Of a DNA stretch of 64,000 bases, positions 1 through 64,000 are shown one piece after another. The notes below the pieces were generated by a model. That model searched no databases, had not been told where the DNA came from, and saw nothing but the letters and a program-made list of their open reading frames with translations. The stretch spans positions 835,497-899,496 of the forward strand of contig MFJV01000001.1 in assembly GCA_001780985.1 (NCBI GenBank), given 5' to 3'. Numbering within the stretch: position 1 is the first letter of the stretch; the number at the start of each line of letters is the position of its first letter. Both the position numbers and the translations under genes were made by a program. This stretch comes from Candidatus Gottesmanbacteria bacterium RIFCSPLOWO2_01_FULL_43_11b (lineage in GTDB: Bacteria; Patescibacteriota; Microgenomatia; UBA10105; UBA927).

Positions 1-990
1 AGAAAAGAACTTTTTAAAAATAAAAAAGCACTCATTTTTCCGGCCCTTGTGGGACTTCTTACTATCGCACCACTCATTCGTGTGTTTTCAGATCCAAATA
101 CTTTAACGAGATTACGAGGAACAAGTTCACTTGCCGATGAGACAGCGTTACTTTCAAGAAGCGTTCAAAAACTGGAAGACGATGCTGTAAACGGCAATCC
201 GTGGGGAATAATCTTCGACAACCGTCGGATTGTTTGGGCAAAAACCCTTCTCGACGGATATTTATCTCATTTTTCATTCCGTTGGTTGTTTCTTACGGGT
301 GATAATCCACGTCATCACGCCCCTGGCATGGGACTTGTTTACTTATGGGAATTACCATTCCTGTTGTGGGGAATGTATACTTTATTCCATAATGGAGGAA
401 AGCAATCAAGATTTCTCTTCGGCTGGTTTCTCATTGCTCCGATCGCCGCATCTCCGACAACAGAGCTGCCGCACGCCATCCGCTCCATTGTGTTTCTCCC
501 AACTTTCCAGATTTTTACCGCCATCGGACTTATCGAGCTTAGTAAATATAGAAAAATAATTCTCCCACTATTGGCAATAATTGCATTAAATATTTTCTAT
601 TTCCTTCATCTATATTTCGGGCATACAAATAATGAAGTTTCGCAATTTTGGCAATATGGATATAAACAAGCGGTGGAGTATGCAAAGCTTCATAAGGGTG
701 AATACAAAAAAATAGTGGTATCCACGGAACTGGAGCAACCGCATATGTTTTTCCTTTACTTTTTGAAATACGATCCCGTTCTGTATCTTACAGAGGGGGG
801 GACCGCGTCCGGTGGATTTGAGGAAATGCGGAATAGATTTGATATATACGAATTTCGTCCGATTGACTGGGGGAATGAACTGCGGGACGGATCGACTCTT
901 TATATCGGAACTCCGTATGAAATTGCCGACAGTGTTATTTATACGATTTATTATCTAGATGGGGCAGAGGCCATTCGGATTGCGAAGTGA
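1..990 (+). CDS. GT-C-fold integral membrane glycosyltransferase (PMT_2/ArnT-like), 5' end outside window
   Basis: Frame is open from nt 1 (the ORF-track Met at 49 is internal). Aligns by eye with residues ~200-481 of the next gene, sharing RWLFTG..LxYxWELP..PHAxRS..GGTxSGGF..FEFRPIDW blocks. Tandem paralog. Confidence 0.75.
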   Translation, partial: RKELFKNKKALIFPALVGLLTIAPLIRVFSDPNTLTRLRGTSSLADETALLSRSVQKLEDDAVNGNPWGIIFDNRRIVWAKTLLDGYLSHFSFRWLFLTGDNPRHHAPGMGLVYLWELPFLLWGMYTLFHNGGKQSRFLFGWFLIAPIAASPTTELPHAIRSIVFLPTFQIFTAIGLIELSKYRKIILPLLAIIALNIFYFLHLYFGHTNNEVSQFWQYGYKQAVEYAKLHKGEYKKIVVSTELEQPHMFFLYFLKYDPVLYLTEGGTASGGFEEMRNRFDIYEFRPIDWGNELRDGSTLYIGTPYEIADSVIYTIYYLDGAEAIRIAK

Positions 991-2432
991 ATATGAACAA
1001 ATGGGTATTATTCGGAATACTTGCCCTTGCAACTGTACTGCGGTTCTTCTCATTGTCTTCCGTCCCTCCAAGCCCGTCCCTCGACGAGGTTTCCATTGGG
1101 TATAATGCGTATTCCATTCTTCAAACGGGCAAAGATGAGTACGGGACAGCGTTTCCCATACTCCTTCGAGCCTATGACGACTGGCGGCCAGCACTTTACG
1201 TATACCTTGTCGTTCCGTTCGTAAAGTTATTGGGTCTTACAGTATCGGCAGTACGATTACCATCCGTTATTGTCTCAGTTCTAACTGTATTTCTGACGTA
1301 CGAACTTTCAAAAAAACTACTTAAAAAAGAATCCATTGCTCTGTTTGCGGCGCTACTTTTGGCTATCTCGCCCTGGCATATTTATATTTCCCGACTTGGG
1401 CATGAAGTAAATCTGGGACTTTTTGCAGGCGTTGCGTCTAGCTATTTTTTCATTCAAAAAAAATTCTTTCTGTCTTCACTATTATTTTCACTTGCGCTCT
1501 ACAGTTACCAAAGTCAAAAAATAGTAATACCGGTTGTCTTTATAGGTCTCGCGGTACTCTACCGACGTAAAATTATTCTTCCGGCTATTATTATTCTTCT
1601 TTTACTTATCCCACTTATCAAGACGAGTTTTGCCGAAGGAGCGTTCATTCGATTTCAAGCGACCCGTGCCTCGAAAGAATTCTTTTGGCCAAACTACATA
1701 AGTCATTTTGATCCAAGGTGGCTATTTACCGGTACGGAACGTGAAAATCATAAAGTTCCCAATCTGGGACTCCTGTATTGGTGGGAACTACCGCTCATAC
1801 TCATGGGCCTGTTTAAATTAAATAAACAGAATAGATTTTTTATTCTTCTCTGGATTTTTGCCTCCCCGCTTCCTGCCGCAATTACCACACAGGCACCTCA
1901 TGCAATGCGTTCTTATACAATGCTGCCATATCTTCAAATCATTGGAGCAGTTGGTTTTGTCTCTTTTTGGGAAACGTTTAAGAAATATCGAGTGTTTGAA
2001 GTACTTATTATCGGTTTGAGTATATTTTATTTTGGAAAAAACTATTACGGAGTATTTCCAAAAACGCAATCGGATTCATTTCAGTATGCCCTCACCCAAT
2101 CTATAAACTACGTGACTTCTCACCAACAAAATTATGAGAGAGTCGTATTCTCAAACAAAGATAATCTTTATCAATCATATATGTTTTTTCTTTTTTACAG
2201 CCGATACGATCCACATCAATATCTTCTCTCGGGAGGCACGAAATCCGGCGGTTTTGCAGAAACACACACGTTGGGCAAATTTGAGTTTCGTCCGATTGAC
2301 TGGAAAAAAGATTTTTCATTGAAAAATACGCTTTTTATAGGAAATCCAAGTGATTTTCCTCCTGATGTACCTACACTTGATCAGTTTTCTTATCTAAACG
2401 GAGCTGTAGGAGTCGTTGCGGTTACACCATGA
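987..2432 (+). CDS. GT-C-fold integral membrane glycosyltransferase (PMT_2/ArnT-like), 481 aa
   Basis: About 11-12 hydrophobic helices. N-terminal loop with acidic DE..Y motif (LDEVSIGYNAY, DEYGTAFP). C-terminal soluble region conserved with the upstream paralog. ATGA-type overlap with the next gene. Confidence 0.8.
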   Translation: MNMNKWVLFGILALATVLRFFSLSSVPPSPSLDEVSIGYNAYSILQTGKDEYGTAFPILLRAYDDWRPALYVYLVVPFVKLLGLTVSAVRLPSVIVSVLTVFLTYELSKKLLKKESIALFAALLLAISPWHIYISRLGHEVNLGLFAGVASSYFFIQKKFFLSSLLFSLALYSYQSQKIVIPVVFIGLAVLYRRKIILPAIIILLLLIPLIKTSFAEGAFIRFQATRASKEFFWPNYISHFDPRWLFTGTERENHKVPNLGLLYWWELPLILMGLFKLNKQNRFFILLWIFASPLPAAITTQAPHAMRSYTMLPYLQIIGAVGFVSFWETFKKYRVFEVLIIGLSIFYFGKNYYGVFPKTQSDSFQYALTQSINYVTSHQQNYERVVFSNKDNLYQSYMFFLFYSRYDPHQYLLSGGTKSGGFAETHTLGKFEFRPIDWKKDFSLKNTLFIGNPSDFPPDVPTLDQFSYLNGAVGVVAVTP

Positions 2433-3862
2433 AAATATACCTTTTGTCAGCCATATTGCTCCTGGGATTTTTTTTGCGTGCGCAAGAGACCCTGTCCGGT
2501 AATTTTCTCTTTCTCAAAGACCAGGGAAGAGATATGCTTGCGGTCAAATCTGTAGTTGTTGATAAGAAACCTACTCTCATCGGGCCATACACAGGCTTTC
2601 GGGGTGTTTTTCAGGGGCCTTTGTATTATTACATTCTTGCATTACCATTTGTAGTCTCTGGTGGAGACCCTCGTGGAGTAATGTGGCTCATGTTGACAGC
2701 GAGCATGTTAAGTATTCCTTTCGGGTATATTGTCGGCAAAAAATTCTTTTCTGAAACAACGGGGTTATTTACCGCATTCCTGTTTGCAGTCTCTCCGGCG
2801 GCGGGGGCAGCGGCAACGTTTATCTGGAGTCCGTTTTTTATTTTTCCTCTTGTATCTGCCTGGCTTTATTTTTTCCTCGATTGGGTTAGTTCATTTTCAA
2901 AAAAATCATTTGTCATTATGGTATCGTTTCTCGGGCTTATGTTTCATTTTGAAACCGCGTTTGCCGCTCCGTTTACACTTACAATCTTTATTTTTTGTTA
3001 TTTCTTAGCACGAAAAAATAAGCATTCATTTTCCGTGTTACTCTTTTTTGTAATTCTTGCAATTTTTCTTTCTCCGCTTCTTCTTTTTGATTTTAGACAC
3101 GATCATATTACTCTCAAATCAATAGTAAGTATATTGCAGGGAATGGATGTGGGTTTAGGAGGAGGGGAACCATACGGTAAAATAGTCCGCGACCATATCA
3201 TTCGATTCATACTTAACCTTAAAGCAACATTCATTGCGCAGGATTTAGTAGCAAATATATTTTCATTCGTTTTTCTTTTTTCAGCCGTGTATTACATGAT
3301 TGCCGGGTTATCAAAAAAAATAAAATTACTTGTTCTCATTCCACTGGTTCTCTTTACCATATATTTATTTTTCCCATACCAAATTTGGGATTGGTACGTT
3401 ATCGGATTGTTCCCCATATATTTACTCCTGGGTGGGATATTTTTAACTAACAGACGTTGGCGACTCATGAGTATGATTGTTGTTATTGTACTTCTGAGCA
3501 ACGCCTATGTGAAACTCGATAATTTATACCGTTACCCGGATCATGGAGGAACGGCGAAACTTAGAGGTAAGCTTGAGGCAATAGATGCGGTGTATAAAGA
3601 TGCAAATGGTCAGCCTTTTTCACTGGAAGTTTTTACACCGGTAGTACTTACTGACGCTTACGATTATCTTATTTGGTGGTATGGATTAAAAAAATATTCG
3701 TACACCCCAGAAGATCGTGGAATGCTATATCTTTTGATTGAATCTGACCCATCAAAGCCTTGGAGTTATAATGGATGGATTGAGACTGAAATTAAAATAG
3801 GATCGACAATCGACACATATGAACTTCCGTCCGGATTTATAATACAAAAACGAAAGATATGA
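2429..3862 (+). CDS. GT-C-like polytopic membrane protein (putative glycosyltransferase), 477 aa
   Basis: Hydrophobic multi-TM N-terminal ~350 aa followed by soluble C-terminal ~120 aa. Start overlaps upstream stop (ATGA). Architecture resembles ArnT/GT83 but motifs are weaker. Confidence 0.65.
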   Translation: MKIYLLSAILLLGFFLRAQETLSGNFLFLKDQGRDMLAVKSVVVDKKPTLIGPYTGFRGVFQGPLYYYILALPFVVSGGDPRGVMWLMLTASMLSIPFGYIVGKKFFSETTGLFTAFLFAVSPAAGAAATFIWSPFFIFPLVSAWLYFFLDWVSSFSKKSFVIMVSFLGLMFHFETAFAAPFTLTIFIFCYFLARKNKHSFSVLLFFVILAIFLSPLLLFDFRHDHITLKSIVSILQGMDVGLGGGEPYGKIVRDHIIRFILNLKATFIAQDLVANIFSFVFLFSAVYYMIAGLSKKIKLLVLIPLVLFTIYLFFPYQIWDWYVIGLFPIYLLLGGIFLTNRRWRLMSMIVVIVLLSNAYVKLDNLYRYPDHGGTAKLRGKLEAIDAVYKDANGQPFSLEVFTPVVLTDAYDYLIWWYGLKKYSYTPEDRGMLYLLIESDPSKPWSYNGWIETEIKIGSTIDTYELPSGFIIQKRKI

Positions 3863-5421
3863 AACTACTTATTGTTTTTTCTCTTATTCCGCTTTTCAAT
3901 CTTCTTACACCGGGTCTTCCGGTTACGCACGACGGGCAGGACCATGTTGCACGCATTGCTAATTTTTACCTGTCACTCTCAGAAGGAAATATGATTCCCC
4001 GCTGGGCAGGTAATTTAAACTGGGGGTATGGACACCCGATCTTGATGTTCCTGTATCCGTTGCCTTCCTATGTTGCTTCATTATTCCATGCACTCGGACT
4101 ATCATTCGTTGATTCTACTAAATTGGTTTTTGCCCTTTTTTATGTAGCAAGTGTACTGGCAATGTATGTATGGCTGCGAAATCACTGGGGAAAGATTCCG
4201 GGATATGTTGGCGCAATACTCTATGGTTTTGCTCCTTATCGATTCGTTGATCTTTATGTACGTGGAGCAATCGGCGAACATGTTGCGTTTGTTTTTCTGC
4301 CGCTTGTTCTTTTGGGTTTATACAAAAAATCTCCAATGCTTACAACATTCAGCATGGCCGGGCTCATTCTTTCTCACAATGCAATAAGCCTCATGTTCCT
4401 GCCAATAATTGCACTTTATATTTTGTTTCTGAAACGAGATACTCGCTTCTTATTTTTTGCATGCTACTCCTTGTTCTTGGGTTTTCTTGTTTCTGCATTT
4501 TTTTGGATACCTGCGTTTTTTGAAGGGAAGTATACCCTACGCGACATTGTTACAAAAGGAGAATTTGGTGATCGATTTGTTCCTTGGAGTTGGTTTTTTT
4601 CATCACCCTGGAACTATGGCGGAGGAAATCAACTGACGAAAGAATTGGGGATAACGCAGTGGCTTTCAGTTGTCATTTCACTTTTTTACCTCCGGAAAAA
4701 ACAAAATCGAGTTGTAATTCTGACACTACTTCTGATATTATTTATTGTTCTGTTTCTTATGACCCAGGGATCAGCCTTTATTTGGAATACAATATCACTT
4801 TTGCAGAAATTTCAATTTCCCTGGAGACTTCTTAGCGTTGCAGTATTTATCACATCAGTTCTCGGCGCTTTCGCCGTTGCTCATCTTCCAAAAAAAACAA
4901 TGGTAGCCGTTATATTAGTTGGTTTATCCCTCATGACAACCTCCCACATGTGGAAAGCAAAGGAATACACAGTCAGACATGAATCATTTTACGCGGGTAT
5001 CTATGAGAGCACAACTGACACGGGTGAGAGCAGTCCAATCTGGTCTGTGCGCTTCATGGAAAAAAGAGCGGCCGCCGCTATAGAAGTTATCGAGGGAAAT
5101 GCGGATGTTGAATTGGGTCGACGTACGACAACGTCGAGAGAATATAAAGTAAAAACTCAAACACCGACGAGGCTTGCTGAAAACACGTTATATTTTCCCG
5201 GTTGGCGGATATCGGTAGACGGACAACCAGCTGGAATTGAATTTCAAGATCCGAACTACCGGGGACTCATGACATTTCAGCTCGAGAAGGGAGATCATCA
5301 GGTCATAATAGACTTTGTCGAAACAAAATTACGAATGGCAGCTAATTTAATTTCCGTTGCGGGACTTGTACTTCTTTTATTCTGGTATGCCAAAATTCGT
5401 TCTCATACTGCTTCTGTCTAG
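3859..5421 (+). CDS. PTPS-related/YfhO-like integral membrane protein (putative GT-C glycosyltransferase), 520 aa
   Basis: N-terminal THDGQDHVARI..RWAGNLNWGYGHP motif typical of the 6-pyruvoyl-tetrahydropterin-synthase-related membrane family (PF10131-like). C-terminal beta-rich YFPGWRISVDG region. Paralog at 12090..13592. Confidence 0.7.
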   Translation: MKLLIVFSLIPLFNLLTPGLPVTHDGQDHVARIANFYLSLSEGNMIPRWAGNLNWGYGHPILMFLYPLPSYVASLFHALGLSFVDSTKLVFALFYVASVLAMYVWLRNHWGKIPGYVGAILYGFAPYRFVDLYVRGAIGEHVAFVFLPLVLLGLYKKSPMLTTFSMAGLILSHNAISLMFLPIIALYILFLKRDTRFLFFACYSLFLGFLVSAFFWIPAFFEGKYTLRDIVTKGEFGDRFVPWSWFFSSPWNYGGGNQLTKELGITQWLSVVISLFYLRKKQNRVVILTLLLILFIVLFLMTQGSAFIWNTISLLQKFQFPWRLLSVAVFITSVLGAFAVAHLPKKTMVAVILVGLSLMTTSHMWKAKEYTVRHESFYAGIYESTTDTGESSPIWSVRFMEKRAAAAIEVIEGNADVELGRRTTTSREYKVKTQTPTRLAENTLYFPGWRISVDGQPAGIEFQDPNYRGLMTFQLEKGDHQVIIDFVETKLRMAANLISVAGLVLLLFWYAKIRSHTASV

Positions 5422-6607
5422 TTTTCTGCTATTTTGGCGATTAGGAGACACGCATCTATCCAATTGGGATGAAGCGTGGTATGCGGATGTTTCCAGAACT
5501 ATAGCAGAGAAGGGTAACGTTTTGACCCCAACCTGGAACGGACAACCTTTCCTTGAAAAGCCCCCTCTCCATTATTGGTTGACCGCTATTTCTTACAGAA
5601 TTTTTGGCGATTCAGAGTTTTCAGCCCGGTTTATATCTGCTGTTGCCGGCATTGGCACGACGCTTCTTGCGTATAAATTTGGCGGTTTATCATCGGCACT
5701 CATCTTGCTCTCAACACCGGCATTCCTGTGGCGAGCGCGAACGGGAAATCTCGATAGCCTTCTGACTTTTCTTATTTTTCTCTCTGCCGTTTATCCGAGC
5801 GGAGCAGCATCAGGGCTCGCATTTTTGACAAAAGGTTTTATAGGATTTTTCTACCCGTTGTTTTACCACAGGAGAAGCTTGATTTTGGGTTCAATTATTG
5901 CAGGTGTATGGTTTTTGGTGAGCTACGTTGTCAATGGACAAGTATTCTTACAACAATTTTTTGCACAGCAGGGAGAAAAAATTGGGTCTATACGGTTTTC
6001 ACTTGATTACATCATACATCTCAAAACAGGACTTAAGCTTTGGTTTATTATTTTTTTTCCGGCGATGTATTTTGTAAGAAAAAAACTTAAAAACTTTGTA
6101 TTGTTTGTATGCCTTTTTCTTTTGTTTCTTTCATTTTTGCAGGAGAAGAGCACGTGGTTTCTCATGCCTGTTTATCCTTTTATAGCACTTATTGTTGGTC
6201 GGTGGATACCAAAACGATATCTACTTGCTGTATTGATAATAGCTATTTTTCAGATCATCTACTTTCGTTCGGAATACTTTGTTCCTGATGTTGCAGCTGA
6301 CGAGGCTCGCGTATCTATTGCCTCGCAACAACTTACAAAGGAAGACGATATTATTTATCTAACGCACTATTACTATCCCACGGCAGTCTACTATAGCAGA
6401 CGTAAAACCTATGCTGTCTATGCCGAAAACCCCTCCGTTACCTGGTGGATTTTACCCAAAAGCTCGTGGGGCGAGATACTTGGGGGTAGTCGGATATTTA
6501 TCAATACTACCCGCGATGATCTTAAGGAATTGGAGCGTCAATTTCCTACGATTCGCTTCGAAACGCTTTTTTCTTCAGGTGATAAGCTCCTCGTGAAAAA
6601 GGTATAA
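5357..6607 (+). CDS. ArnT/PMT-family GT-C glycosyltransferase (4-amino-arabinose transferase-like)
   Basis: Motifs NWDEAWYADV and EKPPLHYWL in the first periplasmic loop. Multi-TM. True start may be the internal Met near 5390 (MPKFVLILLL), which still overlaps the upstream gene. Confidence 0.8.
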   Translation: MRDLYFFYSGMPKFVLILLLSSFLLFWRLGDTHLSNWDEAWYADVSRTIAEKGNVLTPTWNGQPFLEKPPLHYWLTAISYRIFGDSEFSARFISAVAGIGTTLLAYKFGGLSSALILLSTPAFLWRARTGNLDSLLTFLIFLSAVYPSGAASGLAFLTKGFIGFFYPLFYHRRSLILGSIIAGVWFLVSYVVNGQVFLQQFFAQQGEKIGSIRFSLDYIIHLKTGLKLWFIIFFPAMYFVRKKLKNFVLFVCLFLLFLSFLQEKSTWFLMPVYPFIALIVGRWIPKRYLLAVLIIAIFQIIYFRSEYFVPDVAADEARVSIASQQLTKEDDIIYLTHYYYPTAVYYSRRKTYAVYAENPSVTWWILPKSSWGEILGGSRIFINTTRDDLKELERQFPTIRFETLFSSGDKLLVKKV

Positions 6608-6617
6608 TAAGATAAGT

Positions 6618-7379
6618 ATGAGTCTTTCGGTGGTTCTTGCGACATTTAATGAGGAAGATCGGATTGGGGAGTGTTTAACGTCAATTAAAGATATTGCTGA
6701 TGAGATTGTGGTTGTCGACGGGAGGTCGACGGATCGGACAGCGGAGATTGCAAAGAGTTTTGGGGCAAAAGTAAAAGTTGTTGAGAATGAGTATATTTTT
6801 CATATTAACAAACAAAAAGCAGTTGATTTAGCCACAAAAGATTGGGTCCTCCAGCTTGACGCGGACGAAATTGTATCAGTCGAACTGTTAAGTGAAATAA
6901 AAACGGCAATAAAAAGTAAGCAATATAATGGTTATTACATTCCCCGTAAAAACTATTTTCTAGGTCACCGGATGAAAAAAGGTGGACAATATCCCGATCC
7001 AGTCATTAGACTCTTTAAAAAAGGAAAGGGCAGATTTCCTCAAAAAAGCGTTCATGAACAAATTATGATAGACGGAAACGTAGGAACATTAAAAAATGAA
7101 CTTCTTCACTATCCATACCAAACTCTTTCAGAATACTGGGAGAAAGCTGTTCGCTACAGTCATTTAACCGCACGAGAAATGGCACAAGCCAACGCAAAAA
7201 AGAATTTAGTTACCGCACTCAATTATTTACTCCTTAAACCCACATTTACATTTCTTAATCTTTTTATCCGCCATCAAGGATTTGTTGACGGAATATACGG
7301 ATTTTTATTTGCGTACTTATCAGGGATTCAATTACAAATAGCGCTCTTTAAATATTTTTATGGAAAAAACCTCGACTAA
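6618..7379 (+). CDS. GT2 family glycosyltransferase
   Basis: VVLATFNEEDRIGECL...VVVDGRSTDRTAEIA...LQLDADE (DxD). Amphipathic, hydrophobic C-terminus. Confidence 0.85.
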   Translation: MSLSVVLATFNEEDRIGECLTSIKDIADEIVVVDGRSTDRTAEIAKSFGAKVKVVENEYIFHINKQKAVDLATKDWVLQLDADEIVSVELLSEIKTAIKSKQYNGYYIPRKNYFLGHRMKKGGQYPDPVIRLFKKGKGRFPQKSVHEQIMIDGNVGTLKNELLHYPYQTLSEYWEKAVRYSHLTAREMAQANAKKNLVTALNYLLLKPTFTFLNLFIRHQGFVDGIYGFLFAYLSGIQLQIALFKYFYGKNLD

Positions 7380-8073
7380 ATCACACTGGAGAGATTACTG
7401 GAATAGATCCGATCACCAACCTGTCGTTACCCATGAGGAGTTGCTTGCCAATTTACTGGCAACAACATCTGTTAAGGGTAAAAAAATATTGGAGGTGGGA
7501 GCAGGAATGGGTGGGGACAGTATCTATTTATCAAAAAAAGGAGCACACGTCACCGTTGTTGATTTTACAAAAGAGGCGCTTGAAAAGATTAATGAAAATG
7601 CAAAAAAAGCAAAAGTAACGATAAAAACTGTTCAGGCTGATGCAAGAAACATGCCCTTTGCAGATAACACATTTGATATTATTTTTCATCAGGGATTACT
7701 CGAACATTTCAAAAATCCCAAAGAACTCCTCATTGAGCAGAAACGCGTTCTGAAATCCGGAGGGTATCTGCTTGTTGACGTACCGCAGCGGTATACCACC
7801 TACACAGTTAAAAAACATCTTCTCATGATATTAGGCAAGTGGTTTGCCGGTTGGGAGAGAGAATTTTCCGCAGGAGAATTGGAGCAATTATTAACAGACG
7901 AAGGGTATAGCGTTGTTCGTTCATACGGATGGGGCTATTATGGGAAGCTCCACAATATCCGTTTCGCTAAATTAGGAGCATGGTATGAAGCTATATGGAA
8001 GTTTATTGAATCGACCCGTATGAAGCTCTATCTCAACTGGTGTATAGGAGTTATTGTTCAAAAGATTGCATGA
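7360..8073 (+). CDS. class I SAM-dependent methyltransferase
   Basis: ILEVGAGMGGDSIYL (motif I) and DIIFHQGLLEHF (Methyltransf_11-like). Confidence 0.85.
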   Translation: MEKTSTKSHWRDYWNRSDHQPVVTHEELLANLLATTSVKGKKILEVGAGMGGDSIYLSKKGAHVTVVDFTKEALEKINENAKKAKVTIKTVQADARNMPFADNTFDIIFHQGLLEHFKNPKELLIEQKRVLKSGGYLLVDVPQRYTTYTVKKHLLMILGKWFAGWEREFSAGELEQLLTDEGYSVVRSYGWGYYGKLHNIRFAKLGAWYEAIWKFIESTRMKLYLNWCIGVIVQKIA

Positions 8074-8516
8074 AATATATTTTCATACTGACTCTTTTTT
8101 TAGTTTTTGCTACTCATGCTTTTGCTTACACTCTCCCTTACCCGTCGTACATGCCCGGACACAAGCTCTACAAAATTTCCCGATTTCTCGATCAGGCTAA
8201 AGCATGGTGGTATTGGGGAGTGAAATCAAAAATAAAGTATCATGCGTCTTTAGCTGACAAATATCTGGTTGAGTCAAAAACACTTTTTGAATATCAACAA
8301 TATCTGCTTGCGGTTGATGCACTCAGAAGATCAAATGAGCAGATTACGGCGATTTCTTCGAGATCAGGGGAACAGATGAAAGCACATACGGACGTCCTCG
8401 AACGCTTAAAACAAATGCTTCCGGAAGAATTTCTCTGGCAACCGGAAAAAGAGACACCTACACGATTGCCGCTACATATACTTCTTGACGAAGCGCTATT
8501 TATTCGAAATGAATAA
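8071..8516 (+). CDS. small secreted DUF5667-like protein (signal peptide + helical domain)
   Basis: Start MKYIFILTLFLVFATHAFA is a signal peptide; the ATG overlaps the upstream stop as ATGA. PGHKLYKISRFLDQAKAWWYW...ADKYLVES block is shared with the paralog at 30141..30689. Confidence 0.6.
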
Positions 8517-9597
8517 ACTTATAATTACTCTTTTGCTTTCCTGGATTGTTTTTTCTCTGGGAAATATTGTATTTAATCCTGTTAATCAATACTTTAACCG
8601 ATACTTCAACGAGAACGTCTATCAGAATTTAGAGCGTTTATACAATAATTCTCAATATAGGCAAAAGAATCCGATATCAGTTATCGCAGATGAAATTGTG
8701 TTTCGATACGCAGCAGCGGCATACATCCGCGGAGCAGACCCGATTCTTATAAACTCAGAACATACTCCATTAGGGAAGTACATGATAGGTTTGTCATTTT
8801 TATGGTTTCAAAACGATGGCGTTGCAATAGTTTTTTTTGCCGTATTATCGCTTTTTACACTCTGGCTACTTGGGAAACAGATATTTAAGGATACAACATG
8901 GGCATTAGTTCCTGTTGCGTTATGGGTAACTGAGCCGCTTTTTCAAAATCAGTTACGCGTTACGCCGCTACTGGATATTATTCAACTTCCATGGATTCTT
9001 TTGGCTTTGTATGCTTTTATAAAAAAACGATTTTTATTGACAGCGATATTTCTTGGCTTAGTTGCTGCAACAAAAAGTGTTGTCCCTTCAATGCTTCTCG
9101 TGTTTTCTTTTTTCCTTTTTTTTGCATTCAAGAATAAAATTCGTGAGTTCTTTCGCTTTGTGCCCTGGTTATTTATTAGTTTTTGTATCTTAGCTCTTTC
9201 CTATACAAGGACGTTTCTTAACGGTTACTCGTTGTGGGATTTTTTGGGTTTTCAAAAATGGATTCTCACTTACCAGCAGAGTAAACTCATTTTCCCGTTT
9301 TCTTTTTGGAAGCTTATGTTTCTCAACCAGTGGCAGACCTGGTGGGGAGATATGGCGGTTCACAAAGCGGAAGATTGGTTCTGGACCTGGCCGATTATCG
9401 TACTCGTTCCTTTTATTCTATTAATCATGAAGAGGAAAAAATTTAACGACGGTATGCTCGTTTTGGTTCTATGGGTTTTTGTTTACGAGATTTTTTTGTC
9501 TTCCGGGATAGTTGTAACCAGATTCCTCTTGCCGCTTATTCCTATTTTATATATCCTATCAGTGCAATTTGTCCGCGAAATTATTCATAGATCATGA
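8509..9597 (+). CDS. polytopic integral membrane protein, unknown function (possible GT-C)
   Basis: Start MNKLIITLLL overlaps the upstream stop by 8 nt. About 9-10 hydrophobic segments. No recognisable catalytic motif. Confidence 0.6.
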   Translation: MNKLIITLLLSWIVFSLGNIVFNPVNQYFNRYFNENVYQNLERLYNNSQYRQKNPISVIADEIVFRYAAAAYIRGADPILINSEHTPLGKYMIGLSFLWFQNDGVAIVFFAVLSLFTLWLLGKQIFKDTTWALVPVALWVTEPLFQNQLRVTPLLDIIQLPWILLALYAFIKKRFLLTAIFLGLVAATKSVVPSMLLVFSFFLFFAFKNKIREFFRFVPWLFISFCILALSYTRTFLNGYSLWDFLGFQKWILTYQQSKLIFPFSFWKLMFLNQWQTWWGDMAVHKAEDWFWTWPIIVLVPFILLIMKRKKFNDGMLVLVLWVFVYEIFLSSGIVVTRFLLPLIPILYILSVQFVREIIHRS

Positions 9598-10646
9598 TAT
9601 TTGCATACATCATCGCACTCGTTTTTTTAACTATTTTTAGTTTCGGCTTTATAGATGCAAATTTCTCGGTGAAAATACTTCCGGCTGTATTTGAATTCAT
9701 TCATTCAAACCGACCGCTGGCAACGTATCTTTATGTTGGGGCAGTAACGTATCTTTTTATTTTTTACTTTTGGATTTTGCGACAAAACAGAAATATTTGG
9801 AAATTGATTTTTATAAGTTGCGCTATTTTGTTTTTTTCATTTCCTGCATTTTCGTACGACATTTTCAATTACATGGCCACGGCAAAAGTTGCGTACTTAT
9901 ATAAAGAGAATCCATACGTAGTGATGCCTATTGAATTTCCGAATGAGCCGATGCTTTCTTTCCTTCATGCTGCCAACAAAGTCGCTCTCTATGGGCCGAC
10001 CTGGATTGCATTGACGTATATACCTCATATTATAAGCGGAGGGAACATACTCGTTTCCATCTGGGCCTTTAAAGCACTTGCCGCAATCTTTTATCTTGGT
10101 GTATGTTGGATTCTTTGGAAGTTGGGTGGCAACAGCGCATTAGCTTTTTTCGCATTAAATCCGTTGGTGATTACGGAGACACTCGTATCAGGCCATAACG
10201 ACATCGTTATGATGTTTTTTGGTTTACTTGCGTTTTACTTTGCAAAAGCGAAACGGTGGTGGTTAGGGTTATTTGTACTTGTTCTTTCGATATTTGTTAA
10301 AGGAGCAACAATTATTTTATTGCCACTTTATTTTTTGAATATTCCCTGGAATAAGAAGTGGTTATGGGCTGCAGCGGGTATGTTTATAGTATTTTTATTA
10401 ACTCCGCTACGAGAAGAACTATATCCTTGGTACTTCATTTGGCCGCTTACCTTTATTGCATTACTCTCCAATACCCATATATTACGGTATCTCTCATACG
10501 GATTTTCCATAGGTCTCCCGCTACGATTTGCACCGTTTATTTATTACGGAGATTGGAGTGGGGTAGTGCCGATCATTAAAAAAATAGTATCTTCCTTACC
10601 ACCTGCCCTTGCACTGTTTTTTTATGCGAAAAAAAGGAATCGTTAA
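9594..10646 (+). CDS. polytopic membrane protein, GT-C-like (DUF2029/GT87-like?)
   Basis: 350 aa, almost entirely hydrophobic. GHNDIVMMFFGLLAFYF..KGATIILLPLYF resembles mannosyltransferase-type GT-C cores. ATGA overlap with the upstream gene. Confidence 0.55.
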   Translation: MIFAYIIALVFLTIFSFGFIDANFSVKILPAVFEFIHSNRPLATYLYVGAVTYLFIFYFWILRQNRNIWKLIFISCAILFFSFPAFSYDIFNYMATAKVAYLYKENPYVVMPIEFPNEPMLSFLHAANKVALYGPTWIALTYIPHIISGGNILVSIWAFKALAAIFYLGVCWILWKLGGNSALAFFALNPLVITETLVSGHNDIVMMFFGLLAFYFAKAKRWWLGLFVLVLSIFVKGATIILLPLYFLNIPWNKKWLWAAAGMFIVFLLTPLREELYPWYFIWPLTFIALLSNTHILRYLSYGFSIGLPLRFAPFIYYGDWSGVVPIIKKIVSSLPPALALFFYAKKRNR

Positions 10647-12093
10647 TCTTACACTTATCATTTTGTTTTTTGTTTTTTCTTTGTGGCTCTTTGGAAAATC
10701 ATTCGGATACGAAAATGGTGAGTTTCGAATAGCAAGACATCAAGTGGGTGATTTTGGTCTGCATTTAGGGCTCATCAGGTCTTTTTCATGGGGTCAAAAT
10801 ATCCCTCCCCAGTCTCCATTCTTCCCGGGTCCCCCGTTACCGTATCATTACGCAACGGATATGGCTGCAGGACTTCTTGAGCGGGTGGGAGTTCGTATAG
10901 ATCATGCCCTTAACGGCATAAGCGTCATATTTTTTACTTTGCTTCTCTTTCTTATTTATAACTTTAGTAATTTACTGTTTGGCTATTCACCCATACAGTC
11001 ACTTATTGCGGTAGTACTATTCCTTTTATCGAGCAATCTCACATTCGTTACATTTCTAAAGCAGAGTACATTTGCCGAAGTATGGCGGCTTCCTGACTAT
11101 ATTTATAAAGGCCCGTTCGATGGATCTGTTATTTCAATATTTTCGACTCTTAACCCACTCCTTAACCAACGTCACCTCATCGTTGGGCTTGCTCTAAGCC
11201 TCCTTATTTTCACGCGTATCCAAAAGCAAAAAATTTCAACGATTGAGCTTATTTTACTTGGCATACTACTGGGAATTTTAACGAGAATTCACACACTCGT
11301 TGCCTTCGGAACCGCTATCGTTGTAACAGGCATGACGATTTACAAAAGCCGTTTCATGATTTTATTGTCTGTAGCTTTTCTTTTTGCACTGCCGCACCTC
11401 CGACTTTTTTTTACAAATGACTCTCGATCACTTGTCGATTTCTTTCGTCCGGGATTTTTAGCCGCCGCGCCGGTTACCATATATTCATGGTTAACTTTTT
11501 GGTGGCAAAACTTAGGATTGACACTTATTTTTCTACCCATAGGTGTTTTCCTTGCCAACAGTAAACAAAAGAGAGTGTTTTTTTCTTTTCTCCTTCTATT
11601 TATTCTCGCGAATATTTTTCAATTCAGTTACCGTATCGAGCACAATCATTCGCTCATCACAATGTTTTTAATTATTTCAAATATGTTTGTCGCATACGCG
11701 ATTATGCGTTTACCCAAAATATGGACAGTCATGTGTTTATTTTTTCTTACTGCATCGGGCATCCTCAATCTTATGGTCGTTAAAAATGATTTCCAATATC
11801 GTGTGGCTGATGCACCCAAGGATACGCTTATCTCCTGGATTTTAGAAAATACTCCAAAGGACTCTATTTTTCTTGCACCACAAAACCTCTATGATCCAGT
11901 TGTGCTTGCAGGGAGAAAAAACTTTTTCGGGGCAACATACTACTCTGAGGTCATGGGCTATGATATTGAAGCGAGACGAGAAGTAGCAGCGACAGGTAAA
12001 ATTGATGATGTGGACTACCTCATCTCCACGGAAAGGGAAGTTGACCGTGAACCTGTATTTACCAATGAAAAATATTGGGTATACAAACTATGA
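10624..12093 (+). CDS. polytopic membrane protein, unknown function (possible GT-C)
   Basis: Probable start MRKKGIVNL; the ORF-track Met at 10609 gives a longer overlap. Conserved-looking loop HLGLIRSFSWGQNIPPQSPFFPGPPLPYHYATD. C-terminal soluble ~100 aa. Confidence 0.55.
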   Translation: MRKKGIVNLTLIILFFVFSLWLFGKSFGYENGEFRIARHQVGDFGLHLGLIRSFSWGQNIPPQSPFFPGPPLPYHYATDMAAGLLERVGVRIDHALNGISVIFFTLLLFLIYNFSNLLFGYSPIQSLIAVVLFLLSSNLTFVTFLKQSTFAEVWRLPDYIYKGPFDGSVISIFSTLNPLLNQRHLIVGLALSLLIFTRIQKQKISTIELILLGILLGILTRIHTLVAFGTAIVVTGMTIYKSRFMILLSVAFLFALPHLRLFFTNDSRSLVDFFRPGFLAAAPVTIYSWLTFWWQNLGLTLIFLPIGVFLANSKQKRVFFSFLLLFILANIFQFSYRIEHNHSLITMFLIISNMFVAYAIMRLPKIWTVMCLFFLTASGILNLMVVKNDFQYRVADAPKDTLISWILENTPKDSIFLAPQNLYDPVVLAGRKNFFGATYYSEVMGYDIEARREVAATGKIDDVDYLISTEREVDREPVFTNEKYWVYKL

Positions 12094-13592
12094 AAAAAAT
12101 ATTCATAGCTATCATTCTTGCACTCGCACTCTGGTTTGCATCACCGTTACTTCGCCCGGGATTCATCCCCACACACGACGGGGAGTTCTCAATTATCAGA
12201 ATTTGGCAGTATTCTAAAATGATGGGAGAGGGATATCTCTTCTCCCGTTGGGCGCCGGATCTTAACAGTGGGTACGGAGTACCGCTTTTTACTTTTTACT
12301 ATCCCTTCCCGTATTTTGTCGGATCCTTATTTCATTTCGCGGGTTTATCTCTCGTTAATTCATTTAAATTAACCCTTGGGTTTTCCTACATTACAGCAAT
12401 TACTCTTTGTTTCTTATGGCTTAAAAAATTATTTAACTTTCAGACTGCCATTATCGGAACGCTGTTTTTCTTAAGTGTTCCGTATTGGTTTGTAAATCTC
12501 TATGTTCGCGGATCTGTCGGGGAAGTGATGGCAATGGCATCACTTATGGCTGTATTGGTCGGGATCGAGTATCAACGAATACGAATTGCAGCATTTGCAC
12601 TTGCCGCTCTTATTATAAGCCACAATATTACCGCATTTATATTTTTGCCGCTTATTGTTGGGTATTCGTTCTTTCGGAAAAAAATCCCCTTTACTTATTT
12701 TGTGTGGGGGTTAGCTCTTTCAGCATTCTTTTGGATACCAGCAATTGTTGAACAGAAGTTTGTTGTTGGTTTATCCAATTTCGACTATCGGGACCATTTT
12801 CCGGAGTTAGCACAACTCCTTATCCCTTCCTGGGGAACAGGATTTTCCAGGCCGGGATGGCCGGCTGATGAAATGTCGCAACAATTAGGAGTTGGTGTTG
12901 TTGCACTTTTGGCTTTGGCGCTCGTGTACTTTAGGAAAATTCTCACTTGGCCGCTCCTTGTAAGTGTCTTAATATTGTTTTTGATGCTTGAGGCTTCCAT
13001 TCCTGTTTGGAATATCATTCCTGCGCTTCAATTCATTCAGTACCCCTGGAGATTATTGAGCGTATTTATTCCTCTCTCGGCATACTTAGGTGCATACATT
13101 GCGGGTCGAAATCGTGTTGTAGCTACCGTTTTAGCTGTTATAACGCTTTTGGTGAGCGTGCGATATGCTCAGCCTGTTATTTATGAATCACGAGGTGACG
13201 AGTATTACCTATCGAAGCGTGAGTTTACTGATGGTACGACGAGTGTAGGAAACAGCTTTTCGACGCTCTGGCTCACGTGGCAAAAAGAACGGCCCGCTCA
13301 AGTTTTTGAAAAGGGCCAAGGTGAAAGTGTGATTGCAAATATTTCGTATTACCCCGGATGGACTGTGGTAGTCGATGGAAGGAAAACAGAAGTTAAGGAA
13401 GCAAACGGCAGAATTCAGTTTGAAGTGCCGCCGGAAGCTCAAAACTATGAACTTCGGTTCCGAGAAACTCCACTGAGACTAGTAAGCGACGGAATTTCGA
13501 TTGTGAGTTTGTTTTGGCTCATAGGTTCGGGTATACTCGTGTCTAGGTATGCACATAGCAATAGACGTCTCTCCTCTCGAAAGCGGGCATAA
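12090..13592 (+). CDS. PTPS-related/YfhO-like integral membrane protein, paralog of 3859..5421
   Basis: PTHDGEFSIIRI..RWAPDLNSGYGVPLF and YYPGWTVVVDGRKTEV mirror the motifs of the first paralog. Start MKKIFIAI overlaps the upstream stop (ATGA). Confidence 0.7.
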   Translation: MKKIFIAIILALALWFASPLLRPGFIPTHDGEFSIIRIWQYSKMMGEGYLFSRWAPDLNSGYGVPLFTFYYPFPYFVGSLFHFAGLSLVNSFKLTLGFSYITAITLCFLWLKKLFNFQTAIIGTLFFLSVPYWFVNLYVRGSVGEVMAMASLMAVLVGIEYQRIRIAAFALAALIISHNITAFIFLPLIVGYSFFRKKIPFTYFVWGLALSAFFWIPAIVEQKFVVGLSNFDYRDHFPELAQLLIPSWGTGFSRPGWPADEMSQQLGVGVVALLALALVYFRKILTWPLLVSVLILFLMLEASIPVWNIIPALQFIQYPWRLLSVFIPLSAYLGAYIAGRNRVVATVLAVITLLVSVRYAQPVIYESRGDEYYLSKREFTDGTTSVGNSFSTLWLTWQKERPAQVFEKGQGESVIANISYYPGWTVVVDGRKTEVKEANGRIQFEVPPEAQNYELRFRETPLRLVSDGISIVSLFWLIGSGILVSRYAHSNRRLSSRKRA

Positions 13593-14568
13593 AGTTCGCG
13601 GAATCGGTTCATATACAGACCAATTGATTAAGGCTTTAAAAGAATACAAAAGTAAACATTCGTATTCTTTTTTTACTCGAGGACAAAAAGTACCCGAAAG
13701 TGCAGATTTGGTCCATTATCCTTACTTCGATCCTTTTTTCTTAACATTGCCACTTATTAAAACTAAACCTACGGTTGTTACGGTTCATGATCTTATTCCT
13801 ATTGCATATGCAAAATATTTCCCCAAAGGACTACGAGGAGAGTTTAAATGGGAAGTTCAGAAACGTTCTCTTATGAAAGCAAAACGCATTATTACAGATT
13901 CGAAGGCTTCAAAGAATGACATTATAAAATTCATAGGATATCCGGAAAGTTACATCGATGTTGTGTACCTTGCGCCTCCGAAAACTTACCAAAAGATAAA
14001 AAGTAATATACAGCTGCCAAAACAATATGTTCTTTACGTGGGAGATGTAAACTGGAATAAAAATATTCCGGGTCTTATTGACGCATATTATATAATTCAA
14101 AAAAAATTCACTGATACAAAACTTGTTCTTGTCGGTAAACAATTCCTCAATACAACGATTAATGAAACACAAAACATTAATAATCTCATTCACAAATACA
14201 ATTTAGAAAAAAATGTTGTAATGCCGGGATTTGTTAAAGACGAGGATTTGCCATCAATCTATAGATCAGCGTCTGTCTATATACAACCATCATTTGCAGA
14301 AGGGTTTGGATTTCCAGTTTTGGAAGCCATGGCAAGCGGATGCCCGGTGGTTTGCACGAACGTCTCGAGCCTTGTTGAAATAGCAGGCCCTTCAGCTACT
14401 GTCAGTCCTAATACTCGTGATATTGCTTCAGGAATAACCAACGTATTAACGTTATCCAAAAAAGAACGGGAAGATATTGTGAAAAAAGGATTAGCTTGGG
14501 TTAAACAATTCACATGGGAAAGAACTGCAAAAGAGACAGTTACCGTTTATGAGAAAGCATTGGAATAA
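13549..14568 (+). CDS. GT4 family glycosyltransferase (Glycos_transf_1)
   Basis: EGFGFPVLEAMASGCPVVCTNVSSLVEIAG is the GT-B C-terminal donor-binding motif. Confidence 0.85.
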   Translation: MHIAIDVSPLESGHKVRGIGSYTDQLIKALKEYKSKHSYSFFTRGQKVPESADLVHYPYFDPFFLTLPLIKTKPTVVTVHDLIPIAYAKYFPKGLRGEFKWEVQKRSLMKAKRIITDSKASKNDIIKFIGYPESYIDVVYLAPPKTYQKIKSNIQLPKQYVLYVGDVNWNKNIPGLIDAYYIIQKKFTDTKLVLVGKQFLNTTINETQNINNLIHKYNLEKNVVMPGFVKDEDLPSIYRSASVYIQPSFAEGFGFPVLEAMASGCPVVCTNVSSLVEIAGPSATVSPNTRDIASGITNVLTLSKKEREDIVKKGLAWVKQFTWERTAKETVTVYEKALE

Positions 14569-15589
14569 TATTAAACCCATTTTGTTTTTGTACGTCGGTT
14601 GGCTGCTATTACTTATTTTAGTACAAAAAATAGCGCCAACACTCTTTTCGCTTCAAAGAGACTTTCTCGGCCCAATCTCTTGGGCAAATTTTGACGGGGT
14701 GCATTACTTAAACATTGCTAAAGCCGGATACAGACAGTATCTGGAGGCTTTCTTTCCGCTGTATCCGATGCTCATCGGGAATAGTGGGCCTATTTTTGCA
14801 CTTATTATTTCCCACATATCGTTTTTTATCGGTTTATTGTTTCTCAAAATGATTGGTGAACAGAAATCTCTTCCCCTTATTCTTCTTTTTCCGACGAGTT
14901 TTTTCTTTGCAGCTGTCTATCCGGAAAGTTTATACCTGGGTTTGGCAGCCGGAACACTCTATGCACTCTCGAAACAAAAGTGGGGATTGGTAGGAGTATT
15001 GGGGATGTTAGCCAGTGCAACAAAAATATTCGGTGTGTATCTTCTCATTCCTGCAATTTTAGAATACATTCCAACGAAGAAAAAAAGAGCAAGAGATATG
15101 ATTGCTATTGGACTTATCCCTCTCGGTTTAGTTGGGTTCATGGTGTATTTGTGGCGTAAGATGGGTGATCCGCTTGCGTTTTTTCACGTACAACCTATCT
15201 TCGGAGCAAACAGAAGCGGAGGAGAGTTAATTTTTCTCCCTCAAGTACTTTGGCGATATATAAAAATATTCATTACAGCTAATCCCGCGACGTTTCAATA
15301 CTCCGTGGCTGTTTTAGAGTTTGTTGCGTTCGTGTTTAGTGTCTATTTACTTTTTGTAGCTTGGAAAAAAATCAGAAAACCATATTTTTGGTATAGCCTT
15401 GCTGTCATAATAACGCCAACTCTTACCGGAACGCTCTCGTCATTTCCGAGATATTTGCTTGCCGCATTTCCTCTTTTTTTCGTGATTAATACATTCCCGA
15501 AGAAAATAAAATACGTTTTCACCGTAATATTTATACTTCTATTTGTTTATTTTGCCTCTGCCTTTTTGAGAGGATATTTTGTAGCATAG
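14549..15589 (+). CDS. PIG-V-like (GPI mannosyltransferase 2 family, GT76-like) GT-C membrane protein
   Basis: N-terminal loop WANFDGVHYLNIAKAGY matches the WDxxxYxxIAxxGY signature of the Mannosyltransf_2 family. About 9 TM helices. Confidence 0.65.
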   Translation: MRKHWNNIKPILFLYVGWLLLLILVQKIAPTLFSLQRDFLGPISWANFDGVHYLNIAKAGYRQYLEAFFPLYPMLIGNSGPIFALIISHISFFIGLLFLKMIGEQKSLPLILLFPTSFFFAAVYPESLYLGLAAGTLYALSKQKWGLVGVLGMLASATKIFGVYLLIPAILEYIPTKKKRARDMIAIGLIPLGLVGFMVYLWRKMGDPLAFFHVQPIFGANRSGGELIFLPQVLWRYIKIFITANPATFQYSVAVLEFVAFVFSVYLLFVAWKKIRKPYFWYSLAVIITPTLTGTLSSFPRYLLAAFPLFFVINTFPKKIKYVFTVIFILLFVYFASAFLRGYFVA

Positions 15590-15598
15590 TATGGTTAT

Positions 15599-16285
15599 AT
15601 GAAAACACTTTCTATCGTCATTCCTGTATATAATGAGTCAAAAACAGTCAATACGCTTCTTCAACGCGTGTTTAGTCAAAGTGTTTTAGGATGGAAAAAA
15701 GAAATAATAGTAGTAGATGACGGATCTACTGATGCGACAAAAACGGTTTTAAAACGCTGGGAGAAGAAATGTACGGTGTTGTATCAGAATAAAAATAAAG
15801 GAAAAGGAGCAGCTTTACGTCTTGGATTTTCCCGTGTGAGCGGGAAAATAGTCATTATTCAGGATGCTGATCTCGAGTATAATCCTGTGGATTACGTAAC
15901 ACTTATTACTCCATTTTCCGACTCCCGAATTAATATTGTCTACGGTTCACGCTTTCTCGGACCGCACCTATCTACTATGTTTCTCTACGCATTGGGAAAT
16001 AAATTCGTGACTTTTGTCACCAATATTCTGTTTAATTCAAATATTACCGATATGGAGACCGGATATAAGGCATTTAGGTATGATGTATTGAAAAAATTAA
16101 ATTTACGCGCAAACCGTTTTGATTTTGAGCCGGAATTTACTGCACAAGCACTGAATGCAGGATATCAAATCTATGAAGTACCCATTTCATACTACGGGAG
16201 AAAATTCAGTGAAGGGAAAAAACTCACCTGGCGGGACGGGGTCATAGCTCTTTGGACACTTATAAAATATCGAATATCTTTATGA
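15599..16285 (+). CDS. GT2 family glycosyltransferase (DPM1-like)
   Basis: LSIVIPVYNE...IIVVDDGSTDAT...IIQDADLEY. Confidence 0.85.
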   Translation: MKTLSIVIPVYNESKTVNTLLQRVFSQSVLGWKKEIIVVDDGSTDATKTVLKRWEKKCTVLYQNKNKGKGAALRLGFSRVSGKIVIIQDADLEYNPVDYVTLITPFSDSRINIVYGSRFLGPHLSTMFLYALGNKFVTFVTNILFNSNITDMETGYKAFRYDVLKKLNLRANRFDFEPEFTAQALNAGYQIYEVPISYYGRKFSEGKKLTWRDGVIALWTLIKYRISL

Positions 16286-17082
16286 AACAGGAATCTCAAC
16301 TACTCTCAGTAATTGTTCCCTCGTATCACCAGGAACGGGTGATCGAACAAAATATACTATCGCTATCGGCTGCACTTATCCGTATAGGAGTTCCGTATGA
16401 AATCATCATTGTTGTAGACGGACGGGATGACAAAACATATGAAAATGCTCTTAAGTTAAAAGACAAGCAAGTCCATGTCGTTGGGTATGAACACAATAGG
16501 GGAAAGGGGTATGCGGTACGGTTCGGGATGGCGAGAGCAAGAGGTAAAATTATTGCATTTATCGATGCCGGCGGAGACATAAACCCAGAGGGAATTTCGA
16601 TATTACTCGAACACTTCCGTTGGTACAATGCGGATATTGTTGTGGGGAGTAAACGTCACCCGGTTTCTAAGATTAACTTCCCATGGTACAGAAAAATTCT
16701 TTCGTGGGGGTATCAACAGTTGGTGCGTGTGCTTTTTGGTTTGAATATCCGCGACTCCCAAGTAGGACTGAAACTTTTTCGAAGAAACGTTCTGGAGGAT
16801 GTTTTGCCAAGGTTACTTGTAAAGCGGTTTGCTTTTGATATAGAAATATTAGCTGTTGCACACTCTCTTGGTTACACACGCATATACGAGGGGCCGGTTG
16901 AACTTGATTTTTCAGGAGCGAGTAGTATTACCTCAACAAAACTGTGGAAAGAAGTATGGAGCATGCTTTGGGATACCATGGCAATCTTTTATAGACTAAA
17001 AATTCTTCACTATTACACAGGGGTAAATCGCCGCCGCTGGATATACGATAAGGAATTAGATTTTAGAATAAACGTAGGATAA
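16282..17082 (+). CDS. GT2 family glycosyltransferase (DPM1-like)
   Basis: Start MKQESQLLSVIVPSYH overlaps the upstream stop (ATGA). IIIVVDGRDDKT...FIDAGGD. Confidence 0.8.
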   Translation: MKQESQLLSVIVPSYHQERVIEQNILSLSAALIRIGVPYEIIIVVDGRDDKTYENALKLKDKQVHVVGYEHNRGKGYAVRFGMARARGKIIAFIDAGGDINPEGISILLEHFRWYNADIVVGSKRHPVSKINFPWYRKILSWGYQQLVRVLFGLNIRDSQVGLKLFRRNVLEDVLPRLLVKRFAFDIEILAVAHSLGYTRIYEGPVELDFSGASSITSTKLWKEVWSMLWDTMAIFYRLKILHYYTGVNRRRWIYDKELDFRINVG

Positions 17083-17105
17083 TTCATGAAAATCCTTGTT
17101 TTCGT

Positions 17106-18200
17106 ATGAAAATCCTCATTCTTAACTGGCGAGATATAAAGCACCCGCTTGCAGGAGGAGCGGAAATTTCAACGCACGAACATGCAAAAGGATGGGTGAA
17201 AGCAGGACATGATGTGACTCTTTTCACCTCATCGTTTCCCGGCGCAAAAGAAAAAGAAATAATTGACGGCATAACGGCAATTCGTCGCGGGAGTCATTAT
17301 ACCGTGCATTTTTTTGCATTTTTATACTACCTATCTCAAGGGAAAAAGTTTGATATGGTGGTTGACGAATTTCACTTTATTCCTTTTTTTACTCCTCTGT
17401 ATGTTCGAAAAAAGAAATTGGCTTTTATTCATGAAACAGCAGAAGAAGTTTGGTTCAAGAATAAAACGTTTCCTCTTAATGTAATCGGATTTATATTGGA
17501 ACCGTTTTCGTTTCTCTTTTACGGACATATTCCATTCATGACTGTTTCGGAGTCAACAAAAAGAGATCTCATGAGATTTCGTATCCCACAACAAAATATT
17601 CATGTAGTCAATAACGGAGTTACACGAATAAGCACAAATGTCAGGAGGGGGGCATATCCAATAGTTATGTACTTAGGAAGGATATCGGACGACAAAGGCA
17701 TCGGTGACGCAATTGATGCATTCGCATTTGTTCAGAAGAGGCACACCAATGCCGAACTTTGGATCGTGGGAAAGGAAGAAAGAAAAGGACAAATACAGGA
17801 ATTAAAACAAAAGTTAAAAGATTTAAACATTGCGCGTTCTGTTGAGTTTTTCGGATTTGTTACCGACAAGAAAAAATTTGATTTACTTGCTCAAGCGTGG
17901 ATACTTTTACATCCCTCAATCAAAGAAGGATGGGGTTTGACGGTGATAGAGGCAGCAAGCGTGGGAACTCCGACGGTTGCCTACAAAACAGCCGGACTTT
18001 CTGATTCTATTCAGCATGAAAAAACAGGAATTCTCGTGAGTGAGAAAAATCCGCAGAAGCTAGCCCTGGCTGTTTCTGTTTTGTGTACAAACAAAAAACT
18101 TTATGAGAAAATGTCATCTTCTGCACGAGTTTGGAGTAAACAATTTAACTGGGGAAAATCAATATCACAAAGCCTGAAACTAATACATAGTCTTGTATGA
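17106..18200 (+). CDS. GT4 family glycosyltransferase
   Basis: EGWGLTVIEAASVGTPTVAYKTAGLSDSIQHEKTGILV. N-terminal GT-B acceptor domain. Confidence 0.85.
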   Translation: MKILILNWRDIKHPLAGGAEISTHEHAKGWVKAGHDVTLFTSSFPGAKEKEIIDGITAIRRGSHYTVHFFAFLYYLSQGKKFDMVVDEFHFIPFFTPLYVRKKKLAFIHETAEEVWFKNKTFPLNVIGFILEPFSFLFYGHIPFMTVSESTKRDLMRFRIPQQNIHVVNNGVTRISTNVRRGAYPIVMYLGRISDDKGIGDAIDAFAFVQKRHTNAELWIVGKEERKGQIQELKQKLKDLNIARSVEFFGFVTDKKKFDLLAQAWILLHPSIKEGWGLTVIEAASVGTPTVAYKTAGLSDSIQHEKTGILVSEKNPQKLALAVSVLCTNKKLYEKMSSSARVWSKQFNWGKSISQSLKLIHSLV

Positions 18201-18967
18201 ACATATTTTTTCAACTATTAAATATTATCTACGCGGTTCTATCCTTTTTTCGCAGAAAAGTTTTTCTTTTAAACATTAAACCTGACGACCTTGTACTTGA
18301 TATAGGTTCAGGAGATAAACCGTTTTGGAGAGCTGATGTATTTGTCGATTTATATACGGAAGATGACCAACAGCGATTCAGTGGGGAGATGGTTTACGAT
18401 AAAAGAAAGATCTTTATTAACGCAAACGTCGAAAAACTACCGTTTGCCGATAAATCGTTTGATTTTGTCTTTTGTTCACACTTGCTGGAGCACGTCGAGC
18501 ACCCAGACCGCGCAATTGCTGAAATTACCAGGGTGGGAAAACGAGGCTATATCGAAGTCCCGAGAGCCATTCTTGATGCTTTAGCCCCATTCCCGCCCCA
18601 CCTTTGGTTTTGTGAAACAGATGGAAAGACTCTTATATTTAAAAGAAAAGGGAAAGAGAAAAATTTTTTTCTTAGATCCATGGAGAATTTCGGCAGTAAA
18701 TATTTCTATTCATCTTTGATGCAATATCTATTCATGAAAAATATCAATGCCGGATTTATTTGCTATTACTGGAAGGACAGTATTGATTTTCGGATTGAGA
18801 AGCCGGAAGGTGAAAAATACCAATATGTTTACAATCCGGCCAAAATTCACAAGAAAAGCGTACTCGTAACCTTTTCACATGCGGTTTATAAGCTTTTCTA
18901 TTTAACTTTGAATGCACTCTATTATAAAGAAAAGAAAATAGACAGGAACAAAATATTGAAGCATTGA
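18197..18967 (+). CDS. class I SAM-dependent methyltransferase
   Basis: VLDIGSGDKPF...FDFVFCSHLLEHVEHPDRAIAEITRVGKRGYIEVP. Confidence 0.8.
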   Translation: MNIFFQLLNIIYAVLSFFRRKVFLLNIKPDDLVLDIGSGDKPFWRADVFVDLYTEDDQQRFSGEMVYDKRKIFINANVEKLPFADKSFDFVFCSHLLEHVEHPDRAIAEITRVGKRGYIEVPRAILDALAPFPPHLWFCETDGKTLIFKRKGKEKNFFLRSMENFGSKYFYSSLMQYLFMKNINAGFICYYWKDSIDFRIEKPEGEKYQYVYNPAKIHKKSVLVTFSHAVYKLFYLTLNALYYKEKKIDRNKILKH

Positions 18968-20238
18968 TGAATAAAACATTTCTACTTATTATCATACTCT
19001 TCGCCGCACTATTTCTTCGGTTTCATAACTATTCCGTTTATCCGCAGAGAGGCGCAACCAGTGACGAATACACGTATGCATTTTTGGGTTTAAGTTTAAT
19101 GGAGAATGGAATTCCTACGTCCTGGTCATATTTTGGGGAATATACGGACCGCCAAGATATGAATATTGATGGCACACTATTCCCGATGGTAACTCCATAT
19201 TTTGATCACCCACCACTTGCAGGTCTTATTATTGGTGGCTGGAGTCGAATCAGGGGGGAAGAAACATTTGCCAAAGTGAAGCTCTCAACTATACGGATAA
19301 TTCCGATTCTCTTTTCAATGGTGTCTGCGGTGTTACTCTATATGCTGGCAAAAAACCTCTATGGCAGTAGAGTTGGACTTTGGTCACTTGCAATTTATTC
19401 AGTTTCCCCGCTTTTTGCAGTAAGTCACAGGGTAGCTGTCTCCGAAAATATTTTGACTACATTCTTCCTTGCTGCACTTACTATTTATAGCGGGTGGAAG
19501 AAACGGGTGTCGACACCCCTGATGGTACAACTCGGAATTCTGTCCGGGCTTGGATTTTGGACGAAAGAGACCGGCGTTGTTATTTTTCTCTCAATTTTTT
19601 TTCTTCTTTTTATTCAGGGCGAGAGATTTAAGATGATTGCACAATTTACGTTAGTTTTTTTGCTTTTTATACTCGCATATATTGCGTATGGGTATGCGTA
19701 TGACGGGCAACTGTTTTGGAAGATTATTGGGCTTCAGTCTGCTCGTGAAATCGGTCCTGCTTCGCTTTGGTATTTAATTTCTACTCCTATAATTATCAAT
19801 AAAGTGTACCATGACGGTTGGTATTATTTCGGGCTTTTGAGCATATTTGTTCTGGCTTGGGAAAAGAAACATGCAGCAGTCTTCATTCCATTTCTTACGT
19901 ATTTTACCTTCCTTATTATATCGCTCACGAAAGAAGGTCAGTCCGGCTGGTATCTAATTCCTTTGTTTCCGTTCCTTGCTATTGCAGCAGGATATACTCT
20001 CGCCACAAGCATTGAACAACGGTCGCTATATTTTTTAATTTTCGTTCTTTTTATCGGACTATTTCTTGTACAGCAACTGTTCATTCCCGCGTTCGGACTC
20101 GTACCCTTCCAATTCCGATTTTTGGTTGGTATACTCATAGTACTGGCCGTAGCGCTCAGGCGCCTTCAATCAGTGTGGGCGGTTGCCTTGATTGTTGGAA
20201 CAGCAGTAGTGACACTTCTCTACGTGCATCCAGCATAA
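18964..20238 (+). CDS. ArnT/PMT-family GT-C glycosyltransferase
   Basis: TSDEYTYAFLGLSL and FDHPPLAGLI motifs. About 11 TM helices. ATGATGA junction with the upstream gene. Confidence 0.8.
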   Translation: MMNKTFLLIIILFAALFLRFHNYSVYPQRGATSDEYTYAFLGLSLMENGIPTSWSYFGEYTDRQDMNIDGTLFPMVTPYFDHPPLAGLIIGGWSRIRGEETFAKVKLSTIRIIPILFSMVSAVLLYMLAKNLYGSRVGLWSLAIYSVSPLFAVSHRVAVSENILTTFFLAALTIYSGWKKRVSTPLMVQLGILSGLGFWTKETGVVIFLSIFFLLFIQGERFKMIAQFTLVFLLFILAYIAYGYAYDGQLFWKIIGLQSAREIGPASLWYLISTPIIINKVYHDGWYYFGLLSIFVLAWEKKHAAVFIPFLTYFTFLIISLTKEGQSGWYLIPLFPFLAIAAGYTLATSIEQRSLYFLIFVLFIGLFLVQQLFIPAFGLVPFQFRFLVGILIVLAVALRRLQSVWAVALIVGTAVVTLLYVHPA

Positions 20239-20244
20239 ATATAT

Positions 20245-21189
20245 ATGAAAACTATTTTGGTTACCGGCGGGGGAGGATTTATCGGATCACACCTTTGTGA
20301 AAAACTCCTGGAGCAAGAATATAAAGTTATTTGTCTCGATAATTTTAGAACAAGCAAAAAACGAAATATTGACGAGTTAATTAATAACCCCAACTTTAGG
20401 CTTATTGAAGCAGACACGAGAGATGTTGGAGTTTCCAATCTTCCATTTTCAGAAAAACTTGACGAAATTTACGATCTGGCTAGCCCGGCATCAGTAACCT
20501 ACATTATGGAACACCCTGTGGAGGTAGCGACGGTTAACGCTATTGGTACCAAGAATATGCTTGATATCGCAAAATCTATGGGAGCAAAGTTTCTTTTTGC
20601 ATCAACATCGGAAGCGTACGGCGATCCTAAAGAACATCCGCAGAAAGAATCGTATTGGGGGAACGTTAATCCTATAGGCGCACGATCCGGTTATGACGAG
20701 GGGAAGCGTTTCGGTGAGACACTAACAATGGCATATCACAGAGAACATGGGCTTGACGGTAAAATTGTACGCATATTCAATACCTATGGGCCAAAGTCAG
20801 ATCCTGATGATACCCGAGTGATTCCTCAGTTTGTTACAAACGCACTACGCAGTAAGCCTCTCCCCATACACGGTGACGGTATGCAAACACGATCGTTTTG
20901 TTACGTCAGCGATATGGTAGACGGTATTATTAAAATGATGAACAGCGACCAAATCGGACCAATAAATCTCGGGAACCCCGACGAGTATAAAATTATCGAC
21001 GTAGCTAAAAAAATAATCTCTCTTACAAGCTCGACTTCAAAAATAGAATTCGTCAATCGCCCTCCCGATGACCCTTCAGTGCGAAAACCAGATATAAGCC
21101 TCGCGAAACAGTTATTAAATTGGGAGCCAAAAATTAAACTTGAAGAAGGATTAGCCTTAACTATTGAATACTTCCGCTCCTTACTTTAA
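20245..21189 (+). CDS. UDP-glucuronate decarboxylase (UDP-xylose synthase family SDR)
   Basis: TGGGGFIGSH Rossmann motif. STSEAYGDPKEHPQKESYWGNVNPIGARSGYDEGKRFGE is the UXS/ArnA-decarboxylase signature. Confidence 0.85.
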   Translation: MKTILVTGGGGFIGSHLCEKLLEQEYKVICLDNFRTSKKRNIDELINNPNFRLIEADTRDVGVSNLPFSEKLDEIYDLASPASVTYIMEHPVEVATVNAIGTKNMLDIAKSMGAKFLFASTSEAYGDPKEHPQKESYWGNVNPIGARSGYDEGKRFGETLTMAYHREHGLDGKIVRIFNTYGPKSDPDDTRVIPQFVTNALRSKPLPIHGDGMQTRSFCYVSDMVDGIIKMMNSDQIGPINLGNPDEYKIIDVAKKIISLTSSTSKIEFVNRPPDDPSVRKPDISLAKQLLNWEPKIKLEEGLALTIEYFRSLL

Positions 21190-22412
21190 TGCGTAAGACA
21201 TTATCATTTCTCACTATCATGGTAGGTGGTCATGGGTTTGCTAATATCGGTGCGTACTTTTACCACCTTTTCATGGGTCGACTTCTGATTCCTTCTGATT
21301 ACGGTGCTCTTCAGAGCCTCATATCTCTTTCTAATATACTGAGCGTTCCGACAGTCACACTTAATACTGTCGTTGCCAAGTTTGTCTCTACCTATGTTGG
21401 CAAGGGCGAAAAAGAGATGATCTCATCTCTCTATTACCAACTTCGCAAATTTCTCTTTATTTTTCTGATTATCGGCGGGGCCCTGTTTCTTCTTTTTTCA
21501 AACCCCATCATGAAATTTTTACATCTTGAAAACTGGGTGAATGTACTTATTTTGGATCTTGCTCTTTTTCTGGGACTTATTAATTTTCTCAATCGTGCAA
21601 CTCTTCAAGGACTATCGCTTTTTGTACCGCTCACGATTACACAATTTATCGAAGCATTCGGCAAACTGATTTTTGGTGTTGTTGCGGTGTTGGCGGGCCT
21701 TCGGGTCCCCGGAGCTTTTGGCGCTTTTGTACTTGTGGTTTTTATATCATACGGCTATATGGTTACTGTGCTTCATAAAAAACTAGGAAAACCCTCTTAT
21801 AGACCATTACCCATACGGGCAATGGGACGCTATGCGATTCCGAGTGCACTCATGACGATTGGTGTAACAGCACTCTATAACACGGATGTTATTCTTGTCC
21901 GGCATTTTTTATCCGCGTATGAAGCGGGATTGTACGCTGCATTATCGGTGCTCGGAAAAATTATTTTTTTCGGAACTGCACCGGTTGTTACGACTATGTT
22001 CCCGCTTGTTTCAGAAGCACATGCACGAGGGGAGCGGTACCATAGAATATTTCTTTTGAGTCTTATGTTTCTTGTAGCAATTGCGGGTAGTGTTACGCTT
22101 CTTTTTACAATACTTCCAACATTTATGATGAAACTTCTTATAGGCAGTCAATATCTTGACGCAGCGGTCTACCTTGCCCCTTTTAGTCTATTTCTTTCTC
22201 TTTGTGCGGTTATTTATCTTTTTGTTAATTTTTTTCTGTCAATTCATCGTACTCGTGCTGTCTACGTTGTCGTTGCGGGTGCCATTGTTCAGGCTGTAGC
22301 ACTATCACTGTTTCACCCGGATATTTCAACGGTGATAACAATATCTCTTTCAGTAACGACTCTGTTAACGGTGATTTTGTCGTTTTACTATATCTCCGTT
22401 GCACGATCCTAA
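21189..22412 (+). CDS. polysaccharide/oligosaccharide flippase (Wzx-like, MOP superfamily)
   Basis: 407 aa with about 12 TM helices. Polysacc_synt-like N-terminal pattern (GGHGFANIGAYFYHLFMGRLL..DYGALQSL). Confidence 0.6.
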   Translation: MRKTLSFLTIMVGGHGFANIGAYFYHLFMGRLLIPSDYGALQSLISLSNILSVPTVTLNTVVAKFVSTYVGKGEKEMISSLYYQLRKFLFIFLIIGGALFLLFSNPIMKFLHLENWVNVLILDLALFLGLINFLNRATLQGLSLFVPLTITQFIEAFGKLIFGVVAVLAGLRVPGAFGAFVLVVFISYGYMVTVLHKKLGKPSYRPLPIRAMGRYAIPSALMTIGVTALYNTDVILVRHFLSAYEAGLYAALSVLGKIIFFGTAPVVTTMFPLVSEAHARGERYHRIFLLSLMFLVAIAGSVTLLFTILPTFMMKLLIGSQYLDAAVYLAPFSLFLSLCAVIYLFVNFFLSIHRTRAVYVVVAGAIVQAVALSLFHPDISTVITISLSVTTLLTVILSFYYISVARS

Positions 22413-22418
22413 TTTTTT

Positions 22419-23603
22419 ATGAGAATTTTATTTATTACCTCAACATTCCCACGGAGTATACACGATGATCAAGTTCCATGGCTGGCAGAATTCGTCCGTA
22501 AATTAAAAGAAAAGGGAGTACAACCGGTTGTTTATGCTCCTTCTTACAAAGGGCTTGCAACACATGAGTTTTTTGGCATTCCGGTTATCCGTTTCCGTTA
22601 CGGACCGAAAGAGCTGGAAATACTCACTCACGAGGAAGGGGCGATCTTTAAACTTCGTCAGAAGCCGTGGTTATTTATTCTTGCATTTTTTTATCTCTTG
22701 TTCGGAATCATCGGAATTTTCCGTCTCTCCCGTCACCATTCATTTGACGTTATTCATGTACAGTGGCCATTTCCGAACGGCATTTTCGGAATTGTTGCCA
22801 AGCGGTTGTTCCGAGCCAAACTTACCCTTACATTTCACGGAGCTGAATTTACTCTCGCTTCCCGCATTCCTCTAGGCGGATTTATCACAAAGACAATAAT
22901 GAAACAGGCCAACGCAATAATTGCAAACTCAACCTATACTAAAAATATGATTCAACACACCATACCCATGGATGTTTCTATTATTCCGTTTGGTTCCGCA
23001 ATTACGGGAACGACACAAGGCTATCATCAAGTACACAGGCAAGCAAAAGTGACGAATATTCTTTTTGTCGGACGATTTATCGAAAAAAAAGGTGTCACTT
23101 ATCTTATTGATGCAGCAGAAATTCTTCGTAAAAGACAGAAGTCGATTTCTCTTTCTATCGTCGGTTCCGGCGATCTAGCAGGGGAAATACGGAGTCAAAT
23201 TCATAGACTTGACTTAGACCAAATTATAAAAGTATATGAAAATCTCGATAAAGAGGAAATCGCTCAATTTTACAGGTGGTCAGACATTTTTGTGCTGCCG
23301 TCAATCGTAGACCGATGGAATGACACAGAGACCTTAGGCGTTGTACTTATAGAAGCAATGACTTTTGGAAAACCAGTTGTAGCATCCCGCGTTGGGGGCA
23401 TACCGGATGTTGTGAAACACAATAAAAACGGAATACTGGTTGCCGAAAAAGATCCGCAAGCGCTCGCTGATGCAATAGAGAAACTTATTCAGGAACCTGA
23501 ACTCCGCAGGAGGTTAGGAAGAAACGGACTGCAATTTGTGAAAAATCACTATAATTGGAAATCCATAATTGACAAAACAAGGCATCTTTATTTTTCACCA
23601 TGA
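22419..23603 (+). CDS. GT4 family glycosyltransferase
   Basis: VGRFIEKKGV..GSGDL.. and IEAMTFGKPVVASRVGGIPDVVKHNKNGILV. Confidence 0.85.
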   Translation: MRILFITSTFPRSIHDDQVPWLAEFVRKLKEKGVQPVVYAPSYKGLATHEFFGIPVIRFRYGPKELEILTHEEGAIFKLRQKPWLFILAFFYLLFGIIGIFRLSRHHSFDVIHVQWPFPNGIFGIVAKRLFRAKLTLTFHGAEFTLASRIPLGGFITKTIMKQANAIIANSTYTKNMIQHTIPMDVSIIPFGSAITGTTQGYHQVHRQAKVTNILFVGRFIEKKGVTYLIDAAEILRKRQKSISLSIVGSGDLAGEIRSQIHRLDLDQIIKVYENLDKEEIAQFYRWSDIFVLPSIVDRWNDTETLGVVLIEAMTFGKPVVASRVGGIPDVVKHNKNGILVAEKDPQALADAIEKLIQEPELRRRLGRNGLQFVKNHYNWKSIIDKTRHLYFSP

Positions 23604-25822
23604 AACAAAGAACTCATTTTATCCTCTTGTCTCTTGTTCTCCTCGCGTCTTTTTTAATTCGGACGATCGGCACGAAACCGGGATTTTGGGCTTACCATCC
23701 GGATGAACCTGCTACCTACGATTCCGCGATATCAATGATAATAAACGGTGACCTAAATCCGCGAAGATTTGATTATCCGGCGGGAGTGCCGTTAATCCAC
23801 ATGGCCGTTTTTCGGTCAATTTTTATTCCAATTAATTTTGTTAAATTAACCATTTCTGAGCCGCAAATGGTTATCTCAGCCCTCAAAAATTTTGAGGATT
23901 TTCCTAAAAACATAAGCGAGGAACTGTTTGGGAGACGCGGAGTAAATGCACTTTTTTGGTCACGCTACATTACTGCAGTCCTTGGAATGCTTTGCGTTGC
24001 TGCGATATACATGCTCTCCGCTATTTTATTCTCTCCTACTGTCGGACTCATAGCAGCATTTTTTCTCAGTTTTAATTATCTCCATGTTCTTCGAAGTCAT
24101 TTGGCTCTCACAGACATTCCCAACACTCTATTTACTCTTATTGCACTCATTGCAATCGCAAAACTTTTGAAGAAAGATTCACCCAAAAATTATTATTTAT
24201 CCGGCATAACCATCGGATTAGCATTCTCGGTAAAATTTCAGCTGTTCCTTATTTTTCCATACTTGCTTGTTCATCTTGTTTGGTCAATACGGAAAAAATC
24301 GTTTGCCAACTTTTTTCGAAAAGAAGTGTTCTTTTCAGCAATACTTGCAATCTTTACTTTTTTAATGATAAATCCATATCTACCGTTCCATTTAAAACCC
24401 GTACCTGTGGCCAGGCGAATTGATAGTTTCATTACAGCTAATGAAATAATAGCGAAGCGATACGCGTTTGGTTCCAACATATTTAATCCCTTCCCGATAT
24501 TTTATCTCTATAAATGGGGGATCGGAAAAGCATTGACGCTTTCAATTCTTGGTGGTGCTGCGTTGATGCTTTTTCAGTCACCGCTCCTTTTCTTTTTGCT
24601 TTTATCTATTATTTTTCCGTTCATGTACGCATTTGTGTACTACGGTGGGGCGGGCGCGGCATTTTATGTGCGTAATTTAGTTGCGATCGTGCCACTTCTT
24701 CTTGTTTTTTCTGCGTATTTCTATAGCAAATTATTTGCGTATGTGGGTAAAAGAGGGATATTGGTAAGTTTAATTCTTATTGGTGTTGCGTGGAGTCAGA
24801 TCACATCCTCAACAAAGCTAAGTTACTATTGGAGTAAACCGTGGTTATATATGCAAATGATTGATTGGGCATCCGATCATTTACCCAAAGATGCACGGTA
24901 CGAAGAAAGTTCAGGGATTGTTATGACGATTTTGAGAGATAAAGGTGGGTTCACTGATATCGACAATAGATGGGGGCGGGAGCAAATGAGCGTCGTATCC
25001 CTGGCTGAAATGGAAGAAGATGGTGCAGATTTCGGCATTCTTGTTTCTAATCAAATTCAAACTAGTTTTATCAGTTGGATGAATCCGTTAAGCTTTAGTG
25101 AGCTTCTTGATTATGATGATGTTTCTTTTAGTTTTCTCGATAACACCTATGTAGGACTATCCGTACATGAAATGCTTCAGAATAATGTTTATGAATTGCA
25201 CTATCCGATTTTTGTGCCGAATAACTTTATTTTTGTAACGAAGCTTCCGCTGAGTGTGGTTACACCTCTCGTGAGACACTACGCTTTCGAATTTAATGAA
25301 GCATCATCCATATGGGATGTAGATGGACTTACAGATAATGGAATGAGGGGTAAGTTTAGATGGAACGAAGGTAGCCTTATCATAGACGGAGCAGTTGGCC
25401 AAACAGCGCGTTTTACCTCACCAGTCTTGTCAGTAACTGAGGGAAAAACATATAAAATTATCGGAAGAGTGAAATATACCGATAACGTGCCAAAAGAGGA
25501 ACGGTCTGCATTTTTGAGAATAGACATGTATGCAAACAATCAAGAAGCGACTACCGAAGAAAAAGGTTCGCTCGTTACCGTTTCCGCACGAAGCTGGGGT
25601 GAACCCGGGTGGAAAGAAGTGAGTGTCCTGACGCCCAAGATTCCTAAAGGAATTAGTGTCATGAAAATAAGCTTTCAGACTCGAGGCAACAGTTCATACA
25701 AAGCATATCTTGATTCCGTGGAAGTTTGGGAAGTTAAACCTGGGGCGGAGCGGTACCCGGAAGTCCCTTATGTTCCCTATACCCTCCCACCACAATATTT
25801 TTACCCCAAGTCAGTTTTTTAA
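23600..25822 (+). CDS. GT-C (ArnT/PMT_2-like) glycosyltransferase fused to C-terminal beta-sandwich carbohydrate-binding-like domain, 740 aa
   Basis: N-terminal YHPDEPATYDSAI motif and about 12 TM helices. Soluble C-terminal ~300 aa (GKTYKIIGRVKYTD..FLRIDMYA..ISFQTRGNSSYKAYLDSVEVWEV) has a CBM4_9-like jelly-roll pattern. Paralog at 55871..58138. Confidence 0.75.
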   Translation: MKQRTHFILLSLVLLASFLIRTIGTKPGFWAYHPDEPATYDSAISMIINGDLNPRRFDYPAGVPLIHMAVFRSIFIPINFVKLTISEPQMVISALKNFEDFPKNISEELFGRRGVNALFWSRYITAVLGMLCVAAIYMLSAILFSPTVGLIAAFFLSFNYLHVLRSHLALTDIPNTLFTLIALIAIAKLLKKDSPKNYYLSGITIGLAFSVKFQLFLIFPYLLVHLVWSIRKKSFANFFRKEVFFSAILAIFTFLMINPYLPFHLKPVPVARRIDSFITANEIIAKRYAFGSNIFNPFPIFYLYKWGIGKALTLSILGGAALMLFQSPLLFFLLLSIIFPFMYAFVYYGGAGAAFYVRNLVAIVPLLLVFSAYFYSKLFAYVGKRGILVSLILIGVAWSQITSSTKLSYYWSKPWLYMQMIDWASDHLPKDARYEESSGIVMTILRDKGGFTDIDNRWGREQMSVVSLAEMEEDGADFGILVSNQIQTSFISWMNPLSFSELLDYDDVSFSFLDNTYVGLSVHEMLQNNVYELHYPIFVPNNFIFVTKLPLSVVTPLVRHYAFEFNEASSIWDVDGLTDNGMRGKFRWNEGSLIIDGAVGQTARFTSPVLSVTEGKTYKIIGRVKYTDNVPKEERSAFLRIDMYANNQEATTEEKGSLVTVSARSWGEPGWKEVSVLTPKIPKGISVMKISFQTRGNSSYKAYLDSVEVWEVKPGAERYPEVPYVPYTLPPQYFYPKSVF

Positions 25823-26323
25823 GTGATTAATAATTTCCTCAAGTACCATATTTTTTGGACGTTCGGCATCAATGGGGATTAGATGAAAGTGTTTGGCAAC
25901 CTCATTGTAGAATTCATGTTTTTTCCCATGGTACTCCTTGGAATGTTCTTTGTCTCTTGTGTATGAGATTTTGTCGGATAGACGTAAATGAAAAGCTATA
26001 TGAGCGATTGGAAAAGCAAAAAACCTCGGTAGTCTGCTTTGCTGTTTATGGGAAATTTTTACGAGCGTATCATAGAGAAACCTATCGAAAATAATAATGT
26101 CGTATTTTCCAATACTTCGCATGTACTGAAAAATAATCTGAATATAATCCTTTAGGTAAATTAGACTTCCAATACTAATTGAAACACCTCCAACTCCTGC
26201 TCCGATATGCGCGACATGAGCCGAGTGTCCTTGTTTTTTAAAATGATCTTTAAGGAGTGCGGCAATAGTCGACTTACCTGATCCGTCAACACCGCTGAGA
26301 GTAATAATTCTAGGTAGCAACAT
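25811..26323 (-). CDS. thymidylate kinase-like P-loop nucleotide kinase
   Basis: Walker A ITLSGVDGSGKST. DRFLYDT corresponds to the Tmk DRY/DRX motif. Start chosen at internal Met (MLLPRIITLSG) to limit overlap; the ORF-track Met at 26389 is also possible. Confidence 0.6.
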   Translation of the reverse strand: MLLPRIITLSGVDGSGKSTIAALLKDHFKKQGHSAHVAHIGAGVGGVSISIGSLIYLKDYIQIIFQYMRSIGKYDIIIFDRFLYDTLVKISHKQQSRLPRFFAFPIAHIAFHLRLSDKISYTRDKEHSKEYHGKKHEFYNEVAKHFHLIPIDAERPKNMVLEEIINHLKN

Positions 26324-27050
26324 AAAGTTTTTTATGGCGCTTCGGATAACACCAGACCCAGTCAATAAAAAAGTATGCAAACATCTCATTTACGATTTGA
26401 CCAAATCCCACTTGAAATATATCAGAGAATAACTTGTTGATGCGTATGGCAAGAAGTTCACTGGCTGCGATTTGGGAGTCATTATTGTTAAGTTTATTAC
26501 GTATTAACTCCAAGCCGGATTCCCAATGAAAACGACCTGCCTGGCTCTTTAAATATCCGTAATCAATTTTATTTTTCAGAATATTCTTTCCATAATATAT
26601 TTCCTCCGGTACTATACACATATTTTCAAACAAAGAATGAACGGCGATGATAAGAAGTTCGTCTTCAAGAGAGGGAAGGAAAACCTGCTGTTCTTTTCTT
26701 TTTCTGCTCCATAGTACGGATGAGTCAAGATAAGGAACTGTGTTCCAGGAAAAATATGCGTGCAGATGAATTTTGTATTTTTGCTGATCGTGAGAAAAAA
26801 AATCTTTATCCCGTTCGCGTATTTTTGATTTGTTGTTGTTCAACTTCCAGTCGTCTATTCGAAGAACGTCCGCAGCCTGAGAGTATTTCTGCGAATTGAT
26901 TACCACTAGATCTACATCATCGTCGTGAGAATACATTTTCATGCACAATGAGTCGATTCCGACCCCCGCCAAACGGTGTTGAAGTTCTGCTGCGAAGACA
27001 AATTTGTCAGAGTATTTTTTTATAGAGCGCTTCATATTTTTTAGCAACAT
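26310..27050 (-). CDS. hypothetical protein, possible nucleotidyltransferase-fold (MNT/LicD-like) enzyme
   Basis: YSHDDDVDLVVI resembles the [S]DxDhhh NTase-fold metal-binding strand. No other recognisable motif. Start ambiguous (44-nt overlap with upstream gene if 27050). Confidence 0.4.
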   Translation of the reverse strand: MLLKNMKRSIKKYSDKFVFAAELQHRLAGVGIDSLCMKMYSHDDDVDLVVINSQKYSQAADVLRIDDWKLNNNKSKIRERDKDFFSHDQQKYKIHLHAYFSWNTVPYLDSSVLWSRKRKEQQVFLPSLEDELLIIAVHSLFENMCIVPEEIYYGKNILKNKIDYGYLKSQAGRFHWESGLELIRNKLNNNDSQIAASELLAIRINKLFSDIFQVGFGQIVNEMFAYFFIDWVWCYPKRHKKLYVAT

Positions 27051-28062
27051 TATGTATGCTGAAATGTTTTTCTGCAGTCATTCTTGCATCGTTTGAATGC
27101 TTTTGGAATGAGTTAAGCGTTTTCATGATGACAGTTAAAAAAGCTTCGGCGGAATTTTGTGAAGGTGTAAGAACACCCGGAAGAATAGTAAGTTCTCCAA
27201 GCGGACCAATACTTGAAATGACAACAGGTGTTGCAGAAGCGAGAGACTCCAATAGAACGAGCGGGTAGTCAAATTTTTCAGTAACCGCAGTTGCCGGAAA
27301 AACAACAAGCTTTGTTTTGCCTAAGAGTTTTGGCATATCTTCGACGACGTCAACAAACGTGACGCGGTCAGACTTTGCATATTTTTGTTTCAATTTTTGA
27401 ACCAATTTTTTTTCCTCAGCTGGTTTGCGTATTGTCCGAAAACCGGTGATTATTTGATAATCGGGTAGGGATATAAGAAGTAAATCGATAAGTTTATTTA
27501 CTATAGCATAACTTTTTTGTCTGTGGAGTTCTCCCAAAAACGCGATGATATTTTCTTTTTTTGTTGCTTTAAAGATTTCCAGAGGTACAGCAGGCGGAAT
27601 TACGCTAGCTCGAATCCCGTTGCCATTAAGTATATTCGCAGTGGTTTGAGAAAAACACACGACTTCGTCGCCAAAAACAGTAAAAGATAACACATGATAT
27701 TTTGAAAGTGCCGAAACTGTCTGGATTATTTTGAACCCTCTGATGATTTTTAGTGTTTTTATCACGAAACCAGTAAGAGGCGTGAACACAAATAAAGAAT
27801 GAAAGTGCTTAACATCAGTCCTCAGTAGGTACCAGAATAATCTGAGCTTGCTTTGGAGTGTTAATGCTTTTGTTATGTGAATTGGGATTTGGGTTACATG
27901 AGAAGGAAGTTTCGGTAAACGTGTTGATGTGGTGAGTAAGAGAAATTGAATATTCGGAATGTGAATGTGCGTTGCGAGATATACGGCGAAATTTTTGCTT
28001 GCTTCGTCCCATGGCGGAGCAATCGGACGAGTTAAAAAGACCATCTTTTTCATTTGCGCCAT
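27007..28062 (-). CDS. GT4-like (GT-B fold) glycosyltransferase, divergent
   Basis: C-terminal VVFPATAVTEKFDYPLVLLESLASATPVVISSIGPLGEL resembles a degenerate Glycos_transf_1 motif. Confidence 0.55.
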   Translation of the reverse strand: MAQMKKMVFLTRPIAPPWDEASKNFAVYLATHIHIPNIQFLLLTTSTRLPKLPSHVTQIPIHITKALTLQSKLRLFWYLLRTDVKHFHSLFVFTPLTGFVIKTLKIIRGFKIIQTVSALSKYHVLSFTVFGDEVVCFSQTTANILNGNGIRASVIPPAVPLEIFKATKKENIIAFLGELHRQKSYAIVNKLIDLLLISLPDYQIITGFRTIRKPAEEKKLVQKLKQKYAKSDRVTFVDVVEDMPKLLGKTKLVVFPATAVTEKFDYPLVLLESLASATPVVISSIGPLGELTILPGVLTPSQNSAEAFLTVIMKTLNSFQKHSNDARMTAEKHFSIHNVAKKYEALYKKIL

Positions 28063-28071
28063 ACCTCAAAA

Positions 28072-28080
28072 TGGTACAAT
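28072..28080 (+). promoter_or_regulatory. extended -10 promoter-like element (TGGTACAAT) in divergent intergenic region
   Basis: 38-bp divergent gap between the 27007..28062(-) start and the 28101(+) start. TGnTAnAAT match lies 20 nt upstream of the ATG. Confidence 0.3.
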
Positions 28081-28100
28081 AAGAACAAGAGTTACACAAC

Positions 28101-30137
28101 ATGAAGAGACTAATTTTCCCGCTCGTCCTATTTTTGACTTATCTTATCCTCGGGATTGTTACAATAACTAATTATGGTATCAATTGGGATGAGCCAGCTC
28201 ATTTTATACGCGGGCAGGTGTTTTTACGCTTTCTTCTTACAGGGAAGAAAGATTATGCAGGTCTTCCCGAAATAGACGCAAAGAGTTACAGGCAGGACTT
28301 TGGATACGAATTTCGTGACCCGAATACTAATTCCACAGTTCGCCGGAGCATCTATCAACACGATGACTATGGCCTTGTGTACTATACCCAGAATGTAGAA
28401 AAACGGGGGAGCCACCCCGCATTCTCAGACGTCATGTCAGCACTTTTTAATTACGTATTATTTGTTAAATTGGGTATCGCACCGGATGTATACTCCTATA
28501 ATTACTATTCAATTTTTGTTGCATCTTTATTGGTAACAGGGATATATATATGGACAAAAAAATACTTTGGTGGATTCGCAGCTATTGTCTCCACTCTCTC
28601 GCTAGCGCTTTTCCCTTTCTTTTGGGCAGAATCACACTACAACATAAAAGACGTGCCGGAGACGGTTTTCTACGCACTGTCCGTGCTTGTTTTTTATGAA
28701 GCAATTACATCCGCCAAAATAAAATACATTTGGTATTTTGCTTTTGTTTTTGCGATGGCATTTGCAACAAAGTTTAATGCTCTCTTTATTCTTCCGACCG
28801 TGCTTTTGTGGTTATTTCTACGGAACTTTTTCCTCTATCGAACGTCATGGAGAGAAATGTTTTCTTTCGTGAAAAAGAACAAAGCCTTTTTGGTTTTTTT
28901 GGTTGTTCCGATTATTGCGGTTGCGCTGTGGGTTCTTTCATTTCCGGCGATGTTGTTCGAGCCAAGACTCATTCCTGCATCATTTTCATATTACAAAACG
29001 ATTGGTACCACCCCGGTGGGAAATGATTGGCGCTATCCGCTCTATTATCTCTTTTATACCACTCCGCCATCTTTACTCATTTTTTCAATTATTGCACTGG
29101 CAGGAGAATTCACAAAAATCGATAGAAAAATAAAGGACATACTTCTCCTTATCATGGTTTGGATTTTTATACCGATTGTTCGAGTGATGATTCCCGGAAC
29201 CGCAATTTACGGCGGAGTGCGCCAAATTATGGAATACATCCCGGCGATTGCTATCTTATCCGGAATAGGAGCAAACAGATTAACCAAAATTCCCAGAATG
29301 TTTATCATTCTCACATTTATTCCTCTCATAGTTACCTTAGTGAAACTTCATCCCAATGAAGCGGTATACTTCAATAGCTTGATTGGCGGACTCGAAGGAG
29401 CAAAAGAACGTAATATTCCCGATTGGGGACAGACATTGGGGAATCCCTATAGGCAGGGAATACTCTGGATCAACCGGCACGCAGAAGAAAATGCACAATT
29501 GTCATTAGGATTTGAACTGTGGGCAAACCTTCCTCATATTTGGGTCCGCAACGACATAACGTACGATAACATTGTTAAAAGCGGACCAGCGCGTTTAGGG
29601 GAATATGTTATGGCAGTCATGAATCCAAGCGATGCGCTTAGTTGGTATCGGATGCAATATTTAGAAACATTTATTGACCCTGTTTATCAAGTGTCAGTAG
29701 ACGGAGTCGTACTTCTTACTGTGTGGAAAAACGATACAGCTCACCTGAAAGAGATGTATCGTACAATGGAAGAGGAAAAAATAGCAGATGTTCCCATCAC
29801 CGGCCACTTTCCCTCGTTTGTTCTTACGCTACCCAAAAAACACAAAATTCTCCGCATTGAATTCAAAAATAAAAACCCGTCCCTATGTCCGGAACCCGCA
29901 CGTCACGAACTTGATGATGTTGTAGGTATTTTCCGTTTCTACAGTGACACTTCAATGTCACGCTTCTTAAAAACGCTTCGAGCCTCATCGTATGATTTTA
30001 ACGGAAAAGTCAGCTACCCGCGACCGAACTTCCTCTTTGCAGCAGAGGAGGGGAGAGCGATCGTCTTTGACGTGGCAATCGACCACCCGTGCTATTCTAC
30101 AATCAGTGGGGCAAACGTCTATGTCGTAAAGGAGTAA
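28101..30137 (+). CDS. GT-C (ArnT-like) glycosyltransferase with C-terminal discoidin/F5-8-type-C-like domain, 678 aa; tandem paralog 1 of 3
   Basis: YGINWDEPAHFIRG motif. About 12 TM helices. IYGGVRQIMEYIPAIAILSGIGA block is shared by all three paralogs. C-terminal ~200 aa beta domain. Confidence 0.8.
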   Translation: MKRLIFPLVLFLTYLILGIVTITNYGINWDEPAHFIRGQVFLRFLLTGKKDYAGLPEIDAKSYRQDFGYEFRDPNTNSTVRRSIYQHDDYGLVYYTQNVEKRGSHPAFSDVMSALFNYVLFVKLGIAPDVYSYNYYSIFVASLLVTGIYIWTKKYFGGFAAIVSTLSLALFPFFWAESHYNIKDVPETVFYALSVLVFYEAITSAKIKYIWYFAFVFAMAFATKFNALFILPTVLLWLFLRNFFLYRTSWREMFSFVKKNKAFLVFLVVPIIAVALWVLSFPAMLFEPRLIPASFSYYKTIGTTPVGNDWRYPLYYLFYTTPPSLLIFSIIALAGEFTKIDRKIKDILLLIMVWIFIPIVRVMIPGTAIYGGVRQIMEYIPAIAILSGIGANRLTKIPRMFIILTFIPLIVTLVKLHPNEAVYFNSLIGGLEGAKERNIPDWGQTLGNPYRQGILWINRHAEENAQLSLGFELWANLPHIWVRNDITYDNIVKSGPARLGEYVMAVMNPSDALSWYRMQYLETFIDPVYQVSVDGVVLLTVWKNDTAHLKEMYRTMEEEKIADVPITGHFPSFVLTLPKKHKILRIEFKNKNPSLCPEPARHELDDVVGIFRFYSDTSMSRFLKTLRASSYDFNGKVSYPRPNFLFAAEEGRAIVFDVAIDHPCYSTISGANVYVVKE

Positions 30138-30140
30138 ACG

Positions 30141-30689
30141 TTATTCCTCTTGGGGTTTCGGCGTAGAAAATTCAAGTTCGAGATTTTTTAATTCTGTCTC
30201 ATTCCTCTGAGAGAATTCCAATATTTTCTGTAGATCAGTCTGTGTATCCGCTGAAGTTTTGCCAATCACACCGATAAGCAATTGTTGATGGTATGGGTAT
30301 GCGTCATGGGCGCGTTTTATAATTATTGTATCGAGCGAACCGGATTCGTCCGCCATTCTCTTGATCTCGTTAACAAATTGTGTCATGTAGTGTTCTCCCC
30401 GAAATGCAGAATGGAGACCAACGGCATTATCGCCCAGTTGAATAACTTTAGCAGCGCCCGTCAGTTCTCTGTCAGCAAGCTCTATATACTTAAGCGCTCT
30501 TTTGGCGGAGTCTTTCGTAAATAGTAAGGAAAGTTTATCCCAGACAAGCTGGAGTTTATAAAACGAGTTATTGGGTAACAGTTTGACTTCAGGCGCTTGA
30601 TAGGTTTGAGGAGTTTGCGCAAAAGCGGCGGGCAAGCCGGAAAAATAGACAATACCGGCAAAGAGAATGAAAAGCATCTTGAATTTCAC
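30141..30689 (-). CDS. small secreted DUF5667-like protein, paralog of 8071..8516
   Basis: Signal peptide MKFKMLFILFAGIVYFSGLPAAFA. LPNNSFYKLQLVWDKLSL..AKRALKYIELADRELTGA block parallels the other copy. Confidence 0.65.
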   Translation of the reverse strand: MKFKMLFILFAGIVYFSGLPAAFAQTPQTYQAPEVKLLPNNSFYKLQLVWDKLSLLFTKDSAKRALKYIELADRELTGAAKVIQLGDNAVGLHSAFRGEHYMTQFVNEIKRMADESGSLDTIIIKRAHDAYPYHQQLLIGVIGKTSADTQTDLQKILEFSQRNETELKNLELEFSTPKPQEE

Positions 30690-30746
30690 AATAGAACAAC
30701 CGTATCATAGCAAACATCATTTATCAAGAGGCACATAAAGACCGCG

Positions 30747-30755
30747 TGGTATAAT
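30747..30755 (+). promoter_or_regulatory. extended -10 promoter element TGGTATAAT
   Basis: Perfect TGnTATAAT lies 13 nt upstream of the ATG at 30769, inside the 79-bp divergent gap, so the mRNA would be near-leaderless. Confidence 0.4.
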
Positions 30756-30768
30756 TCCATGTGTTTGT

Positions 30769-32754
30769 ATGAAGAGACTAGGATTTATTCTCGGTACCTT
30801 GACCGCTCTTTTTTATTTAGCTATCCAGGTAGCGAGTTTGTCAAACTACGGCGTCAACTGGGATGAGCCGACGCATTTTGGAAGAGGGCATGCAATTCTG
30901 CATTTTTTTCTGACAGGGAATAAAGACTACAAACAGCTAACCGAAAAAGAAAATATACGGCGAAGTTTTTATCAGAGCGATGCGTATACATTCAACGTGT
31001 TTGAAAAAAAATTTGCTCAAGCTGCACCTCTAACCGTCGGTAATCACCCCCCACTGAGCGGCTTTTTCGCGGCGATATTCAATAAAATTTTTTATCAAAA
31101 ACTTGCGATACTCGGAGATATAGAATCGTATCACCTCTACAGTATTGTTATAAGCAGTGCGTTTATCGGCATACTTTTTTATTTTGTGCATGACGTGTAT
31201 GGGTTGTTTGCGGCTGTGGTTGCCGCAATTTCTCTGATCACGCACCCTCTTTTTTTAGGTGAAAGCCGTTTTAACATAAAAGACGTGCCGGAAGCTTCGT
31301 ATTTCGGTATTACTTTAGTGTGTTTTTACTACGCCATGACTAAAAAAAATTTAAAATGGTTACTGGCAACGGTGATTTTTTTTGGACTCGGCCTAGCTAC
31401 AAAACTCAATATTCTGTTTGTACTACCGATCATGTTGTTGTGGGGGGTGGTAGCGGGAATAAAGAAAACGAAAATACTTTCGGTACTCATTCTGGTTTTT
31501 TTTGTCGGCGGAATAATTTTTTTTGCTAGTTGGCCAATGCTCTGGGCATCTCCGGTCGTGCGTATTTTAAAAGTGTTGACATACTATAAAACAATCGGCA
31601 CGAACACCCATTTTGATCCGCAATACCTGACCATCTTCCGTCTCAATAGCTATGCGCTGCAATGGATACTTTATAGTACACCGCTCGTGACGTTGTTTTT
31701 TAGTTTTCTGGGTTTCGTTCAGGTCGTACGCAATCGCTCTTCGTTCCTTGTACTCCTGTGGTTTTTAACTCCTATTGCCAGAGTTACGCTTCCCAATACA
31801 AATATCTATGGTGGGGTGCGTCAGATTATGGAATATATCCCACCCATGGCAATACTTTCCGGGATTGGGGCGGCAGCAATGGTTAGTTGGTTAAAAAACA
31901 AAAGAGGAAAATTAAAAACGGTTTTTCAGATGATTATCATTCTTTCTTTTGTTCCGATAACAATGAAAATGATTCAGATGCACCCTAATGAGAGTGTCTA
32001 CTTTAACCCCATTATCGGCGGTCTCAAAGGAGCAGCCCAGCGAGGTATTCCCGGTTGGGGGAACTCACTGGGGAGTACCTACCGTCAGGGAGTAGGTTGG
32101 CTCAATGCACACGCAGAGAAGGGGGCGAAAATTGCGACGGTGTTTGGACTTCGAAGTAATATTCCTCTCATTGATCTTCGACCGGATATCGATTTTCAAA
32201 ACAAGTATAGAAGCGGCATATATAGAGACGGTGAATACATTATTGATGTAACACACGAAGGAACCCAAGAGCATTTATACCTGCGTAAATATCTTGACCG
32301 CTTTCTTGTTCCTGTTTACGAGCTTACTGTTGACAGTGTTCCTCTTCTCAAGATATGGAAAAACGATCTTGAACATACGAAGCCGTTCTATAAAAGTGAG
32401 GAGCGTATTCTCTGGAACGTAAATTCCGTAGTTCAAGACGAAAGGAAAATTGACATTGATATCGGCAAGGTTCTTCAAATTACGCAATTGACCGTTTTCT
32501 ATAACACTCGCACGTTCTGCGCACTCCCCGCTAAGGGGTATGTAGAATATTCCGTTGATAACGAACATTGGCTGCGAGCGGTAAATGATCTAACCTCATC
32601 GCCGCTTTCGTCTTGGTTCAAGCCCCAACCCGAGCCCGGCATCCTCCAATTTCTTTTTGCTGCCGAACCAGTAAGATTTATTCGTCTATTCATACACGAT
32701 GAAACTTCCTGTCTTTTGAGGGGACCTGTCTGGGTTTGGGTTAATTACTTATGA
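30769..32754 (+). CDS. GT-C (ArnT-like) glycosyltransferase with C-terminal discoidin-like domain, 661 aa; tandem paralog 2 of 3
   Basis: YGVNWDEPTHFGRG motif. C-terminal IDIGKVLQITQLTVFYN..GYVEYSVDNEHWLRAV..VRFIRLFIHDE fits the F5/8 type C (discoidin) pattern. Confidence 0.8.
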   Translation: MKRLGFILGTLTALFYLAIQVASLSNYGVNWDEPTHFGRGHAILHFFLTGNKDYKQLTEKENIRRSFYQSDAYTFNVFEKKFAQAAPLTVGNHPPLSGFFAAIFNKIFYQKLAILGDIESYHLYSIVISSAFIGILFYFVHDVYGLFAAVVAAISLITHPLFLGESRFNIKDVPEASYFGITLVCFYYAMTKKNLKWLLATVIFFGLGLATKLNILFVLPIMLLWGVVAGIKKTKILSVLILVFFVGGIIFFASWPMLWASPVVRILKVLTYYKTIGTNTHFDPQYLTIFRLNSYALQWILYSTPLVTLFFSFLGFVQVVRNRSSFLVLLWFLTPIARVTLPNTNIYGGVRQIMEYIPPMAILSGIGAAAMVSWLKNKRGKLKTVFQMIIILSFVPITMKMIQMHPNESVYFNPIIGGLKGAAQRGIPGWGNSLGSTYRQGVGWLNAHAEKGAKIATVFGLRSNIPLIDLRPDIDFQNKYRSGIYRDGEYIIDVTHEGTQEHLYLRKYLDRFLVPVYELTVDSVPLLKIWKNDLEHTKPFYKSEERILWNVNSVVQDERKIDIDIGKVLQITQLTVFYNTRTFCALPAKGYVEYSVDNEHWLRAVNDLTSSPLSSWFKPQPEPGILQFLFAAEPVRFIRLFIHDETSCLLRGPVWVWVNYL

Positions 32755-34745
32755 AAAAACTCTATCGTATCCTGGCGGGATTATTGGTCGGAGGATATTT
32801 CCTTATTAGTGTGGTTACACTACCCCGTTATGGAGTGAATTGGGATGAGGTGAATCATTCAACTCGAGGTCAGGCGTACATTTATTTCTTTCTAACCGGA
32901 AAAAAACAGTATGACCAATCACTTTTTGCTCAGGGCAACCGATACAGCCTCTATCAAATACCCGGATATGACTTCAATCACCAAATAAAAAAAGAGGGAG
33001 GACACCCGCCTCTTTCCGATATTTTATCGTCGCTTTTTAACTACATCTTTTATCAAAAATTAGAATGGTTGGGAGATATCGAGGCATACCATTTATACGG
33101 GGTAGTATTGACGGGTGTGTTTGCAGGATTCATCTATCTGTGGGTTGAGGGTATTTATGGTGGATTTCCCGGCCTCGTATCACTACTTGCATTACTTACG
33201 TATCCGTTATTTTACGGTGAATCTCACTTTAACGTACAAAAAGACATTCCTGAAGCAGCTTACTTAACCATGTGTGCCTTGGTTTTTTACACCGCCTTCA
33301 TTCGCAAATCAACACGATTGATGATTTTAACAGGAATCTTAGCTGGTTTAGCGTTAGGAACAAAATTAAACGTACTCTTTTTGGTTCCGGTTGTTATCCT
33401 GTGGGTGCTTCTCTTGGGGATACGAAAAAGTATTAATCTTTTTAAATTGAAACTATTTCTCATTCCTGTTATTGCATTTGTTATCTACTATATTAGTTGG
33501 CCGTGGCTTTGGCTCGACCCGATTGGGAATATAACCAAGAGCTTGGGTTACTATCAAATGATGGGAATTGTGAGTGAGCCTGCATTGCCGACCTCCTATT
33601 ACATATTGGGACTTAACACGTATGCTATCCAGTGGGTGCTATATACGACACCACTAATCACGCTTTTTCTGTCATGCGCGGGTATCTGGTGGGTGATTCG
33701 TCATGGGGGGAAGGAGAAATCAAAAACAGGTTTTTACATACTTTTATTATTCATCGTTCCCGTTGTACGGGTATCTTTTCCACTCACTTCTATTTATGGC
33801 GGTGTACGACAAATTATGGAATATATTCCGCCTTTAGCGATACTCGCAGGGATCGGAGCAAAATTCCTTACGGATAAGTTTAAAAAATATGGCTTCTTCC
33901 CACAGGTACTTATAATTATCCTTTTTGTTCCCATAACAGCCAAAATGATATCGATGCATCCTAACGAGAGTATCTACTTTAATCCGATTATCGGAGGACT
34001 CAAAGGCGCAGCGGAGCGTAACATCCCCGGTTGGGGAAATTCTTTGGGGAGTACGTATCGACAAGGATTGCGATGGCTTAATGCGAATGCAGAAGAGAAG
34101 TCAAAACTGTCAACAATCTTTGAACTCCGTAGTAATATTCCACCCATTGATATCAGATCAGATTTCGATTTTCAAAATAGATACAGAAGCGGCATATACA
34201 GAGATGGTGAATATGTTATTGGTGTTACGCACAATGGCACACAGGAGTCGTCGTACTACCGAAAGTATTTAGATCGGTTTTTAGATCCGGTGTATGAAGT
34301 ACGCGTGGAAGGAGTAGCGATACTTAAGGTGTGGAAAAATGATTTAGCCCACACGAAGAAGGAATACATGATACCAGACAAGGTCATTTCTAATGTTGTG
34401 GTGACACCCCGAGGCCGATCATTGCTTATTGATCTTGGGGCAGTATACCAATTGACGCAACTTAATCTCTTTTTTTCTCCCAATGAGTGCTCGATGGAAG
34501 AGGGAGGGAGAATTGACGGATCACGAGAGGGGAGTCAATGGGCGAATATTTATCCTGACATATTCGGTAATTTTGGTTCCCGATTTGCCCCCTATGACGA
34601 ACCAGGAAACCTCCAATACCCATTTGCTGCGGATGAGGTTCGGTATATTCGTATAACACACTACCCACTTCGTTCCTGTTTGATGACGACCCCCGTTAAG
34701 GCTTCTGCGCGGGGATATGGCCCCTTAAATCCTTCGACAGAATAA
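32751..34745 (+). CDS. GT-C (ArnT-like) glycosyltransferase with C-terminal discoidin-like domain, 664 aa; tandem paralog 3 of 3
   Basis: YGVNWDEVNHSTRG motif. ATGA overlap with paralog 2. C-terminal LIDLGAVYQLTQLNLFF...VRYIRITHY. Confidence 0.8.
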   Translation: MKKLYRILAGLLVGGYFLISVVTLPRYGVNWDEVNHSTRGQAYIYFFLTGKKQYDQSLFAQGNRYSLYQIPGYDFNHQIKKEGGHPPLSDILSSLFNYIFYQKLEWLGDIEAYHLYGVVLTGVFAGFIYLWVEGIYGGFPGLVSLLALLTYPLFYGESHFNVQKDIPEAAYLTMCALVFYTAFIRKSTRLMILTGILAGLALGTKLNVLFLVPVVILWVLLLGIRKSINLFKLKLFLIPVIAFVIYYISWPWLWLDPIGNITKSLGYYQMMGIVSEPALPTSYYILGLNTYAIQWVLYTTPLITLFLSCAGIWWVIRHGGKEKSKTGFYILLLFIVPVVRVSFPLTSIYGGVRQIMEYIPPLAILAGIGAKFLTDKFKKYGFFPQVLIIILFVPITAKMISMHPNESIYFNPIIGGLKGAAERNIPGWGNSLGSTYRQGLRWLNANAEEKSKLSTIFELRSNIPPIDIRSDFDFQNRYRSGIYRDGEYVIGVTHNGTQESSYYRKYLDRFLDPVYEVRVEGVAILKVWKNDLAHTKKEYMIPDKVISNVVVTPRGRSLLIDLGAVYQLTQLNLFFSPNECSMEEGGRIDGSREGSQWANIYPDIFGNFGSRFAPYDEPGNLQYPFAADEVRYIRITHYPLRSCLMTTPVKASARGYGPLNPSTE

Positions 34746-35466
34746 AAATAAATGTGGGAAGAAATGGTTCAAGCATTCGTAAAACAGGAAGCGGCATATA
34801 TTTGGTAATTTCTGATACAGAATAGAGTTTCGTAAAAGAAAATCTTTTTGGATCACTGAGGATTTTTGTCGTGTAATCGGAAATTACGAAATTCTTAAGT
34901 AATTTTTTAAGTTCCCAGTACGTTTTGTAATGAGCGACGTAATAAGGTTTGCGATGCAGTAACCAAAACAGTTTGATTGCAACTAAGTCCGGAAGATTAT
35001 GGAGGAAGGGGATATGGTAGCGTGATTCAATGGGGTAAAGCGTATTGCCTCCGGAAAAATAGCAGCACCCTCGCGGTTTGAGAACGCGAAAGATTTCGTT
35101 CATAAGCTTTCTATCATTAGGTACATAGGAATACACTTCATTACAGATAATCACATCAAACGACTCATCGGGAAAGGGGAGATGTAAACCGTTCGCCTGA
35201 AAAAAACGGAGATTCTTTTTTTTGAAATCTTTTCTTGCAAGTGAAATTGCGTTTTTGTCTATATCTACACCGATCATTGATTTTACGGATGATGAAAGAT
35301 AATAAGTTATCGCGCCACTTGAGCAACCGACATCAAGTGTGTGAGCAGCGTTCAGTCTGCTTCCTAAAAAATCTTCAAGAACTGCCTGGATTTGTTTCGC
35401 TACGCGATGTCTGTCTTTAGTATCTAGGACTCGTGCATCGGTTGAAGAATATGGAAGTCTTTTCAT
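34696..35466 (-). CDS. class I SAM-dependent methyltransferase
   Basis: TLDVGCSSGAITYYL and FDVIICNEVYSYV. 3' end overlaps the convergent upstream gene by 50 nt. Confidence 0.8.
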   Translation of the reverse strand: MKRLPYSSTDARVLDTKDRHRVAKQIQAVLEDFLGSRLNAAHTLDVGCSSGAITYYLSSSVKSMIGVDIDKNAISLARKDFKKKNLRFFQANGLHLPFPDESFDVIICNEVYSYVPNDRKLMNEIFRVLKPRGCCYFSGGNTLYPIESRYHIPFLHNLPDLVAIKLFWLLHRKPYYVAHYKTYWELKKLLKNFVISDYTTKILSDPKRFSFTKLYSVSEITKYMPLPVLRMLEPFLPTFIFILSKDLRGHIPAQKP

Positions 35467-36695
35467 AATGACTGTAAGAGGTGTTCAACATCCTGTTTCA
35501 TTCCCAAGAGTTCAAATTTTTCATCATAGGTCTTTTTTGCATTTGATCCAAGCTTCATTGCTAATTGTTTATCTTTAAGGAGTCGAACGATTGCTTGAGC
35601 GAGAAGGATAGAGTTATGGGGTGGAACGAGCAGACCTGAATATTCATGTTTTATATCCTCAGGAATCCCGTCACAGTCAGTGGAGACAATAGGTGTAGCT
35701 TGGCTCATAGCTTCAATGACTGACAAAGCGCTGCTTCCTTCTTCAACCGTCGGCAAGACGTAAACAGAAGATTTTCGCAAAATCGTATGAATGTCAGCAA
35801 CTGCACCGGGAAAGATAACAGAAGAAAGCTGTAATTTTCTCGCCAATCGTTTATTAGCATCCCGAAGAATACCCGCGCCTATAATAAGACACTCACAGTC
35901 GATTTGCTTTTTCACCAACACGAGTGCGTGAAGTAAATAATTAATACCTTTTCTTGGATCTTGCCGACAAATACTTGTTACGATTGGTTTACGGGAATCA
36001 AATGCTTTTTGCATCCGTTTTGATACGGGTGTTCTGATTTCTTTTTTAAATACTTCGACAAAGTATCTCATGCGAATAAATTTATTCGTGTTAATCTGGG
36101 ATTCAGATTTGAGAATTTCTTCGGTGGATTTGTAATGGGTAACTATTTTTTCTGACATTGAAATAACAAGGGTTGATAAAAAACTATAAATTCGGGCAAT
36201 GATGTAATAGACAAACAAATATTTCAGTTTTGTTGATATACCGTAATCCCTTATTCTTGCCGCCAAAAGCGACCCTCTCATTTCGTGAAGAAATGTTGTA
36301 AAGTAGCTTGATATAAGTACTACTTTTTTTCCGTAAACTATTTTTAAAAGTGCTCCTGAAAGTCCCCAAGGGCCTATTCCCCAGATAATTATGCGGTTAT
36401 TTTTGTATGATCGAAAAATAGCGATAAGTTCTTTAAAAAAGAAATAACTGTAAAGGGGCAACGCAGCAAGTTCTATATTTCGTATAAGCGGCAGATGATT
36501 TAGCCAACGCGACTTTATAAAGTGAATAGTTGCGATATCCCGTTTTTCTATCTTTTTTATATCTGCAAATGTCAGAAGGTGCACCGGATGGCCGGTTGCC
36601 GATATGATCTTAGCGATATTCCGTGCATATGAAGCATACCCACCGGTAGAGGTATACGGGGATTTACCGCCGATGACGACGACGGGTAATTTCAT
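35463..36695 (-). CDS. GT4 family glycosyltransferase
   Basis: EEGSSALSVIEAMSQATPIVSTDCDGIPEDIKHEYSGLLVP. Confidence 0.8.
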   Translation of the reverse strand: MKLPVVVIGGKSPYTSTGGYASYARNIAKIISATGHPVHLLTFADIKKIEKRDIATIHFIKSRWLNHLPLIRNIELAALPLYSYFFFKELIAIFRSYKNNRIIIWGIGPWGLSGALLKIVYGKKVVLISSYFTTFLHEMRGSLLAARIRDYGISTKLKYLFVYYIIARIYSFLSTLVISMSEKIVTHYKSTEEILKSESQINTNKFIRMRYFVEVFKKEIRTPVSKRMQKAFDSRKPIVTSICRQDPRKGINYLLHALVLVKKQIDCECLIIGAGILRDANKRLARKLQLSSVIFPGAVADIHTILRKSSVYVLPTVEEGSSALSVIEAMSQATPIVSTDCDGIPEDIKHEYSGLLVPPHNSILLAQAIVRLLKDKQLAMKLGSNAKKTYDEKFELLGMKQDVEHLLQSL

Positions 36696-37782
36696 GGATA
36701 GCGTAGGATACCATTTCTATTTGTTTTTTTGTAATAGCTAACCCGGAGGGCAGGTAAAGACCTCGGCGGGAAATTTCATCAGAAACAGGGAAACGCTCAT
36801 TGCCTAGATGATATTTACGAAGAGCTGGTTGGCAATGGAGCGGTATAAAAAAAGTTCTTGTATCAATGCCTTTCTTTTTGAGTTTGTCCATGAGTTCATC
36901 ACGGCTTATACCGAAAGAAGGTTCAATGAGAATAGAGTACATCCAGTAAACATTTCTCGCCCATGGTTTTTTGGGGGGTAATGAAATGCCTTCTATATCG
37001 GAAAGCAATCGATTATAGAGATCAGCCATCCATAACTTTTTTTCTATAAATTTATCTACTTCTTCAAGTTGCGCAAGGCCTAAAGCAGCCTGGAGATTGG
37101 TGAGTCTGTAGTTAAATGCGATTTCTTCATGGAGAAATCTTCGTTTTGGTGAGTGAGCAAGATCTTTGAGCATCCGTGCCCGAGTAGCAAGTTTTTCGTC
37201 GTCTGTAACAACCATGCCTCCCTCGCCGGTTGTTACGATTTTATTTGCGTAGAAACTAAAACAGTTGATTTTTCCGAAAGAACCAACCATTTTCCCTTTG
37301 TAAAGAGCCCCATGGGCTTCTGCTGCATCCTCCACAACTGCCAATTTGTACTTTTTTGCAAGAGAAATGAGAGGATCCATATCAACCGGGTGCCCATAAA
37401 TATGAACAGGTATGATCACTTTTGTGTGTTTGGTAATTTTTCTTTCTATTTTTTTCACATCAATGTTCCATGTATCCCGCTCCACGTCGACAACAACAGG
37501 TTTTGCTCCGGTATAACAGATTGCATCAGCGCAGGCGAACATTGTGTGGTCGGGAACAATTACCTCATCACCCGGACCAGTACCGAGGGTAGCGAGAGCC
37601 AGATGAAGTGCGGTCGTTCCGTTGGTTGTTGTGATTGCATATTTAACTCCGATAAATTTTGCGAATGCTTCTTCAAACTTAGTTATGTAGGAGCCGGCAG
37701 AAGAAATCCATCCGGTTTTGATGCAATCGGAAACGTATTTGAGCGCGTTTTTGGCAATCAACGGCTGATTAACGGGAATCAT
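36664..37782 (-). CDS. DegT/DnrJ/EryC1/StrS-family PLP-dependent sugar aminotransferase
   Basis: GDEVIVPDHTMFA..VDVE..DAAEAHG..CFSFYANKIVTTGEGGMVVTDD, with the catalytic Lys present (NK). Confidence 0.85.
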   Translation of the reverse strand: MIPVNQPLIAKNALKYVSDCIKTGWISSAGSYITKFEEAFAKFIGVKYAITTTNGTTALHLALATLGTGPGDEVIVPDHTMFACADAICYTGAKPVVVDVERDTWNIDVKKIERKITKHTKVIIPVHIYGHPVDMDPLISLAKKYKLAVVEDAAEAHGALYKGKMVGSFGKINCFSFYANKIVTTGEGGMVVTDDEKLATRARMLKDLAHSPKRRFLHEEIAFNYRLTNLQAALGLAQLEEVDKFIEKKLWMADLYNRLLSDIEGISLPPKKPWARNVYWMYSILIEPSFGISRDELMDKLKKKGIDTRTFFIPLHCQPALRKYHLGNERFPVSDEISRRGLYLPSGLAITKKQIEMVSYAIHEITRRRHRR

Positions 37783-38182
37783 GGTGGTCTAGGTATCTTT
37801 TTGCTTTTTCATAACCCGGATAGGGGCCTTGTTTCACTTCAAAAATGACTGTATCCTCGAGCATCTTAAATCCGTGTCCGCCTGCTGCTAAAAATATTTT
37901 ATCTCCCCCGGATAGCGTTACTTTGTGAACACGTTTTCCGTTTGGCGCATAGAGATCGACAATGAGTTTTCCTCTTTCAACCACTAAAACCTCCTGTGTT
38001 GCCCGTACGGTTTTTACCGGTTCATTATGCATATGCGGTCGTATAGTTTCACCGGACTTTTTAACAATCGTACCTATTTGGAATGGGGCAGTGGAAGGAG
38101 AGTAAAACGTGGTTTTAGAGGGAGTCTTGTTACCCCGAATAATAATTGCGAGTAACAGCCGACGGTAATAAATTTTAGACAT
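37769..38182 (-). CDS. small cupin-fold protein (possibly WbuC-like), no clear ketoisomerase motif
   Basis: About 137 aa from the internal Met MSKIYY. GETIRPHMHNEPVKTVRATQEVLVVERGKL..KIFLAAGGHGFKMLEDTVIFEV fits a generic cupin metal-site pattern. Sits immediately upstream of, and overlapping, the DegT gene. Confidence 0.55.
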   Translation of the reverse strand: MSKIYYRRLLLAIIIRGNKTPSKTTFYSPSTAPFQIGTIVKKSGETIRPHMHNEPVKTVRATQEVLVVERGKLIVDLYAPNGKRVHKVTLSGGDKIFLAAGGHGFKMLEDTVIFEVKQGPYPGYEKAKRYLDHHDSR

Positions 38183-39080
38183 AATCTTGTTTTTTTCGTG
38201 ACATCGATGTGACGAGTTCCGCAATAAGCCCTACGGAAATAAGCTGGACTCCGATGACCATGAGGAGTATGCCGGCAAGGAGTAACGGAATATGATGGCC
38301 AACACTTCCGGTAGTAACGCGTATATACGTAACATATGCGTTCATCACAAAACCGATAGAGGTAAGAAGAAATCCATAAAGACCAAAAAAATGAGCAGGC
38401 TTACCTTCGTAATGGGTAAGGAAGAGCACAGTAAGCAGGTCTATTACGGCTCTCCAGCTCCTTCCCAGACCAAATTTTGATTTGCCGAACTTTCTCTTTC
38501 GATGAGCAACCGGAAGTTCCGTAACTTTGTATTTAAGTTTCGCAGCAAGTATAGGGATAAACCGGTGGAGTTCACCATGAAGATTAAGGGATTTTGCAAC
38601 ATTTCCCGTCATGGCTTTGAGGCCGCAATTATAATCATGGAGCGGAACTCCTGAAAGAAACCGAGTTCCGACGTTAAATAGGTAGCTTGAAATTTTCTTT
38701 TCGACACTGTCTTTTCTTTCTTTCCGCCACCCAACAACCAGATCGTACCCGTCGTTAAGTTTCTCTATTAGTTTTATTATTTCTTTTGGATTATCCTGCA
38801 GGTCAGCATCAAGGGTGACGACAACATTCCCTTTTGCTTGTGAAAATCCGTATGCGAGCGCTTCGGACTTGCCAAAATTTGCGCGGAAGTGGAAAACGCG
38901 AACGTGTTTATTTTTCCGTGCAACGGATTCTAATGCTATTTTCGTTTTGTCAGTTGATCCGTCATTAACAAAAAGTATTTCATACGGTTCTCTTACGGTT
39001 TTGAGGATCGCGAAGAGCTCATCGGTTAGATGCGGAAGAGATTCCGCTTCATTTTTGACAGGAATAACAATACTTATCAT
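38175..39080 (-). CDS. GT2 polyprenol-phosphate glycosyltransferase (GtrB/ArnC/DPM1-like) with C-terminal TM anchor
   Basis: Start at internal Met MISIVIPVKNE. ILFVNDGSTDKT..VTLDADLQD..GLKAM, then two C-terminal TM helices (LLAGILLMVIGVQLISVGLIAEL). Confidence 0.8.
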   Translation of the reverse strand: MISIVIPVKNEAESLPHLTDELFAILKTVREPYEILFVNDGSTDKTKIALESVARKNKHVRVFHFRANFGKSEALAYGFSQAKGNVVVTLDADLQDNPKEIIKLIEKLNDGYDLVVGWRKERKDSVEKKISSYLFNVGTRFLSGVPLHDYNCGLKAMTGNVAKSLNLHGELHRFIPILAAKLKYKVTELPVAHRKRKFGKSKFGLGRSWRAVIDLLTVLFLTHYEGKPAHFFGLYGFLLTSIGFVMNAYVTYIRVTTGSVGHHIPLLLAGILLMVIGVQLISVGLIAELVTSMSRKKQDYV

Positions 39081-39130
39081 ATCGTGCTCGAGTATAGAGA
39101 AAACGCAAGGGCAAGTCAACGAATTGAGGG

Positions 39131-39973
39131 TTATTTTCGGGTTCGACCAATAAATAACCATCCAAGAGACACATGAAGAATACATGTCTCTAAGCCCACT
39201 GCGATAGCCCGTGTTACGGAAAATTTTTTAAGGAAATTAAGACCTTGAAGTACGTCTGCAACAACAACAATAACTTTTCCCCGTTCTTTATCCAAGCCGG
39301 ACATTTTATAGGATTTTAGGAAATCAAGCGTGATATCCTCAACAGTAAAGAAGTTCTGTACCATTTGACGAAACTGTTTGTAACTTGGAAGGCGAATATT
39401 GTGGTATGAGTCTCCTCTTCCTAACAGTCGTACGTAGCTGTCTGCAATTTTTGCGGGCAGATAAGACAAGAAGGGGAGTTTAAAATGCGGTTCAATCGGC
39501 CACCATTTATTTGCTGTGGTGATATGCAGTATACCGTCTTTTTTAAGTACTCTGTGTATTTCTTCGAGCATGCGCAACGGTTTATTTACGTGTTCAATAA
39601 CCTCAATTGATGTAACAATGTCAAACGTATTTGAGGGATACGGAATTTTTATCCCGTCGTATTTTTTTACCACTGCGGATATTCGAAGCAACCGCAACAG
39701 CTCCTTCGTTGCTTTTACCTCTCCGTCTCCCACATCGAGTGCTACGGAGCTAGGAAATGTTTGAGCAATTGCACTAAATGTAAGGCCGGTCCCGCAACCG
39801 AGATCCAGTACTTTTGCCCGTTTCGTTTTATACTGGAGGAGTGTATTGACAACTCTTTCTGCTTTAAGCGGTGCAACGCGGGAGTACCCGCGAGCCCAGT
39901 TTTGATTTTTAGCATACTGACTATATTTCCGAATATGGGTATAACTCACTGCGGGGGTTAATTTTACTCTCAT
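39131..39973 (-). CDS. class I SAM-dependent methyltransferase
   Basis: VLDLGCGTGLTFSAIA and FDIVTSIEVIEHV. Confidence 0.8.
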   Translation of the reverse strand: MRVKLTPAVSYTHIRKYSQYAKNQNWARGYSRVAPLKAERVVNTLLQYKTKRAKVLDLGCGTGLTFSAIAQTFPSSVALDVGDGEVKATKELLRLLRISAVVKKYDGIKIPYPSNTFDIVTSIEVIEHVNKPLRMLEEIHRVLKKDGILHITTANKWWPIEPHFKLPFLSYLPAKIADSYVRLLGRGDSYHNIRLPSYKQFRQMVQNFFTVEDITLDFLKSYKMSGLDKERGKVIVVVADVLQGLNFLKKFSVTRAIAVGLETCILHVSLGWLFIGRTRK

Positions 39974-39994
39974 AGCGTGCTATCATAGCAGGAT

Positions 39995-41200
39995 ATGAGA
40001 CTGAATGCACTCATTTCTCTTATACATTCTAAAAAGGCAGCAATAGGCGTTATTGGCCTTGGTTACGTCGGTCTTCCGCTTGCTACGTTAATTGCCCGAA
40101 AAGGATTTCGCGTAACGGGTTTTGTACGCGATCCAAGTAAAATTAATCAAAAAAAAATACGAGTTGCTCACATAGATTCAGACGAACTTAATGAACAGGA
40201 TATATATATTATTTGTGTTCCAACCCCGGTATTCGAAAATAAAAAGCCGGATTTAGGTGCAATCAGAAGCGTTGCACAGCGGCTTTCCCTGGTGCTTCTG
40301 GATGGAAAGCTCATCATCAATGAGTCGACGGTTGCGCCGGGAACGACAAGAGAGGAGTTTGGATCGTTAGGAGGAAAATATTTTTTGGCATGTTCACCTG
40401 AGAGAGTAGATCCCGGAAATAAAGATAAAACTGTGCGAACCATATCTAAAGTTGTCGGCGGAGTTAATCCTGAGAGTTTAGCACTTGCCAAAGTACTCTA
40501 CGAAAAAGTTCTTGATGCACCTGTTGTAAGCGTTTCGTCTCTCGAGGCAGCTGAAATGGTCAAAATGCTTGAGAACACATACCGTGCGGTCAACATAGCC
40601 CTGGTCAATGAGTTTGCCAGACTTAGTGAAAAAACAGGACTTGATGTTGTTGAAATAATCGAAGCAGCAAAAACGAAATGGTCATACCATGCCCATTACC
40701 CGAGTGTCGGAGTCGGTGGTCACTGCATCCCTGTTGATCCCTGGTATCTTGTTGACTTTAGCAAAAAGAAAAACGTGAACCTCACCCTCATTGAACAGAG
40801 TTTAAAGGAGAACGATGCAATGGCACAGGTTGTCGCAGATAAAGTAATCTCTCAGTATAAAAAAGGAGCGACAGTTCTTCTGTATGGACTCACGTATAAA
40901 AAAGACGTCAAAGATATCCGTGAAAGTCCTGTTATTCGTCTGGCTAGGATTTTACAGAAAAACAATATTCGATTTGTGGCTTATGATCCGTTATTAAACG
41001 AACAGGAAATAAAAGCATTTGGTTTTACGCCGGGAAAACTTAAAACTTCGGATATTTTTATTGTCGGTACAGATCATAAACAACTTTCAGGGGATTTTAA
41101 AAGATGCGTAGACAATAATACAATAATTATTGACGGCAGGAATTTTTTCCGAATAAAGGTTGGCAAATCCGTTCTCGGGGTTGGTCGGTCGCTTGTATGA
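39995..41200 (+). CDS. nucleotide-sugar dehydrogenase (UDP-glucose/UDP-ManNAc 6-dehydrogenase family)
   Basis: N-terminal IGVIGLGYVGLPLA Rossmann motif. Catalytic GGHCIPVDPWYL. C-terminal UDP-binding domain. Confidence 0.85.
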   Translation: MRLNALISLIHSKKAAIGVIGLGYVGLPLATLIARKGFRVTGFVRDPSKINQKKIRVAHIDSDELNEQDIYIICVPTPVFENKKPDLGAIRSVAQRLSLVLLDGKLIINESTVAPGTTREEFGSLGGKYFLACSPERVDPGNKDKTVRTISKVVGGVNPESLALAKVLYEKVLDAPVVSVSSLEAAEMVKMLENTYRAVNIALVNEFARLSEKTGLDVVEIIEAAKTKWSYHAHYPSVGVGGHCIPVDPWYLVDFSKKKNVNLTLIEQSLKENDAMAQVVADKVISQYKKGATVLLYGLTYKKDVKDIRESPVIRLARILQKNNIRFVAYDPLLNEQEIKAFGFTPGKLKTSDIFIVGTDHKQLSGDFKRCVDNNTIIIDGRNFFRIKVGKSVLGVGRSLV

Positions 41201-42648
41201 AACCTCTCGTTTCCGTCATTATTCCCTCTTTTAATTCCGCATTGACCATCGGCGTTACCCTTATGAGTTTAAAAAATCAGACATATAAAAACACTGAGAT
41301 TATCGTTGTCGATAAGGGATCAACCGACCTAACGCAAAAAATCTCGGGGAAATTTACAAAAAATGTTTTCACTCACGGACCGGAACGGGCAGCACAAGTG
41401 AATTTTGGGGTAAGGAAGGCTAAAGGGAAATACCTTTACCGAGTAGACTCTGATTTTATCGTTGAACCGGAGGTTATCGAGCAGTGTGTAAAAAAATGTG
41501 AAGAGGAGCGTCTTGACGGAATAGCCGTGCATAATACATCCGCGGAGGGATTAGGTTTTTGGTCAGAAGTAAGGAAAGTCGAACGGAACACATATCGGGA
41601 CGATCCGCTTATTGTCGCGGTGAGATTCTTTACAAAAAATTCATGGAAAACTATCAGCGGATTTGATGAAACCCTGTTCGGACCCGAGGATTACGATTTT
41701 CATAATCGATTTGTCAGCTCCGGATTCCGGTGGGGGAGAGTAAAAGCAATCGAACGTCACCTTGGTGAGCCAAAAAGCATTAAAGATATTTGGAAAAAGC
41801 ATTTTTTTTACGGAAAGCAAATGGTTGGGTATTACCGCAAACATCCCCGTACGGCTTTATTTCAATTTAATCCTGTGAGAGTAAGTTTTGTCCGAAACCT
41901 TGGAGTCTTGCTTTCTTCTCCCACGATTTTTGTCGGGCTTATCATTATGCAGATAGTTAAGTTTACTGCCGGCGGTTTGGGTTTTCTTACAGCTGTCGTT
42001 GTACGTGATGAAAGTCGACTAAGGATTATGTCAACTAAGAGGAAAGTTATCCGATTATACCGCGGCTTAGGTTGGGTAACTTTTTTTACCCGGGTAAGAT
42101 TTTGGACCGGATCCTTCGAGGAGATGGACCGATATATTTCACCCTCAGGTACGATTCTCGATTTGGGTTGTGGCTATGGTATTTTTGCAAACTATCTCGC
42201 ACTTTCTTCTCCCCGACGAAAAGTAATCGGAGTTGATTTGGACAAAGATAAGTTGCGGTATGCCGATAGGGGTATAAAGAACGCAAAATTTCTCTATGGT
42301 GACGCTACGCGTATGCGTGTGCCAAATTTAAAAGGTATAACAATACTCGATGTTCTTCACCACTTAGATTCTTATAGCATGCAGGAAAGTCTGATTAAAG
42401 CATGTACTTCCATGCTTGTTAAGAACGGAAAACTCATTGTGAGCGAAGTTGACAGTAAACCCTTTTGGAAACTTATACTTGCAAGACTCGCGGATTCCCT
42501 GTTGTATCCGGGGCAACCAGTGTATTATGGACATCGCAACCGACTTTTCCCGCTTTTGCAAAAATATTTTGGCGCGGGTAATGTAAGGACATATACGCTC
42601 CATTACAACCCCTTTCCTCATAGGCTTTACATATGTCAAAAAAAATAA
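41197..42648 (+). CDS. bifunctional GT2 glycosyltransferase - TM segment - class I SAM methyltransferase fusion, 483 aa
   Basis: N-terminal VSVIIPSFNS..IIVVDKGSTD..DSD..EDYDF (GT2). Hydrophobic stretch in the middle (FVGLIIMQIVKFTAGGLGFLTAVV). C-terminal ILDLGCGYGIFANYL..ILDVLHHL (methyltransferase). Confidence 0.75.
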   Translation: MKPLVSVIIPSFNSALTIGVTLMSLKNQTYKNTEIIVVDKGSTDLTQKISGKFTKNVFTHGPERAAQVNFGVRKAKGKYLYRVDSDFIVEPEVIEQCVKKCEEERLDGIAVHNTSAEGLGFWSEVRKVERNTYRDDPLIVAVRFFTKNSWKTISGFDETLFGPEDYDFHNRFVSSGFRWGRVKAIERHLGEPKSIKDIWKKHFFYGKQMVGYYRKHPRTALFQFNPVRVSFVRNLGVLLSSPTIFVGLIIMQIVKFTAGGLGFLTAVVVRDESRLRIMSTKRKVIRLYRGLGWVTFFTRVRFWTGSFEEMDRYISPSGTILDLGCGYGIFANYLALSSPRRKVIGVDLDKDKLRYADRGIKNAKFLYGDATRMRVPNLKGITILDVLHHLDSYSMQESLIKACTSMLVKNGKLIVSEVDSKPFWKLILARLADSLLYPGQPVYYGHRNRLFPLLQKYFGAGNVRTYTLHYNPFPHRLYICQKK

Positions 42649-43337
42649 AACAGAAACTTCCCAGTTTTACAATAGCAATACCAGCATACAATGAGGAAGA
42701 AAGTTTACCCTGGGTGCTCAACGATACGCTTCGTCACGCACCTGTTTATTTTTCGGATTTTGAGATAGTCGTTGTGGACGACGGAAGTTCTGATAATACA
42801 TCAAAAATCGTACGTCAGTATACATCAAAAGATAAACGGATCCGTTTAATTCACCAACCCAACAGCGGATACGGCAACGCTATGCTTCGGGGAATTCGTG
42901 CCGCCCGAAAAGATTTTGTTGCGTATATGCCCGCTGATGGGCAGTTTCTTGTCCGGGATATGCGTCATTGTTTCCCTCATATGAGGAACGCAGACCTGAT
43001 TTTGGGATATCGCGGGCCCAGAGTAGACTATTCTGTCTATAGACATATTTTGTCACAAAGCTATCTTTTTCTCCTGCGTTTATTGTACGGACTCAGATAC
43101 AGAGACGTGAACTGGCTGACAATTTGGAGAACACGGGACGTGCAAAAAATGTCCGTTACTTCCCGGGGGATATTTTTGCTTGCAGAAATTGTGATTCGTT
43201 TTAAGAGGAAAGGGCTTAGAATTGTAGAAGCGCCGTCATTTTATAGACCACGGCGGGGAGGGCGCGTGAAAAATACGAAATTTAGAATTGTCCTTCGTAC
43301 GCTTTTGGATGCGCTCCTGTTTCGCCTCGCTCATTGA
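42633..43337 (+). CDS. GT2 family glycosyltransferase (DPM1-like)
   Basis: FTIAIPAYNEEESL..IVVVDDGSSDNT..YMPADGQ. Confidence 0.85.
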   Translation: MSKKIKQKLPSFTIAIPAYNEEESLPWVLNDTLRHAPVYFSDFEIVVVDDGSSDNTSKIVRQYTSKDKRIRLIHQPNSGYGNAMLRGIRAARKDFVAYMPADGQFLVRDMRHCFPHMRNADLILGYRGPRVDYSVYRHILSQSYLFLLRLLYGLRYRDVNWLTIWRTRDVQKMSVTSRGIFLLAEIVIRFKRKGLRIVEAPSFYRPRRGGRVKNTKFRIVLRTLLDALLFRLAH

Positions 43338-43370
43338 TGGTACGAGTTTTTCCTGCTACTATACGAAGAT

Positions 43371-43754
43371 ATGAAATATATAAAAACAGTGAAACCATTT
43401 TATATTGACGAGCGCGGGGAAATGTCTCATTTGCTGCCGGGCACTGTTAAAATAGCGAGTGCAATTGTTATTAAGTGTAAAAGAGGTACTATTCGTGCTA
43501 ATCATTACCATAAGCACGATACGCACTTTTCTTATATGCTTAAAGGCTCCATGGAATATGTGCACAAGGATTTAAAGAAAAAAAACTCAAGAAAGCAATC
43601 GTTTACCGTACGGGAAGGCCAAATTGTTATGACGCCACCCATGTTTGGTCATGCGATGAAATTTCTTGAGGATAGTGTGTTTTTAGCCCTTACGACTGAG
43701 CCGCGAAGCAGGAGCGAGTACGAAACGGACACTGTCCGAATGGAGCTTCTATGA
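43371..43754 (+). CDS. WxcM/FdtA-like cupin (NDP-4-keto-6-deoxyhexose 3,4-ketoisomerase family)
   Basis: 127 aa. RGTIRANHYHKHDTHFSYMLKGSMEY matches the RGxHxHK motif of FdtA/WxcM cupins. Confidence 0.7.
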   Translation: MKYIKTVKPFYIDERGEMSHLLPGTVKIASAIVIKCKRGTIRANHYHKHDTHFSYMLKGSMEYVHKDLKKKNSRKQSFTVREGQIVMTPPMFGHAMKFLEDSVFLALTTEPRSRSEYETDTVRMELL

Positions 43755-44995
43755 AAGGAGCAGTGCATAAAAGAACGACATGTCGAGCATGCAAAAACAC
43801 AAAGTTAACAAAGGTATTGTCTTTAGGACCGACGCCTCTTGCAAATGCTTTTCTCACAAAAGAAATGCTCGACAAAGAGGAAATGTTTTATCCACTTGAT
43901 GTCTATTTCTGTCAGAATTGCCATTTTCTTCAACTCGGTCATGTGGTTAGGCCGGAAATTCTTTTTAAAAATTATGTCTATGTTTCAAGCACGTCGCCCG
44001 TATTCGTTGAACACTTTCATGACTTCGCGCATGATCTTATACAACGGTTTGACTTGGATCAAAAATCGTTGGTTGTTGATATCGGCAGTAATGACGGAAT
44101 ACTTCTTAAACCCCTTAAAGAACATAACCTTCGTACACTGGGTATCGAGCCTGCGCAAAATATTGCGGCAAGAGCGAATAAAGACGGTATCAAAACCATT
44201 GCAAAATTTTTTACTACCGCTCTTGCACGGTCTATAGGTAAAGCATACGGTCAAGCATCGGTTGTGACTGCCAATAACGTATTTGCACATATTGACAATC
44301 TGGACGAAGTTATTGAAGGAACAAAAATTCTTCTTAAAAAAAACGGCGTTTTTGTCGTTGAGGCGCCGTATTTGGTAGATTTTCTTACCAAAAACTATTT
44401 TGATCTTGTCTATCACGAACACCTTTCGTATCTTTCGGTGAAACCGCTCCAAACACTCTTTCACCGATTTGACATGGAGATTTTTGATGTACAAAAAGTT
44501 CCGGTCCACGGAGGATCCATTCGCGTTTTTGTAAAGGGAAAAGGTGCGGCTTACAAACAAACAGCGCGTCTCAGTCATTTCCTAAAACTTGAAAAAAGGA
44601 TGCGCCTTGATAGAGTAGAGACATATTTTACCTATGCGGACAAGGTGCGAATTAACAAAACAAAACTCATTGCTCTCCTGACCAAACTTAAACATCAGGG
44701 GAAATCTATTGCCGGCTACGGTGCTCCCGCCAAAGGAAATACACTGCTCAATTACTTCGGAATCGGTACGGATTATATCAATTACATTATCGACGACAGC
44801 CCGTATAAACAAGGATTATATTCACCCGGGAAGCATATTCCCGTGGTAGCTTCCGCTATGTTAGCCAAGCAAAAACCTGATTACCTTCTTCTTCTTGCCT
44901 GGAATTTTGCCAAACCCATAATGGAAAAACTCCAAGACTATCAGCATCAGGGGGGAAAGTTCATAGTCCCTGTTCCAAGACCCAAAACTGTCTAA
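43751..44995 (+). CDS. NDP-hexose C-methyltransferase (TylC3/NovU-like; Zn-ribbon + SAM MTase + C-terminal domain)
   Basis: N-terminal CRACKN...CQNCHF zinc ribbon. VVDIGSNDGILL motif I. 414 aa three-domain layout typical of sugar 3-C/5-C methyltransferases. Confidence 0.75.
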   Translation: MKGAVHKRTTCRACKNTKLTKVLSLGPTPLANAFLTKEMLDKEEMFYPLDVYFCQNCHFLQLGHVVRPEILFKNYVYVSSTSPVFVEHFHDFAHDLIQRFDLDQKSLVVDIGSNDGILLKPLKEHNLRTLGIEPAQNIAARANKDGIKTIAKFFTTALARSIGKAYGQASVVTANNVFAHIDNLDEVIEGTKILLKKNGVFVVEAPYLVDFLTKNYFDLVYHEHLSYLSVKPLQTLFHRFDMEIFDVQKVPVHGGSIRVFVKGKGAAYKQTARLSHFLKLEKRMRLDRVETYFTYADKVRINKTKLIALLTKLKHQGKSIAGYGAPAKGNTLLNYFGIGTDYINYIIDDSPYKQGLYSPGKHIPVVASAMLAKQKPDYLLLLAWNFAKPIMEKLQDYQHQGGKFIVPVPRPKTV

Positions 44996-45002
44996 TAATT
45001 TT

Positions 45003-46064
45003 ATGCACCCGATTATTCGTCAGGATATACGTCAAATTATCAAAGATATAAAAAAAGAAGCAAGACTGATGGAAGGAAAAACACTTCTTATATCAGGTGG
45101 TGCCGGTTTTTTGGGAAGTTACATTGTCGCGACTATTTCTCTTTTAAACACAAGTCTTTTTAAATCTCCATGTAGGGTTATTGTTGTCGACAATTACATT
45201 ACCGGTAAAAGAAAACGGGATTTAGAATCTCTAGACGACAAAAATATAGAATTCATAACTCATGATATAACCAAACCAATAATTATTGATAAAACAATTG
45301 ACTATATTATTCATGCGGCGGGTTTGGCGTCGCCGGTATATTATAGGAAATTTCCCCTAGAAACCATCGAGGCAGCAATTTTTGGCGCAAAGAATCTTTT
45401 GGAATTGGCAAGGAAAAAGAAAGTTAAAAGCTTTCTCTTTTTTAGTTCAAGCGAAATTTACGGGGATCCTGATCCCAATTTTATTCCAACACCGGAAACA
45501 TACCGCGGTAACGTCTCTCCAATTGGTTCCCGCGCTTGTTATGATGAATCCAAAAGACTGGGAGAAACCATTTCTATAACGTATTTCGACAAATACAAAG
45601 TACCGGTTAAAATTGTACGACCATTTAATGTGTATGGACCCGGAATGAGGCCCGATGATTATCGGGTAATTCCTACCTTTTTAATGAGGGCGCTCGAAAG
45701 AAAACCTTTACCGGTCCATGATGAGGGTAATCAGACGCGAACATTCTGTTACATAAGCGACGCGACGACGGCATTTTTAAAGGTACTTCTTTCTCACAAA
45801 TCGGGAGAAGTGTATAACGTCGGCAGTGATGATGACGAAATAAATATGATGAGTCTCGCTCAAATTGTTGCGGACGTCTCACCGAAAAAAGTAGAAATAA
45901 AAAGAATTCCGTATCCGGAAAACTACCCTAAAGATGAGCCGCGCAGACGCCGCCCCGATCTTTCTAAAATTAAAAATATTCTCAACTACCGGACACGCGT
46001 GAGTCTGAGAACCGGACTCGCCCGTACGCTCCGATGGTTTGCAAGCCAGTTAGAAAAGCAATAG
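45003..46064 (+). CDS. UXS/ArnA-type NAD-dependent sugar nucleotide decarboxylase/dehydratase SDR
   Basis: ISGGAGFLGSY. SSSEIYGDPDPNFIPTPETYRGNVSPIGSRACYDESKRLGE is the UXS-like signature. 40-aa N-terminal extension. Confidence 0.75.
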   Translation: MHPIIRQDIRQIIKDIKKEARLMEGKTLLISGGAGFLGSYIVATISLLNTSLFKSPCRVIVVDNYITGKRKRDLESLDDKNIEFITHDITKPIIIDKTIDYIIHAAGLASPVYYRKFPLETIEAAIFGAKNLLELARKKKVKSFLFFSSSEIYGDPDPNFIPTPETYRGNVSPIGSRACYDESKRLGETISITYFDKYKVPVKIVRPFNVYGPGMRPDDYRVIPTFLMRALERKPLPVHDEGNQTRTFCYISDATTAFLKVLLSHKSGEVYNVGSDDDEINMMSLAQIVADVSPKKVEIKRIPYPENYPKDEPRRRRPDLSKIKNILNYRTRVSLRTGLARTLRWFASQLEKQ

Positions 46065-46068
46065 TCAT

Positions 46069-46971
46069 ATGCCGCGCACAATACTTGCACTTATCGGTCA
46101 TGGACAGTGGGGTAAAAATTACCTTACGACTGCTCAAGAAATTCCTGAATGCCATATTAAATACGTTTGTTCAAGAGACTACAAAAAACTCCTCCGATAT
46201 AAAGAGATCGACGGGATTATTATCGCCACACCTCCGTCAACACATTTCGATATTGCAAGCTTCTTTCTCCTTCATGCAATGCCTCTCCTTATTGAAAAAC
46301 CTTTAACCACAGGATATCAAGATGCATTAAGACTTTTGAGAATGCACAAAGAGAGCGCGCCAGTCGTGTTGGTTGGACATATTTTTTTCTACAACCCGGC
46401 CTTTTTAAGGCTGAAAACCTTAGTGCCTCACATCGGGACACTGGTCTCCATAGATAGCGAGGGAACAAATTTTGGTCCAATGCGCAGTGACGTATCTGCG
46501 TTATGGGATTGGGCCCCTCATGAAATTTCTATGGGGATGAGTCTTATGGGAGCATCGCCTTCGGCGGTTCAAGGGTGGTCTCTTCGAACAAAAATATCCG
46601 GACGCGAAACAGACGATATGGTATATATGAAACTTGTCTTTGGAAAAATTTCTATGTTTTCAAAAATCGGTTGGTTGTCACCGATAAAAACACGACGTTT
46701 TACCGTTACAGGGACACATGGCGCTATCATTTTTGATGATATGCACCCCGTCCGTAAATTGAAACAGTTAAGTGGAGCTTTGCGTGCTGTTATTTCTTAT
46801 CCTTCCTACGAAAAAACAGCGCCGCTCGAAAATCAATTGCGTGAATTCATTTCGTGTATCCGCTTGAAGCGAAAACCCCGCACAGACCTTGCACACGGGG
46901 TCGAGTGCGTACGCGTTATCGATGCGGTTGAACGGTCAATACGGCAAAAAGGCAAATATATCTCTCTTTGA
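46069..46971 (+). CDS. Gfo/Idh/MocA-family NAD(P)-dependent sugar oxidoreductase
   Basis: ALIGHGQWGKNY N-terminal Rossmann motif. EKPL motif (LLIEKPLTT). Confidence 0.75.
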   Translation: MPRTILALIGHGQWGKNYLTTAQEIPECHIKYVCSRDYKKLLRYKEIDGIIIATPPSTHFDIASFFLLHAMPLLIEKPLTTGYQDALRLLRMHKESAPVVLVGHIFFYNPAFLRLKTLVPHIGTLVSIDSEGTNFGPMRSDVSALWDWAPHEISMGMSLMGASPSAVQGWSLRTKISGRETDDMVYMKLVFGKISMFSKIGWLSPIKTRRFTVTGTHGAIIFDDMHPVRKLKQLSGALRAVISYPSYEKTAPLENQLREFISCIRLKRKPRTDLAHGVECVRVIDAVERSIRQKGKYISL

Positions 46972-47835
46972 ATATTTGTGGATTTCGTCGAGTGCTTCCT
47001 GCCACGTATGAAAGGTAACTCCGAGAATTCGTCTCGTTCTACGAGACACAAATCCTCCGATACGGGTTCGCGGAGCCTTTGATGATTTCTTAAGATACCG
47101 TTCCATAGAACCCTTTTTCAAGGAATAATTTTTTACAAAATAGCAATCAAATTCCCATCTTGAAACAGGCGGCCCGCAACCCACATGGTAGATTCCGGTG
47201 ATACGTTTTTGGGCAAGCTTAAAAAGAACATTACTTAAATCCGGAATGTAGGTCGGTGTAAATTGCTGATCGGCAAACAGTGAATGTCCCATATGAATCT
47301 CTCTAACAGTTTTACGGATAAGATCCCGCGGGGAGGCGATATTACCGAACGGATGTGAAATTCGTACAATCGCGTACCGATTGTTTCTGTCTACAATACT
47401 TTTTTCTGCTGTCAATTTTGTGACACCATACCAGTTAATATCATTATAGTTAGATGCAACCGGGTCAGATTCATTGTAGGGTCCCGGTTCGTTTCGAGTT
47501 CCAGGAAACACTGCATCTGAAGAGATTTGAATAAAAAAAGCACTATAGTCAATTGAGAGGTTATGGAGCGTTTGTACTGCCTCAACATTGAGACGCCAGA
47601 CCGGTCCAAACTGTTTGCCGCGGGATTTCTCGATGGCGTCAATAGCGGTTGTGGCTGCAAAATTAATAATGACATCCGGATGGAATTTTTTAATATAGGA
47701 GTTAACAGTACGCGGATGGGTAATATCGAGGTGTTTATGTGAAGGAGTAAAAACTTTGAACGGTTTATCGGCAAAAAAGGAATGAACAGATGATCCGACC
47801 AATCCACTTGCTCCTATGAGAAGGATTGTTTGCAT
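46936..47835 (-). CDS. RmlD-like NDP-4-keto-sugar reductase (dTDP-4-dehydrorhamnose reductase family SDR)
   Basis: ILLIGASGLVGS..DIT..DVIINFAA. 299 aa. 3' end overlaps the convergent gene by 36 nt. Confidence 0.7.
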   Translation of the reverse strand: MQTILLIGASGLVGSSVHSFFADKPFKVFTPSHKHLDITHPRTVNSYIKKFHPDVIINFAATTAIDAIEKSRGKQFGPVWRLNVEAVQTLHNLSIDYSAFFIQISSDAVFPGTRNEPGPYNESDPVASNYNDINWYGVTKLTAEKSIVDRNNRYAIVRISHPFGNIASPRDLIRKTVREIHMGHSLFADQQFTPTYIPDLSNVLFKLAQKRITGIYHVGCGPPVSRWEFDCYFVKNYSLKKGSMERYLKKSSKAPRTRIGGFVSRRTRRILGVTFHTWQEALDEIHKYSKRDIFAFLPY

Positions 47836-48980
47836 TAAATAGAGTTGACAACGTTTATGATGTGGTGAATCTCTTTCGTCGTTAACCTAGGATAGAAAGG
47901 AAGTGATATCGTGCTGCCTCCAATTTTTTCGGCACCTTTAAATGTCCCGCGTTTATAACCATATTTCTTTTTATAATATGAGAGAAGATGTAATGGTTTA
48001 AAATGCACAGAGATGCTGATACCGCTATTCTGGATGGCATTGATATATGTATCCCTCCTTTTCGGGTCGACCCAGATTGTATAGAGATATCGGGCATGGA
48101 GTGATTTTGCAGGAAAAGAAGGCAGACGGATTGCTGGATTTTTAGAAAATGCCTTATCGTACATTCGGGCAATCCTTTCCCGTTTGTGAAGCAGTGAGTT
48201 GATTCGTTCGAGCTGGTGGAGGAGGAGGGATGCTGCAATGTTGGTCATATTGGCTTTATACCCTAAAAATTCTAAGTCGTTTGGCTCGTAGCGCTTCACG
48301 TAGCGGTCGACGGCATTTTTGCTCATACCATGGATCCGTGCCCGAATGAACCACTCAAAAGCCTTCTTGTTGTTGGTTGTAATAGCACCGCCTTCCCCGG
48401 AAGTAATAGTTTTTGTTGCATAAAAACTAAAACAGGCAAAATCCGACAAACCACCAACGCGAATTCCATCTCTTTTTCCTTCAATACAATGTGCGGCATC
48501 TTCGATAACTTTCAATCCGTGTTTCTTTGCGATTGCATGAATTTTTTTCATATCGCACATAAGCCCATACAAATGAACAACTAATATGGCTTTTGTTTTT
48601 TTTGTAATAGCGGATTCGATAAGATTCGCATCAAGGTTACCCGTAGATTCTTCGACATCGACGAATACCGGTTTAGCGCCGCAGTGTTCAATGACATTAC
48701 TAGAGGCAGCAAACGTCATAACCGTGGTAATAACCTCATCACCCGGACCGATTCCGAGGTACTTGAGCGCCAAAAACAGCGCATCCGTGCAGCTGCTCAC
48801 TCCGACGCAGTATTTCGCACCAATGTAACGGGCAAATTTCTTTTCAAATTCTTTAACGACTTCTCCTGTAGTTAAGAATATTGAGTTAAGTACTCTGATG
48901 CACTCTTTTATATCCTTATTGTTTAGATTATGCCGATAAAATTCAATTTTTTTTCTTTTCATGTGCTGCAGTGACGACAA
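47835..48980 (-). CDS. DegT/DnrJ/EryC1-family PLP-dependent sugar aminotransferase
   Basis: GDEVITTVMTFAAS..VDVE..DAAHCIEG..CFSFYATKTITSGEGGAITT, with the Lys present. Start may be the internal Met MKRKKIEFY at 48962. Confidence 0.85.
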   Translation of the reverse strand: MSSLQHMKRKKIEFYRHNLNNKDIKECIRVLNSIFLTTGEVVKEFEKKFARYIGAKYCVGVSSCTDALFLALKYLGIGPGDEVITTVMTFAASSNVIEHCGAKPVFVDVEESTGNLDANLIESAITKKTKAILVVHLYGLMCDMKKIHAIAKKHGLKVIEDAAHCIEGKRDGIRVGGLSDFACFSFYATKTITSGEGGAITTNNKKAFEWFIRARIHGMSKNAVDRYVKRYEPNDLEFLGYKANMTNIAASLLLHQLERINSLLHKRERIARMYDKAFSKNPAIRLPSFPAKSLHARYLYTIWVDPKRRDTYINAIQNSGISISVHFKPLHLLSYYKKKYGYKRGTFKGAEKIGGSTISLPFYPRLTTKEIHHIINVVNSI

Positions 48981-49857
48981 TTGTTCCCGATTTATGCATT
49001 AAACTTCCTGCGATCCAAAAAAGTATAACGATGGGGGAGCCCACTGTCAACCAAAATATACTCCAGAATGCGTCCTTCGGTCGAAACGTAGCATCATGGC
49101 CGCGCCTTATGAATCTATGAAGCGCTCCCTGAGATCCGGTTGAGGCGTTAATAAATGTTTGGAGGAGGCACGGCAGATGGTGCTCCGGTGACCAGTAATC
49201 GATGGATTCTACTTTAAATCCATATTGTTTTAGGAGAAGTTCTATCGATACGGGAGTATTTTCCCAAATGTGAAACTTCGGGGTATGGAACCAGTGACTA
49301 CCAAAGACATAGTATTCCAGACAATCAATATTTGGAACGCCGATAACCAATCGGCCATGTTTAGGAATAAGATTCTTTTTGGATGCTGCAATGTAGTCCC
49401 AAGGGTTGGGAACATGTTCGAGTACGTGCCAAAAAGAAATGACGTCCGCATTCAAATTATTCTTTTTAAGAAATTCTTCATCGGTTAATGTTGCAATGCC
49501 GGCGTCCTTCATGAGACGGCGGGCGGACGCGGAAACTTCAACACCGATCTTTTTTTCCGCCCGGACAGTTTTGAGGAAACTGCCGTCACCTGCACCTACA
49601 TCTATCCAGAGCTTTTTTTGTTCTGTTCCTACGTAGAGAGACCGAATAAGATAAAAGAAGGTAGATACGGGCTTCAAAAGTTTAGAAGCGAGAGGAGATG
49701 TCCCTTGATAATACTTTTCCTCGTATGTCGGGATCACGAAACGTTTTACCCATGCAAGCCGGCAGACAGAACAATGCAAATATAGAGGGAGATGGGGGAG
49801 TTGTTGCCCTTTGTTTTTACAGAAGGGGCATCTAGTGCGTTCTATAATACTTTTCAT
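48943..49857 (-). CDS. SAM-dependent methyltransferase with N-terminal Cys4 zinc ribbon
   Basis: CPFCKN...CSVC followed by WIDVGAGDGSFL and VISFWHVLEHV. Start taken at internal Met MKSIIERT. Confidence 0.75.
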   Translation of the reverse strand: MKSIIERTRCPFCKNKGQQLPHLPLYLHCSVCRLAWVKRFVIPTYEEKYYQGTSPLASKLLKPVSTFFYLIRSLYVGTEQKKLWIDVGAGDGSFLKTVRAEKKIGVEVSASARRLMKDAGIATLTDEEFLKKNNLNADVISFWHVLEHVPNPWDYIAASKKNLIPKHGRLVIGVPNIDCLEYYVFGSHWFHTPKFHIWENTPVSIELLLKQYGFKVESIDYWSPEHHLPCLLQTFINASTGSQGALHRFIRRGHDATFRPKDAFWSIFWLTVGSPIVILFWIAGSLMHKSGTIVVTAAHEKKKN

Positions 49858-50563
49858 ATTGAAACCGAAACCACAGGTACCAGATATAAAAAAATTCATT
49901 CATACCCCATATTGCCTTTTTAATAAAAGTACCGACAAACGACGAAGTACCCACACGCGCGCGAAAATTCACAGGAATCTGAATATAATGTACTTTCCTC
50001 ATGACCGCGACAAGAATCCATTTAATTGAAAATATCCAGTCGCCTCCTCTTACTTCTTTTTCAATACGTCTCCAGGCAGTCCTATGGGTGAGGCGAAGGG
50101 TACATCCGAGATCAGTTAAAAGCGGGCAAAAGAAAAGCCACGTGGCCATTTTTGCAAGCCAAATTGCAAGTATTTGCTTAACAGAAGTCATGTCTGAACC
50201 TTTGTGGATGAGTGAAACGTGTGTTCTGGATCCCAAAACTAAATCAAAATCGTCACTATATGAAAGCAGTTTGATGATGTCATTGCCGTCGAAGGTACCG
50301 TCTGGTTCCGCGACAATAAGAAGATCTGCATATGTAGAAGAAAGGCCTTTTCGAATTGCATGTCCATACCCCTGACGTTTTTCATATACTATTTTCGCTC
50401 TCGTTTTTTTTACTTCTTCAACCGTTCCTTCTTCGGCATTATTATCAACGACAATAAGTTCATCAACATACCCGGAGCGGTCAAATTCACGAATGACGCT
50501 CTTGATGGATTTTTTTTCCCGGAATGTAGGGAAGATAACCGCGACTTTTTTTCCGTGCCACAT
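49832..50563 (-). CDS. GT2 polyprenol-phosphate glycosyltransferase-like (DPM1/GtrB-like) with hydrophobic C-terminus
   Basis: VAVIFPTFREKKSI..LIVVDNNAEEGT..IVAEPDGTF. Hydrophobic C-terminal ~60 aa. Confidence 0.8.
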   Translation of the reverse strand: MWHGKKVAVIFPTFREKKSIKSVIREFDRSGYVDELIVVDNNAEEGTVEEVKKTRAKIVYEKRQGYGHAIRKGLSSTYADLLIVAEPDGTFDGNDIIKLLSYSDDFDLVLGSRTHVSLIHKGSDMTSVKQILAIWLAKMATWLFFCPLLTDLGCTLRLTHRTAWRRIEKEVRGGDWIFSIKWILVAVMRKVHYIQIPVNFRARVGTSSFVGTFIKKAIWGMNEFFYIWYLWFRFQYEKYYRTH

Positions 50564-50564
50564 A

Positions 50565-52028
50565 TTATTTGATTCGCGTCTCTATTACACAGCTACAGGC
50601 TTTGTCGAAGCGAAGTCTGATAACGTGATCATATTTTGGAACTTGTTCTTTCCAATCATGATAGACAGTACTATCCGTAGTATATGTTACTTCGTTTCTC
50701 CCAATAACCTGAGTAAAGAAAGAACCTTCTTGCCCTGCAAACTCAGGAGACTTCACAACGACCAGAGTGTTTGGAGAGAGTGAATTCCGCTTTTCGACAA
50801 TATAGGAATAAAGTGCTTTTGTGGGTCTGTTCCACACAAACGTACGGCGCATAATATTTTCTAAGAGAGTTACACTCGCGAAATAGTAAATAACAAGGAG
50901 AATAATTCCTAGGTAAAGTCGGAGCCCTTTGTGTTGCAGGAAGAAATACCAAAGAGCAATTGCCCAAAATATACTCAAGAAAAATGTAGGAAAATATAAA
51001 TACCTGTTGGAATCTGCGATGATAATTTCAGGAAGCTTCACATACGCGTTAAGGAAAAAAATGATGGTTACTGCGGTAAGGCAGGTTACAAGGAGAGCCC
51101 GAAATTTTGGAAGCCTGGTAAAAAGTATGAGGAATACGATCGGATAAAGAAGAAATACGTAAGGTAAACTTTTGATTGCCAATTGAGCACTAAACCGTAC
51201 AAAGGCAGCTGACGTTGAGAAATAGCTTACGAGCGGTGCGTAATCAGACCAAAACACAAGCTGGAGCGCCATTGCCCGAACATAGTTATATTTTTGAGGA
51301 TTCAATAAAAACTCAGGGAGGGTCCATTTTGGCCCCCAGCCACCGTAGGATAACTGTTGCGCTGCGACAATTGCTGTGCTCAGCAACAAAAACGATGCTC
51401 CGATAAATATTCCCCTCCGCAGATTGCGATTGTTGGATTTGAATACAAACCACCAGAAAGGATACAAGGCAAATGCAGGAGTGAGCAGGAGTTCCACATG
51501 TCCAAGTCCTATTCCCACAACATACAAAATTAAAGAAAGTCCGTACTGTATATTCTTTCCTGTCGTAAGAAATAAATGGAGGAATAGGAAACTAATAATC
51601 ATAAATGGTACATTAATGACCCGTTCCAAAAAAAAGCAATAGCAGTGTGTACCATATGTATCCCACGTCCCGAAGTAATTAACACTGGCAATGAGCGACG
51701 CGCTAAAAGCCAGAATTCGTGACCGGGTGACTGTTCGCACGAGAAGATAGAACAAGACGTCGATAAGCAAAATGACACCCAGTTCAAACCATAAGTAAAG
51801 ACTTATGGTTGGTCCGAATAGTTTTGCCAGTATCGGGGCGAGAAGAGCTTTCCCGACTTGAATTGCGGTCAGCGCGTATTGCTGACTCCAATACTGTTTT
51901 TGTATGTTTTCGAACATAAAGAGGAATGCGTCGGTTCGGAGAATAGTCTGCGGGAGAAGCCGCCATGCATACAGGGTCAATACAATAAGAAGGATAACTA
52001 ATATAACATCCGGAAAAAATTTTTTCAT
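50565..52028 (-). CDS. large polytopic membrane protein, unknown (possible GT-C or polymerase-like)
   Basis: 487 aa with at least 12 hydrophobic segments. No soluble domain or catalytic motif recognised. Confidence 0.55.
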   Translation of the reverse strand: MKKFFPDVILVILLIVLTLYAWRLLPQTILRTDAFLFMFENIQKQYWSQQYALTAIQVGKALLAPILAKLFGPTISLYLWFELGVILLIDVLFYLLVRTVTRSRILAFSASLIASVNYFGTWDTYGTHCYCFFLERVINVPFMIISFLFLHLFLTTGKNIQYGLSLILYVVGIGLGHVELLLTPAFALYPFWWFVFKSNNRNLRRGIFIGASFLLLSTAIVAAQQLSYGGWGPKWTLPEFLLNPQKYNYVRAMALQLVFWSDYAPLVSYFSTSAAFVRFSAQLAIKSLPYVFLLYPIVFLILFTRLPKFRALLVTCLTAVTIIFFLNAYVKLPEIIIADSNRYLYFPTFFLSIFWAIALWYFFLQHKGLRLYLGIILLVIYYFASVTLLENIMRRTFVWNRPTKALYSYIVEKRNSLSPNTLVVVKSPEFAGQEGSFFTQVIGRNEVTYTTDSTVYHDWKEQVPKYDHVIRLRFDKACSCVIETRIK

Positions 52029-53128
52029 ACGGCGTAGAAAGATGCAATTGTTTTGTACACAAATTGGATTTCTTTCTTGGTAATCTCCGGAAACATGGGG
52101 AGAGATAAAATTGCTTTACTCCGTTTTTCCGTGACGGGATACATACCCGGTTTATACCCTCTTTTCCTGTAAGGTTTTTGTAAATGAATGGGTATCGGGT
52201 AATGGATAACCGTAGAAATGCCGTAGGACTCAAGGTATTTTTGCAGCCCGTCTCTATTTTCACACGTAATCATATAGAGATGATAGATGTGGTAGACGTA
52301 AGGCATTTCAATTGGCGTTTTGACCTGTTTTATTCCTGATAACAGATTATTGTAGAGTAAAGCTGCCTGGCGTCTATTTTTGTTCCATTGCGAAAGCAAT
52401 GGAATTTTTGCTGAAAGTATTGCAGCCTGGAACGTATCGAGCCGGCTTTTATACCCAAATTGCGTATGAATATATTTTTTTGTTGAGCCATCGTTTCGTA
52501 ATTTAAGTGCAGAATCACGAATTTTTTTACTATCGGTAACTATAGCGCCGGCATCACCGAATGAACCGAGGTTTTTCCCAGGGTAAAACGAAAATGTGCC
52601 TGTCTCGGTATACGGCAATATTTTGTTTTTATAACGGGCTCCGTGCGCCTGGCATGCATCTTCGATAATGGAAAGTCTGTATTTTTGTGCAAGTTTGACA
52701 ATAGGATCCATGTCAGCGGACTGACCGCATAAATGCACCGGCATAATTGCTTTTGTGTTTTTGGTAATTGCCTTTTCTATCTTTGAGACATCAAGATTCC
52801 CACTTTTGGGATTAATATCAACAAAGATGGGAACTGCACCTATTTGTGAAATCATCATCGCGGGAGAAAAATAGCTGTTTGGGGCGGTAATGACTTCGTC
52901 TCCGGGACTTATTCCATATGCCAACAGAGCAAAAAGGATTGCATCCGTACCTGAGTTAAGCCCGACACAATATTTTTTACCGCAAAAATCTGCGAATTGA
53001 CGCTCAAAACGTTCAACCGGTTTTCCTTCGACAAAAATGGAATCTTTTAATGTCTGATTAAAGACGTGAGAAAATGCTTTTCGATAACGCCTGTTTTGAC
53101 GTTGAAGATCAACAAATGCGATTTTCAT
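52025..53128 (-). CDS. DegT/DnrJ/EryC1-family PLP-dependent sugar aminotransferase
   Basis: Start at internal Met MKIAFVDL (CAT at 53126..53128). GDEVITAPNSYFS..DACQAHG..TFSFYPGKNLGSFGDAGAIVT, with the Lys present. Confidence 0.85.
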   Translation of the reverse strand: MKIAFVDLQRQNRRYRKAFSHVFNQTLKDSIFVEGKPVERFERQFADFCGKKYCVGLNSGTDAILFALLAYGISPGDEVITAPNSYFSPAMMISQIGAVPIFVDINPKSGNLDVSKIEKAITKNTKAIMPVHLCGQSADMDPIVKLAQKYRLSIIEDACQAHGARYKNKILPYTETGTFSFYPGKNLGSFGDAGAIVTDSKKIRDSALKLRNDGSTKKYIHTQFGYKSRLDTFQAAILSAKIPLLSQWNKNRRQAALLYNNLLSGIKQVKTPIEMPYVYHIYHLYMITCENRDGLQKYLESYGISTVIHYPIPIHLQKPYRKRGYKPGMYPVTEKRSKAILSLPMFPEITKKEIQFVYKTIASFYAV

Positions 53129-53192
53129 AAAGGATTCTTGTCGTGTTATACTACCATACCCTATCTGTGCCGAAAAGAAGAATGTTTGATCT

Positions 53193-53828
53193 ATGAAACC
53201 AAAGAACGTGATTTTTTGGGGCGGAACAGGGCAAGCGAAAGTTGTGCGCCCCATTATTGAAGCATACGGTGGAAAACTTGTTGCTGTTTTTGATGATAAT
53301 CCAAAGCTTCCGCCGCCATTTCCTGATGTCCCCTTATTTTATGGGAAGAAAGGCTTTGAAAAATGGATGAAATCACACGTACCCCGACGATTGGGGTTCT
53401 GTATCACTATAGGTAACCCACATGGCCGCGTGCGGGTGAAGTTTCATAACTGGCTCGTTGGGATCGGATTAACGCCGGTAACTGTCATACATCCGACTGC
53501 CTTTATTGCCGATAATGCCGTTATTGGTGACGGTTGCCAGTTTATGGCCGGAGCTTCTGTGGGTGTCCAGGCGCAGCTGGGAAAAGAATGCATTATTAAT
53601 ACTAACGCGAGTGTTGACCATGAATGTGTGCTTGGCGATGGCGTGGGAGTAGCACCCGGTGCGACGTTATGCGGAGAAGTAAAAGTCGGAATTAATGGTT
53701 GGATTGGTGCGGGTGCTACCGTTTTACCGCGAATTACGATTGGTGCTGACAGTATTGTTGGCGCCGGTGCAGTCGTTATTCGAGATGTTCCCTCCGATGT
53801 TACCGTCGTTGGTGTTCCGGCAAAATGA
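53193..53828 (+). CDS. PglD/NeuD-family hexapeptide-repeat sugar N-acetyltransferase
   Basis: N-terminal Rossmann-like VIFWGGTGQAKVV. C-terminal left-handed beta-helix repeats (IGDGCQFMAGASVG..VGVAPGATLCGEV..IGAGATVLPRITIG..VGAGAVVIRDV). Confidence 0.8.
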   Translation: MKPKNVIFWGGTGQAKVVRPIIEAYGGKLVAVFDDNPKLPPPFPDVPLFYGKKGFEKWMKSHVPRRLGFCITIGNPHGRVRVKFHNWLVGIGLTPVTVIHPTAFIADNAVIGDGCQFMAGASVGVQAQLGKECIINTNASVDHECVLGDGVGVAPGATLCGEVKVGINGWIGAGATVLPRITIGADSIVGAGAVVIRDVPSDVTVVGVPAK

Positions 53829-54414
53829 GGGTTTTCTTTGCGATAATTGTCGGATATTTGTACAGCCAGTAAAATTTTTTAATAACAAACGAGCGTTCTA
53901 TCGTTAATTGTTTCCGGAAAATTTTCTTAATTTCAGGAAGTTCGCGAAAGTTTTCCCCTTCATCTATTTTTTCCAAAACGGCACTTAATGGACCCAGGTC
54001 AGGCTTACTATCAAAAAGAATTATTCTTTTAAAACGGATATTTTTTGTTAAGTTTGATAAAACCGTTTGTAGTTGTACATCAGTCATATGATGAATAACA
54101 TTCATAAATAAAACAATATCGAATTTTTTATTCAGCGGCTGTAAATTTTGGGCATTCAAAAATAAAAAATTTCTTGCCGGACTGCCAAAGTGTTTCCGTG
54201 CGTATTGTATATAAGATAAATTATTATCGACTCCTACATAGTATTTTGGGCGGATGAATTTCATTATTGTTCCGGGACCACATCCTATTTCCAAGATAGA
54301 ATCATGCGGATACTTCTCAATGAGGCGTTTTGCTACATGCGGGAAATCCATGTCTAATATCTGGATGACATTATATATCCCGGGGATGTTCAAGAGTTGA
54401 GTTTTTAGGTTCAT
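53800..54414 (-). CDS. class I SAM-dependent methyltransferase
   Basis: ILEIGCGPGTIMKFI and FDIVLFMNVIHHM. Confidence 0.75.
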   Translation of the reverse strand: MNLKTQLLNIPGIYNVIQILDMDFPHVAKRLIEKYPHDSILEIGCGPGTIMKFIRPKYYVGVDNNLSYIQYARKHFGSPARNFLFLNAQNLQPLNKKFDIVLFMNVIHHMTDVQLQTVLSNLTKNIRFKRIILFDSKPDLGPLSAVLEKIDEGENFRELPEIKKIFRKQLTIERSFVIKKFYWLYKYPTIIAKKTLILPEHQRR

Positions 54415-55133
54415 TTTTCGCGTCGCCTAAATTGCAAAATGGCAATAATATAGCGGAGTGAATCATGAAATGGCTTTACTGTCGAGGTCTTTTTTACGTT
54501 TCGTATAAATTGAACAGGAAGTTCAACGATTCGTAAACGAGATTGATATGCTCTTGCAACTAGTTCGGTATCCCAAAACCAATGAGGATCCCGGACGGCA
54601 CTAAGAACGCGCAGAATTTTTTGTCTTTTAAAAAACTTATAACCGGCCTCCGTATCGTGGATAGGGAGGTGTAAGAGTCGGCGTACCATCATCGCATAGC
54701 CTTTGCTCAGGAGTGTACGCAGAATATTCTGAAAAGAAAAATCTACAGTGTAATAGCGTTTTGCGACGACAATGTCTGCCCGATTTTCCATAATGAGGTG
54801 TGTGAAAGAGGGTATATACTTTGGAGAAACTTCCAGATCGATATCGATATACCCAACGATGGTTGAGGAAGACATCCTTATTCCCTCTGTCACAGTTGCG
54901 CCCCTACCCCGGTTGTGAGCGTGCATGAGAAATGTAATATTTTTTTGCTTTTTTATTATCTGTTTTACCAACTGCGGAGTTTGATCGGTACTTTTGTCAT
55001 CGATAATGATAAGAGAAAAGTCATTGTAAAAAAACTTCTTCATGTACGCTATAATGCGTGGTAAGCTTTTTTGAATATGTTCTGCTTCGTTATAACAAGG
55101 GAGAATAAGGGTAACGAGGCGGGAAGAAAGCAT
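54411..55133 (-). CDS. GT2 family glycosyltransferase
   Basis: VTLILPCYNEAEHI..LIIIDDKSTDQT..YIDIDLE. Confidence 0.85.
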   Translation of the reverse strand: MLSSRLVTLILPCYNEAEHIQKSLPRIIAYMKKFFYNDFSLIIIDDKSTDQTPQLVKQIIKKQKNITFLMHAHNRGRGATVTEGIRMSSSTIVGYIDIDLEVSPKYIPSFTHLIMENRADIVVAKRYYTVDFSFQNILRTLLSKGYAMMVRRLLHLPIHDTEAGYKFFKRQKILRVLSAVRDPHWFWDTELVARAYQSRLRIVELPVQFIRNVKKTSTVKPFHDSLRYIIAILQFRRREK

Positions 55134-55155
55134 ACACTACATAGTACCAAATAGT

Positions 55156-55884
55156 ATGGAAAAAAAATACTATTCTGTCCTTTATCATCACCAAAATACA
55201 TTTTGGTGGTATAAGGGAATGAAGGATATTAACATTCGGTTAATCAAGAAATTTCTTCCCCGGGGAGAAAACCGCATTCTTGATGCAGGATGCGGTGCGG
55301 GTGCCGCATTACCGTATTTATCACAATTCGGGAACGCTGTTGGCATTGATGCTTCATCTGACGCAGTACGGTACGCCAAAACAATCGGAAAAGCGATGAA
55401 GGGGAACATCATGCATTTGCCGTTCAAAAATGAAACATTCGATATGGTTTTCTGTTTCGGGGTTCTCTACCATAGATGGGTAATTGACGACAATGTTGCA
55501 ATTGCTGAATTCCGGAGAGTTCTAAAAAAAGGCGGTTTCTTATACAGCCAGGAACCGGCATATCATTGGCTCATGGGTAACGAAGATGAAATTTCACAAG
55601 GGAAACATCGCTATACGCTACCGGAAATGCAGAAAAAACTGAAACAGAAGAAATTCAAAATTCTCAAAGCCACATACGTAAACACCATTCTTTTACCTCT
55701 GGCTATTTTGCGCCGACTGCCAAACATTTTGGGTTTTCGGGAAAAGAAAAAGGAAAGCGACATTTTTACTTTACCGCCGATAGTTAATGCTCTTTTTTAT
55801 ATAATACTGCGCATAGAAGGATTACTTCTTCAATATGTGAACTTTCCGCACGGTATGTCGATCATTTGCATTGCAAAAAAGTAA
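55156..55884 (+). CDS. class I SAM-dependent methyltransferase
   Basis: ILDAGCGAGAALPYL and FDMVFCFGVLYH. Confidence 0.8.
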   Translation: MEKKYYSVLYHHQNTFWWYKGMKDINIRLIKKFLPRGENRILDAGCGAGAALPYLSQFGNAVGIDASSDAVRYAKTIGKAMKGNIMHLPFKNETFDMVFCFGVLYHRWVIDDNVAIAEFRRVLKKGGFLYSQEPAYHWLMGNEDEISQGKHRYTLPEMQKKLKQKKFKILKATYVNTILLPLAILRRLPNILGFREKKKESDIFTLPPIVNALFYIILRIEGLLLQYVNFPHGMSIICIAKK

Positions 55885-58138
55885 GTCACGCCATATCAAT
55901 ATGATGAAAAAAAGAACGTCTCCGATTTCGTATCTTGTTATAATTATTATGATAATTGCTCTTGTTGTTCGATTCGTGGGAATCAAACCCGGTTTTCCTC
56001 CACTCCACGCAGACGAACCTACAAGCTACAGTACTGCGATCTATATGAATTTGCACAACTTTGAACCTGACTACTTTTTTTATGGTGCCGGAATGCCCTT
56101 GATTCACGCGATATTATATAGAACGATCATAATTCCCATACGATTGATAGACTTATTTATCAGGCAACCTCAAAGTTTGGTCTCTTTCATTTCGACAAGT
56201 ACTGATTTTTTCGTGCGGTACGGGGTAGCAATTTTTGGCCGTCGGGAAGTCTACGCAATGTTTTGGTCCCGTGCGATTGCCGCTCTTTTCGGGAGTGCTA
56301 CCGTACTTCTTGTGTATTTCACAGGCAAGCGATTATTTAATAAATCAGTCGGATTATTTACAGCATTTTTTTTAGCGGTTAATTATCGGCATGTACTCGG
56401 AAGCCACTTTGGTCTTCCCGATATACACAATAGCTTTTTTGCGGTTCTTTCCCTTTATGCAGCCTCACTCATTTTAGAGAAACGGACCATATTGCGGTAC
56501 GTATTTGCCGGTGTTAGCGCCGGATTGAGTTTTTCCATCAAATATCAGCCATTCGCATTCTTTCCTTTACTTGTTGCCCATACATATTGGACAGTAAAAC
56601 AACGTCAGCTATTTACCTTTATCGGCGCACATGCGTGGATTGCAGTTATCAGTTTCATCGTAACGTTTCTTGTCATTAACCCGTATTTTCTGTTTAATGT
56701 GTCGAAAGTAATATCTCAAAACGCTCCGTCTTATCAAACTTATCAAATCGGTGAACTCATGCTCCGTCCGTATGGTTATTTCTATCTTTTTCATTGGGGC
56801 ATTGGGGAGCTTCCGTCCGTTATTGTCGTGTTAGGAGCGCTCTTGATGCTCTGGAAAAAAAGACTGAATTTTTTACTGATAGGCTCCTATGCTTTCATTT
56901 TTTTACTGTTTATGACGTACGTGAGCGGTGGGGGTATATACACAAGAAATTATATTCCGCCGATACCATTCCTTATGCTCTTTGCCGGTTATGGATTGTG
57001 GAGTTTGGTTTCCGTACTTCCCAAGCATGGTTTCGGACAACATATTGCTATTTGGGTTCTGCTGATACTGATAAATTTTTATCCGATAAAAAACGTCATT
57101 GTTTTGGACATGAACTACCTTAAGCCTTGGGGCCCGACTGTTTTAGAGGACTGGATAGATAAAAAACTTCCCGAGGAAATTCGTCTTCGTGCACACCAAT
57201 TATTTCTTAATGACAAAGGAACAAACGCATTGAAACGCAAAAACGTGACGTTTCTTAATTGGGATTGGCGGGACAGTAAAGGTGCCAATTCACTTACCGA
57301 ATTTGTTGAAGAAGGCACGGATTTTGTTATCATCCGCCTTTCTTTGCTCCAACTCCAGACATACGGGTGGAGACAATTTCCTAAAAAAGAGTGGTTTTTT
57401 AAGTACAACAGCGTACCATATGATTATATTCTGAATAGTTATTACGGGTTAACTCTTCGCGAATTGCTCCCATATACGGTTTCTGAACTATACAAGCCAT
57501 GGCAGGCTCCCGAGCATGGTTTTCTCGTATTTAAAATCCCGCGTAAAGTAAATACACGTGGTCGTTCTGTTGACCGTCAAACTTTTCTTACCGATGATGC
57601 ATTGTGGCGAAGTGTTAATCCATTTGATTTAGGCAGCTATGAGTTTTCCTGGTTTGGTGAAGGGTTTAGGACACCGGGGTCAATACGCATTGAGGGAGAG
57701 TCGGGAGACAGTACGGCCCGATTATCTTCCGAACCAATAATCATAGAACCAGGACAACACTATACGGTGACAGGATGGTTGCGCAACACTGAAACAAAGG
57801 CTAATCCGGATCAAGAAAAAGAGCCGGATGGATTTTTACGTATAGACTTTTATGCAGATGGTAACACAAATGTACCGATAAGCTTGGGAGTCGGATTATC
57901 AGCAAGAGTGCTCCCTGATAACATATGGCATCAGGTGCAGGTGAGCACTGTAGCACCCGCGGGAGCGCGAGTTATGACGATCAGCTTTCAGAAGAAAGAT
58001 CCTATACTTCCTTATACAACATTCGTTGATGATATAGAGGTTTATGAATCCCAACCTCCTCCCGAACAATGGTTGCAGATCCCGTATATAAAATCGACGA
58101 TACAATGGAAAGATGTTTTTTATCCCGGATTTCTCTAA
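55871..58138 (+). CDS. GT-C (PMT_2-like) glycosyltransferase fused to C-terminal CBM-like beta-sandwich domain, 755 aa; paralog of 23600..25822
   Basis: LHADEPTSYSTAIYM motif and about 12 TM helices. C-terminal GQHYTVTGWLRNTE..FLRIDFYADGN..MTISFQKKDP..FVDDIEVYES parallels the other copy. Confidence 0.75.
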   Translation: MQKSKSRHINMMKKRTSPISYLVIIIMIIALVVRFVGIKPGFPPLHADEPTSYSTAIYMNLHNFEPDYFFYGAGMPLIHAILYRTIIIPIRLIDLFIRQPQSLVSFISTSTDFFVRYGVAIFGRREVYAMFWSRAIAALFGSATVLLVYFTGKRLFNKSVGLFTAFFLAVNYRHVLGSHFGLPDIHNSFFAVLSLYAASLILEKRTILRYVFAGVSAGLSFSIKYQPFAFFPLLVAHTYWTVKQRQLFTFIGAHAWIAVISFIVTFLVINPYFLFNVSKVISQNAPSYQTYQIGELMLRPYGYFYLFHWGIGELPSVIVVLGALLMLWKKRLNFLLIGSYAFIFLLFMTYVSGGGIYTRNYIPPIPFLMLFAGYGLWSLVSVLPKHGFGQHIAIWVLLILINFYPIKNVIVLDMNYLKPWGPTVLEDWIDKKLPEEIRLRAHQLFLNDKGTNALKRKNVTFLNWDWRDSKGANSLTEFVEEGTDFVIIRLSLLQLQTYGWRQFPKKEWFFKYNSVPYDYILNSYYGLTLRELLPYTVSELYKPWQAPEHGFLVFKIPRKVNTRGRSVDRQTFLTDDALWRSVNPFDLGSYEFSWFGEGFRTPGSIRIEGESGDSTARLSSEPIIIEPGQHYTVTGWLRNTETKANPDQEKEPDGFLRIDFYADGNTNVPISLGVGLSARVLPDNIWHQVQVSTVAPAGARVMTISFQKKDPILPYTTFVDDIEVYESQPPPEQWLQIPYIKSTIQWKDVFYPGFL

Positions 58139-58148
58139 TCAATAAAAT

Positions 58149-59312
58149 CTACTCGAATAGGCGAACGTAGATCTTTTTATAATCGTATCTATCCGCAAGA
58201 TTCTTCGCATTTATTTGGTACGAGTTGTAGCGGGAGAGAATTGTACCAATAGCACGGACAAATTCTTGTTTCCTGGTGTAGTTAAATACTATGCCGGCAC
58301 GGGAGCGACGGATTTCGCCGGCAAGACTTATGGGTGTGACGATGACCGGAATTCCCAGACTTAAGTAATCTTTAATTTTTGAGTTATCCGTATAGTAAGA
58401 CACATTGCTTTCTTCCGGTACGTAGGGCGCGATGCCTATATGCCATTGTTTCTGAATGTTTTTTACTTTTTGATAATCCGGAATATATCCGTAGAATTTG
58501 ACCGGAACCTGCGATTTTCCGGCTTTTTCCCGGAAGTATTGTTCATCAGGGCCGGAACCAATTATTTCACATGTAAGATTTGGGAAGAGCTCGTGTATCC
58601 TTTGAGCATTATCAAAGAAAATATCCAAACCCTGTGTTTTTTTGAGAACACCCAAAAAGCCAATAATTGGCGCAGTAAGATCGCGTTTTGATTTACGTAG
58701 CGGGTTGACGCTCGTTCCTATGGGTACTACCAAGGTGTCATGTTTGGGAAGCGCGTTGATTTTCATTCTCAGTTCCTGAAGTTTTAGGTGAAGAAACGCA
58801 ACAGTATCGGATTCTTGGGATGCTTTCTTGTCAAATTGCCAATAGTTCCACCGAACGAGACTGACAATTTTATTGGGATGCGAGGGAGGATAGTAATCCC
58901 AGACCCAAAAGATCGTTTTTTTTACAAAACGGTATTTTTTTAAAAGATTGCCCACCCAGGCGGTAAAAGCGTTGACTGTGAAATATATATCGTATGGTCC
59001 GTACTGATTTTTGAGTCGGATAACGTAATACCAAATTTGCAAAAGATTTAGAAACGACCGGATAGGAATAAGAAGGAAAACTGTCGATGGCGTTGTTCGA
59101 ATGGGCAAATCTAAGAGTGCGTATGTTTTTATTAATTTCCCGTTCTTATATATTGATAGTGTTCCAGGTTTATGTACTGCTCCCAAGTGGTGGAAGTTAA
59201 ATGAGAAAAGCAGAATGGTTTTAAACTTTGTCCGCAGATAATCAAGAATTCTCCCCGCATTTTCATAGGGGGAAAAATTAACGTAGATGATGGTTTTATA
59301 TTGTCTAATCAC
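58149..59312 (-). CDS. GT-B fold (GT4-like) glycosyltransferase, divergent
   Basis: C-terminal half IIGFLGVL..GLD..IIGSGPDEQYF..WHIGIAPYVPEESNVSYYTDNSKIKDYLSLGIPVIVTP resembles a degenerate Glycos_transf_1 domain. Confidence 0.5.
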   Translation of the reverse strand: MIRQYKTIIYVNFSPYENAGRILDYLRTKFKTILLFSFNFHHLGAVHKPGTLSIYKNGKLIKTYALLDLPIRTTPSTVFLLIPIRSFLNLLQIWYYVIRLKNQYGPYDIYFTVNAFTAWVGNLLKKYRFVKKTIFWVWDYYPPSHPNKIVSLVRWNYWQFDKKASQESDTVAFLHLKLQELRMKINALPKHDTLVVPIGTSVNPLRKSKRDLTAPIIGFLGVLKKTQGLDIFFDNAQRIHELFPNLTCEIIGSGPDEQYFREKAGKSQVPVKFYGYIPDYQKVKNIQKQWHIGIAPYVPEESNVSYYTDNSKIKDYLSLGIPVIVTPISLAGEIRRSRAGIVFNYTRKQEFVRAIGTILSRYNSYQINAKNLADRYDYKKIYVRLFE

Positions 59313-59316
59313 ACAA

Positions 59317-60306
59317 TTATTCTTTACGTAAAAGTTGAAAACGCAACCATTCGTAGATTATGAGCAACGCCATGACAAAACTTACCGGTATATGTAATAC
59401 CATAACAGAATCATGTTTTTTATGAACGAGAGAGATAGCTGAAATTGTCGGGCCAATAATACTTAAAGCGTAAGGGATAAAAAGTATTTTCCTCATACGC
59501 CTGGTTCTATTCATGAACCGTTCCCGATTGGCAAAACCCATCCCTTTGATAACAACAAAAAGATTATTTCGAATTCTCATGCGGTATTTTTGGATAAAAC
59601 TTTTCCACCCGCCGACATGATAGTGATAAAGAGGTGCATTCGGTACATAGGCAATTATGCCGCCTTCCATAATTAGTTTGATTCCCGAAAGAATGTCATC
59701 ACTCCAACCCATCGATTCACGCTTGAAAGTAGCGACTGTTCCCACCCCTTGGGATAAACCGAACAAAGGGTGATTTTGCGCAGTAAACTTATAGAGAAGA
59801 TAGTCTTTGGTGATTTTGAGTGGTTGATACAGACGCCTGTAATCTTTGGGGTTAGCGGCATTTTGGTAGATAAACCAAGTGAAGGGATCAGTAAAGAGAT
59901 GGCCGAGATATCTATTGAGTGGATGAGAGCCAGGCGGCGGCTCTGTTTGCGGCAGTAGCCCTTTTACTGTCTTGAGATTTTCAAGATATGGTTTGACCAT
60001 AGATGAAAGCCAATTTTGAGATCCCAGGACGTTATCAGCATCGGTAAAAAAGAGAAGTTCTCCTTTGGCAACCCCCGAGGCTCTTGCTTTTCCCGGTTCA
60101 TGCCACGTTTCCGGATTAGGAATTACCCTAGCTCCAAAAGATTCGGCTACTTTTTGAGTTTTATCCGTTGAACCACCGTCAGCTACAACAATTTCTATCT
60201 TGTTTTGCGGATAGCGTTGACTGCGAATTGCCGAAAGACAGCGCGGCAAAATATCGGCAGCATTGAGCGTCGGGATGATAAATGTTACCCGTGGTTTCTT
60301 ATTCAT
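59317..60306 (-). CDS. GT2 glycosyltransferase with C-terminal TM helices (polyprenol-phosphate sugar synthase-like)
   Basis: VTFIIPTLNAADIL..IVVADGGSTDKT..FFTDADN. Two C-terminal hydrophobic helices. Confidence 0.8.
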   Translation of the reverse strand: MNKKPRVTFIIPTLNAADILPRCLSAIRSQRYPQNKIEIVVADGGSTDKTQKVAESFGARVIPNPETWHEPGKARASGVAKGELLFFTDADNVLGSQNWLSSMVKPYLENLKTVKGLLPQTEPPPGSHPLNRYLGHLFTDPFTWFIYQNAANPKDYRRLYQPLKITKDYLLYKFTAQNHPLFGLSQGVGTVATFKRESMGWSDDILSGIKLIMEGGIIAYVPNAPLYHYHVGGWKSFIQKYRMRIRNNLFVVIKGMGFANRERFMNRTRRMRKILFIPYALSIIGPTISAISLVHKKHDSVMVLHIPVSFVMALLIIYEWLRFQLLRKE

Positions 60307-60346
60307 GGACTGCTTTGTAGAGCCATTGTATAATGCGCATTATATT

Positions 60347-61528
60347 ATGATTCCGCTTATTAAATCTACGTTTCATCAAGAGAAAAGCACAAAAGAAAAA
60401 ATTAGTCAGTTTATTCGGAAAAACTCTCACCTTAGTATGGCGGACGAATGTGCTAAATTTGAAAAAAACTTTTCTAAATACCAGGAAAGAAAGCATTGTG
60501 TAATGGTCAACAGCGGTAGTTCAGCCAATCTGGCTATCATCCAAGCTCTCCTTAACCTGGGAAAAATTAAAAAAGGAGACATGGTAGGATTTTCAGCGCT
60601 GACCTGGTCAACGAACGTCATGCCGCTCATTCAGCTCGGGTTGACGCCAATTCCTATTGATATTGAACTATCGACTCTGAACGTTTCTTCACGAACATTA
60701 CTTGCTGCAATAAAAAAATATCCTCTGCGTATGCTTTTTTTGACCAATCTTCTGGGGTTTTGTGATGACATAGACGTTATTCAACGTGTCTGTCAAAAAA
60801 GAAACATACTCCTTATTGAAGATAACTGCGAATCACTGGGTACGATTTACAAGAAGAAAAAATTGGGAAATTATGGATACGCGAGCACGTTTTCATTTTA
60901 TGTGGGACACCACATGTCAACTATCGAAGGCGGGGCCATCTGTACTGACAACGAGAGTTTGGCGACTATGTTACGGATTGTGCGGGCTCATGGTTGGGAT
61001 CGAAATCTTTCTTTTGTAAAACAAAAAGAAATTAGAAACAAATTCAAAGTTAATTCAACTTTTTATTCCCGCTATACGTTCTATGAACTGGGGTATAACT
61101 TTAGACCTACGGAAATAAGCGGATTTATCGGTAATGTCCAATTGAGATATATAGAGAAAATTATTAGTCGGCGGCAGGCAAATTTTTTACGTATGGCAAT
61201 ACCAATTTATCAAAAAACTGACCGGTATTATCCGATTCGATTTGAGCACATCGAACGGTTGTCTAACTTCGCCGTCCCGGTAGTGTGCCGTTCTGCAGCG
61301 ATTCGGGACGAGTTGGTTAGGCGTTGCGAGAGGGTGGTAGAAATTCGGCCAATCGTCGGAGGGGATATAACAAATCAACCGTTCTACAAGAAATACATGG
61401 GACAGTATGCTCAGACTTTTAGACATTCAAACGCCCGAATGGTTCATGAACGAGGTCTTTATTTTGGTAACAACCCGCAGCTAACTAAAAAAGATATGGA
61501 TACGATAGTTAAAATTTTCACAAGGTGA
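60347..61528 (+). CDS. ColD/E1 (RfbH/DdhC)-like PLP/PMP-dependent NDP-4-keto-6-deoxyhexose 3-dehydratase (DegT fold, His in place of Schiff-base Lys)
   Basis: DegT-family layout. Active-site block TFSFYVGHHMSTIEGGAICT has His-His where the three other DegT genes in this window have a Lys (ANK / ATK / PGK). Start MIPLIK at 60347. Confidence 0.7.
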   Translation: MIPLIKSTFHQEKSTKEKISQFIRKNSHLSMADECAKFEKNFSKYQERKHCVMVNSGSSANLAIIQALLNLGKIKKGDMVGFSALTWSTNVMPLIQLGLTPIPIDIELSTLNVSSRTLLAAIKKYPLRMLFLTNLLGFCDDIDVIQRVCQKRNILLIEDNCESLGTIYKKKKLGNYGYASTFSFYVGHHMSTIEGGAICTDNESLATMLRIVRAHGWDRNLSFVKQKEIRNKFKVNSTFYSRYTFYELGYNFRPTEISGFIGNVQLRYIEKIISRRQANFLRMAIPIYQKTDRYYPIRFEHIERLSNFAVPVVCRSAAIRDELVRRCERVVEIRPIVGGDITNQPFYKKYMGQYAQTFRHSNARMVHERGLYFGNNPQLTKKDMDTIVKIFTR

Positions 61529-61532
61529 CGCT

Positions 61533-62513
61533 ATGCGAAATTTTTGGAAACGACAAAAGGTGCTGGTTACCGGCGGCGGGGGGTTTATCGGAAGCCATCT
61601 TGTAGAGAAACTGGTGGAAAAAGGTGCACGGGTGACGGTCGTTGATGTGAACAGGAAACAGACGGAAGAAAATCTGTCCGGAGTGACGAGTAAAGTACGA
61701 TTGATAGCAGGGGATTGTCGGAAGAAACAGGTCATAGAAACAGCTTGTTCCGGGCAAGATATTGTCATGAATTTGGCAGCCAGAGTTTCCGGGATTGAGT
61801 TTAACCGACAGCATCAAGCAACGATGTTTCGGGATAACCTTCAGATTGCCACCGCAGTTATTGAAGCGGCCAGGATAAACCATGTCAAACGATTTTTAGT
61901 AGTATCGTCTGCGTGCGTATATTCACTACAGTGCTCAATTCCCACACCAGAAAGTGAAGGATTTATGGGAGAACCCGAAACAACAAATGAAGGGTATGGA
62001 TGGTCAAAACGCATGGCAGAAAAACTTGGAATGTATTACGCGCAGGAATTCGATATGAAGGTGGCTATTGTTCGCCCCTACAACAGTTATGGACCGCGTG
62101 ATCATTTTGACCCGAAGATCTCGCATGTCATCCCGGCACTTATCAAACGAATATTTGATGGTGAGAATCCAATTGTGGTCTGGGGGAGCGGAAGGCAAAC
62201 CCGGGCGTTTCTCTATGTTGATGATCTTGTCCGGGGTCTGATGCTAGCGGTCGAGCGTTATCCACAAGCCGATCCGGTGAATTTGGGTACAAATGAGGAA
62301 GTTACCATTGCCGAGCTTGTCAACAAAATAAAACTACTCATTGATCCTAAACGAAAAGTAAGATTTGACACCACAAAACCCGATGGGAGTCCCAGGCGTA
62401 ATTGCGATAACTCAAAAGCCATACAGCATTTGCATTTTAAATCCCGTATACCACTCTCCGTAGGGCTAAGACACACCATTTTTTGGTACCGAAAATACGT
62501 ATCACCCAAATAA
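61533..62513 (+). CDS. NAD(P)-dependent sugar nucleotide epimerase/reductase (extended SDR)
   Basis: VLVTGGGGFIGSHL and YGWSKRMAEK (YxxxK). 326 aa. Directly downstream of the 3-dehydratase-like gene. Confidence 0.75.
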   Translation: MRNFWKRQKVLVTGGGGFIGSHLVEKLVEKGARVTVVDVNRKQTEENLSGVTSKVRLIAGDCRKKQVIETACSGQDIVMNLAARVSGIEFNRQHQATMFRDNLQIATAVIEAARINHVKRFLVVSSACVYSLQCSIPTPESEGFMGEPETTNEGYGWSKRMAEKLGMYYAQEFDMKVAIVRPYNSYGPRDHFDPKISHVIPALIKRIFDGENPIVVWGSGRQTRAFLYVDDLVRGLMLAVERYPQADPVNLGTNEEVTIAELVNKIKLLIDPKRKVRFDTTKPDGSPRRNCDNSKAIQHLHFKSRIPLSVGLRHTIFWYRKYVSPK

Positions 62514-62538
62514 AACGGTCACCTTCCTCTGCTATAAT

Positions 62539-63270
62539 TTGTCTATGAAAAAAATAGTTGAATGGATACTTACTGCGAAGGTGTTAACTTTTCCCAGAAG
62601 ATATTTAGTAAGAATTATCGCACGTGCCATGTCGGTTAGCAGAATAGGAGCGTTATATGTTCTTAACCTCCAGGATCCGGAAACTGCTAAAGCAGTTAAT
62701 TTAATAGCACACATCAAAAGAGAAACAACGATGCTTTTGAGTGACTTTTGTGCCTACCAACTCTATACGACAGTGAAAAAAACGAGAAAAGTTAAAGGCG
62801 ATATTGCTGAAGTTGGTGTCTATAAAGGAGGGTCAGCAAAGCTGATTTGTGAAGCTTCGCCCCACAAGAAGATTTACTTATTCGACACGTTTAAGGGATT
62901 ACCCGAATTATCAATAAACGATAAATCTTCTCATTTTAAAAAAGGTGACTATGCTACCTCGTTTGAAATTGTTAAAACTTATTTGAAAAAGTATAGGAAC
63001 GTTATTTTTTGTAAAGGGTTTTTTCCTGCTACGGCCGACTTTGTGAAGAAAAACAAATTCTCTTTTGTACATATTGATGTGGACCTTTATGAAGCAACAT
63101 TTAATTGTTTGAAATTTTTTTATCCCAGGATGAATAAGGGAGGGGTAATTCTGGGTCATGATTATCCCGGAGCACCGGGGGTCAAAAAGGCGTTCGATGA
63201 TTTTTTTAGGGATAAACCGCAAACAATCTTTGAGATACCCGGAACGGGACAATGTTTAATCTCGAAATGA
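62539..63270 (+). CDS. TylF/MycF-family sugar O-methyltransferase
   Basis: GDIAEVGVYKGGSA..LFDTFKGLPE..HIDVDLYEAT..GGVILGHDY matches the macrocin O-methyltransferase family pattern. Confidence 0.8.
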   Translation: MSMKKIVEWILTAKVLTFPRRYLVRIIARAMSVSRIGALYVLNLQDPETAKAVNLIAHIKRETTMLLSDFCAYQLYTTVKKTRKVKGDIAEVGVYKGGSAKLICEASPHKKIYLFDTFKGLPELSINDKSSHFKKGDYATSFEIVKTYLKKYRNVIFCKGFFPATADFVKKNKFSFVHIDVDLYEATFNCLKFFYPRMNKGGVILGHDYPGAPGVKKAFDDFFRDKPQTIFEIPGTGQCLISK

Positions 63271-64000
63271 AACTTAAATACTTTGCGATTATTGTTCTTT
63301 TGTTTTCCTTTTTCGGATTAACACTGACAAGCAGCGTATCAGAATCCCCGGTTACGGACGAACCCGGCCACATTAGCACCGGATTGCTCTACTTAAAATA
63401 TGGTGATCTCACATTCAACTCCGGCTCTCCGCTTCTTGCAAACATTCTTTCCGCTCTTCCGCTTTATACAATGTCGTCTCTCACAATACCCATGGACGTT
63501 CAATATTTTCAAAATGGCTATTTACACTCCTTTGCTAAAGATTTTTTCATGATGAATAAAGCTAGGGTAGATCAAATACTACTTTTGTCACGATTGCCCA
63601 TAATGCTTGCCGGCATGCTTCTTGGACTCGTCATTTTCATCTGGACCAAAAATTGGTACGGATTTTTCCCGGCATTACTTGCGCTTGGTTTGTATGTTGG
63701 AGAACCTAGTTTTCTTGCTCATGCACATTACGCAACAACGGATGTTCTCTTTGCCTTGATGTTTACCACAACAATCTTCTTTTTAGAGCGATACCTTTCT
63801 CAAAAACGCAATTATTATTTGTTTTTATTTGCCGCTTTATTTGCTTTAAGCCAGCTTGTAAAGATCACTGCGATTTTTCTTTACCCTCTTTGTTTTCTTA
63901 TCTTTGCCATGTACTCAAGGAAAGCCGACGTTCTTGAAAAAATTTTCGAGGCAACACGGAGGGTTTTTGTGCTGGCCGTCTTTTCTCTGTTAGCCATCAA
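63267..64000 (+). CDS. GT-C (PMT_2/ArnT-like) glycosyltransferase, 3' end outside window
   Basis: Not in the supplied ORF track because no stop occurs before the window end. My own translation from the ATG at 63267 (ATGA overlap) gives MKLKYFAIIVLLFSF..TDEPGHISTGLLYL..GEPSFLAHAHYATTDVLF with no stop through nt 64000. Confidence 0.7.
   Translation, partial: MKLKYFAIIVLLFSFFGLTLTSSVSESPVTDEPGHISTGLLYLKYGDLTFNSGSPLLANILSALPLYTMSSLTIPMDVQYFQNGYLHSFAKDFFMMNKARVDQILLLSRLPIMLAGMLLGLVIFIWTKNWYGFFPALLALGLYVGEPSFLAHAHYATTDVLFALMFTTTIFFLERYLSQKRNYYLFLFAALFALSQLVKITAIFLYPLCFLIFAMYSRKADVLEKIFEATRRVFVLAVFSLLAI

What the first reader, a model, noticed from the sequence alone, without database searches (positions are those of the whole stretch)
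1..64000. 64-kb glycosylation super-locus with about 18 GT-C membrane glycosyltransferases and no initiating phosphoglycosyltransferase
Nearly every gene in the window is glycan-related. The dominant class is large polytopic GT-C-fold enzymes (ArnT/PMT_2-like, PIG-V-like, PTPS-related, plus several unassigned), not the GT-A/GT-B plus Wzy/Wzz set of a classical O-antigen or capsule locus. No WbaP/WecA-type initiating phosphoglycosyltransferase, polymerase or chain-length regulator is present. Three TM-anchored GtrB/DPM1-like GT2s (38175..39080, 49832..50563, 59317..60306) could supply polyprenol-P-monosaccharide donors, and a Wzx-like flippase is present (21189..22412). The inferred picture is stepwise extracytoplasmic glycosylation of a protein or lipid acceptor from lipid-linked monosaccharides, like protein O-mannosylation or arabinogalactan assembly, but on a scale and in a lineage (CPR-like) where no such system is characterised.
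Basis: partly seen in the sequence, partly recalled or inferred. Interest (0 to 1): 0.85.

Follow-up and report, generated by a model that had tools for sequence, protein, structure and literature searches.

The report
Giant membrane glycosyltransferase array in Gottesmanbacteria
A tiny-genome candidate-phylum bacterium (Gottesmanbacteria) devotes more than 80 kb, about 8% of its roughly 1 Mb genome, to sugar-chain genes, including at least 25 membrane enzymes of the kind that add sugars outside the cell, which points to an elaborate and unstudied cell-surface glycan.

Summary
The window (Candidatus Gottesmanbacteria RIFCSPLOWO2_01_FULL_43, CPR/Microgenomates) is 97.7% coding with about 60 genes, nearly all glycan-related.

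- **Missing classical parts:** no phosphoglycosyltransferase, Wzy or Wzz was found in the window or in 9-10 kb either side.
- **True size:** the locus is larger than the window, at least 81.5 kb with at least 25 GT-C genes.
- **Two parts:** window 1-16285 is a gene-order-conserved core array shared with other Microgenomates. The rest is a variable set of deoxy/amino/methyl-sugar modules.
- **Conserved pairing:** a GT-C + DPM1-like GT2 + methyltransferase triad recurs in three other genomes.

- The window also holds 9 GT2 and 6 GT4 enzymes.
- Of the three 'TM-anchored GtrB-like' GT2s, only 38175-39080 is clearly ArnC/GtrB-like.
- 49832-50563 lacks a C-terminal anchor, and 59317-60306 is not specifically DPM1-like.

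The mechanism (polyprenyl-phosphate-sugar donors, extracytoplasmic stepwise transfer) is inferred. The acceptor is unknown. This is a new variant of a known kind.

The parts
1..990 (+). GT-C: C-terminal 329 aa of a 524-aa PMT_2 protein (starts 584 bp before the window)
   Evidence: Frame is open from base 1. The full gene in L003 8430-10004 carries PMT/PMT_2. Paralog of 987-2432 (38% identity, 3e-106).
987..2432 (+). GT-C, PMT_2 (GT39-like)
   Evidence: PF13231 31.5 bits against a gathering score of 26.1. 'LDE' after TM1.
2429..3862 (+). GT-C, weak PMT_2
   Evidence: PF13231 27.4 bits against 26.1. hhalign 82-93% to the PMT_2 paralog group and to u04. 'KDQGRD' after TM1.
3859..5421 (+). GT-C, PTPS_related/YfhO type
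   Evidence: PF10131 and PF09586, 38.5 bits each. 'THDG' after TM1.
5387..6607 (+). GT-C, PMT_2
   Evidence: PF13231 38 bits. Called gene is 406 aa. 'NWDE' motif.
6630..7379 (+). GT2 glycosyltransferase (conserved member of the core array)
   Evidence: PF00535 75.6 bits. Syntenic in L008-L011.
7360..8073 (+). Class I SAM methyltransferase
   Evidence: Methyltransf_11 87 bits.
8070..8516 (+). DUF5667 protein with an N-terminal hydrophobic segment; conserved partner in the array; function unknown
   Evidence: PF18915 34 bits. Same position in L008-L014.
8509..9597 (+). GT-C, short divergent PMT_2-like (362 aa)
   Evidence: No Pfam hit itself. Many of its 178 homologs carry PF13231. D69 is invariant in the family.
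9594..10646 (+). GT-C, GT87 / MptA-MptB family
   Evidence: PF09594 24.9 bits (gathering score 25), TIGR03459 43.5 bits, PF26314 on record.
10624..12093 (+). GT-C fold, large family without a Pfam model
12090..13592 (+). GT-C, PTPS_related/YfhO-type paralog
   Evidence: BLASTP 4.5e-63 to 3859-5421. Weak PF10131 at 15.8 bits. 'THDG' motif.
13549..14568 (+). GT4 (GT-B) cytoplasmic glycosyltransferase of the core array
   Evidence: Glycos_transf_1 119.6 bits. Syntenic in relatives.
14549..15589 (+). GT-C, PIG-V/Gpi18-like (GT76/GT87-like)
   Evidence: No Pfam hit itself. Homologs carry PF04188, PF09594 or PF13231. D49 invariant, 'NFDG'.
15599..16285 (+). DPM1/AglJ/ArnC-like GT2, soluble: candidate polyprenyl-phosphate sugar synthase paired with the PIG-V-like GT-C
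   Evidence: AglJ model 119 bits, PpgS 61, Dol-P-hexose transferase 60. PDB ArnC 5.6e-15 and DPMS 1.5e-14 over the whole domain. Same neighbour order in L008 and L009.
16282..17082 (+). GT2
   Evidence: PF00535 90.8 bits. PpgS-like, 49.7 bits, near full length.
17106..18200 (+). GT4
   Evidence: Glycos_transf_1 120 bits.
18197..18967 (+). SAM methyltransferase
   Evidence: Methyltransf_11 52 bits.
18967..20238 (+). GT-C, PMT_2 + PMT
   Evidence: PF13231 61.4 bits and PF02366 34.4 bits. 'SDE' motif.
20245..21189 (+). SDR NDP-sugar 4,6-dehydratase/epimerase-like
   Evidence: GDP_Man_Dehyd 204 bits. dTDP-glucose dehydratase model 156 bits, below its cut-off.
21189..22412 (+). MOP-family (Wzx-like) flippase
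   Evidence: Polysacc_synt 27.2 bits (gathering score 28.2), MatE 21.6 bits. Syntenic homologs hit Polysacc_synt_3. No PDB sequence match.
22419..23603 (+). GT4
   Evidence: Glycos_transf_1 151 bits.
23600..25822 (+). GT-C, PMT_2 + PMT, 740 aa
   Evidence: 55.8 and 43.4 bits. 'PDEP' motif. Paralog of 55871-58138 (8e-115).
25811..27050 (-). Two genes of unclear role: P-loop kinase-like (25811-26323) and NTP_transf_5-like (26310-27050)
   Evidence: Weak Thymidylate_kin and NTP_transf_5 hits.
27007..28053 (-). GT1/GT4-type glycosyltransferase
   Evidence: Glycos_transf_1 49 bits.
28101..30137 (+). GT-C, PMT_2, 678 aa (first of three paralogs)
   Evidence: 35.9 bits. 35% identical to the other two. 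'NWDEP' motif.
30141..30677 (-). Second DUF5667 protein
   Evidence: PF18915 23 bits, below the gathering score.
30769..32754 (+). GT-C, PMT_2, 661 aa
   Evidence: 47.6 bits. 49% identical to 32751-34745.
32751..34745 (+). GT-C, PMT_2, 664 aa
   Evidence: 40.8 bits.
34696..36695 (-). SAM methyltransferase (34696-35466) and GT4 (35463-36695)
36664..38224 (-). DegT-type sugar aminotransferase (36664-37782), plus a small protein of up to 151 aa (37769-38224) that looks cupin-like by eye
   Evidence: Aminotransferase: DegT 417 bits; LegC-family 370 bits against a cut-off of 420. Small ORF: no significant Pfam hit; cupin-like His motif read from the sequence.
38175..39080 (-). ArnC/GtrB-type polyprenyl-phosphate glycosyltransferase (GT2 with a C-terminal membrane anchor)
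   Evidence: PDB ArnC 9hwj 4.5e-46 and GtrB 5ekp 1.3e-33 over nearly the full length. NCBIfam ArnC model 190 bits, below its cut-off of 529. TM at residues 303-321.
39131..41200 (.). SAM methyltransferase (39131-39973, minus strand) and UDP-glucose/GDP-mannose dehydrogenase (39995-41200, plus strand)
41197..43337 (+). GT2-methyltransferase fusion (41197-42648) and GT2 (42633-43337)
43371..46971 (+). Sugar-nucleotide tailoring block: 127-aa cupin, NDP-hexose C-methyltransferase (43751-44995), SDR dehydratase/epimerase (45003-46064), GFO/IDH/MocA oxidoreductase (46069-46971)
   Evidence: The same block lies near g47-family genes in L096 (62% identical C-methyltransferase).
46936..48980 (-). RmlD-like reductase (46936-47835) and PseC/ArnB-like aminotransferase (47835-48980)
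48943..49899 (-). Methyltransf_23 methyltransferase: third member of the conserved triad
   Evidence: 51-60% identical orthologs adjacent in L096-L098.
49832..50563 (-). DPM1/AglJ-like GT2 (243 aa, no C-terminal anchor): candidate lipid-phosphate sugar synthase for the adjacent GT-C
   Evidence: AglJ 63 bits, Dol-P-hexose transferase 47 bits. DPMS 5mlz 4e-5. 55-71% identical orthologs always next to the g47-family gene.
50565..52028 (-). GT-C fold, small family without a Pfam model
52025..55884 (.). DegT aminotransferase (52025-53128, minus), NeuD/PglD/VioB N-acetyltransferase (53193-53828, plus), methyltransferase (53800-54414, minus), GT2 (54411-55133, minus), methyltransferase (55219-55884, plus)
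   Evidence: The acetyltransferase scores 193 bits against a cut-off of 160.8.
55901..58138 (+). GT-C, PMT_2 + PMT, 745 aa
   Evidence: 50.2 and 32.8 bits. 'ADEP' motif.
58149..60306 (-). GT1/GT4 (58149-59312) and a GT2 with two C-terminal TM helices (59317-60306); the GT2 is not specifically DPM1/GtrB-like
60347..63270 (+). RfbH-like PLP enzyme (60347-61528), Fcl-like SDR (61533-62513), TylF-type O-methyltransferase (62545-63270)
63252..64000 (+). GT-C, PMT_2: N-terminal 249 aa of a 577-aa protein that runs past the window end
   Evidence: 39.6 bits. Full gene at L006 11720-13453. 'TDEP' motif.

Best explanation
This is part of a cell-envelope glycan assembly region of at least 81.5 kb in a Gottesmanbacteria (CPR/Microgenomates) genome. 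It most likely works as a multi-module, lipid-carrier-dependent, outside-the-membrane glycosylation line.

Inferred steps:
1. Cytoplasmic enzymes make unusual nucleotide sugars. These are 4,6-dehydratase/epimerase-type SDRs, four DegT/RfbH-type PLP enzymes, a C-methyltransferase, O-methyltransferases, a NeuD/PglD-type N-acetyltransferase and a UDP-glucose dehydrogenase.
2. DPM1/AglJ/ArnC/GtrB-type GT2 enzymes load single sugars onto polyprenyl phosphate. The firm candidates are 15599-16285, 38175-39080 and 49832-50563. Possible further ones are 16282-17082, 42633-43337 and 54411-55133.
3. The lipid-linked sugars reach the outer face of the membrane. The MOP flippase at 21189-22412 probably carries a lipid-linked oligosaccharide built by the GT4/GT2 enzymes. 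The flippase for monosaccharide carriers is not identified.
4. The 18 GT-C enzymes in the window (at least 25 in the whole region) each transfer one kind of sugar to a growing acceptor outside the membrane.

The first 16 kb (PMT_2 x4, PTPS/YfhO-like x2, GT87/MptA-B, PIG-V-like, a new GT-C family, one GT4, a DPM1-like GT2 and DUF5667) is a gene-order-conserved core shared with other Microgenomates. I take it to build a conserved backbone, on a lipid or wall acceptor that needs no phosphoglycosyltransferase, as in mycobacterial PIM/lipomannan. The remaining roughly 48 kb holds variable decoration modules.

Shown: folds, families, gene order, conserved pairing and lineage. Inferred: donors, order of action, acceptor and product.
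For: - GT-C identity of all 18 polytopic proteins: Pfam, paralogy, homolog annotation and two AF2 models with exclusively GT-C top hits.
- Family-conserved acidic residue early in the protein: D48 in the g11 family, D49 in the g14 family, D69 in the g09 family.
- Lipid-phosphate sugar synthase candidates: 38175-39080 aligns full length to ArnC and GtrB structures. 15599-16285 aligns to ArnC and DPMS, and to AglJ at 119 bits.
- Conserved GT-C + GT2 + methyltransferase triad (50565-52028, 49832-50563, 48943-49899) in three other genomes, at 51-71% identity.
- Conserved PIG-V-like + 228-aa GT2 pair, and conserved whole core order, in L008, L009, L010, L011, L014, L067 and L070.
- No PGT, Wzy or Wzz in the window, its flanks, or the syntenic arrays.
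- The general mechanism (cytoplasmic GT2 makes C55-P-sugar, which is flipped, then a GT-C transfers the sugar outside) is established for CsbB/GtcA/YfhO and related systems (PMC5836110, PMC8035078).
Against: - There is no experimental data for any gene here.
- No GtrA/ArnEF-type small flippase was found. Every gap was checked and coding density is 97.7%.
- Only the N-acetyltransferase among the sugar enzymes reaches an NCBIfam equivalog or subfamily cut-off, so no sugar can be named.
- Several GT-C calls are marginal by sequence: 2429-3862 scores 27.4 against 26.1, 9594-10646 scores 24.9 against 25, and 12075-13592 scores 15.8.
- In the g47 family the early Asp is present in only 34 of 47 aligned sequences.
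- Fifteen cytoplasmic GT2/GT4 enzymes plus a Wzx-like flippase suggest that part of the product is a conventional lipid-linked oligosaccharide. That would need an initiating enzyme, which I could not look for in the rest of the genome.
- The large PMT_2 proteins have no detectable sequence similarity to any solved GT-C, so donor and acceptor cannot be transferred from known enzymes.
Confidence: 0.55

Rival explanations
1. Mainly a protein O-glycosylation system. The PMT/PMT_2 (GT39-like) enzymes glycosylate Ser/Thr of secreted, S-layer or pilus proteins, as actinobacterial Pmt and eukaryotic PMTs do. Other GT-Cs then extend the protein-linked glycan outside the cell.
For: - 12 of the 18 GT-Cs hit PMT_2 or PMT with DE-type first-loop motifs.
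- 38175-39080 and 54411-55133 also resemble PgfS, the GT2 of the Streptococcus mutans protein-glycosylation system (136 and 74 bits, below cut-off).
- Small secreted DUF5667 proteins recur inside these arrays and could be acceptors or accessory factors.
Against: - PMT_2 (PF13231) also covers ArnT-type lipid and glycan transferases, so the hit does not imply a protein acceptor.
- No MIR domain or other peptide-binding domain was detected.
- No obvious Ser/Thr-rich target protein is encoded in the window.
- GT87/MptA-B and PIG-V-type enzymes act on lipid-linked glycans in the known cases.
Confidence: 0.15
2. A conventional Wzx-dependent surface polysaccharide or secondary wall polymer locus whose initiating PGT, and polymerase or LCP ligase, lie elsewhere in the genome. 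The GT-Cs would only add side-branch decorations, as GtrC, GacL and YfhO do.
For: - Nine GT2, six GT4, a MOP flippase and many sugar-nucleotide enzymes look like an ordinary repeat-unit toolkit.
- In most Microgenomates a paralog of the g11-family GT-C sits beside MurJ, DUF2298, an LCP ligase and FemAB, which points to wall polymers.
Against: - No PGT, Wzy, Wzz or ABC exporter was found in 81.5 kb, or in four syntenic arrays from other genomes.
- GT-C genes outnumber the cytoplasmic GTs and occupy 42% of the window. That is far more than known decoration systems, which have one to three GT-Cs.
- The core array is almost pure GT-C.
Confidence: 0.2
3. Many of the GT-C paralogs are not active glycosyltransferases. 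They could be degenerate duplicates, scaffolds or membrane proteins with another role, so the array overstates glycosylation capacity.
For: - Paralogs are old and divergent, at 30-49% identity.
- Some score near or below Pfam thresholds.
- The early Asp is not universal in the g47 family.
- The 9-TM upstream protein u05 could not be placed at all.
Against: - Reading frames are intact and tightly packed.
- Families are conserved across many genomes, with invariant polar and acidic residues.
- Gene order is conserved.
- A roughly 1-Mb reduced genome is unlikely to keep more than 25 kb of dead membrane genes.
Confidence: 0.04

Closest known systems
Mycobacterial/corynebacterial envelope GT-C network (PimE, MptA/MptB/MptC of GT87, EmbA-C, AftA-D, Pmt) fed by Ppm1 polyprenyl-phosphate-mannose and decaprenyl-phosphate-arabinose
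   Same: - Many GT-C enzymes act stepwise outside the membrane on a lipid- or wall-anchored glycan.
- A GT87/MptA-B family member (9594-10646), a DPM1/Ppm1-like GT2 and GT4 enzymes sit together.
- The lipid-anchored branch (PIM/LM) needs no PGT.
- AftA, AftB, AftD, EmbA and PimE are among the structural neighbours of the two modelled proteins.
   Different: - The phylum and envelope differ.
- The mycobacterial genes are spread around a 4-Mb genome (my own knowledge), whereas here at least 25 sit in 81.5 kb of a roughly 1-Mb genome.
- No decaprenyl-phosphoribose pathway genes were seen.
- The sugars here appear to be amino, deoxy and methylated hexoses.
- Sequence similarity to the mycobacterial enzymes is at profile or fold level only.
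Three-component transmembrane glycosylation systems (GtrA/B/C; ArnC/ArnEF/ArnT; CsbB/GtcA/YfhO; GacI/J/K/L) - PMC5836110, PMC8035078
   Same: - A cytoplasmic DPM1/GtrB/ArnC-type GT2 is paired with a GT-C.
- YfhO/PTPS_related-type GT-Cs are present.
- 38175-39080 is a full-length ArnC/GtrB homolog.
- A conserved GT2 + GT-C adjacency recurs.
   Different: - No GtrA/GtcA/ArnEF-type small flippase is present.
- Known systems have one to three GT-Cs that decorate a polymer made by another pathway. Here the GT-Cs dominate, and a conserved core array has no visible separate backbone pathway.
Eukaryotic ER-lumen ALG3/9/12/6/8/10 and GPI PIG-M/V/B/Z mannosyltransferases; archaeal Agl pathway (AglJ/AglD Dol-P-hexose synthases, AglS, AglB)
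   Same: - A series of GT-C enzymes extends a lipid-linked glycan one sugar at a time from Dol-P-sugar donors.
- A PIG-V-like member is present (14549-15589).
- The best NCBIfam models for 15599-16285 and 49832-50563 are AglJ and Dol-P-hexose transferase.
- ALG12, ALG9, ALG3 and GPI-MT-I are among the top structural neighbours.
   Different: - This is a bacterial CPR lineage.
- No recognisable STT3/PglB oligosaccharyltransferase was found by sequence. STT3B is only a fold neighbour.
- All scores are far below equivalog cut-offs.
Wzx/Wzy-dependent O-antigen or capsule loci
   Same: - Sugar-nucleotide tailoring genes.
- GT2 and GT4 enzymes.
- A MOP (Wzx-like) flippase.
   Different: - No initiating PGT, no Wzy and no Wzz/PCP.
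- 30% of the genes are GT-C, a class that is absent or rare in such loci.

Membership tests
GT-C glycosyltransferase superfamily | Polytopic membrane protein (about 8-13 TM helices) | tested here: met
   Hydropathy gives 5-14 hydrophobic segments in all 18 candidates. The AF2 models are all-helical membrane bundles with a small C-terminal alpha/beta domain.
GT-C glycosyltransferase superfamily | Conserved acidic residue or motif in the first extracytoplasmic loop after TM1 | tested here: met
   DE, HDG, DQG, FDG or SDGF motifs in the first ~110 residues of 17 of the 18; in 8509-9597 the candidate D69 lies ~40 residues past TM1. Invariant D48 (g11 family), D49 (g14 family) and D69 (g09 family). 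Only 34 of 47 sequences have it in the g47 family. Loop topology was not tested experimentally.
GT-C glycosyltransferase superfamily | Fold similarity to solved GT-C structures | tested here: met
GT-C glycosyltransferase superfamily | Use of a polyprenyl-(di)phosphate-linked sugar donor | not testable with these tools
   Needs biochemistry. Indirect support comes from adjacent DPM1/ArnC-like GT2 genes.
GT39 protein O-mannosyltransferases (PMT/Pmt) | PMT (PF02366) / PMT_2 (PF13231) transmembrane domain with a DE motif | tested here: met
   12 proteins reach the gathering score. Five also hit PF02366.
GT39 protein O-mannosyltransferases (PMT/Pmt) | Protein Ser/Thr acceptor (and, in eukaryotic PMTs, a lumenal MIR domain) | tested here: not met
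   No MIR or other extra Pfam domain appears in any of them. The acceptor itself is not testable here. PF13231 also covers ArnT-like non-protein transferases, so membership in GT39 proper is not claimed.
GT87 / MptA-MptB polyprenol-P-mannose mannosyltransferases | Match to the GT87 and MptA_B family models | tested here: inconclusive
   9594-10646 scores 24.9 bits on PF09594 against a gathering score of 25. PF26314 is on record at E 1e-5 or better. TIGR03459 scores 43.5 bits against a cut-off of 439. This is family-level resemblance, not an ortholog.
PIG-V/Gpi18 (Mannosyl_trans2, PF04188) | Match to PF04188 | tested here: inconclusive
   14549-15589 itself has no hit. About a third of its listed close homologs (44-66% identical) do; others hit GT87 or PMT_2.
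Three-component (GtrB-type GT2 / flippase / GT-C) glycosylation system | DPM1/GtrB/ArnC-type polyprenyl-phosphate glycosyltransferase | tested here: met
   38175-39080 aligns full length to ArnC and GtrB. 15599-16285 and 49832-50563 are DPM1/AglJ-like at domain level.
Three-component (GtrB-type GT2 / flippase / GT-C) glycosylation system | Small GtrA/GtcA/ArnEF-type flippase | tested here: not met
   No PF04138 or EamA/SMR hit. The only intergenic gap holds a cupin, and coding density is 97.7%.
Three-component (GtrB-type GT2 / flippase / GT-C) glycosylation system | GT-C partner encoded next to the GT2 | tested here: met
   The pairs 14549-15589/15599-16285 and 50565-52028/49832-50563 are adjacent here and in other genomes.
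Wzx/Wzy-dependent O-antigen or capsule locus | Initiating phosphoglycosyltransferase (WbaP/PglC Bac_transf or WecA/MraY-type) | tested here: not met
   No hit in any of the 60 window ORFs at E 0.01 or better, nor in the called genes of the flanks. The rest of the genome was not searched.
Wzx/Wzy-dependent O-antigen or capsule locus | Wzy polymerase and Wzz/PCP chain-length regulator | tested here: not met
   Every polytopic protein is accounted for as GT-C or MOP flippase. No Wzy_C, O-antigen polymerase or Wzz hits.
Wzx/Wzy-dependent O-antigen or capsule locus | Wzx (MOP) flippase | tested here: inconclusive
   21189-22412 scores 27.2 bits on Polysacc_synt against a gathering score of 28.2, E 3e-6. 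Orthologs hit Polysacc_synt_3.
Arn (L-Ara4N lipid A modification) pathway | Full set ArnA (formyltransferase + decarboxylase), ArnB, ArnC, ArnD, ArnE/F, ArnT | tested here: not met
   Present: an ArnC-like GT2 (190 bits against a cut-off of 529), ArnB-like aminotransferases (250-266 bits against 631), Ugd and SDRs. Absent: formyltransferase, deformylase and ArnE/F. It works like ArnC/ArnT but is not the Arn pathway.

The most novel reading that the evidence does not exclude
Microgenomates (CPR) build their main cell-envelope glycopolymer almost entirely outside the membrane. A conserved assembly line of a dozen or more GT-C enzymes would be fed by polyprenyl-phosphate monosaccharides, started on a scavenged membrane lipid or on a polyprenyl monophosphate rather than by a phosphoglycosyltransferase. 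That would be a bacterial counterpart of the ER-lumen ALG/GPI pathways and of mycobacterial lipomannan/arabinogalactan assembly. It would include at least two GT-C families with no described relatives (the g11 family, 1478 cluster representatives, and the g47 family). Lineage-variable decoration modules would add rare amino/methyl deoxy sugars that shape host or phage recognition in these episymbionts.
Probability: 0.3. Interest if true: 0.85.

Novelty: new variant of a known kind. Interest (0 to 1): 0.62.

Why it matters
CPR/Patescibacteria are a large share of bacterial diversity. They live attached to other microbes and cannot make their own lipids, yet almost nothing is known about their surface chemistry.

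What stands out here:
- A roughly 1-Mb genome spends about 8% of its DNA on one glycan region with at least 25 GT-C enzymes. From my own knowledge this is a higher local density than in mycobacteria, the classic GT-C-rich bacteria. It implies that the product is central to the organism's biology, for example envelope integrity, host attachment or phage evasion.
- The conserved 16-kb core array gives a concrete, testable target for comparative genomics and heterologous reconstitution across Microgenomates.
- The two Pfam-less GT-C families add new branches to a superfamily of high structural and medical interest.
- The conserved GT-C/GT2/methyltransferase triad is a compact module that could be expressed and assayed directly.

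Tried and rejected
- **Hidden Wzy or O-antigen ligase among the 346-370-aa polytopic proteins:** rejected. Their homologs carry PMT_2, PIG-V or GT87.
- **Hidden GtrA-type flippase or PGT in small ORFs or gaps:** rejected. The only gap, 43338-43750, encodes a cupin.
- **Direct sequence searches of PDB** with g47 and g11 family profiles and with g21, g23 and g29: nothing useful.
- **Pfam at E up to 10, and NCBIfam,** on the unassigned membrane proteins: nothing.
- **Single-sequence hhalign among window proteins:** linked only some paralogs. Family-profile hhalign linked d03/d04 to the g47 family but did not link the g11, g14 or g47 families to PMT_2.
- **Walking further along the source scaffold:** not possible, because look-ups accept only window proteins. 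The one metagenome scan found a 60%-identical relative, not the source contig.
- **AFDB fold search:** unavailable.
- **Foreign island or misassembly:** rejected, given even GC and recovery in independent assemblies.
- **RNA genes:** Rfam and tRNA scans were empty.
- **Naming specific sugars:** abandoned. Only the N-acetyltransferase passes an NCBIfam cut-off.

Full report
**Source and integrity.**
The window is 64 kb at about 40% GC with no compositional break. It has no tRNA or Rfam hits. It is 97.7% coding, with many 4-bp start/stop overlaps. Exact-protein look-ups place it on ENA scaffold ANAN16-1_SAMN03842437 scaffold_85 (180 kb), on independent Logan contigs, and on a 1,020,299-bp NCBI contig. 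The 100%-identical NCBI proteins are named Candidatus Gottesmanbacteria bacterium RIFCSPLOWO2_01_FULL_43. The CPR assignment is therefore right, and the sequence is not an assembly artefact.

**Inventory.**
All 59 ORFs of at least 150 aa, plus the two end-truncated genes, were scanned against Pfam. Selected sets were scanned against NCBIfam.
- 18 polytopic GT-C candidates
- 1 MOP flippase
- 9 GT2, one of them fused to a methyltransferase
- 6 GT4/GT1
- 4 DegT/RfbH-type PLP enzymes
- 4 SDR dehydratase/epimerase/reductases
- 1 UDP-glucose dehydrogenase
- 1 GFO/IDH/MocA oxidoreductase
- 1 NeuD/PglD-type N-acetyltransferase
- 1 NDP-hexose C-methyltransferase
- 1 TylF O-methyltransferase
- 7 further class I methyltransferases
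- 1 small cupin (43371-43754) and 1 small ORF that looks cupin-like by eye but has no significant hit (37769-38224)
- 2 DUF5667 proteins
- 2 genes of unclear role (P-loop kinase-like and NTP_transf_5-like)

The claim that nearly every gene is glycan-related is correct.

**Are the polytopic proteins GT-C?**
- Twelve reach Pfam gathering scores for PMT_2, PMT, PTPS_related or YfhO.
- 9594-10646 is GT87/MptA-B-like: 24.9 bits against 25, PF26314 on record, and a partial TIGR03459 match.
- 12075-13592 is a clear paralog of the PTPS_related protein at 3859-5421 (4.5e-63).
- The four proteins with no family hit were followed up individually:
  - 8485-9597 has 178 homologs, many carrying PMT_2.
  - 14549-15589 has more than 1600 homologs carrying PIG-V/Mannosyl_trans2, GT87 or PMT_2.
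  - 10609-12093 has 1478 representatives at 50% clustering. Its AF2 model (pLDDT 94.1) has a top 21 that is all GT-C.
- Seventeen of the 18 show an acidic motif in the first ~110 residues where GT-C enzymes have their catalytic first loop; in 8509-9597 the candidate D69 lies about 40 residues past the first hydrophobic segment. The residue is invariant in three of the four families I aligned.
- GT-C genes cover 42% of the window.

**What is absent.**
No WbaP/PglC or WecA-type phosphoglycosyltransferase, Wzy, O-antigen ligase, Wzz/PCP or ABC exporter was detected. This holds for the window, for the genes called in the 9 kb upstream and 8.5 kb downstream, and for the syntenic arrays of other genomes. 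No GtrA/ArnEF-type small flippase exists either. The single intergenic gap encodes a cupin. I could not scan the rest of the genome.

**The GT2 enzymes.**
- 38175-39080 aligns over its full length to ArnC and GtrB structures (4.5e-46 and 1.3e-33) and has a C-terminal TM helix.
It is the next best polyprenyl-phosphate transferase candidate: AglJ 119 bits, with ArnC and DPMS aligned across the catalytic domain.
- 49832-50563 is AglJ/Dol-P-hexose-transferase-like at lower scores and lacks a C-terminal anchor.
- 59317-60306 has two C-terminal TM helices but only generic GT2 similarity.
- 16282-17082, 42633-43337 and 54411-55133 show weak, near-full-length PpgS/AglJ-type matches.

**The locus is bigger than the window and has two parts.**
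- Upstream genes add PMT, YfhO, a PTPS-like paralog, a PMT_2-like 453-aa protein, an unplaced 9-TM protein and another PMT.
- Downstream genes add the rest of the PMT_2 gene and two 557-566-aa paralogs related to the g47 family (hhalign 97%, 8.6e-11), then more GT2, GT1, methyltransferase and epimerase genes.
- In total that is at least 25 GT-C genes in 81.5 kb, about 8% of the 1.02-Mb contig.
- Homologs of 8485-9597 in two other contigs (L008 and L009) sit in the same order as window genes 1-16285: PMT_2 x3-4, PTPS-like, GT2, (MT), DUF5667, g09, MptA_B, g11, PTPS/YfhO-like, GT4, PIG-V-like, 228-aa GT2, flippase.
- A genome-collection scan with the g11 family found 271 loci, mostly in Levy-, Shapiro-, Woese-, Davies- and Blackburnbacteria and other Microgenomates. 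The closest ones, including a complete 763-kb Levyibacteriota chromosome, show the same array.
- By contrast, the modules of window 16-64 kb appear rearranged in relatives.

**Conserved pairing.**
The g47-family GT-C is followed by a 243-aa GT2 (55-71% identical to 49832-50563) and a roughly 298-aa Methyltransf_23 enzyme (51-60% identical to 48943-49899) in three other genomes. DegT, RmlD-like, C-methyltransferase or PglD-like genes lie nearby. Together with the conserved PIG-V-like/228-aa GT2 pair, this is the strongest in-silico support that GT2 enzymes supply lipid-linked donors to specific GT-C partners. That is the established logic of the CsbB/GtcA/YfhO, Gtr and Arn systems (PMC5836110, PMC8035078).

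**Mechanism.**
I commit to a multi-module line: polyprenyl-phosphate-sugar donors feeding extracytoplasmic GT-C transferases.
- The conserved core probably builds a backbone on an acceptor that needs no PGT. This could be a membrane lipid, as in mycobacterial PIM/lipomannan, or a polyprenyl monophosphate, as in the haloarchaeal AglJ route.
- The variable modules decorate that backbone with amino, deoxy and methylated sugars.
- The 15 cytoplasmic GTs plus the MOP flippase suggest that a lipid-linked oligosaccharide is also made inside the cell and exported.
- The donor sugars cannot be named. Only the N-acetyltransferase passes an NCBIfam cut-off.
- The acceptor (lipid, wall or protein) is open. 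Rivals are set out separately.

**Comparison and novelty.**
The parts are known kinds: GT39-like, GT87, PIG-V-like, YfhO-like, ArnC/GtrB-like and DPM1-like. The unusual features are:
- their number and density;
- the lack of classical initiation and polymerisation genes;
- a conserved Microgenomates-wide core array;
- two GT-C families with no Pfam model and no sequence link to solved structures.

Literature searches found only passing remarks on multiple Dol-P-mannosyltransferase copies in Peregrinibacteria (PMC4736985) and on GT87 and PIM genes in a Saccharibacterium (PMC6031116). Nothing was found on GT-C arrays in Gottesmanbacteria or Microgenomates. I rate it a new variant of a known kind, interest 0.62.

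Noticed in passing
L054 3776-18296 (Levybacteria RIFCSPHIGHO2_01_FULL_37_17); same pattern in most of L015-L089: Most Microgenomates genomes carry a second g11-family GT-C paralog (33-38% identical) in a different, highly conserved neighbourhood: MurJ, an Ig-like surface protein, an FAD amine-oxidase-like enzyme, the g11-like GT-C, a 711-aa DUF2298 membrane protein, an LCP (LytR_cpsA_psr) ligase, UvrD and FemAB. This suggests the family has a housekeeping role in wall-polymer assembly.
   Followed up: partly
window 8070-8516 and 30141-30677; L008, L009, L011 and L097: Small DUF5667 proteins with an N-terminal hydrophobic segment recur inside GT-C arrays in several genomes, always just upstream of the g09/g10-type genes in the core array. 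Their role (acceptor, scaffold or chain-length factor) is unknown.
   Followed up: no
L006 14487-17857 (window coordinates 66019-69389, beyond the window end): Two adjacent 557-566-aa paralogs with no Pfam hit and a 'FFQQDEW' motif after TM1 are related to the g47 GT-C family (hhalign 97%, E 8.6e-11). That family is therefore present three times in this locus.
   Followed up: partly
L003 5621-6805 (window coordinates -3393 to -2209): A 394-aa protein with about 9 TM segments, conserved at the start of the core array in L008 and L009, could not be linked to any family by Pfam record, BLAST or hhalign. It may be another GT-C or something else.
   Followed up: partly
L008 13822-15060, L009 13869-15113, L011 11590-12834: Relatives have an extra 412-415-aa gene without a Pfam hit between the g11-like and g12-like genes. 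It is missing from this window. L011-L014 also have a 375-aa unknown before the GT4.
   Followed up: no
window 41197-42648: A single ORF fuses an N-terminal GT2 domain, a hydrophobic middle region and a C-terminal class I SAM methyltransferase domain. This suggests coupled glycosyl transfer and sugar methylation.
   Followed up: no
window 25811-27050 (minus strand): A P-loop kinase-like gene (weak thymidylate-kinase hit) and an NTP_transf_5-like gene sit on the opposite strand between two GT-C blocks. Their link to the glycan pathway is unclear.
   Followed up: no
L010, L012-L014, L024, L034, L057, L070 and others: Many genome records titled 'uncultured Gammaproteobacteria bacterium' (TPA co-assembly bins) carry Microgenomates-type arrays with 46-49% identical g11 homologs. 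The titles look like placeholder or wrong taxonomy.
   Followed up: no
window 43371-46971 and L096 3341-11070: A cupin, C-methyltransferase, SDR and GFO/IDH/MocA block (a branched-chain or C-methyl sugar pathway?) is conserved near g47-family genes in another genome, with a 62% identical C-methyltransferase.
   Followed up: partly

What the first reader, a model, noticed from the sequence alone, without database searches (positions are those of the whole stretch)
3859..5421. Two PTPS-related/YfhO-like membrane paralogs with conserved THDG..H and PGW..VDG motifs
3859..5421 and 12090..13592 share a distinctive N-terminal THDG(Q/E)(D/F)H..RWA..L(N/S)..GYG(H/V)P motif and a C-terminal extracytoplasmic beta domain (Y(F/Y)PGW(R/T)(I/V)(S/V)VDG). 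This family is essentially uncharacterised. YfhO relatives glycosylate lipoteichoic acid from C55-P-sugars, and the conserved His/Asp cluster may be a metal site. Two copies inside a GT-C-rich locus strengthen the case that the family is a bona fide glycosyltransferase class.
Basis: partly seen in the sequence, partly recalled or inferred. Interest (0 to 1): 0.55.

Follow-up and report, generated by a model that had tools for sequence, protein, structure and literature searches.

The report
Two paralogous GT-C membrane glycosyltransferases
These are two related membrane enzymes of an uncultured groundwater bacterium (Gottesmanbacteria) that almost certainly attach sugars to a cell-surface molecule outside the membrane; they are untested members of a known enzyme class, so the finding is real but fairly ordinary.

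Summary
ORFs 3859..5421 (A, 520 aa) and 12090..13592 (B, 500 aa) are true paralogs: 32% identity over 504 residues, E 9e-65. One motif detail is wrong: B reads THDGEFS, so the second His is missing.

A passes the Pfam thresholds of PF10131 (PTPS_related) and PF09586 (YfhO). B stays below threshold.

AlphaFold models of both (pLDDT 87 and 84) match only GT-C glycosyltransferases in the PDB, including STT3, AglB, PglB, ArnT, ALG9/12, AftA/D and DPY19. No transporter matches credibly.

Asp25 of A (Asp30 of B) is invariant in 136 of 136 aligned relatives. In a profile comparison it aligns with the catalytic "DE" Asp of PMT_2-type enzymes. All highly conserved polar residues lie on the predicted outer face.

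Both genes are conserved orthologue groups across Microgenomates-type bacteria. They sit in a syntenic operon with many other GT-C, GT2 and GT4 genes and a Wzx flippase.

Most likely mechanism (inferred): transfer of a sugar from a polyprenyl-phosphate-sugar to an extracytoplasmic glycan. Donor, acceptor and metal dependence are unknown.

Verdict: new members of a known kind, of moderate-low interest. The conserved multi-GT-C operon is the more interesting part.

The parts
3859..5421 (+). Gene A: 520-aa THDG-type PTPS_related/YfhO-like GT-C glycosyltransferase
   Evidence: ORF and translation. Pfam PF10131 and PF09586 above cut-off. AF2 pLDDT 87.1, and top Foldseek hits are all GT-C. The public gene call is also 520 aa.
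12090..13592 (+). Gene B: 500-aa divergent paralog of A, same fold
   Evidence: 32% identity to A, E 9e-65. 100% identical to hypothetical protein A3A79_04770 of a Candidatus Gottesmanbacteria MAG. AF2 pLDDT 84.1, and top 23 Foldseek hits are all GT-C.
3925..3945 (+). A: first external loop motif T23-H-D-G-Q-D-H29; the Asp25 codon (3931-3933) is the proposed catalytic residue
   Evidence: Asp25 is conserved in 136 of 136 aligned relatives and His24 in 132 of 136. hhalign places Asp25 on the only invariant Asp ('DE' motif) of the window's PMT_2 enzymes, prob 95.6%, E 1.1e-8.
12171..12191 (+). B: first external loop motif T28-H-D-G-E-F-S34; the Asp30 codon is 12177-12179; Ser replaces the second His
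   Evidence: Translation. T28, H29, D30, G31 and E32 are invariant in the B-type alignment, and most B-type orthologs read THDGEYH.
5071..5325 (+). A: extracytoplasmic beta-sandwich domain (about residues 405-489), including YFPGW (5191-5205)
   Evidence: AF2 strands 408-486 lie between TM11 and TM12. P447 and W449 are near-invariant. There are weak local Foldseek matches to beta-sandwich domains of glycoside hydrolases.
13296..13463 (+). B: shorter extracytoplasmic beta domain (about residues 403-458), including YYPGW (13347-13361)
   Evidence: AF2 strands 406-457. Window B and its two closest relatives lack about 23 residues that other B-type proteins have.
6618..7379 (+). GT2 gene that directly follows A-type genes in most related genomes; in this window an extra PMT_2 gene (5357..6607) lies between them
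   Evidence: Directly adjacent in 58 of 77 loci, commonly with a 19-nt overlap. Best PDB sequence matches are GmaR and SunS.
15599..16285 (+). Candidate polyprenyl-phosphate-sugar synthase (GT2, 228 aa) that could supply the lipid-linked donor
   Evidence: Near-full-length matches to AglJ, PpgS and dolichyl-phosphate hexose transferase models, all below their equivalog cut-offs. Matches ArnC and DPMS over about residues 2-207 and GtrB (sll0501) over residues 4-118 in the PDB. 59-69% identical across loci.
9594..10646 (+). MptA/MptB-GT87-type GT-C gene lying between A and B in the conserved operon
   Evidence: Pfam GT87 24.9 bits. PF26314 MptA_B_family on the public gene call. Syntenic in most loci.
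21189..22412 (+). Wzx-like flippase (Polysacc_synt/MatE) in the same operon
   Evidence: Pfam. Syntenic in many loci.
38175..39185 (-). ArnC/GtrB-type membrane-anchored GT2, a second candidate lipid-phosphate-sugar synthase
   Evidence: 190 bits to NCBIfam NF007986 over positions 7-294 of 316, below the equivalog cut-off.

Best explanation
A and B are paralogous GT-C(A)-fold integral membrane glycosyltransferases. They belong to a THDG-motif subfamily of the PTPS_related/YfhO group.

Each has about 12 transmembrane helices, with both termini in the cytoplasm. After the first helix comes a first external loop that carries the invariant His-Asp. A small beta-sandwich domain sits outside the membrane between the last two helices.

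Proposed mechanism (inferred, not shown):
1. A cytoplasmic GT2 loads a sugar onto polyprenyl phosphate. Candidates are the AglJ/PpgS/DPMS-like gene at 15599 and the ArnC-like gene at 38175.
2. The lipid-linked sugar is flipped to the outer face.
3. A and B then each transfer the sugar to a different position or acceptor on an extracytoplasmic envelope glycan. Asp25 (A) or Asp30 (B) acts as the catalytic base.
4. The conserved Arg, His and Lys residues of the outer loops hold the lipid phosphate.
5. The beta domain and the mobile conserved loops bind the acceptor.

A and B work as two steps of a larger, syntenic multi-GT-C assembly line conserved in Microgenomates-type bacteria.
For: Shown:
- Paralogy, E 9e-65.
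- Pfam membership of A.
- High-confidence models of both proteins whose top PDB matches are exclusively GT-C enzymes.
- Asp25 invariant in 136 of 136 relatives, and aligned by hhalign with the invariant EL1 Asp of the window's PMT_2 enzymes.
- In a 12-TM model, none of the 26 residues conserved at 93% or more lie in cytoplasmic loops; 23 lie in outside loops. K+R density is 0.33 inside and 0.09 outside.
- The three lowest-confidence model segments (54-63, 225-232, 384-399) coincide with some of the most conserved motifs. This is what mobile substrate loops would look like.

Context:
- Both genes start with ATGA overlaps onto the upstream gene.
- Gene order is conserved across about 80 genomes.
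- The operon holds GT2 enzymes related to solved polyprenyl-phosphate glycosyltransferases, a Wzx-like flippase and an MptA/B-type GT-C.
- YfhO-family enzymes are genetically required for extracellular glycosylation from C55-P-sugars (PMC5836110, PMC8035078, PMC12041528).
Against: - There is no biochemical or genetic evidence for any member of this subfamily.
- Foldseek TM-scores are modest (0.41-0.48), and the best E-values are only about 1e-4.
- B fails the Pfam cut-offs.
- The GT2 that is adjacent to A in most genomes resembles the protein/peptide glycosyltransferases GmaR and SunS, not a lipid-phosphate-sugar synthase. A does not therefore form a classic CsbB/YfhO-type pair with its neighbour.
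- No GtrA-type flippase was identified.
- The topology model was built partly with the positive-inside rule, so the charge statistic is partly circular.
Confidence: 0.72

Rival explanations
1. A and/or B are protein glycosyltransferases. They would add sugars to Ser/Thr (or Asn) of secreted or membrane proteins such as pilins or S-layer proteins. Models for this are the YfhO-family enzymes PgtC2, PgfM1 and PgfM2 of streptococci, or the oligosaccharyltransferases.
For: - The best structural matches of both models are the oligosaccharyltransferases STT3, AglB and PglB.
- YfhO-family enzymes glycosylate Ser/Thr-rich protein regions in streptococci (PMC12041528).
- The GT2 adjacent to A resembles the protein/peptide glycosyltransferases GmaR and SunS.
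Against: - No WWDYG-type motif is present in the C-terminal domain.
- Neither model scores on the STT3 Pfam family.
- No obvious Ser/Thr-rich acceptor gene lies in the operon; the conserved small DUF5667 protein is not Ser/Thr-rich.
- The operon content fits polysaccharide assembly better: Wzx, an MptA/B-like enzyme, and many GT4 and GT2 genes.
Confidence: 0.18
2. A and B act like classical YfhO and decorate a (lipo)teichoic-acid-type polymer with single sugars. This is the reading the first reader hinted at.
For: - A passes the YfhO Pfam cut-off.
- The architecture matches published YfhO: many TM helices plus an extracellular region between the last two helices (PMC5836110).
Against: - The external region is 125 residues here against 389 in B. 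subtilis YfhO (PMC5836110).
- A classical 790-aa YfhO in a related genome has a different first-loop motif, PADLLVAEYQPW.
- No teichoic-acid synthesis gene was seen among the ORFs scanned (most of the window's large ORFs).
- No CsbB-type GT2 lies next to A or B.
Confidence: 0.07
3. A and B are not transferases. They would instead be lipid-linked-sugar flippases, polymerases or ligases of the Wzy/WaaL/RodA type, or non-catalytic scaffolds.
For: There are no activity data. Rismondo et al. speculated that YfhO might also flip its donor (PMC5836110).
Against: - No Wzy, WaaL, SEDS or transporter structure appears among the credible Foldseek hits; transporters have probability 0.2 or less.
- The invariant EL1 Asp aligns with the catalytic Asp of PMT_2 enzymes.
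Confidence: 0.03

Closest known systems
[quoted passage not shown]
   Same: A scores above the gathering cut-off over residues 66-375. Many orthologs of both A and B carry this precomputed hit. The family's function is unknown, and it is placed in the GT-C clan (PMC7801869).
   Different: The Pfam match starts after the first external loop, so it does not cover the THDG motif, and it does not extend to the C-terminal beta domain. B itself is below threshold. No PTPS (pterin synthase) domain is present.
YfhO family (PF09586): B. subtilis/S. aureus YfhO, Listeria YfhO, streptococcal PgtC2, PgfM1 and PgfM2
   Same: A scores above the cut-off, and NCBI names some orthologs 'YfhO family protein'. 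The overall plan is shared: a multi-helix GT-C core plus an extracytoplasmic region between the last two helices (PMC5836110). Donors are expected to be C55-P-sugars.
   Different: - A and B are much smaller, 500-520 aa against about 790-860 aa.
- The external region is 125 residues against 389.
- The first-loop motif differs: THDG..H..R here, against PADLLVAEYQPW in a classical YfhO from a related genome.
- There is no adjacent CsbB-type GT2.
- The host is a Patescibacteria lineage, not Firmicutes.
ArnT/PMT_2-type GT-C enzymes (PF13231) and other solved GT-C(A) structures (STT3, PglB, AglB, ALG9/12, AftA/D, DPY19)
   Same: - Same fold by Foldseek.
- The profile alignment covers the first 7 or so helices (prob 95.6%).
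- Asp25 lies on the PMT_2 'DE' Asp.
   Different: - No sequence-level match to any PDB chain, even with a profile.
- Identity in the structural alignments is 10-16%.
- The motif is His-Asp-Gly, not Asp-Glu or DxD.
- The C-terminal beta domain is followed by an extra TM helix.
Mycobacterial extracytoplasmic glycan assembly lines (Emb, Aft, MptA/B, PimE with polyprenyl-phosphate-sugar donors)
   Same: Many GT-C genes act together, here including an MptA/B-family member. They accompany GT2 enzymes of the PpgS/Ppm1 type and cytoplasmic GT4s. The resemblance is functional and comes from established knowledge of those pathways.
   Different: This is an analogy only. There is no orthology apart from the weak MptA_B/GT87 hit, and the product and lipid carrier here are unknown.

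Membership tests
GT-C(A)-fold glycosyltransferases | Polytopic membrane protein with 8-13 transmembrane helices | tested here: met
   AF2 helices and hydropathy support a 12-TM model for A, and B shows the same pattern.
GT-C(A)-fold glycosyltransferases | Structural similarity to solved GT-C enzymes | tested here: met
   Ranks 1-22 for A and 1-23 for B are all GT-C-fold proteins (GT-C enzymes plus the GT-C-like GPI-transamidase subunit PIG-U). Best E is 1.1e-4 for A and 3.7e-4 for B, with probability at or near 1.00 for the leading hits. TM-scores are only 0.41-0.48.
GT-C(A)-fold glycosyltransferases | Conserved acidic residue in the first extracytoplasmic loop | tested here: met
   Asp25 is conserved in 136 of 136 relatives. 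It is aligned with the invariant 'DE' Asp of PMT_2 enzymes.
GT-C(A)-fold glycosyltransferases | Uses a lipid-phosphate-linked sugar donor and transfers it on the non-cytoplasmic face | not testable with these tools
   Only context is available: GT2 enzymes of the polyprenyl-phosphate type in the operon, and conserved residues on the outer face.
Pfam PF10131 PTPS_related | Whole-protein score at or above the gathering cut-off (26.4 bits) | tested here: met
   A scores 38.5 bits. B scores 15.8 bits, which is not met for B alone.
Pfam PF09586 YfhO | Whole-protein score at or above the gathering cut-off (28.5 bits) | tested here: met
   A scores 38.5 bits. B has no hit, so this is not met for B.
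YfhO (characterised members) | [quoted passage not shown] | tested here: inconclusive
   The position is the same, but the loop is only 125 aa in A and about 98 aa in B (PMC5836110).
YfhO (characterised members) | Operon pairing with a CsbB/GtrB-type GT2 that has C-terminal TM helices | tested here: not met
   The neighbouring GT2 (6618-type) best matches GmaR and SunS. The ArnC-like GT2 lies 25 kb away on the other strand.
Oligosaccharyltransferases (STT3/PglB/AglB) | WWDYG-type motif in the C-terminal domain and a match to the STT3 model | tested here: not met
   There is no WWD motif in either sequence. Neither protein hits PF02516.

The most novel reading that the evidence does not exclude
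A and B may be two stations of a previously undescribed extracytoplasmic glycan assembly line, conserved in gene order across Microgenomates-type Patescibacteria.
- It would comprise at least 12 GT-C enzymes fed by polyprenyl-phosphate-sugars.
- It would build a complex envelope glycopolymer or lipoglycan, analogous to mycobacterial arabinogalactan/LAM synthesis.
- This would occur in about 1-Mb genomes otherwise considered metabolically minimal.
- The THDG..H..R first-loop motif would define a distinct catalytic variant within GT-C.
Probability: 0.35. Interest if true: 0.6.

Novelty: new member of a known kind. Interest (0 to 1): 0.35.

Why it matters
No member of PF10131 or of this THDG subfamily has a known substrate. 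The profile nevertheless finds about 22,000 cluster representatives at 50% identity.

This work fixes the likely catalytic Asp and the topology. It also shows that both proteins are conserved, syntenic orthologue groups. Together these give concrete targets for mutagenesis and in vitro assays.

The 64-kb window consists almost entirely of glycan-synthesis genes (all but a few of the ORFs scanned). The longest public contig carrying B is about 1.02 Mb, so the window would be roughly 6% of the genome. That points to a heavy investment in surface glycans. Such glycans could matter for the envelope structure and the presumed host attachment of these uncultured bacteria.

Tried and rejected
- **PDB sequence searches.** Neither A alone nor the A-family profile matched any PDB chain, even at E up to 10. 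No solved relative is detectable by sequence.
- **NCBIfam.** No model matches A or B.
- **Third paralog in the window.** phmmer found none.
- **A plus its neighbouring GT2 as a CsbB/YfhO-type pair.** I rejected this as stated, because that GT2 best matches GmaR and SunS rather than lipid-phosphate-sugar synthases.
- **Transporter or flippase fold.** Rejected from the Foldseek rankings.
- **Oligosaccharyltransferase membership.** Rejected: there is no WWDYG motif and no STT3 hit.
- **ORF 10609..12093 (just upstream of B) as a GT-C.** hhalign against the PMT_2 profile was inconclusive, probability 5.6%.
- **Literature.** Searches for PF10131, PTPS_related and Gottesmanbacteria glycosyltransferases found no functional study.
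- **3D clustering of conserved residues.** Not checked, because model coordinates are not exposed.
- **THDG motif outside Patescibacteria.** Not assessed. Hit lists show only the best 120-150 matches, and the one genome-collection scan used exact motif patterns.
Full report
**1. Observation**

The window carries ORF A at 3859..5421 (+, 520 aa) and ORF B at 12090..13592 (+, 500 aa). The mechanical ORF for B starts at a TTG at 12075. BLASTP of A against B gives 32% identity and 51% positives over 504 columns, E 9e-65, covering both proteins end to end. phmmer against every window ORF of at least 100 aa finds no further paralog.

The quoted motifs are present. A has THDGQDH, RWAGNLNWGYGHP and YFPGWRISVDG. 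B has THDGEFS, RWAPDLNSGYGVP and YYPGWTVVVDG. The one inaccuracy is that the second His of 'THDG..H' is Ser in B.

B is identical to hypothetical protein A3A79_04770 of a Candidatus Gottesmanbacteria MAG from the Rifle aquifer; the longest contig carrying it is 1.02 Mb. The public gene calls also give 520 aa and 500 aa. Both genes begin with an ATGA overlap onto the stop codon of the upstream gene. They are therefore embedded in an operon.

**2. Family assignment**

A scores 38.5 bits on PF10131 PTPS_related (cut-off 26.4) and 38.5 bits on PF09586 YfhO (cut-off 28.5). Both matches cover only residues 66-375. B reaches just 15.8 bits on PF10131. NCBIfam has no model for either protein. No PDB chain matches by sequence, even with a family profile.

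The best relatives are 54-65% identical and come from Gottesmanbacteria, Woesebacteria and 'Patescibacteria group' MAGs. B has 525 relatives. A few members are already named 'YfhO family protein' by NCBI.

A profile built from both groups finds 22,232 representatives at 50% clustering with E of 1e-3 or better, and 6,652 at 1e-30. PF10131 is listed as 'function unknown' within the GT-C clan (PMC7801869).

**3. Fold**

AlphaFold2 with family alignments gave confident models. A has pLDDT 87.1 and pTM 0.89. B has pLDDT 84.1 and pTM 0.87.

Foldseek against the PDB returns only GT-C-fold proteins in the top 22 ranks for A and the top 23 for B. These are yeast and human STT3, AglB, PglB, ArnT, ALG9, ALG12, EmbC, AftA, AftD, DPY19 and the GT-C-like GPI-transamidase subunit PIG-U. 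Probabilities are at or near 1.0 for the leading hits, and the best E-values are 1.1e-4 and 3.7e-4. TM-scores are modest at 0.41-0.48, as expected for enzymes that share a core but differ in their variable modules. Transporters appear only at probability 0.2 or less. No YfhO structure turned up in these PDB searches.

**4. Active site and topology**

In an alignment of both orthologue groups, the invariant polar residues (A numbering) include H24, D25, R32, R48, W49, N54, R135, E140, H173, N174, E222, Q319, W322, R323, T385 and W449.

Across 142 family members taken from 81 related loci:
- D25 and R32 are conserved in 136 of 136 aligned sequences.
- H24 is conserved in 132 of 136.
- H29 is conserved in 124 of 136, and window B is among the exceptions.

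A profile-profile comparison with the eight longest PMT_2-type GT-C proteins of the same window gives probability 95.6%, E 1.1e-8, over the first 220 or so columns. It places D25 exactly on the only invariant residue of that set, the Asp of the first-loop 'DE' motif. From established knowledge of ArnT/PMT-type enzymes, that is the catalytic acid/base position.

A 12-helix topology model, with both termini inside, puts K+R density at 0.33 in cytoplasmic loops and 0.09 outside. None of the 26 residues conserved at 93% or more lie in cytoplasmic loops, and 23 lie in outside loops. The charge statistic is partly circular, because the model was built with the positive-inside rule. The conservation statistic is independent of it.

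The three segments of lowest model confidence are 54-63, 225-232 and 384-399. They coincide with some of the most conserved motifs: LNWGYGHP, YTLRDIVT and TTDTGESSPIWS. I read these as mobile, substrate-gated loops; this is an inference.

The C-terminal 125-residue external region ends in a small beta sandwich followed by a final helix. [quoted passage not shown] Window B and its two nearest relatives lack about 23 residues of this domain.

**5. Genomic context**

The whole 64-kb window is devoted to glycan synthesis. It holds:
- nine PMT_2-type GT-C genes, one MptA_B/GT87-type GT-C, A and B, and a cryptic PMT_2-like ORF at 8485..9597 (hhalign 91%);
- nine GT2 and six GT4 genes;
- four DegT aminotransferases and about ten methyltransferases;
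- sugar-nucleotide dehydratases, epimerases and dehydrogenases, and a Wzx-like flippase.

A scan of GTDB species genomes found 320 loci with the family motifs. The best 80 are all from Microgenomates-type lineages: Gottesman-, Woese- and Levybacteria.

Gene order is conserved in the following sequence:
1. several PMT_2 genes
2. A
3. GT2 (6618-type)
4. DUF5667
5. a membrane protein
6. MptA_B/GT87
7. a membrane protein
8. B
9. GT4
10. an unknown gene
11. GT2 (15599-type)
12. Wzx
13. GT2

The adjacency counts are as follows:
- A is directly followed by the 6618-type GT2 in 58 of 77 loci, usually with a 19-nt overlap.
- A B-type gene lies downstream in 37 of 63 loci.

The adjacent GT2 best matches GmaR and SunS. 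The 15599-type GT2 matches ArnC and archaeal DPMS over about residues 2-207 and GtrB over its N-terminal half. An ArnC-like GT2 with membrane anchors sits at 38175..39185. Plausible lipid-phosphate-sugar synthases are therefore present, but A does not form a textbook CsbB/YfhO pair with its neighbour.

**6. Mechanism**

The best-supported reading is as follows. A and B are outward-facing GT-C transferases that take a sugar from a polyprenyl-phosphate-sugar and add it to an extracytoplasmic glycan. Asp25 (A) or Asp30 (B) acts as the base. The conserved Arg and His residues hold the phosphate. The beta domain and mobile loops engage the acceptor.

A and B have distinct loop motifs, which implies different steps or acceptors. 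Examples are YTLRDIVTKG against V-GLS/N-D/NF, TTDTGESSPIWS against FTDGTSS-GNSFST, and FQDP-YRGLMTF, which is present only in A-type proteins.

- *Shown:* paralogy, fold, conservation, topology bias and synteny.
- *Inferred:* the donor type, the acceptor, catalysis and any metal requirement.
- *Rivals:* protein glycosylation (0.18), teichoic-acid decoration as in classical YfhO (0.07), and a non-transferase role (0.03).

**7. Comparison with known families, and novelty**

The proteins work like ArnT, PMT and YfhO-type GT-C enzymes. A formally belongs to PF10131 and PF09586.

They differ from characterised YfhO proteins in four respects:
- size;
- the length of the external domain;
- the first-loop motif, since a classical 790-aa YfhO in a related genome reads PADLLVAEYQPW;
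- the partner genes.

A third THDG-type paralog exists in related genomes.

Nothing here is categorically new. These are new, uncharacterised members of a known enzyme kind. The family was already placed in the GT-C clan, so the 'bona fide glycosyltransferase' conclusion confirms an existing assignment rather than discovering one.

The more notable point is the conserved, very large multi-GT-C operon in about 1-Mb genomes. I found no description of it in the searchable literature.

**8. Verdict**

Interest is 0.35.

Noticed in passing
window 1..64000: Almost the entire 64-kb window consists of glycan-synthesis genes (a thymidylate-kinase-like ORF, a nucleotidyltransferase-like ORF and a few unannotated ORFs are the exceptions). 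It holds at least 12 GT-C genes, 9 GT2, 6 GT4, 4 DegT aminotransferases, about 10 methyltransferases, several sugar-nucleotide dehydratases and epimerases, and a Wzx. The longest public contig carrying B is about 1.02 Mb, so this is roughly 6% of the genome.
   Followed up: partly
window 8485..9597 (+): This 370-aa polytopic membrane ORF has no Pfam or NCBIfam hit. It aligns to the window's PMT_2 profile at 91% probability (E 1e-6), so it is probably a cryptic GT-C. It is syntenic in many related loci.
   Followed up: partly
window 10609..12093 (+), 14549..15589 (+), 50565..52028 (-): These three ORFs (494, 346 and 487 aa) have no family match above threshold. The first two are conserved in position next to B in related genomes, at 40-53% identity. 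The 10609 ORF has only a weak DUF6798 hit.
   Followed up: partly
window 8040..8516 (+) and 30141..30689 (-): These are small DUF5667 proteins with an N-terminal hydrophobic segment. The first is a conserved member of the operon, lying just after the GT2 that follows A. Its role is unknown.
   Followed up: no
window 36664..39185 (-): A module of a DegT aminotransferase, a WbuC-like cupin and an ArnC-like membrane-anchored GT2. It looks like a route to a polyprenyl-phosphate amino-sugar donor.
   Followed up: partly
window 43371..44995 (+) and 62539..63270 (+): An FdtA/cupin-like protein, a sugar C-methyltransferase (Methyltransf_13/14) and a TylF-type O-methyltransferase. This enzymology for branched or methylated deoxysugars is more familiar from antibiotic or S-layer glycan pathways.
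   Followed up: no
window 6618..7379 (+): The GT2 that is almost always adjacent to A-type genes best matches GmaR, the Listeria flagellin O-GlcNAc transferase, and the SunS peptide S-glycosyltransferases. It does not best match lipid-phosphate-sugar synthases.
   Followed up: partly
L001 1..2426 (-): A related Gottesmanbacteria genome carries a third THDG-type paralog (534 aa, 37% identical to A). Next to the operon it also carries a classical 790-aa YfhO with a different first-loop motif.
   Followed up: partly
loci L003-L081 (record titles): Many contigs with clear Microgenomates-type gene content are titled 'uncultured Gammaproteobacteria bacterium ... binchicken'. This is probably a taxonomic mislabel in the deposited records.
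   Followed up: no
proteins P0241, P0243, P0255, P0370: Some database representatives are 1,100-3,300 aa long and match the family profile in 2-4 separate stretches. They may be tandem GT-C fusions or merged gene calls.
   Followed up: no

Follow-up and report, generated by a model that had tools for sequence, protein, structure and literature searches.

Two paralogous GT-C-type glycosyltransferases with a C-terminal CBM-like jelly-roll in a glycan gene island of a CPR bacterium

Membrane glycosyltransferases of the GT-C class that carry carbohydrate-binding modules (CBMs) have been described from several organisms. The mycobacterial arabinosyltransferases EmbA/B/C and AftD (GT53 and GT-C) transfer sugar from a polyprenyl-phosphate donor to a polysaccharide (PMC3044687; bioRxiv 10.1101/2019.12.22.885152), and the founder of family GT136, ORF12 of Citrobacter youngae O1, is an undecaprenyl-P-ribofuranose:O-antigen ribofuranosyltransferase whose partners are a GT2-type lipid-sugar synthase and a flippase (PMC11127046). 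The CBMs of EmbC (PMC3044687), AftD (bioRxiv 10.1101/2019.12.22.885152) and ORF12 (PMC11127046) hold or select the glycan acceptor, while for the eukaryotic PMTs the acceptor is Ser/Thr of proteins (PMC7759382). Here we analysed two genes, referred to as copies A and B, in a 64-kb window (the whole stretch of DNA analysed) from the genome of an uncultured Gottesmanbacteria (CPR) member, for which the original prediction had proposed an architecture unusual for the enzyme class. The architecture is not unusual, because CBMs occur on the GT-C enzymes EmbA/B/C, AftD and GT136 ORF12, and the lectin-like MIR domain on eukaryotic PMTs; the design has precedents in mycobacteria and enterobacteria, and A and B are uncharacterised representatives of it. 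Few lineages of GT-C enzymes with fused CBMs have been described, and the family of A and B, whose core is of the PMT_2 type, is a further one; it leaves the current view of how such enzymes work unchanged.

The likeness to ORF12 extends to an ArnT-like GT-C core with 11 transmembrane (TM) helices (predicted for A and B), a catalytic Asp that closely follows TM1 (D31 in ORF12, proposed to be D35 in copy A), a loop Arg following helix 9 (R349-Y350 in ORF12, Y356/R358-N359 in copy A), and a β-rich C-terminal CBM or CBM-like module past the last TM helix, which in ORF12 is periplasmic. However, ORF12 was without similarity to existing GT families whereas copies A and B match PMT_2, and A and B contain an extra α/β domain of about 140 aa between the membrane and the jelly-roll that ORF12 does not have. 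The hosts differ as well, with ORF12 coming from an enterobacterium and A and B from a monoderm CPR bacterium. With EmbA/B/C and AftD the two copies share a GT-C core followed by a soluble α/β GT-C domain (proposed for A and B) and β-sandwich CBM(s) or CBM-like module outside the membrane (predicted for A and B), but the former are much larger (1,040-1,400 aa, 15-16 TM helices and several CBMs) and belong to other GT sequence families, and AftD re-enters the membrane after its soluble domains; the Foldseek TM-scores to these enzymes are only 0.24-0.31. Eukaryotic Pmt1/2/4 (GT39) resemble A and B in their Pfam PMT/PMT_2 core, the DE of the first outside loop, a membrane part of 11 TM helices and a lectin-like domain facing away from the cytoplasm (the last two predicted for A and B), but the PMT MIR domain is a β-trefoil inserted between TM7 and TM8 and the module of A and B is a C-terminal jelly-roll (PMC7759382). 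The CBM4/CBM9/CBM16/CBM22 modules of glycoside hydrolases (PF02018) likewise form a β-jelly-roll of about 150-165 aa with a final 'f..DDv.v' strand; those modules sit on secreted hydrolases, whereas that of A and B sits on a biosynthetic membrane transferase.

Both reading frames were found where the original prediction had placed them (Table 1), the start of copy B alone being ambiguous, with either TTG 55871 giving 755 aa or ATG 55901 giving 745 aa. The region homologous to copy A and the other family members begins at ATG 55901, which is therefore the better-supported start. The sequence blocks cited as equivalent were all present, namely YHPDEPATY, GKTYKIIGRVKYTD, FLRIDMYA, ISFQTRG and YLDSVEVWEV in copy A and LHADEPTSY, GQHYTVTGWLRNTE, FLRIDFYADG, ISFQKKD and FVDDIEVYES in copy B, and pairwise alignment by BLASTP revealed paralogy from end to end (33% identity over 762 columns, E 2e-116). 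This similarity is far beyond chance, and the copies are two old, distantly related paralogues; copy A is named 'hypothetical protein A3A79_04825' by NCBI. When a profile of the C-terminal region was compared with all six-frame ORFs of the window, copies A and B were the only matches. A threshold of E<=1e-3 gave 876 representatives of the family and one of E<=1e-30 gave 161. Members were found in Microgenomates only, and the architecture is fixed, nearly all complete members being 700-790 aa long with the module at about residues 400-740.

Table 1. Coordinates of the two GT-C genes, their domains and selected neighbours in the window.
Feature	Position (nt)	Strand	Residues or length	Remarks
Copy A, GT-C glycosyltransferase with C-terminal CBM-like module	23600..25822	+	740 aa	
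Copy A, membrane GT-C core	23600..24832	+	res 1-411	Pfam, AlphaFold, Foldseek, topology
Copy A, first outside loop	23666..23782	+	res 23-61	proposed catalytic loop
Copy A, α/β domain	24833..25255	+	res 412-552, ~140 aa	
Copy A, β-jelly-roll	25256..25744	+	res 553-715, ~165 aa	CBM4/9/16/22-like
Copy A, conserved C-terminal tail	25745..25819	+	res 716-740, 25 aa	
ArnC/PgfS/AglJ-like GT2 with C-terminal TM helices	38175..39185	-		E 4.7e-56
Class I SAM methyltransferase	55156..55884	+		directly upstream of copy B
Copy B, paralogue of copy A	55871..58138	+		33% identity
Copy B, membrane GT-C core	55901..57118	+		D38-E39 of LHADEP = nt 56012-56017
Copy B, α/β domain	57119..57547	+		
Copy B, β-jelly-roll	57548..58060	+		CBM4/9/16/22-like

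The N-terminal parts of both copies are GT-C cores of the PMT_2/PMT group (GT39/GT83-like), as had been predicted. PMT_2 (PF13231) matched copy A with 55.8 bits and copy B with 50.3 bits (cut-off 26.1), and PMT (PF02366) with 43.4 and 32.8 bits (cut-off 22.7), the match in copy A spanning residues 118-257; relatives are named 'glycosyltransferase family 39 protein' by NCBI. The full-length AlphaFold model of copy A (pLDDT 88.9, pTM 0.89) was matched by Foldseek to STT3, AglB, PglB, EmbA/B/C, AftD, ALG9, ALG12, Pmt4 and ArnT with E values of 1e-8 to 1e-4 and a probability of 1.00, the top matches being oligosaccharyltransferases and not ArnT or PMT. The first outside loop of copy A carries HPDEP, with D35-E36 at nt 23702-23707, and also F-D-Y-P-A-G-V-P-L, which together we take to be the counterpart of the DE...EKPP of ArnT and the DE motif of PMT. 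Among 39 family sequences D35 was invariant and E36 at least 90% conserved, and their counterpart in copy B is D38-E39.

Copy A probably has 11 TM helices with the N-terminus inside and the C-terminus outside. This 11-TM model obeys the positive-inside rule in all 39 family members, with a K+R density of 0.171/aa in the inside loops versus 0.076/aa in the outside loops, and leaves nearly all conserved polar residues in outside loops, whereas a 12-TM alternative fits only 4 of the 39; the helix parity in the 11-TM model depends on counting residues 146-167 as re-entrant. A naive 12-helix count was rejected, as the positive-inside rule would then be inverted. By the charge bias under the 11-TM model, the C-terminal module would be extracellular and on the membrane face that also bears the proposed catalytic loop, the relation on which the original prediction had asked for a check.

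The C-terminal region had been described as a single β-sandwich of about 300 aa, but the AlphaFold model of copy A (pLDDT 88.9) instead divides the last ~335 aa into an α/β domain, a β-sandwich and a conserved tail. In the α/β domain W415, W493 and P550 (copy A numbering) were invariant and W423, E470 and K548 at least 90% conserved, and a family motif, YKPWQAP, is kept in copy B and lost in copy A (YPIFVP). We propose that this domain may be the counterpart of the soluble GT-C domain of ArnT, PglB and AftD. The tail follows the family consensus P..PYIK.TIP...LFPNSI, with P723 conserved in 92%. The sandwich between them is a jelly-roll of about 10 strands (copy A residues 554-714 in the AlphaFold models) in which F565, W572, R604, S607, Y618, F638, R640, D642, S662 (invariant), R664, W671, P682, Q693, D705 and E711 are conserved.

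Modelled separately, the C-terminal region was again well folded (pLDDT 84.8), and Foldseek found the CBM fold similarity that had been expected, with matches to CBM16 (2zex, target TM 0.63), CBM4-2 (2y64), CBM22 (4xup/2wys), CBM61, CBM6 and CBM70, as well as to the CBM-like domain of the K2-2 tailspike (E 8e-8). By sequence, the Pfam model CBM_4_9 (PF02018) was reached by 3 of 24 family members and, in a larger set, by 10 of 77 (E<=0.01, best 8.9e-6). A sandwich profile built from the 77 sequences gave weak matches in PDB to the CBM22 of Xyn10B (2w5f, E 0.0026) and the CBM4 of Lam16A (1gui, E 0.024), in alignments that run through the final DDV strand; only this narrower profile found CBM22 and CBM4, the full-length and C-terminal family profiles giving no useful match to PDB sequences. 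Copies A and B themselves had no Pfam CBM_4_9 match even at E<=1, and searches of their C-terminal regions against Pfam and NCBIfam returned no assignment (copy B had a faint NTTRR-F1 match, E 0.0014). The resemblance to CBM4_9-type modules suggested by the original prediction stands for the fold and for the family, through the Pfam matches of relatives and the CBM22 and CBM4 matches in PDB, but not as a Pfam match of either copy. The structural matches, the matches of relatives and the PDB sequence matches tie the jelly-roll to the CBM4/9/16/22 group, and we conclude that the terminal module is a well-folded β-jelly-roll remotely homologous to CBM_4_9-type modules, which presumably binds carbohydrate.

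Our preferred reading, which we hold to be reasonably probable, is that A and B are polyprenyl-phosphate-sugar-dependent GT-C transferases in which an extracellular CBM-type module holds a surface glycan acceptor. A membrane-anchored ArnC-like GT2 would load the sugar onto polyprenyl phosphate on the cytoplasmic side, and the lipid-linked sugar would be flipped across the membrane. On the outer face the GT-C core would then move the sugar from this lipid-linked donor to a cell-surface acceptor, presumably a glycan, by way of the invariant HPDEP Asp after TM1, perhaps assisted by the conserved outside-loop residues N159/H167/D172, K212/Q214, N258/Y260 and R358/N359. The α/β 'soluble GT-C' domain and the CBM4/9/16/22-type jelly-roll after the last TM helix may hold or select the glycan acceptor. 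The GT2 listed in Table 1 is a candidate for the polyprenyl-phosphate-sugar synthase that supplies the GT-C enzymes of the island, and it may serve copies A and B specifically; homologues of it were found within 5 kb of family genes in five related loci (L009, L011, L012, L013 and L021).

A protein O-glycosyltransferase would be an equally good fit to the PMT_2 core, and A and B may be PMT-kind enzymes acting on secreted or surface proteins such as S-layer proteins or pilins, with the sandwich in a MIR-like role that binds a glycosylated or unfolded protein substrate and not a polysaccharide. PMT_2 and PMT are the only curated families that matched, relatives bear the family 39 name, Pmt4 is among the structural matches, and a GT-C core joined to a lectin-like, carbohydrate-binding domain is known from PMTs (PMC7759382). 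Against this, the module of A and B is a C-terminal jelly-roll and not a β-trefoil inserted in a luminal loop, and the locus consists mostly of polysaccharide-type genes (a Wzx-like flippase, many GT2 and GT4 genes and sugar-modifying enzymes). The PMT_2 family is moreover broad enough to include ArnT-like lipid and glycan transferases, and we consider the protein-directed activity rather unlikely. Transfer en bloc of a lipid-pyrophosphate-linked glycan to protein, as by STT3, AglB or PglB, is extremely improbable, even though the best full-length Foldseek matches were yeast and human STT3 and archaeal AglB (650-970 columns) and copy B had a faint match to the NCBIfam model archaeo_STT3 (E 3e-6). 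That match amounts to 25.8 bits against a cut-off of 450 and covers 63 residues only, and the structural superpositions have TM-scores of 0.34-0.41 and an rmsd of 12-17 Å, so that the likeness to STT3 and AglB reflects the shared GT-C fold. We rejected an oligosaccharyltransferase identity on the absence from both copies of the WWDxG motif (neither contains WWD, nor even WW) and of a match to the Pfam STT3 model.

A different question is whether the jelly-roll binds sugar at all, since its likeness to CBMs might come from a shared galactose-binding-domain-like fold and the domain might be structural or protein-interacting, for example a spacer extending into the wall, a surface for oligomerisation or a docking site for another envelope protein. 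Such a role is consistent with Foldseek matches outside the carbohydrate binders (MAM, the Eph receptor ligand-binding domain, HpiC1 cyclases, gingipain adhesin and Cry toxin domains), with the failure of copies A and B against the Pfam CBM_4_9 model, and with precedent, one of the three CBM-like domains of AftD having been judged an unlikely sugar binder (bioRxiv 10.1101/2019.12.22.885152) and the CBM of GT136 ORF12 being dispensable (PMC11127046). We consider it unlikely, as the remote homology of the family profile is to CBM22 and CBM4 specifically, 10 of 77 members match CBM_4_9, the conserved Arg, Asp, Ser, Trp and Gln residues lie over several strands in a manner typical of sugar-binding clefts, and the gene context is wholly one of glycan biosynthesis. 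A further and very doubtful reading is a CPR-specific building or decoration of the surface, with the CBM recognising the methylated terminus of a glycan and the methyltransferase encoded upstream making the mark or the donor; the CBM-bearing GT-C enzyme could then recognise or install a methyl-sugar mark outside the cell. The check-point logic would be similar to that of WbdD/Wzt-CBM in O-antigen export, here built into the GT-C enzyme, and if this were true the roughly 12 GT-C genes would amount to a combinatorial surface-glycan code relevant to attachment between episymbiont and host. Of 25 family genes in related loci, 12 have a methyltransferase gene directly upstream (binomial P about 0.05 against a background in which methyltransferases make up 30% of neighbouring genes, the loci not being independent), a weak association, and we rejected the methyltransferase-GT-C pair as a functional unit, keeping it as a lead at most.

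CPR/Patescibacteria are uncultured, have reduced genomes and depend on contact with other cells, and to our knowledge the chemistry of their envelopes is essentially unknown; our literature searches for CPR GT39/PMT enzymes found no papers. The island encodes about 12 GT-C-type, 9 GT2, 6 GT4, 10 methyltransferase and 4 DegT genes together with sugar epimerases and a Wzx-like flippase, so that surface-glycan synthesis takes up at least 64 kb of a genome of roughly 1 Mb. Lectin-type modules are present on at least two, and probably on five, of the dozen or so GT-C enzymes of the island. The well-modelled family of A and B, with its recognisable, putative acceptor-binding module, offers a concrete handle on this system, and the module, expressed on its own, might serve to probe for the native glycan.

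The other three of these five are GT-C proteins of 661-678 aa, from which the family of A and B had been predicted to be distinct, and the BLAST link between them indeed runs through the TM core alone. Homology between the module of A and B and the C-terminal module of this trio was rejected (hhalign probability 1-2% between the C-terminal regions). The assignment of the trio to discoidin fusions was overstated, with a faint match at E 0.06 and PF00754 in 3 of 120 listed homologues. Regarding gene order, the ATG of copy A and the stop codon of the GT4 gene before it overlap in ATGA. The methyltransferase genes upstream of family members are recurrent, often translationally coupled, and their products cytoplasmic.

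Both open reading frames, hereafter copies A and B, were found at the predicted coordinates, and every peptide block quoted in the original prediction occurred in their translations. The two proteins aligned end to end by BLASTP with 33% identity and 51% positives (E 2e-116); they are true paralogues, and their resemblance goes beyond chance. Copy A starts at an ATG that shares bases with the stop codon of the GT4 gene before it (ATGA), and the identical NCBI entry is titled 'hypothetical protein A3A79_04825'. The start of copy B is ambiguous, because neither TTG 55871 nor ATG 55901, where homology to copy A and the family begins (giving 745 aa), is preceded by an obvious ribosome-binding site.

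Features of the two copies and of the surrounding glycan-biosynthesis island
Feature	Position	Strand	Details
Copy A, GT-C core with CBM-like module	23600..25822	+	740 aa, ATG start
Copy B, paralogue of copy A	55871..58138	+	755 aa from TTG
Alpha/beta domain	copy A residues 412-552	+	full-length and residue 405-740 models
Beta-sandwich, about 10 strands	copy A residues 553-715	+	full-length and residue 405-740 models
Conserved C-terminal tail, about 25 aa	25745..25819 (copy A), 58061..58135 (copy B)	+	follows sandwich
YKPWQAP-equivalent site	25199..25219, copy A residues 534-540	+	family alignment
GT-C-type genes, about 12	987, 2429, 3859, 5357, 9594, 12075, 18964, 23600, 28101, 30769, 32751, 55871
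Other glycosyltransferases			9 GT2 and 6 GT4 genes
Other transferases			10 methyltransferases, 4 DegT aminotransferases, hexapeptide acetyltransferase
Sugar-modifying genes			sugar epimerases, dehydratases, reductases, UDP-glucose dehydrogenase
Flippase			Wzx-like
ArnC/PgfS/AglJ-like GT2	38175..39185	-	E 4.7e-56; full-length, C-terminal TM helices
WbuC-family cupin	37769..38224	-	E 6e-10; adjoins ArnC-like GT2
Class I SAM methyltransferase	55156..55884	+	directly upstream of copy B

The proposed ArnT/PMT-like N-terminal core was borne out, with Pfam PMT_2 and PMT matched far above their gathering scores in both copies. An AlphaFold model of full-length copy A, built from a 39-sequence family alignment, was confident (pLDDT 88.9, pTM 0.89), and its Foldseek matches in the PDB were STT3, AglB, PglB, EmbA/B/C, AftD, ALG9, ALG12, Pmt4 and ArnT (E 1e-8 to 5e-5). 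In the same alignment (residue numbers refer to copy A), D35 of the HPDEP motif was invariant and E36 at least 90% conserved, while Y59 and P60 of FDYPAGVPL were invariant or nearly so; we equate these residues with the ArnT signature (DE...YFEKP) and with the DE motif that PMTs carry in their first outside loop. The catalytic D31 of GT136 ORF12, validated by experiment in this ribofuranosyltransferase of Citrobacter youngae O1 (PMC11127046), occupies the position equivalent to D35. An STT3-type oligosaccharyltransferase was rejected, as both proteins lack the WWD motif and any Pfam STT3 match, and NCBIfam archaeo_STT3 scored just 25.8 bits where the cut-off is 450.

A plain count of the helices in the model gives 12, which would leave the C-terminus inside. 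The total falls to 11 TM helices, the number present in PMTs and GT136 ORF12, if the short hydrophobic helix 146-157 and the amphipathic helix 160-167 are taken together as one re-entrant element of the outer face. Under the 11-TM model, K+R per residue was 0.171 in inside loops versus 0.076 outside, the positive-inside bias held for 39/39 family members (4/39 under the 12-TM model), and the conserved polar residues (D35, E36, D58, Y59, N159, S166, H167, K212, Q214, N258, Y260, Y288, R358 and N359) fell nearly all in outside loops. From this we infer, rather than read from the structure, that the module most probably lies outside the cytoplasm, on the same side as the catalytic loop.

The C-terminal region had been described as a single beta-sandwich of about 300 aa, but both models of copy A, the full-length one and a separate one of residues 405-740 (pLDDT 84.8), resolve it into three parts, and the region is ordered rather than low-complexity or disordered. 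The alpha/beta domain houses several of the strongest-conserved non-membrane residues (W415, W493 and P550 invariant; W423, E470 and K548 at least 90% conserved) and, by analogy, is probably the counterpart of the 'soluble GT-C domain' known from AftD and other GT-C structures. Its YKPWQAP motif, 76-87% conserved family-wide, is replaced by YPIFVP/YKPIAYP in copy A and the four proteins nearest to it, a loss that suggests an altered acceptor site in this subclade. The tail has the family consensus P..PYIK.TIP...LFPNSI, with P723 92% conserved, and was modelled with fair confidence.

The predicted resemblance to CBM4_9-type modules holds for the fold and for remote homology, since three independent lines converge on it. 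By Foldseek, the C-terminal model matched CBM16 (2zex/2zey, TM 0.63 on target), CBM4-2 (2y64, 4bj0), CBM61, CBM6 and CBM70, as well as the lectin-like domain in the tailspike of Klebsiella phage K2-2 (E 8e-8, ~155 columns, rmsd ~4 A), and the full-length model also matched CBM16 and CBM22. The C-terminal regions of copies A and B match neither Pfam CBM_4_9 nor any other Pfam family even at E<=1; CBM_4_9 is reached by the C-terminal regions of 3/24 relatives and by 10/77 diverse sandwich fragments of relatives (best E 8.9e-6), with no other Pfam family recurring among these regions. Compared with PDB sequences, a profile of the 77 fragments matched two such modules, the Xyn10B CBM22 from Clostridium thermocellum (2w5f, E 0.0026) and the Lam16A CBM4 from Thermotoga maritima (1gui, E 0.024), in alignments spanning the conserved W...AP...t.sF and f..DDv.v strands spotted earlier. 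The module, CBM-like by fold and remote homology, is a putative carbohydrate binder. The same fold class includes non-carbohydrate members, with MAM, Eph and HpiC1 domains among the Foldseek matches. Its conserved sandwich residues in copy A include R604, Y618, R640, D642, S662, R664, W671 and Q693.

Copies A and B indeed form a second family, separate from three other GT-C proteins of the window (661-678 aa; starts 28101, 30769 and 32751). These three are mutual paralogues (35-49% identity), are linked to copies A and B through the TM core alone, show no profile-profile similarity to them in the C-terminal regions, and belong to a larger family with more than 600 matches. That all five enzymes bear lectin-like domains is plausible, but for the trio it is weakly documented: Pfam F5_F8_type_C was found in 3/120 of their homologues among the matches listed, and 32751 gave a faint F5_F8_type_C_2 match (E 0.06).

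The architecture had also been supposed unusual for the enzyme class, which it is not. The C-terminal domain of EmbC is a lectin-like CBM (PMC3044687), long arabinans are bound by three CBMs in the mycobacterial arabinosyltransferase AftD (bioRxiv 10.1101/2019.12.22.885152), the GT136 founder ORF12, with 11 TM helices, binds the unmodified O-antigen backbone through a C-terminal CBM (PMC11127046), and eukaryotic PMTs carry a carbohydrate-binding MIR domain (PMC7759382). With GT-C enzymes of this CBM-bearing kind well established, the design principle is already known; what is new is the lineage, which joins a PMT_2-type core, an intermediate alpha/beta domain, a CBM4/22-like jelly-roll and a conserved tail, is so far confined to Microgenomates, and for which we found no description in the searchable literature. 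Overall, the observation was confirmed and its interpretation largely right, with corrections. We are highly confident that copies A and B are GT-C enzymes with an extracytoplasmic CBM-fold module. The most likely mechanism, which in its full statement we favour with moderate confidence, is that a sugar would be transferred from a lipid carrier to a surface glycan acceptor gripped by the CBM-like module. These results are useful to CPR envelope biology and will hold no surprise for the glycobiologist.

The C-terminal profile, searched exhaustively with HMMER, recovered 876 family representatives (clustered at 50% identity) at E<=1e-3, of which 161 passed E<=1e-30. Complete representatives are almost all 700-790 aa long with the module at ~400-740, so the fusion of GT-C core and module is ancient and fixed. 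On one-genome-per-species contigs, the family occurs in Levy-, Shapiro-, Davies- and Woesebacteria and in unnamed Patescibacteria. It was also seen in MAGs titled 'uncultured Gammaproteobacteria bacterium' (L001, L006-L010, L014, L016, L017 and L021, our handles for related loci carrying family genes); because one of these is a complete chromosome of just 810,692 bp (OZ246419.1), the titles are probably a placeholder or an error. Copy A lies in a small divergent subclade (nearest relatives 48-52% identical, 750-778 aa) and copy B in the main clade (44-49% identity to Levybacteria genes of L003, L004 and L007). The duplication is old. Tandem pairs of family genes occur elsewhere, in L004, L007, L017 and L018.

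The window (1..64000) is a glycan-biosynthesis island throughout, a very large outlay for a ~1-Mb genome (the longest contig with the copy A protein is 1,020,299 bp). GT2 enzymes of the ArnC/PgfS/AglJ type produce polyprenyl-phosphate sugars for GT-C transferases, and in L009, L011, L012, L013 and L021 a homologue of the island's enzyme (47-50% identity) is encoded less than 5 kb from family genes. A soluble class I SAM methyltransferase (203-251 aa, at least three subtypes) lies directly upstream of 12/25 family genes (L001, L003, L004, L005, L007, L008, L009, L012, L013, L014, L017 and L018), mostly overlapping by 1-22 nt, an excess that is marginal given that 30% of neighbouring genes encode methyltransferases (binomial P ~0.05); copy A lacks this arrangement. 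Among window proteins, the stand-alone methyltransferases upstream of family genes at eight other loci are most closely related to the methyltransferase half (residues 282-483) of a 483-aa GT2-methyltransferase fusion (41197..42648, +). Five island ORFs of 313-494 aa have no Pfam match below E 0.001 (10609..12093, 50565..52028, 49..990, 8485..9597 and 14549..15589), the first two also giving no match in an NCBIfam scan; they may be proteins of polymerase or ligase type. One of them, 50565..52028, has homologues close to family genes in L002, L003, L004, L008, L015 and L016, and two DUF5667 proteins lie amid the GT-C genes (8040..8516, +; 30141..30689, -).
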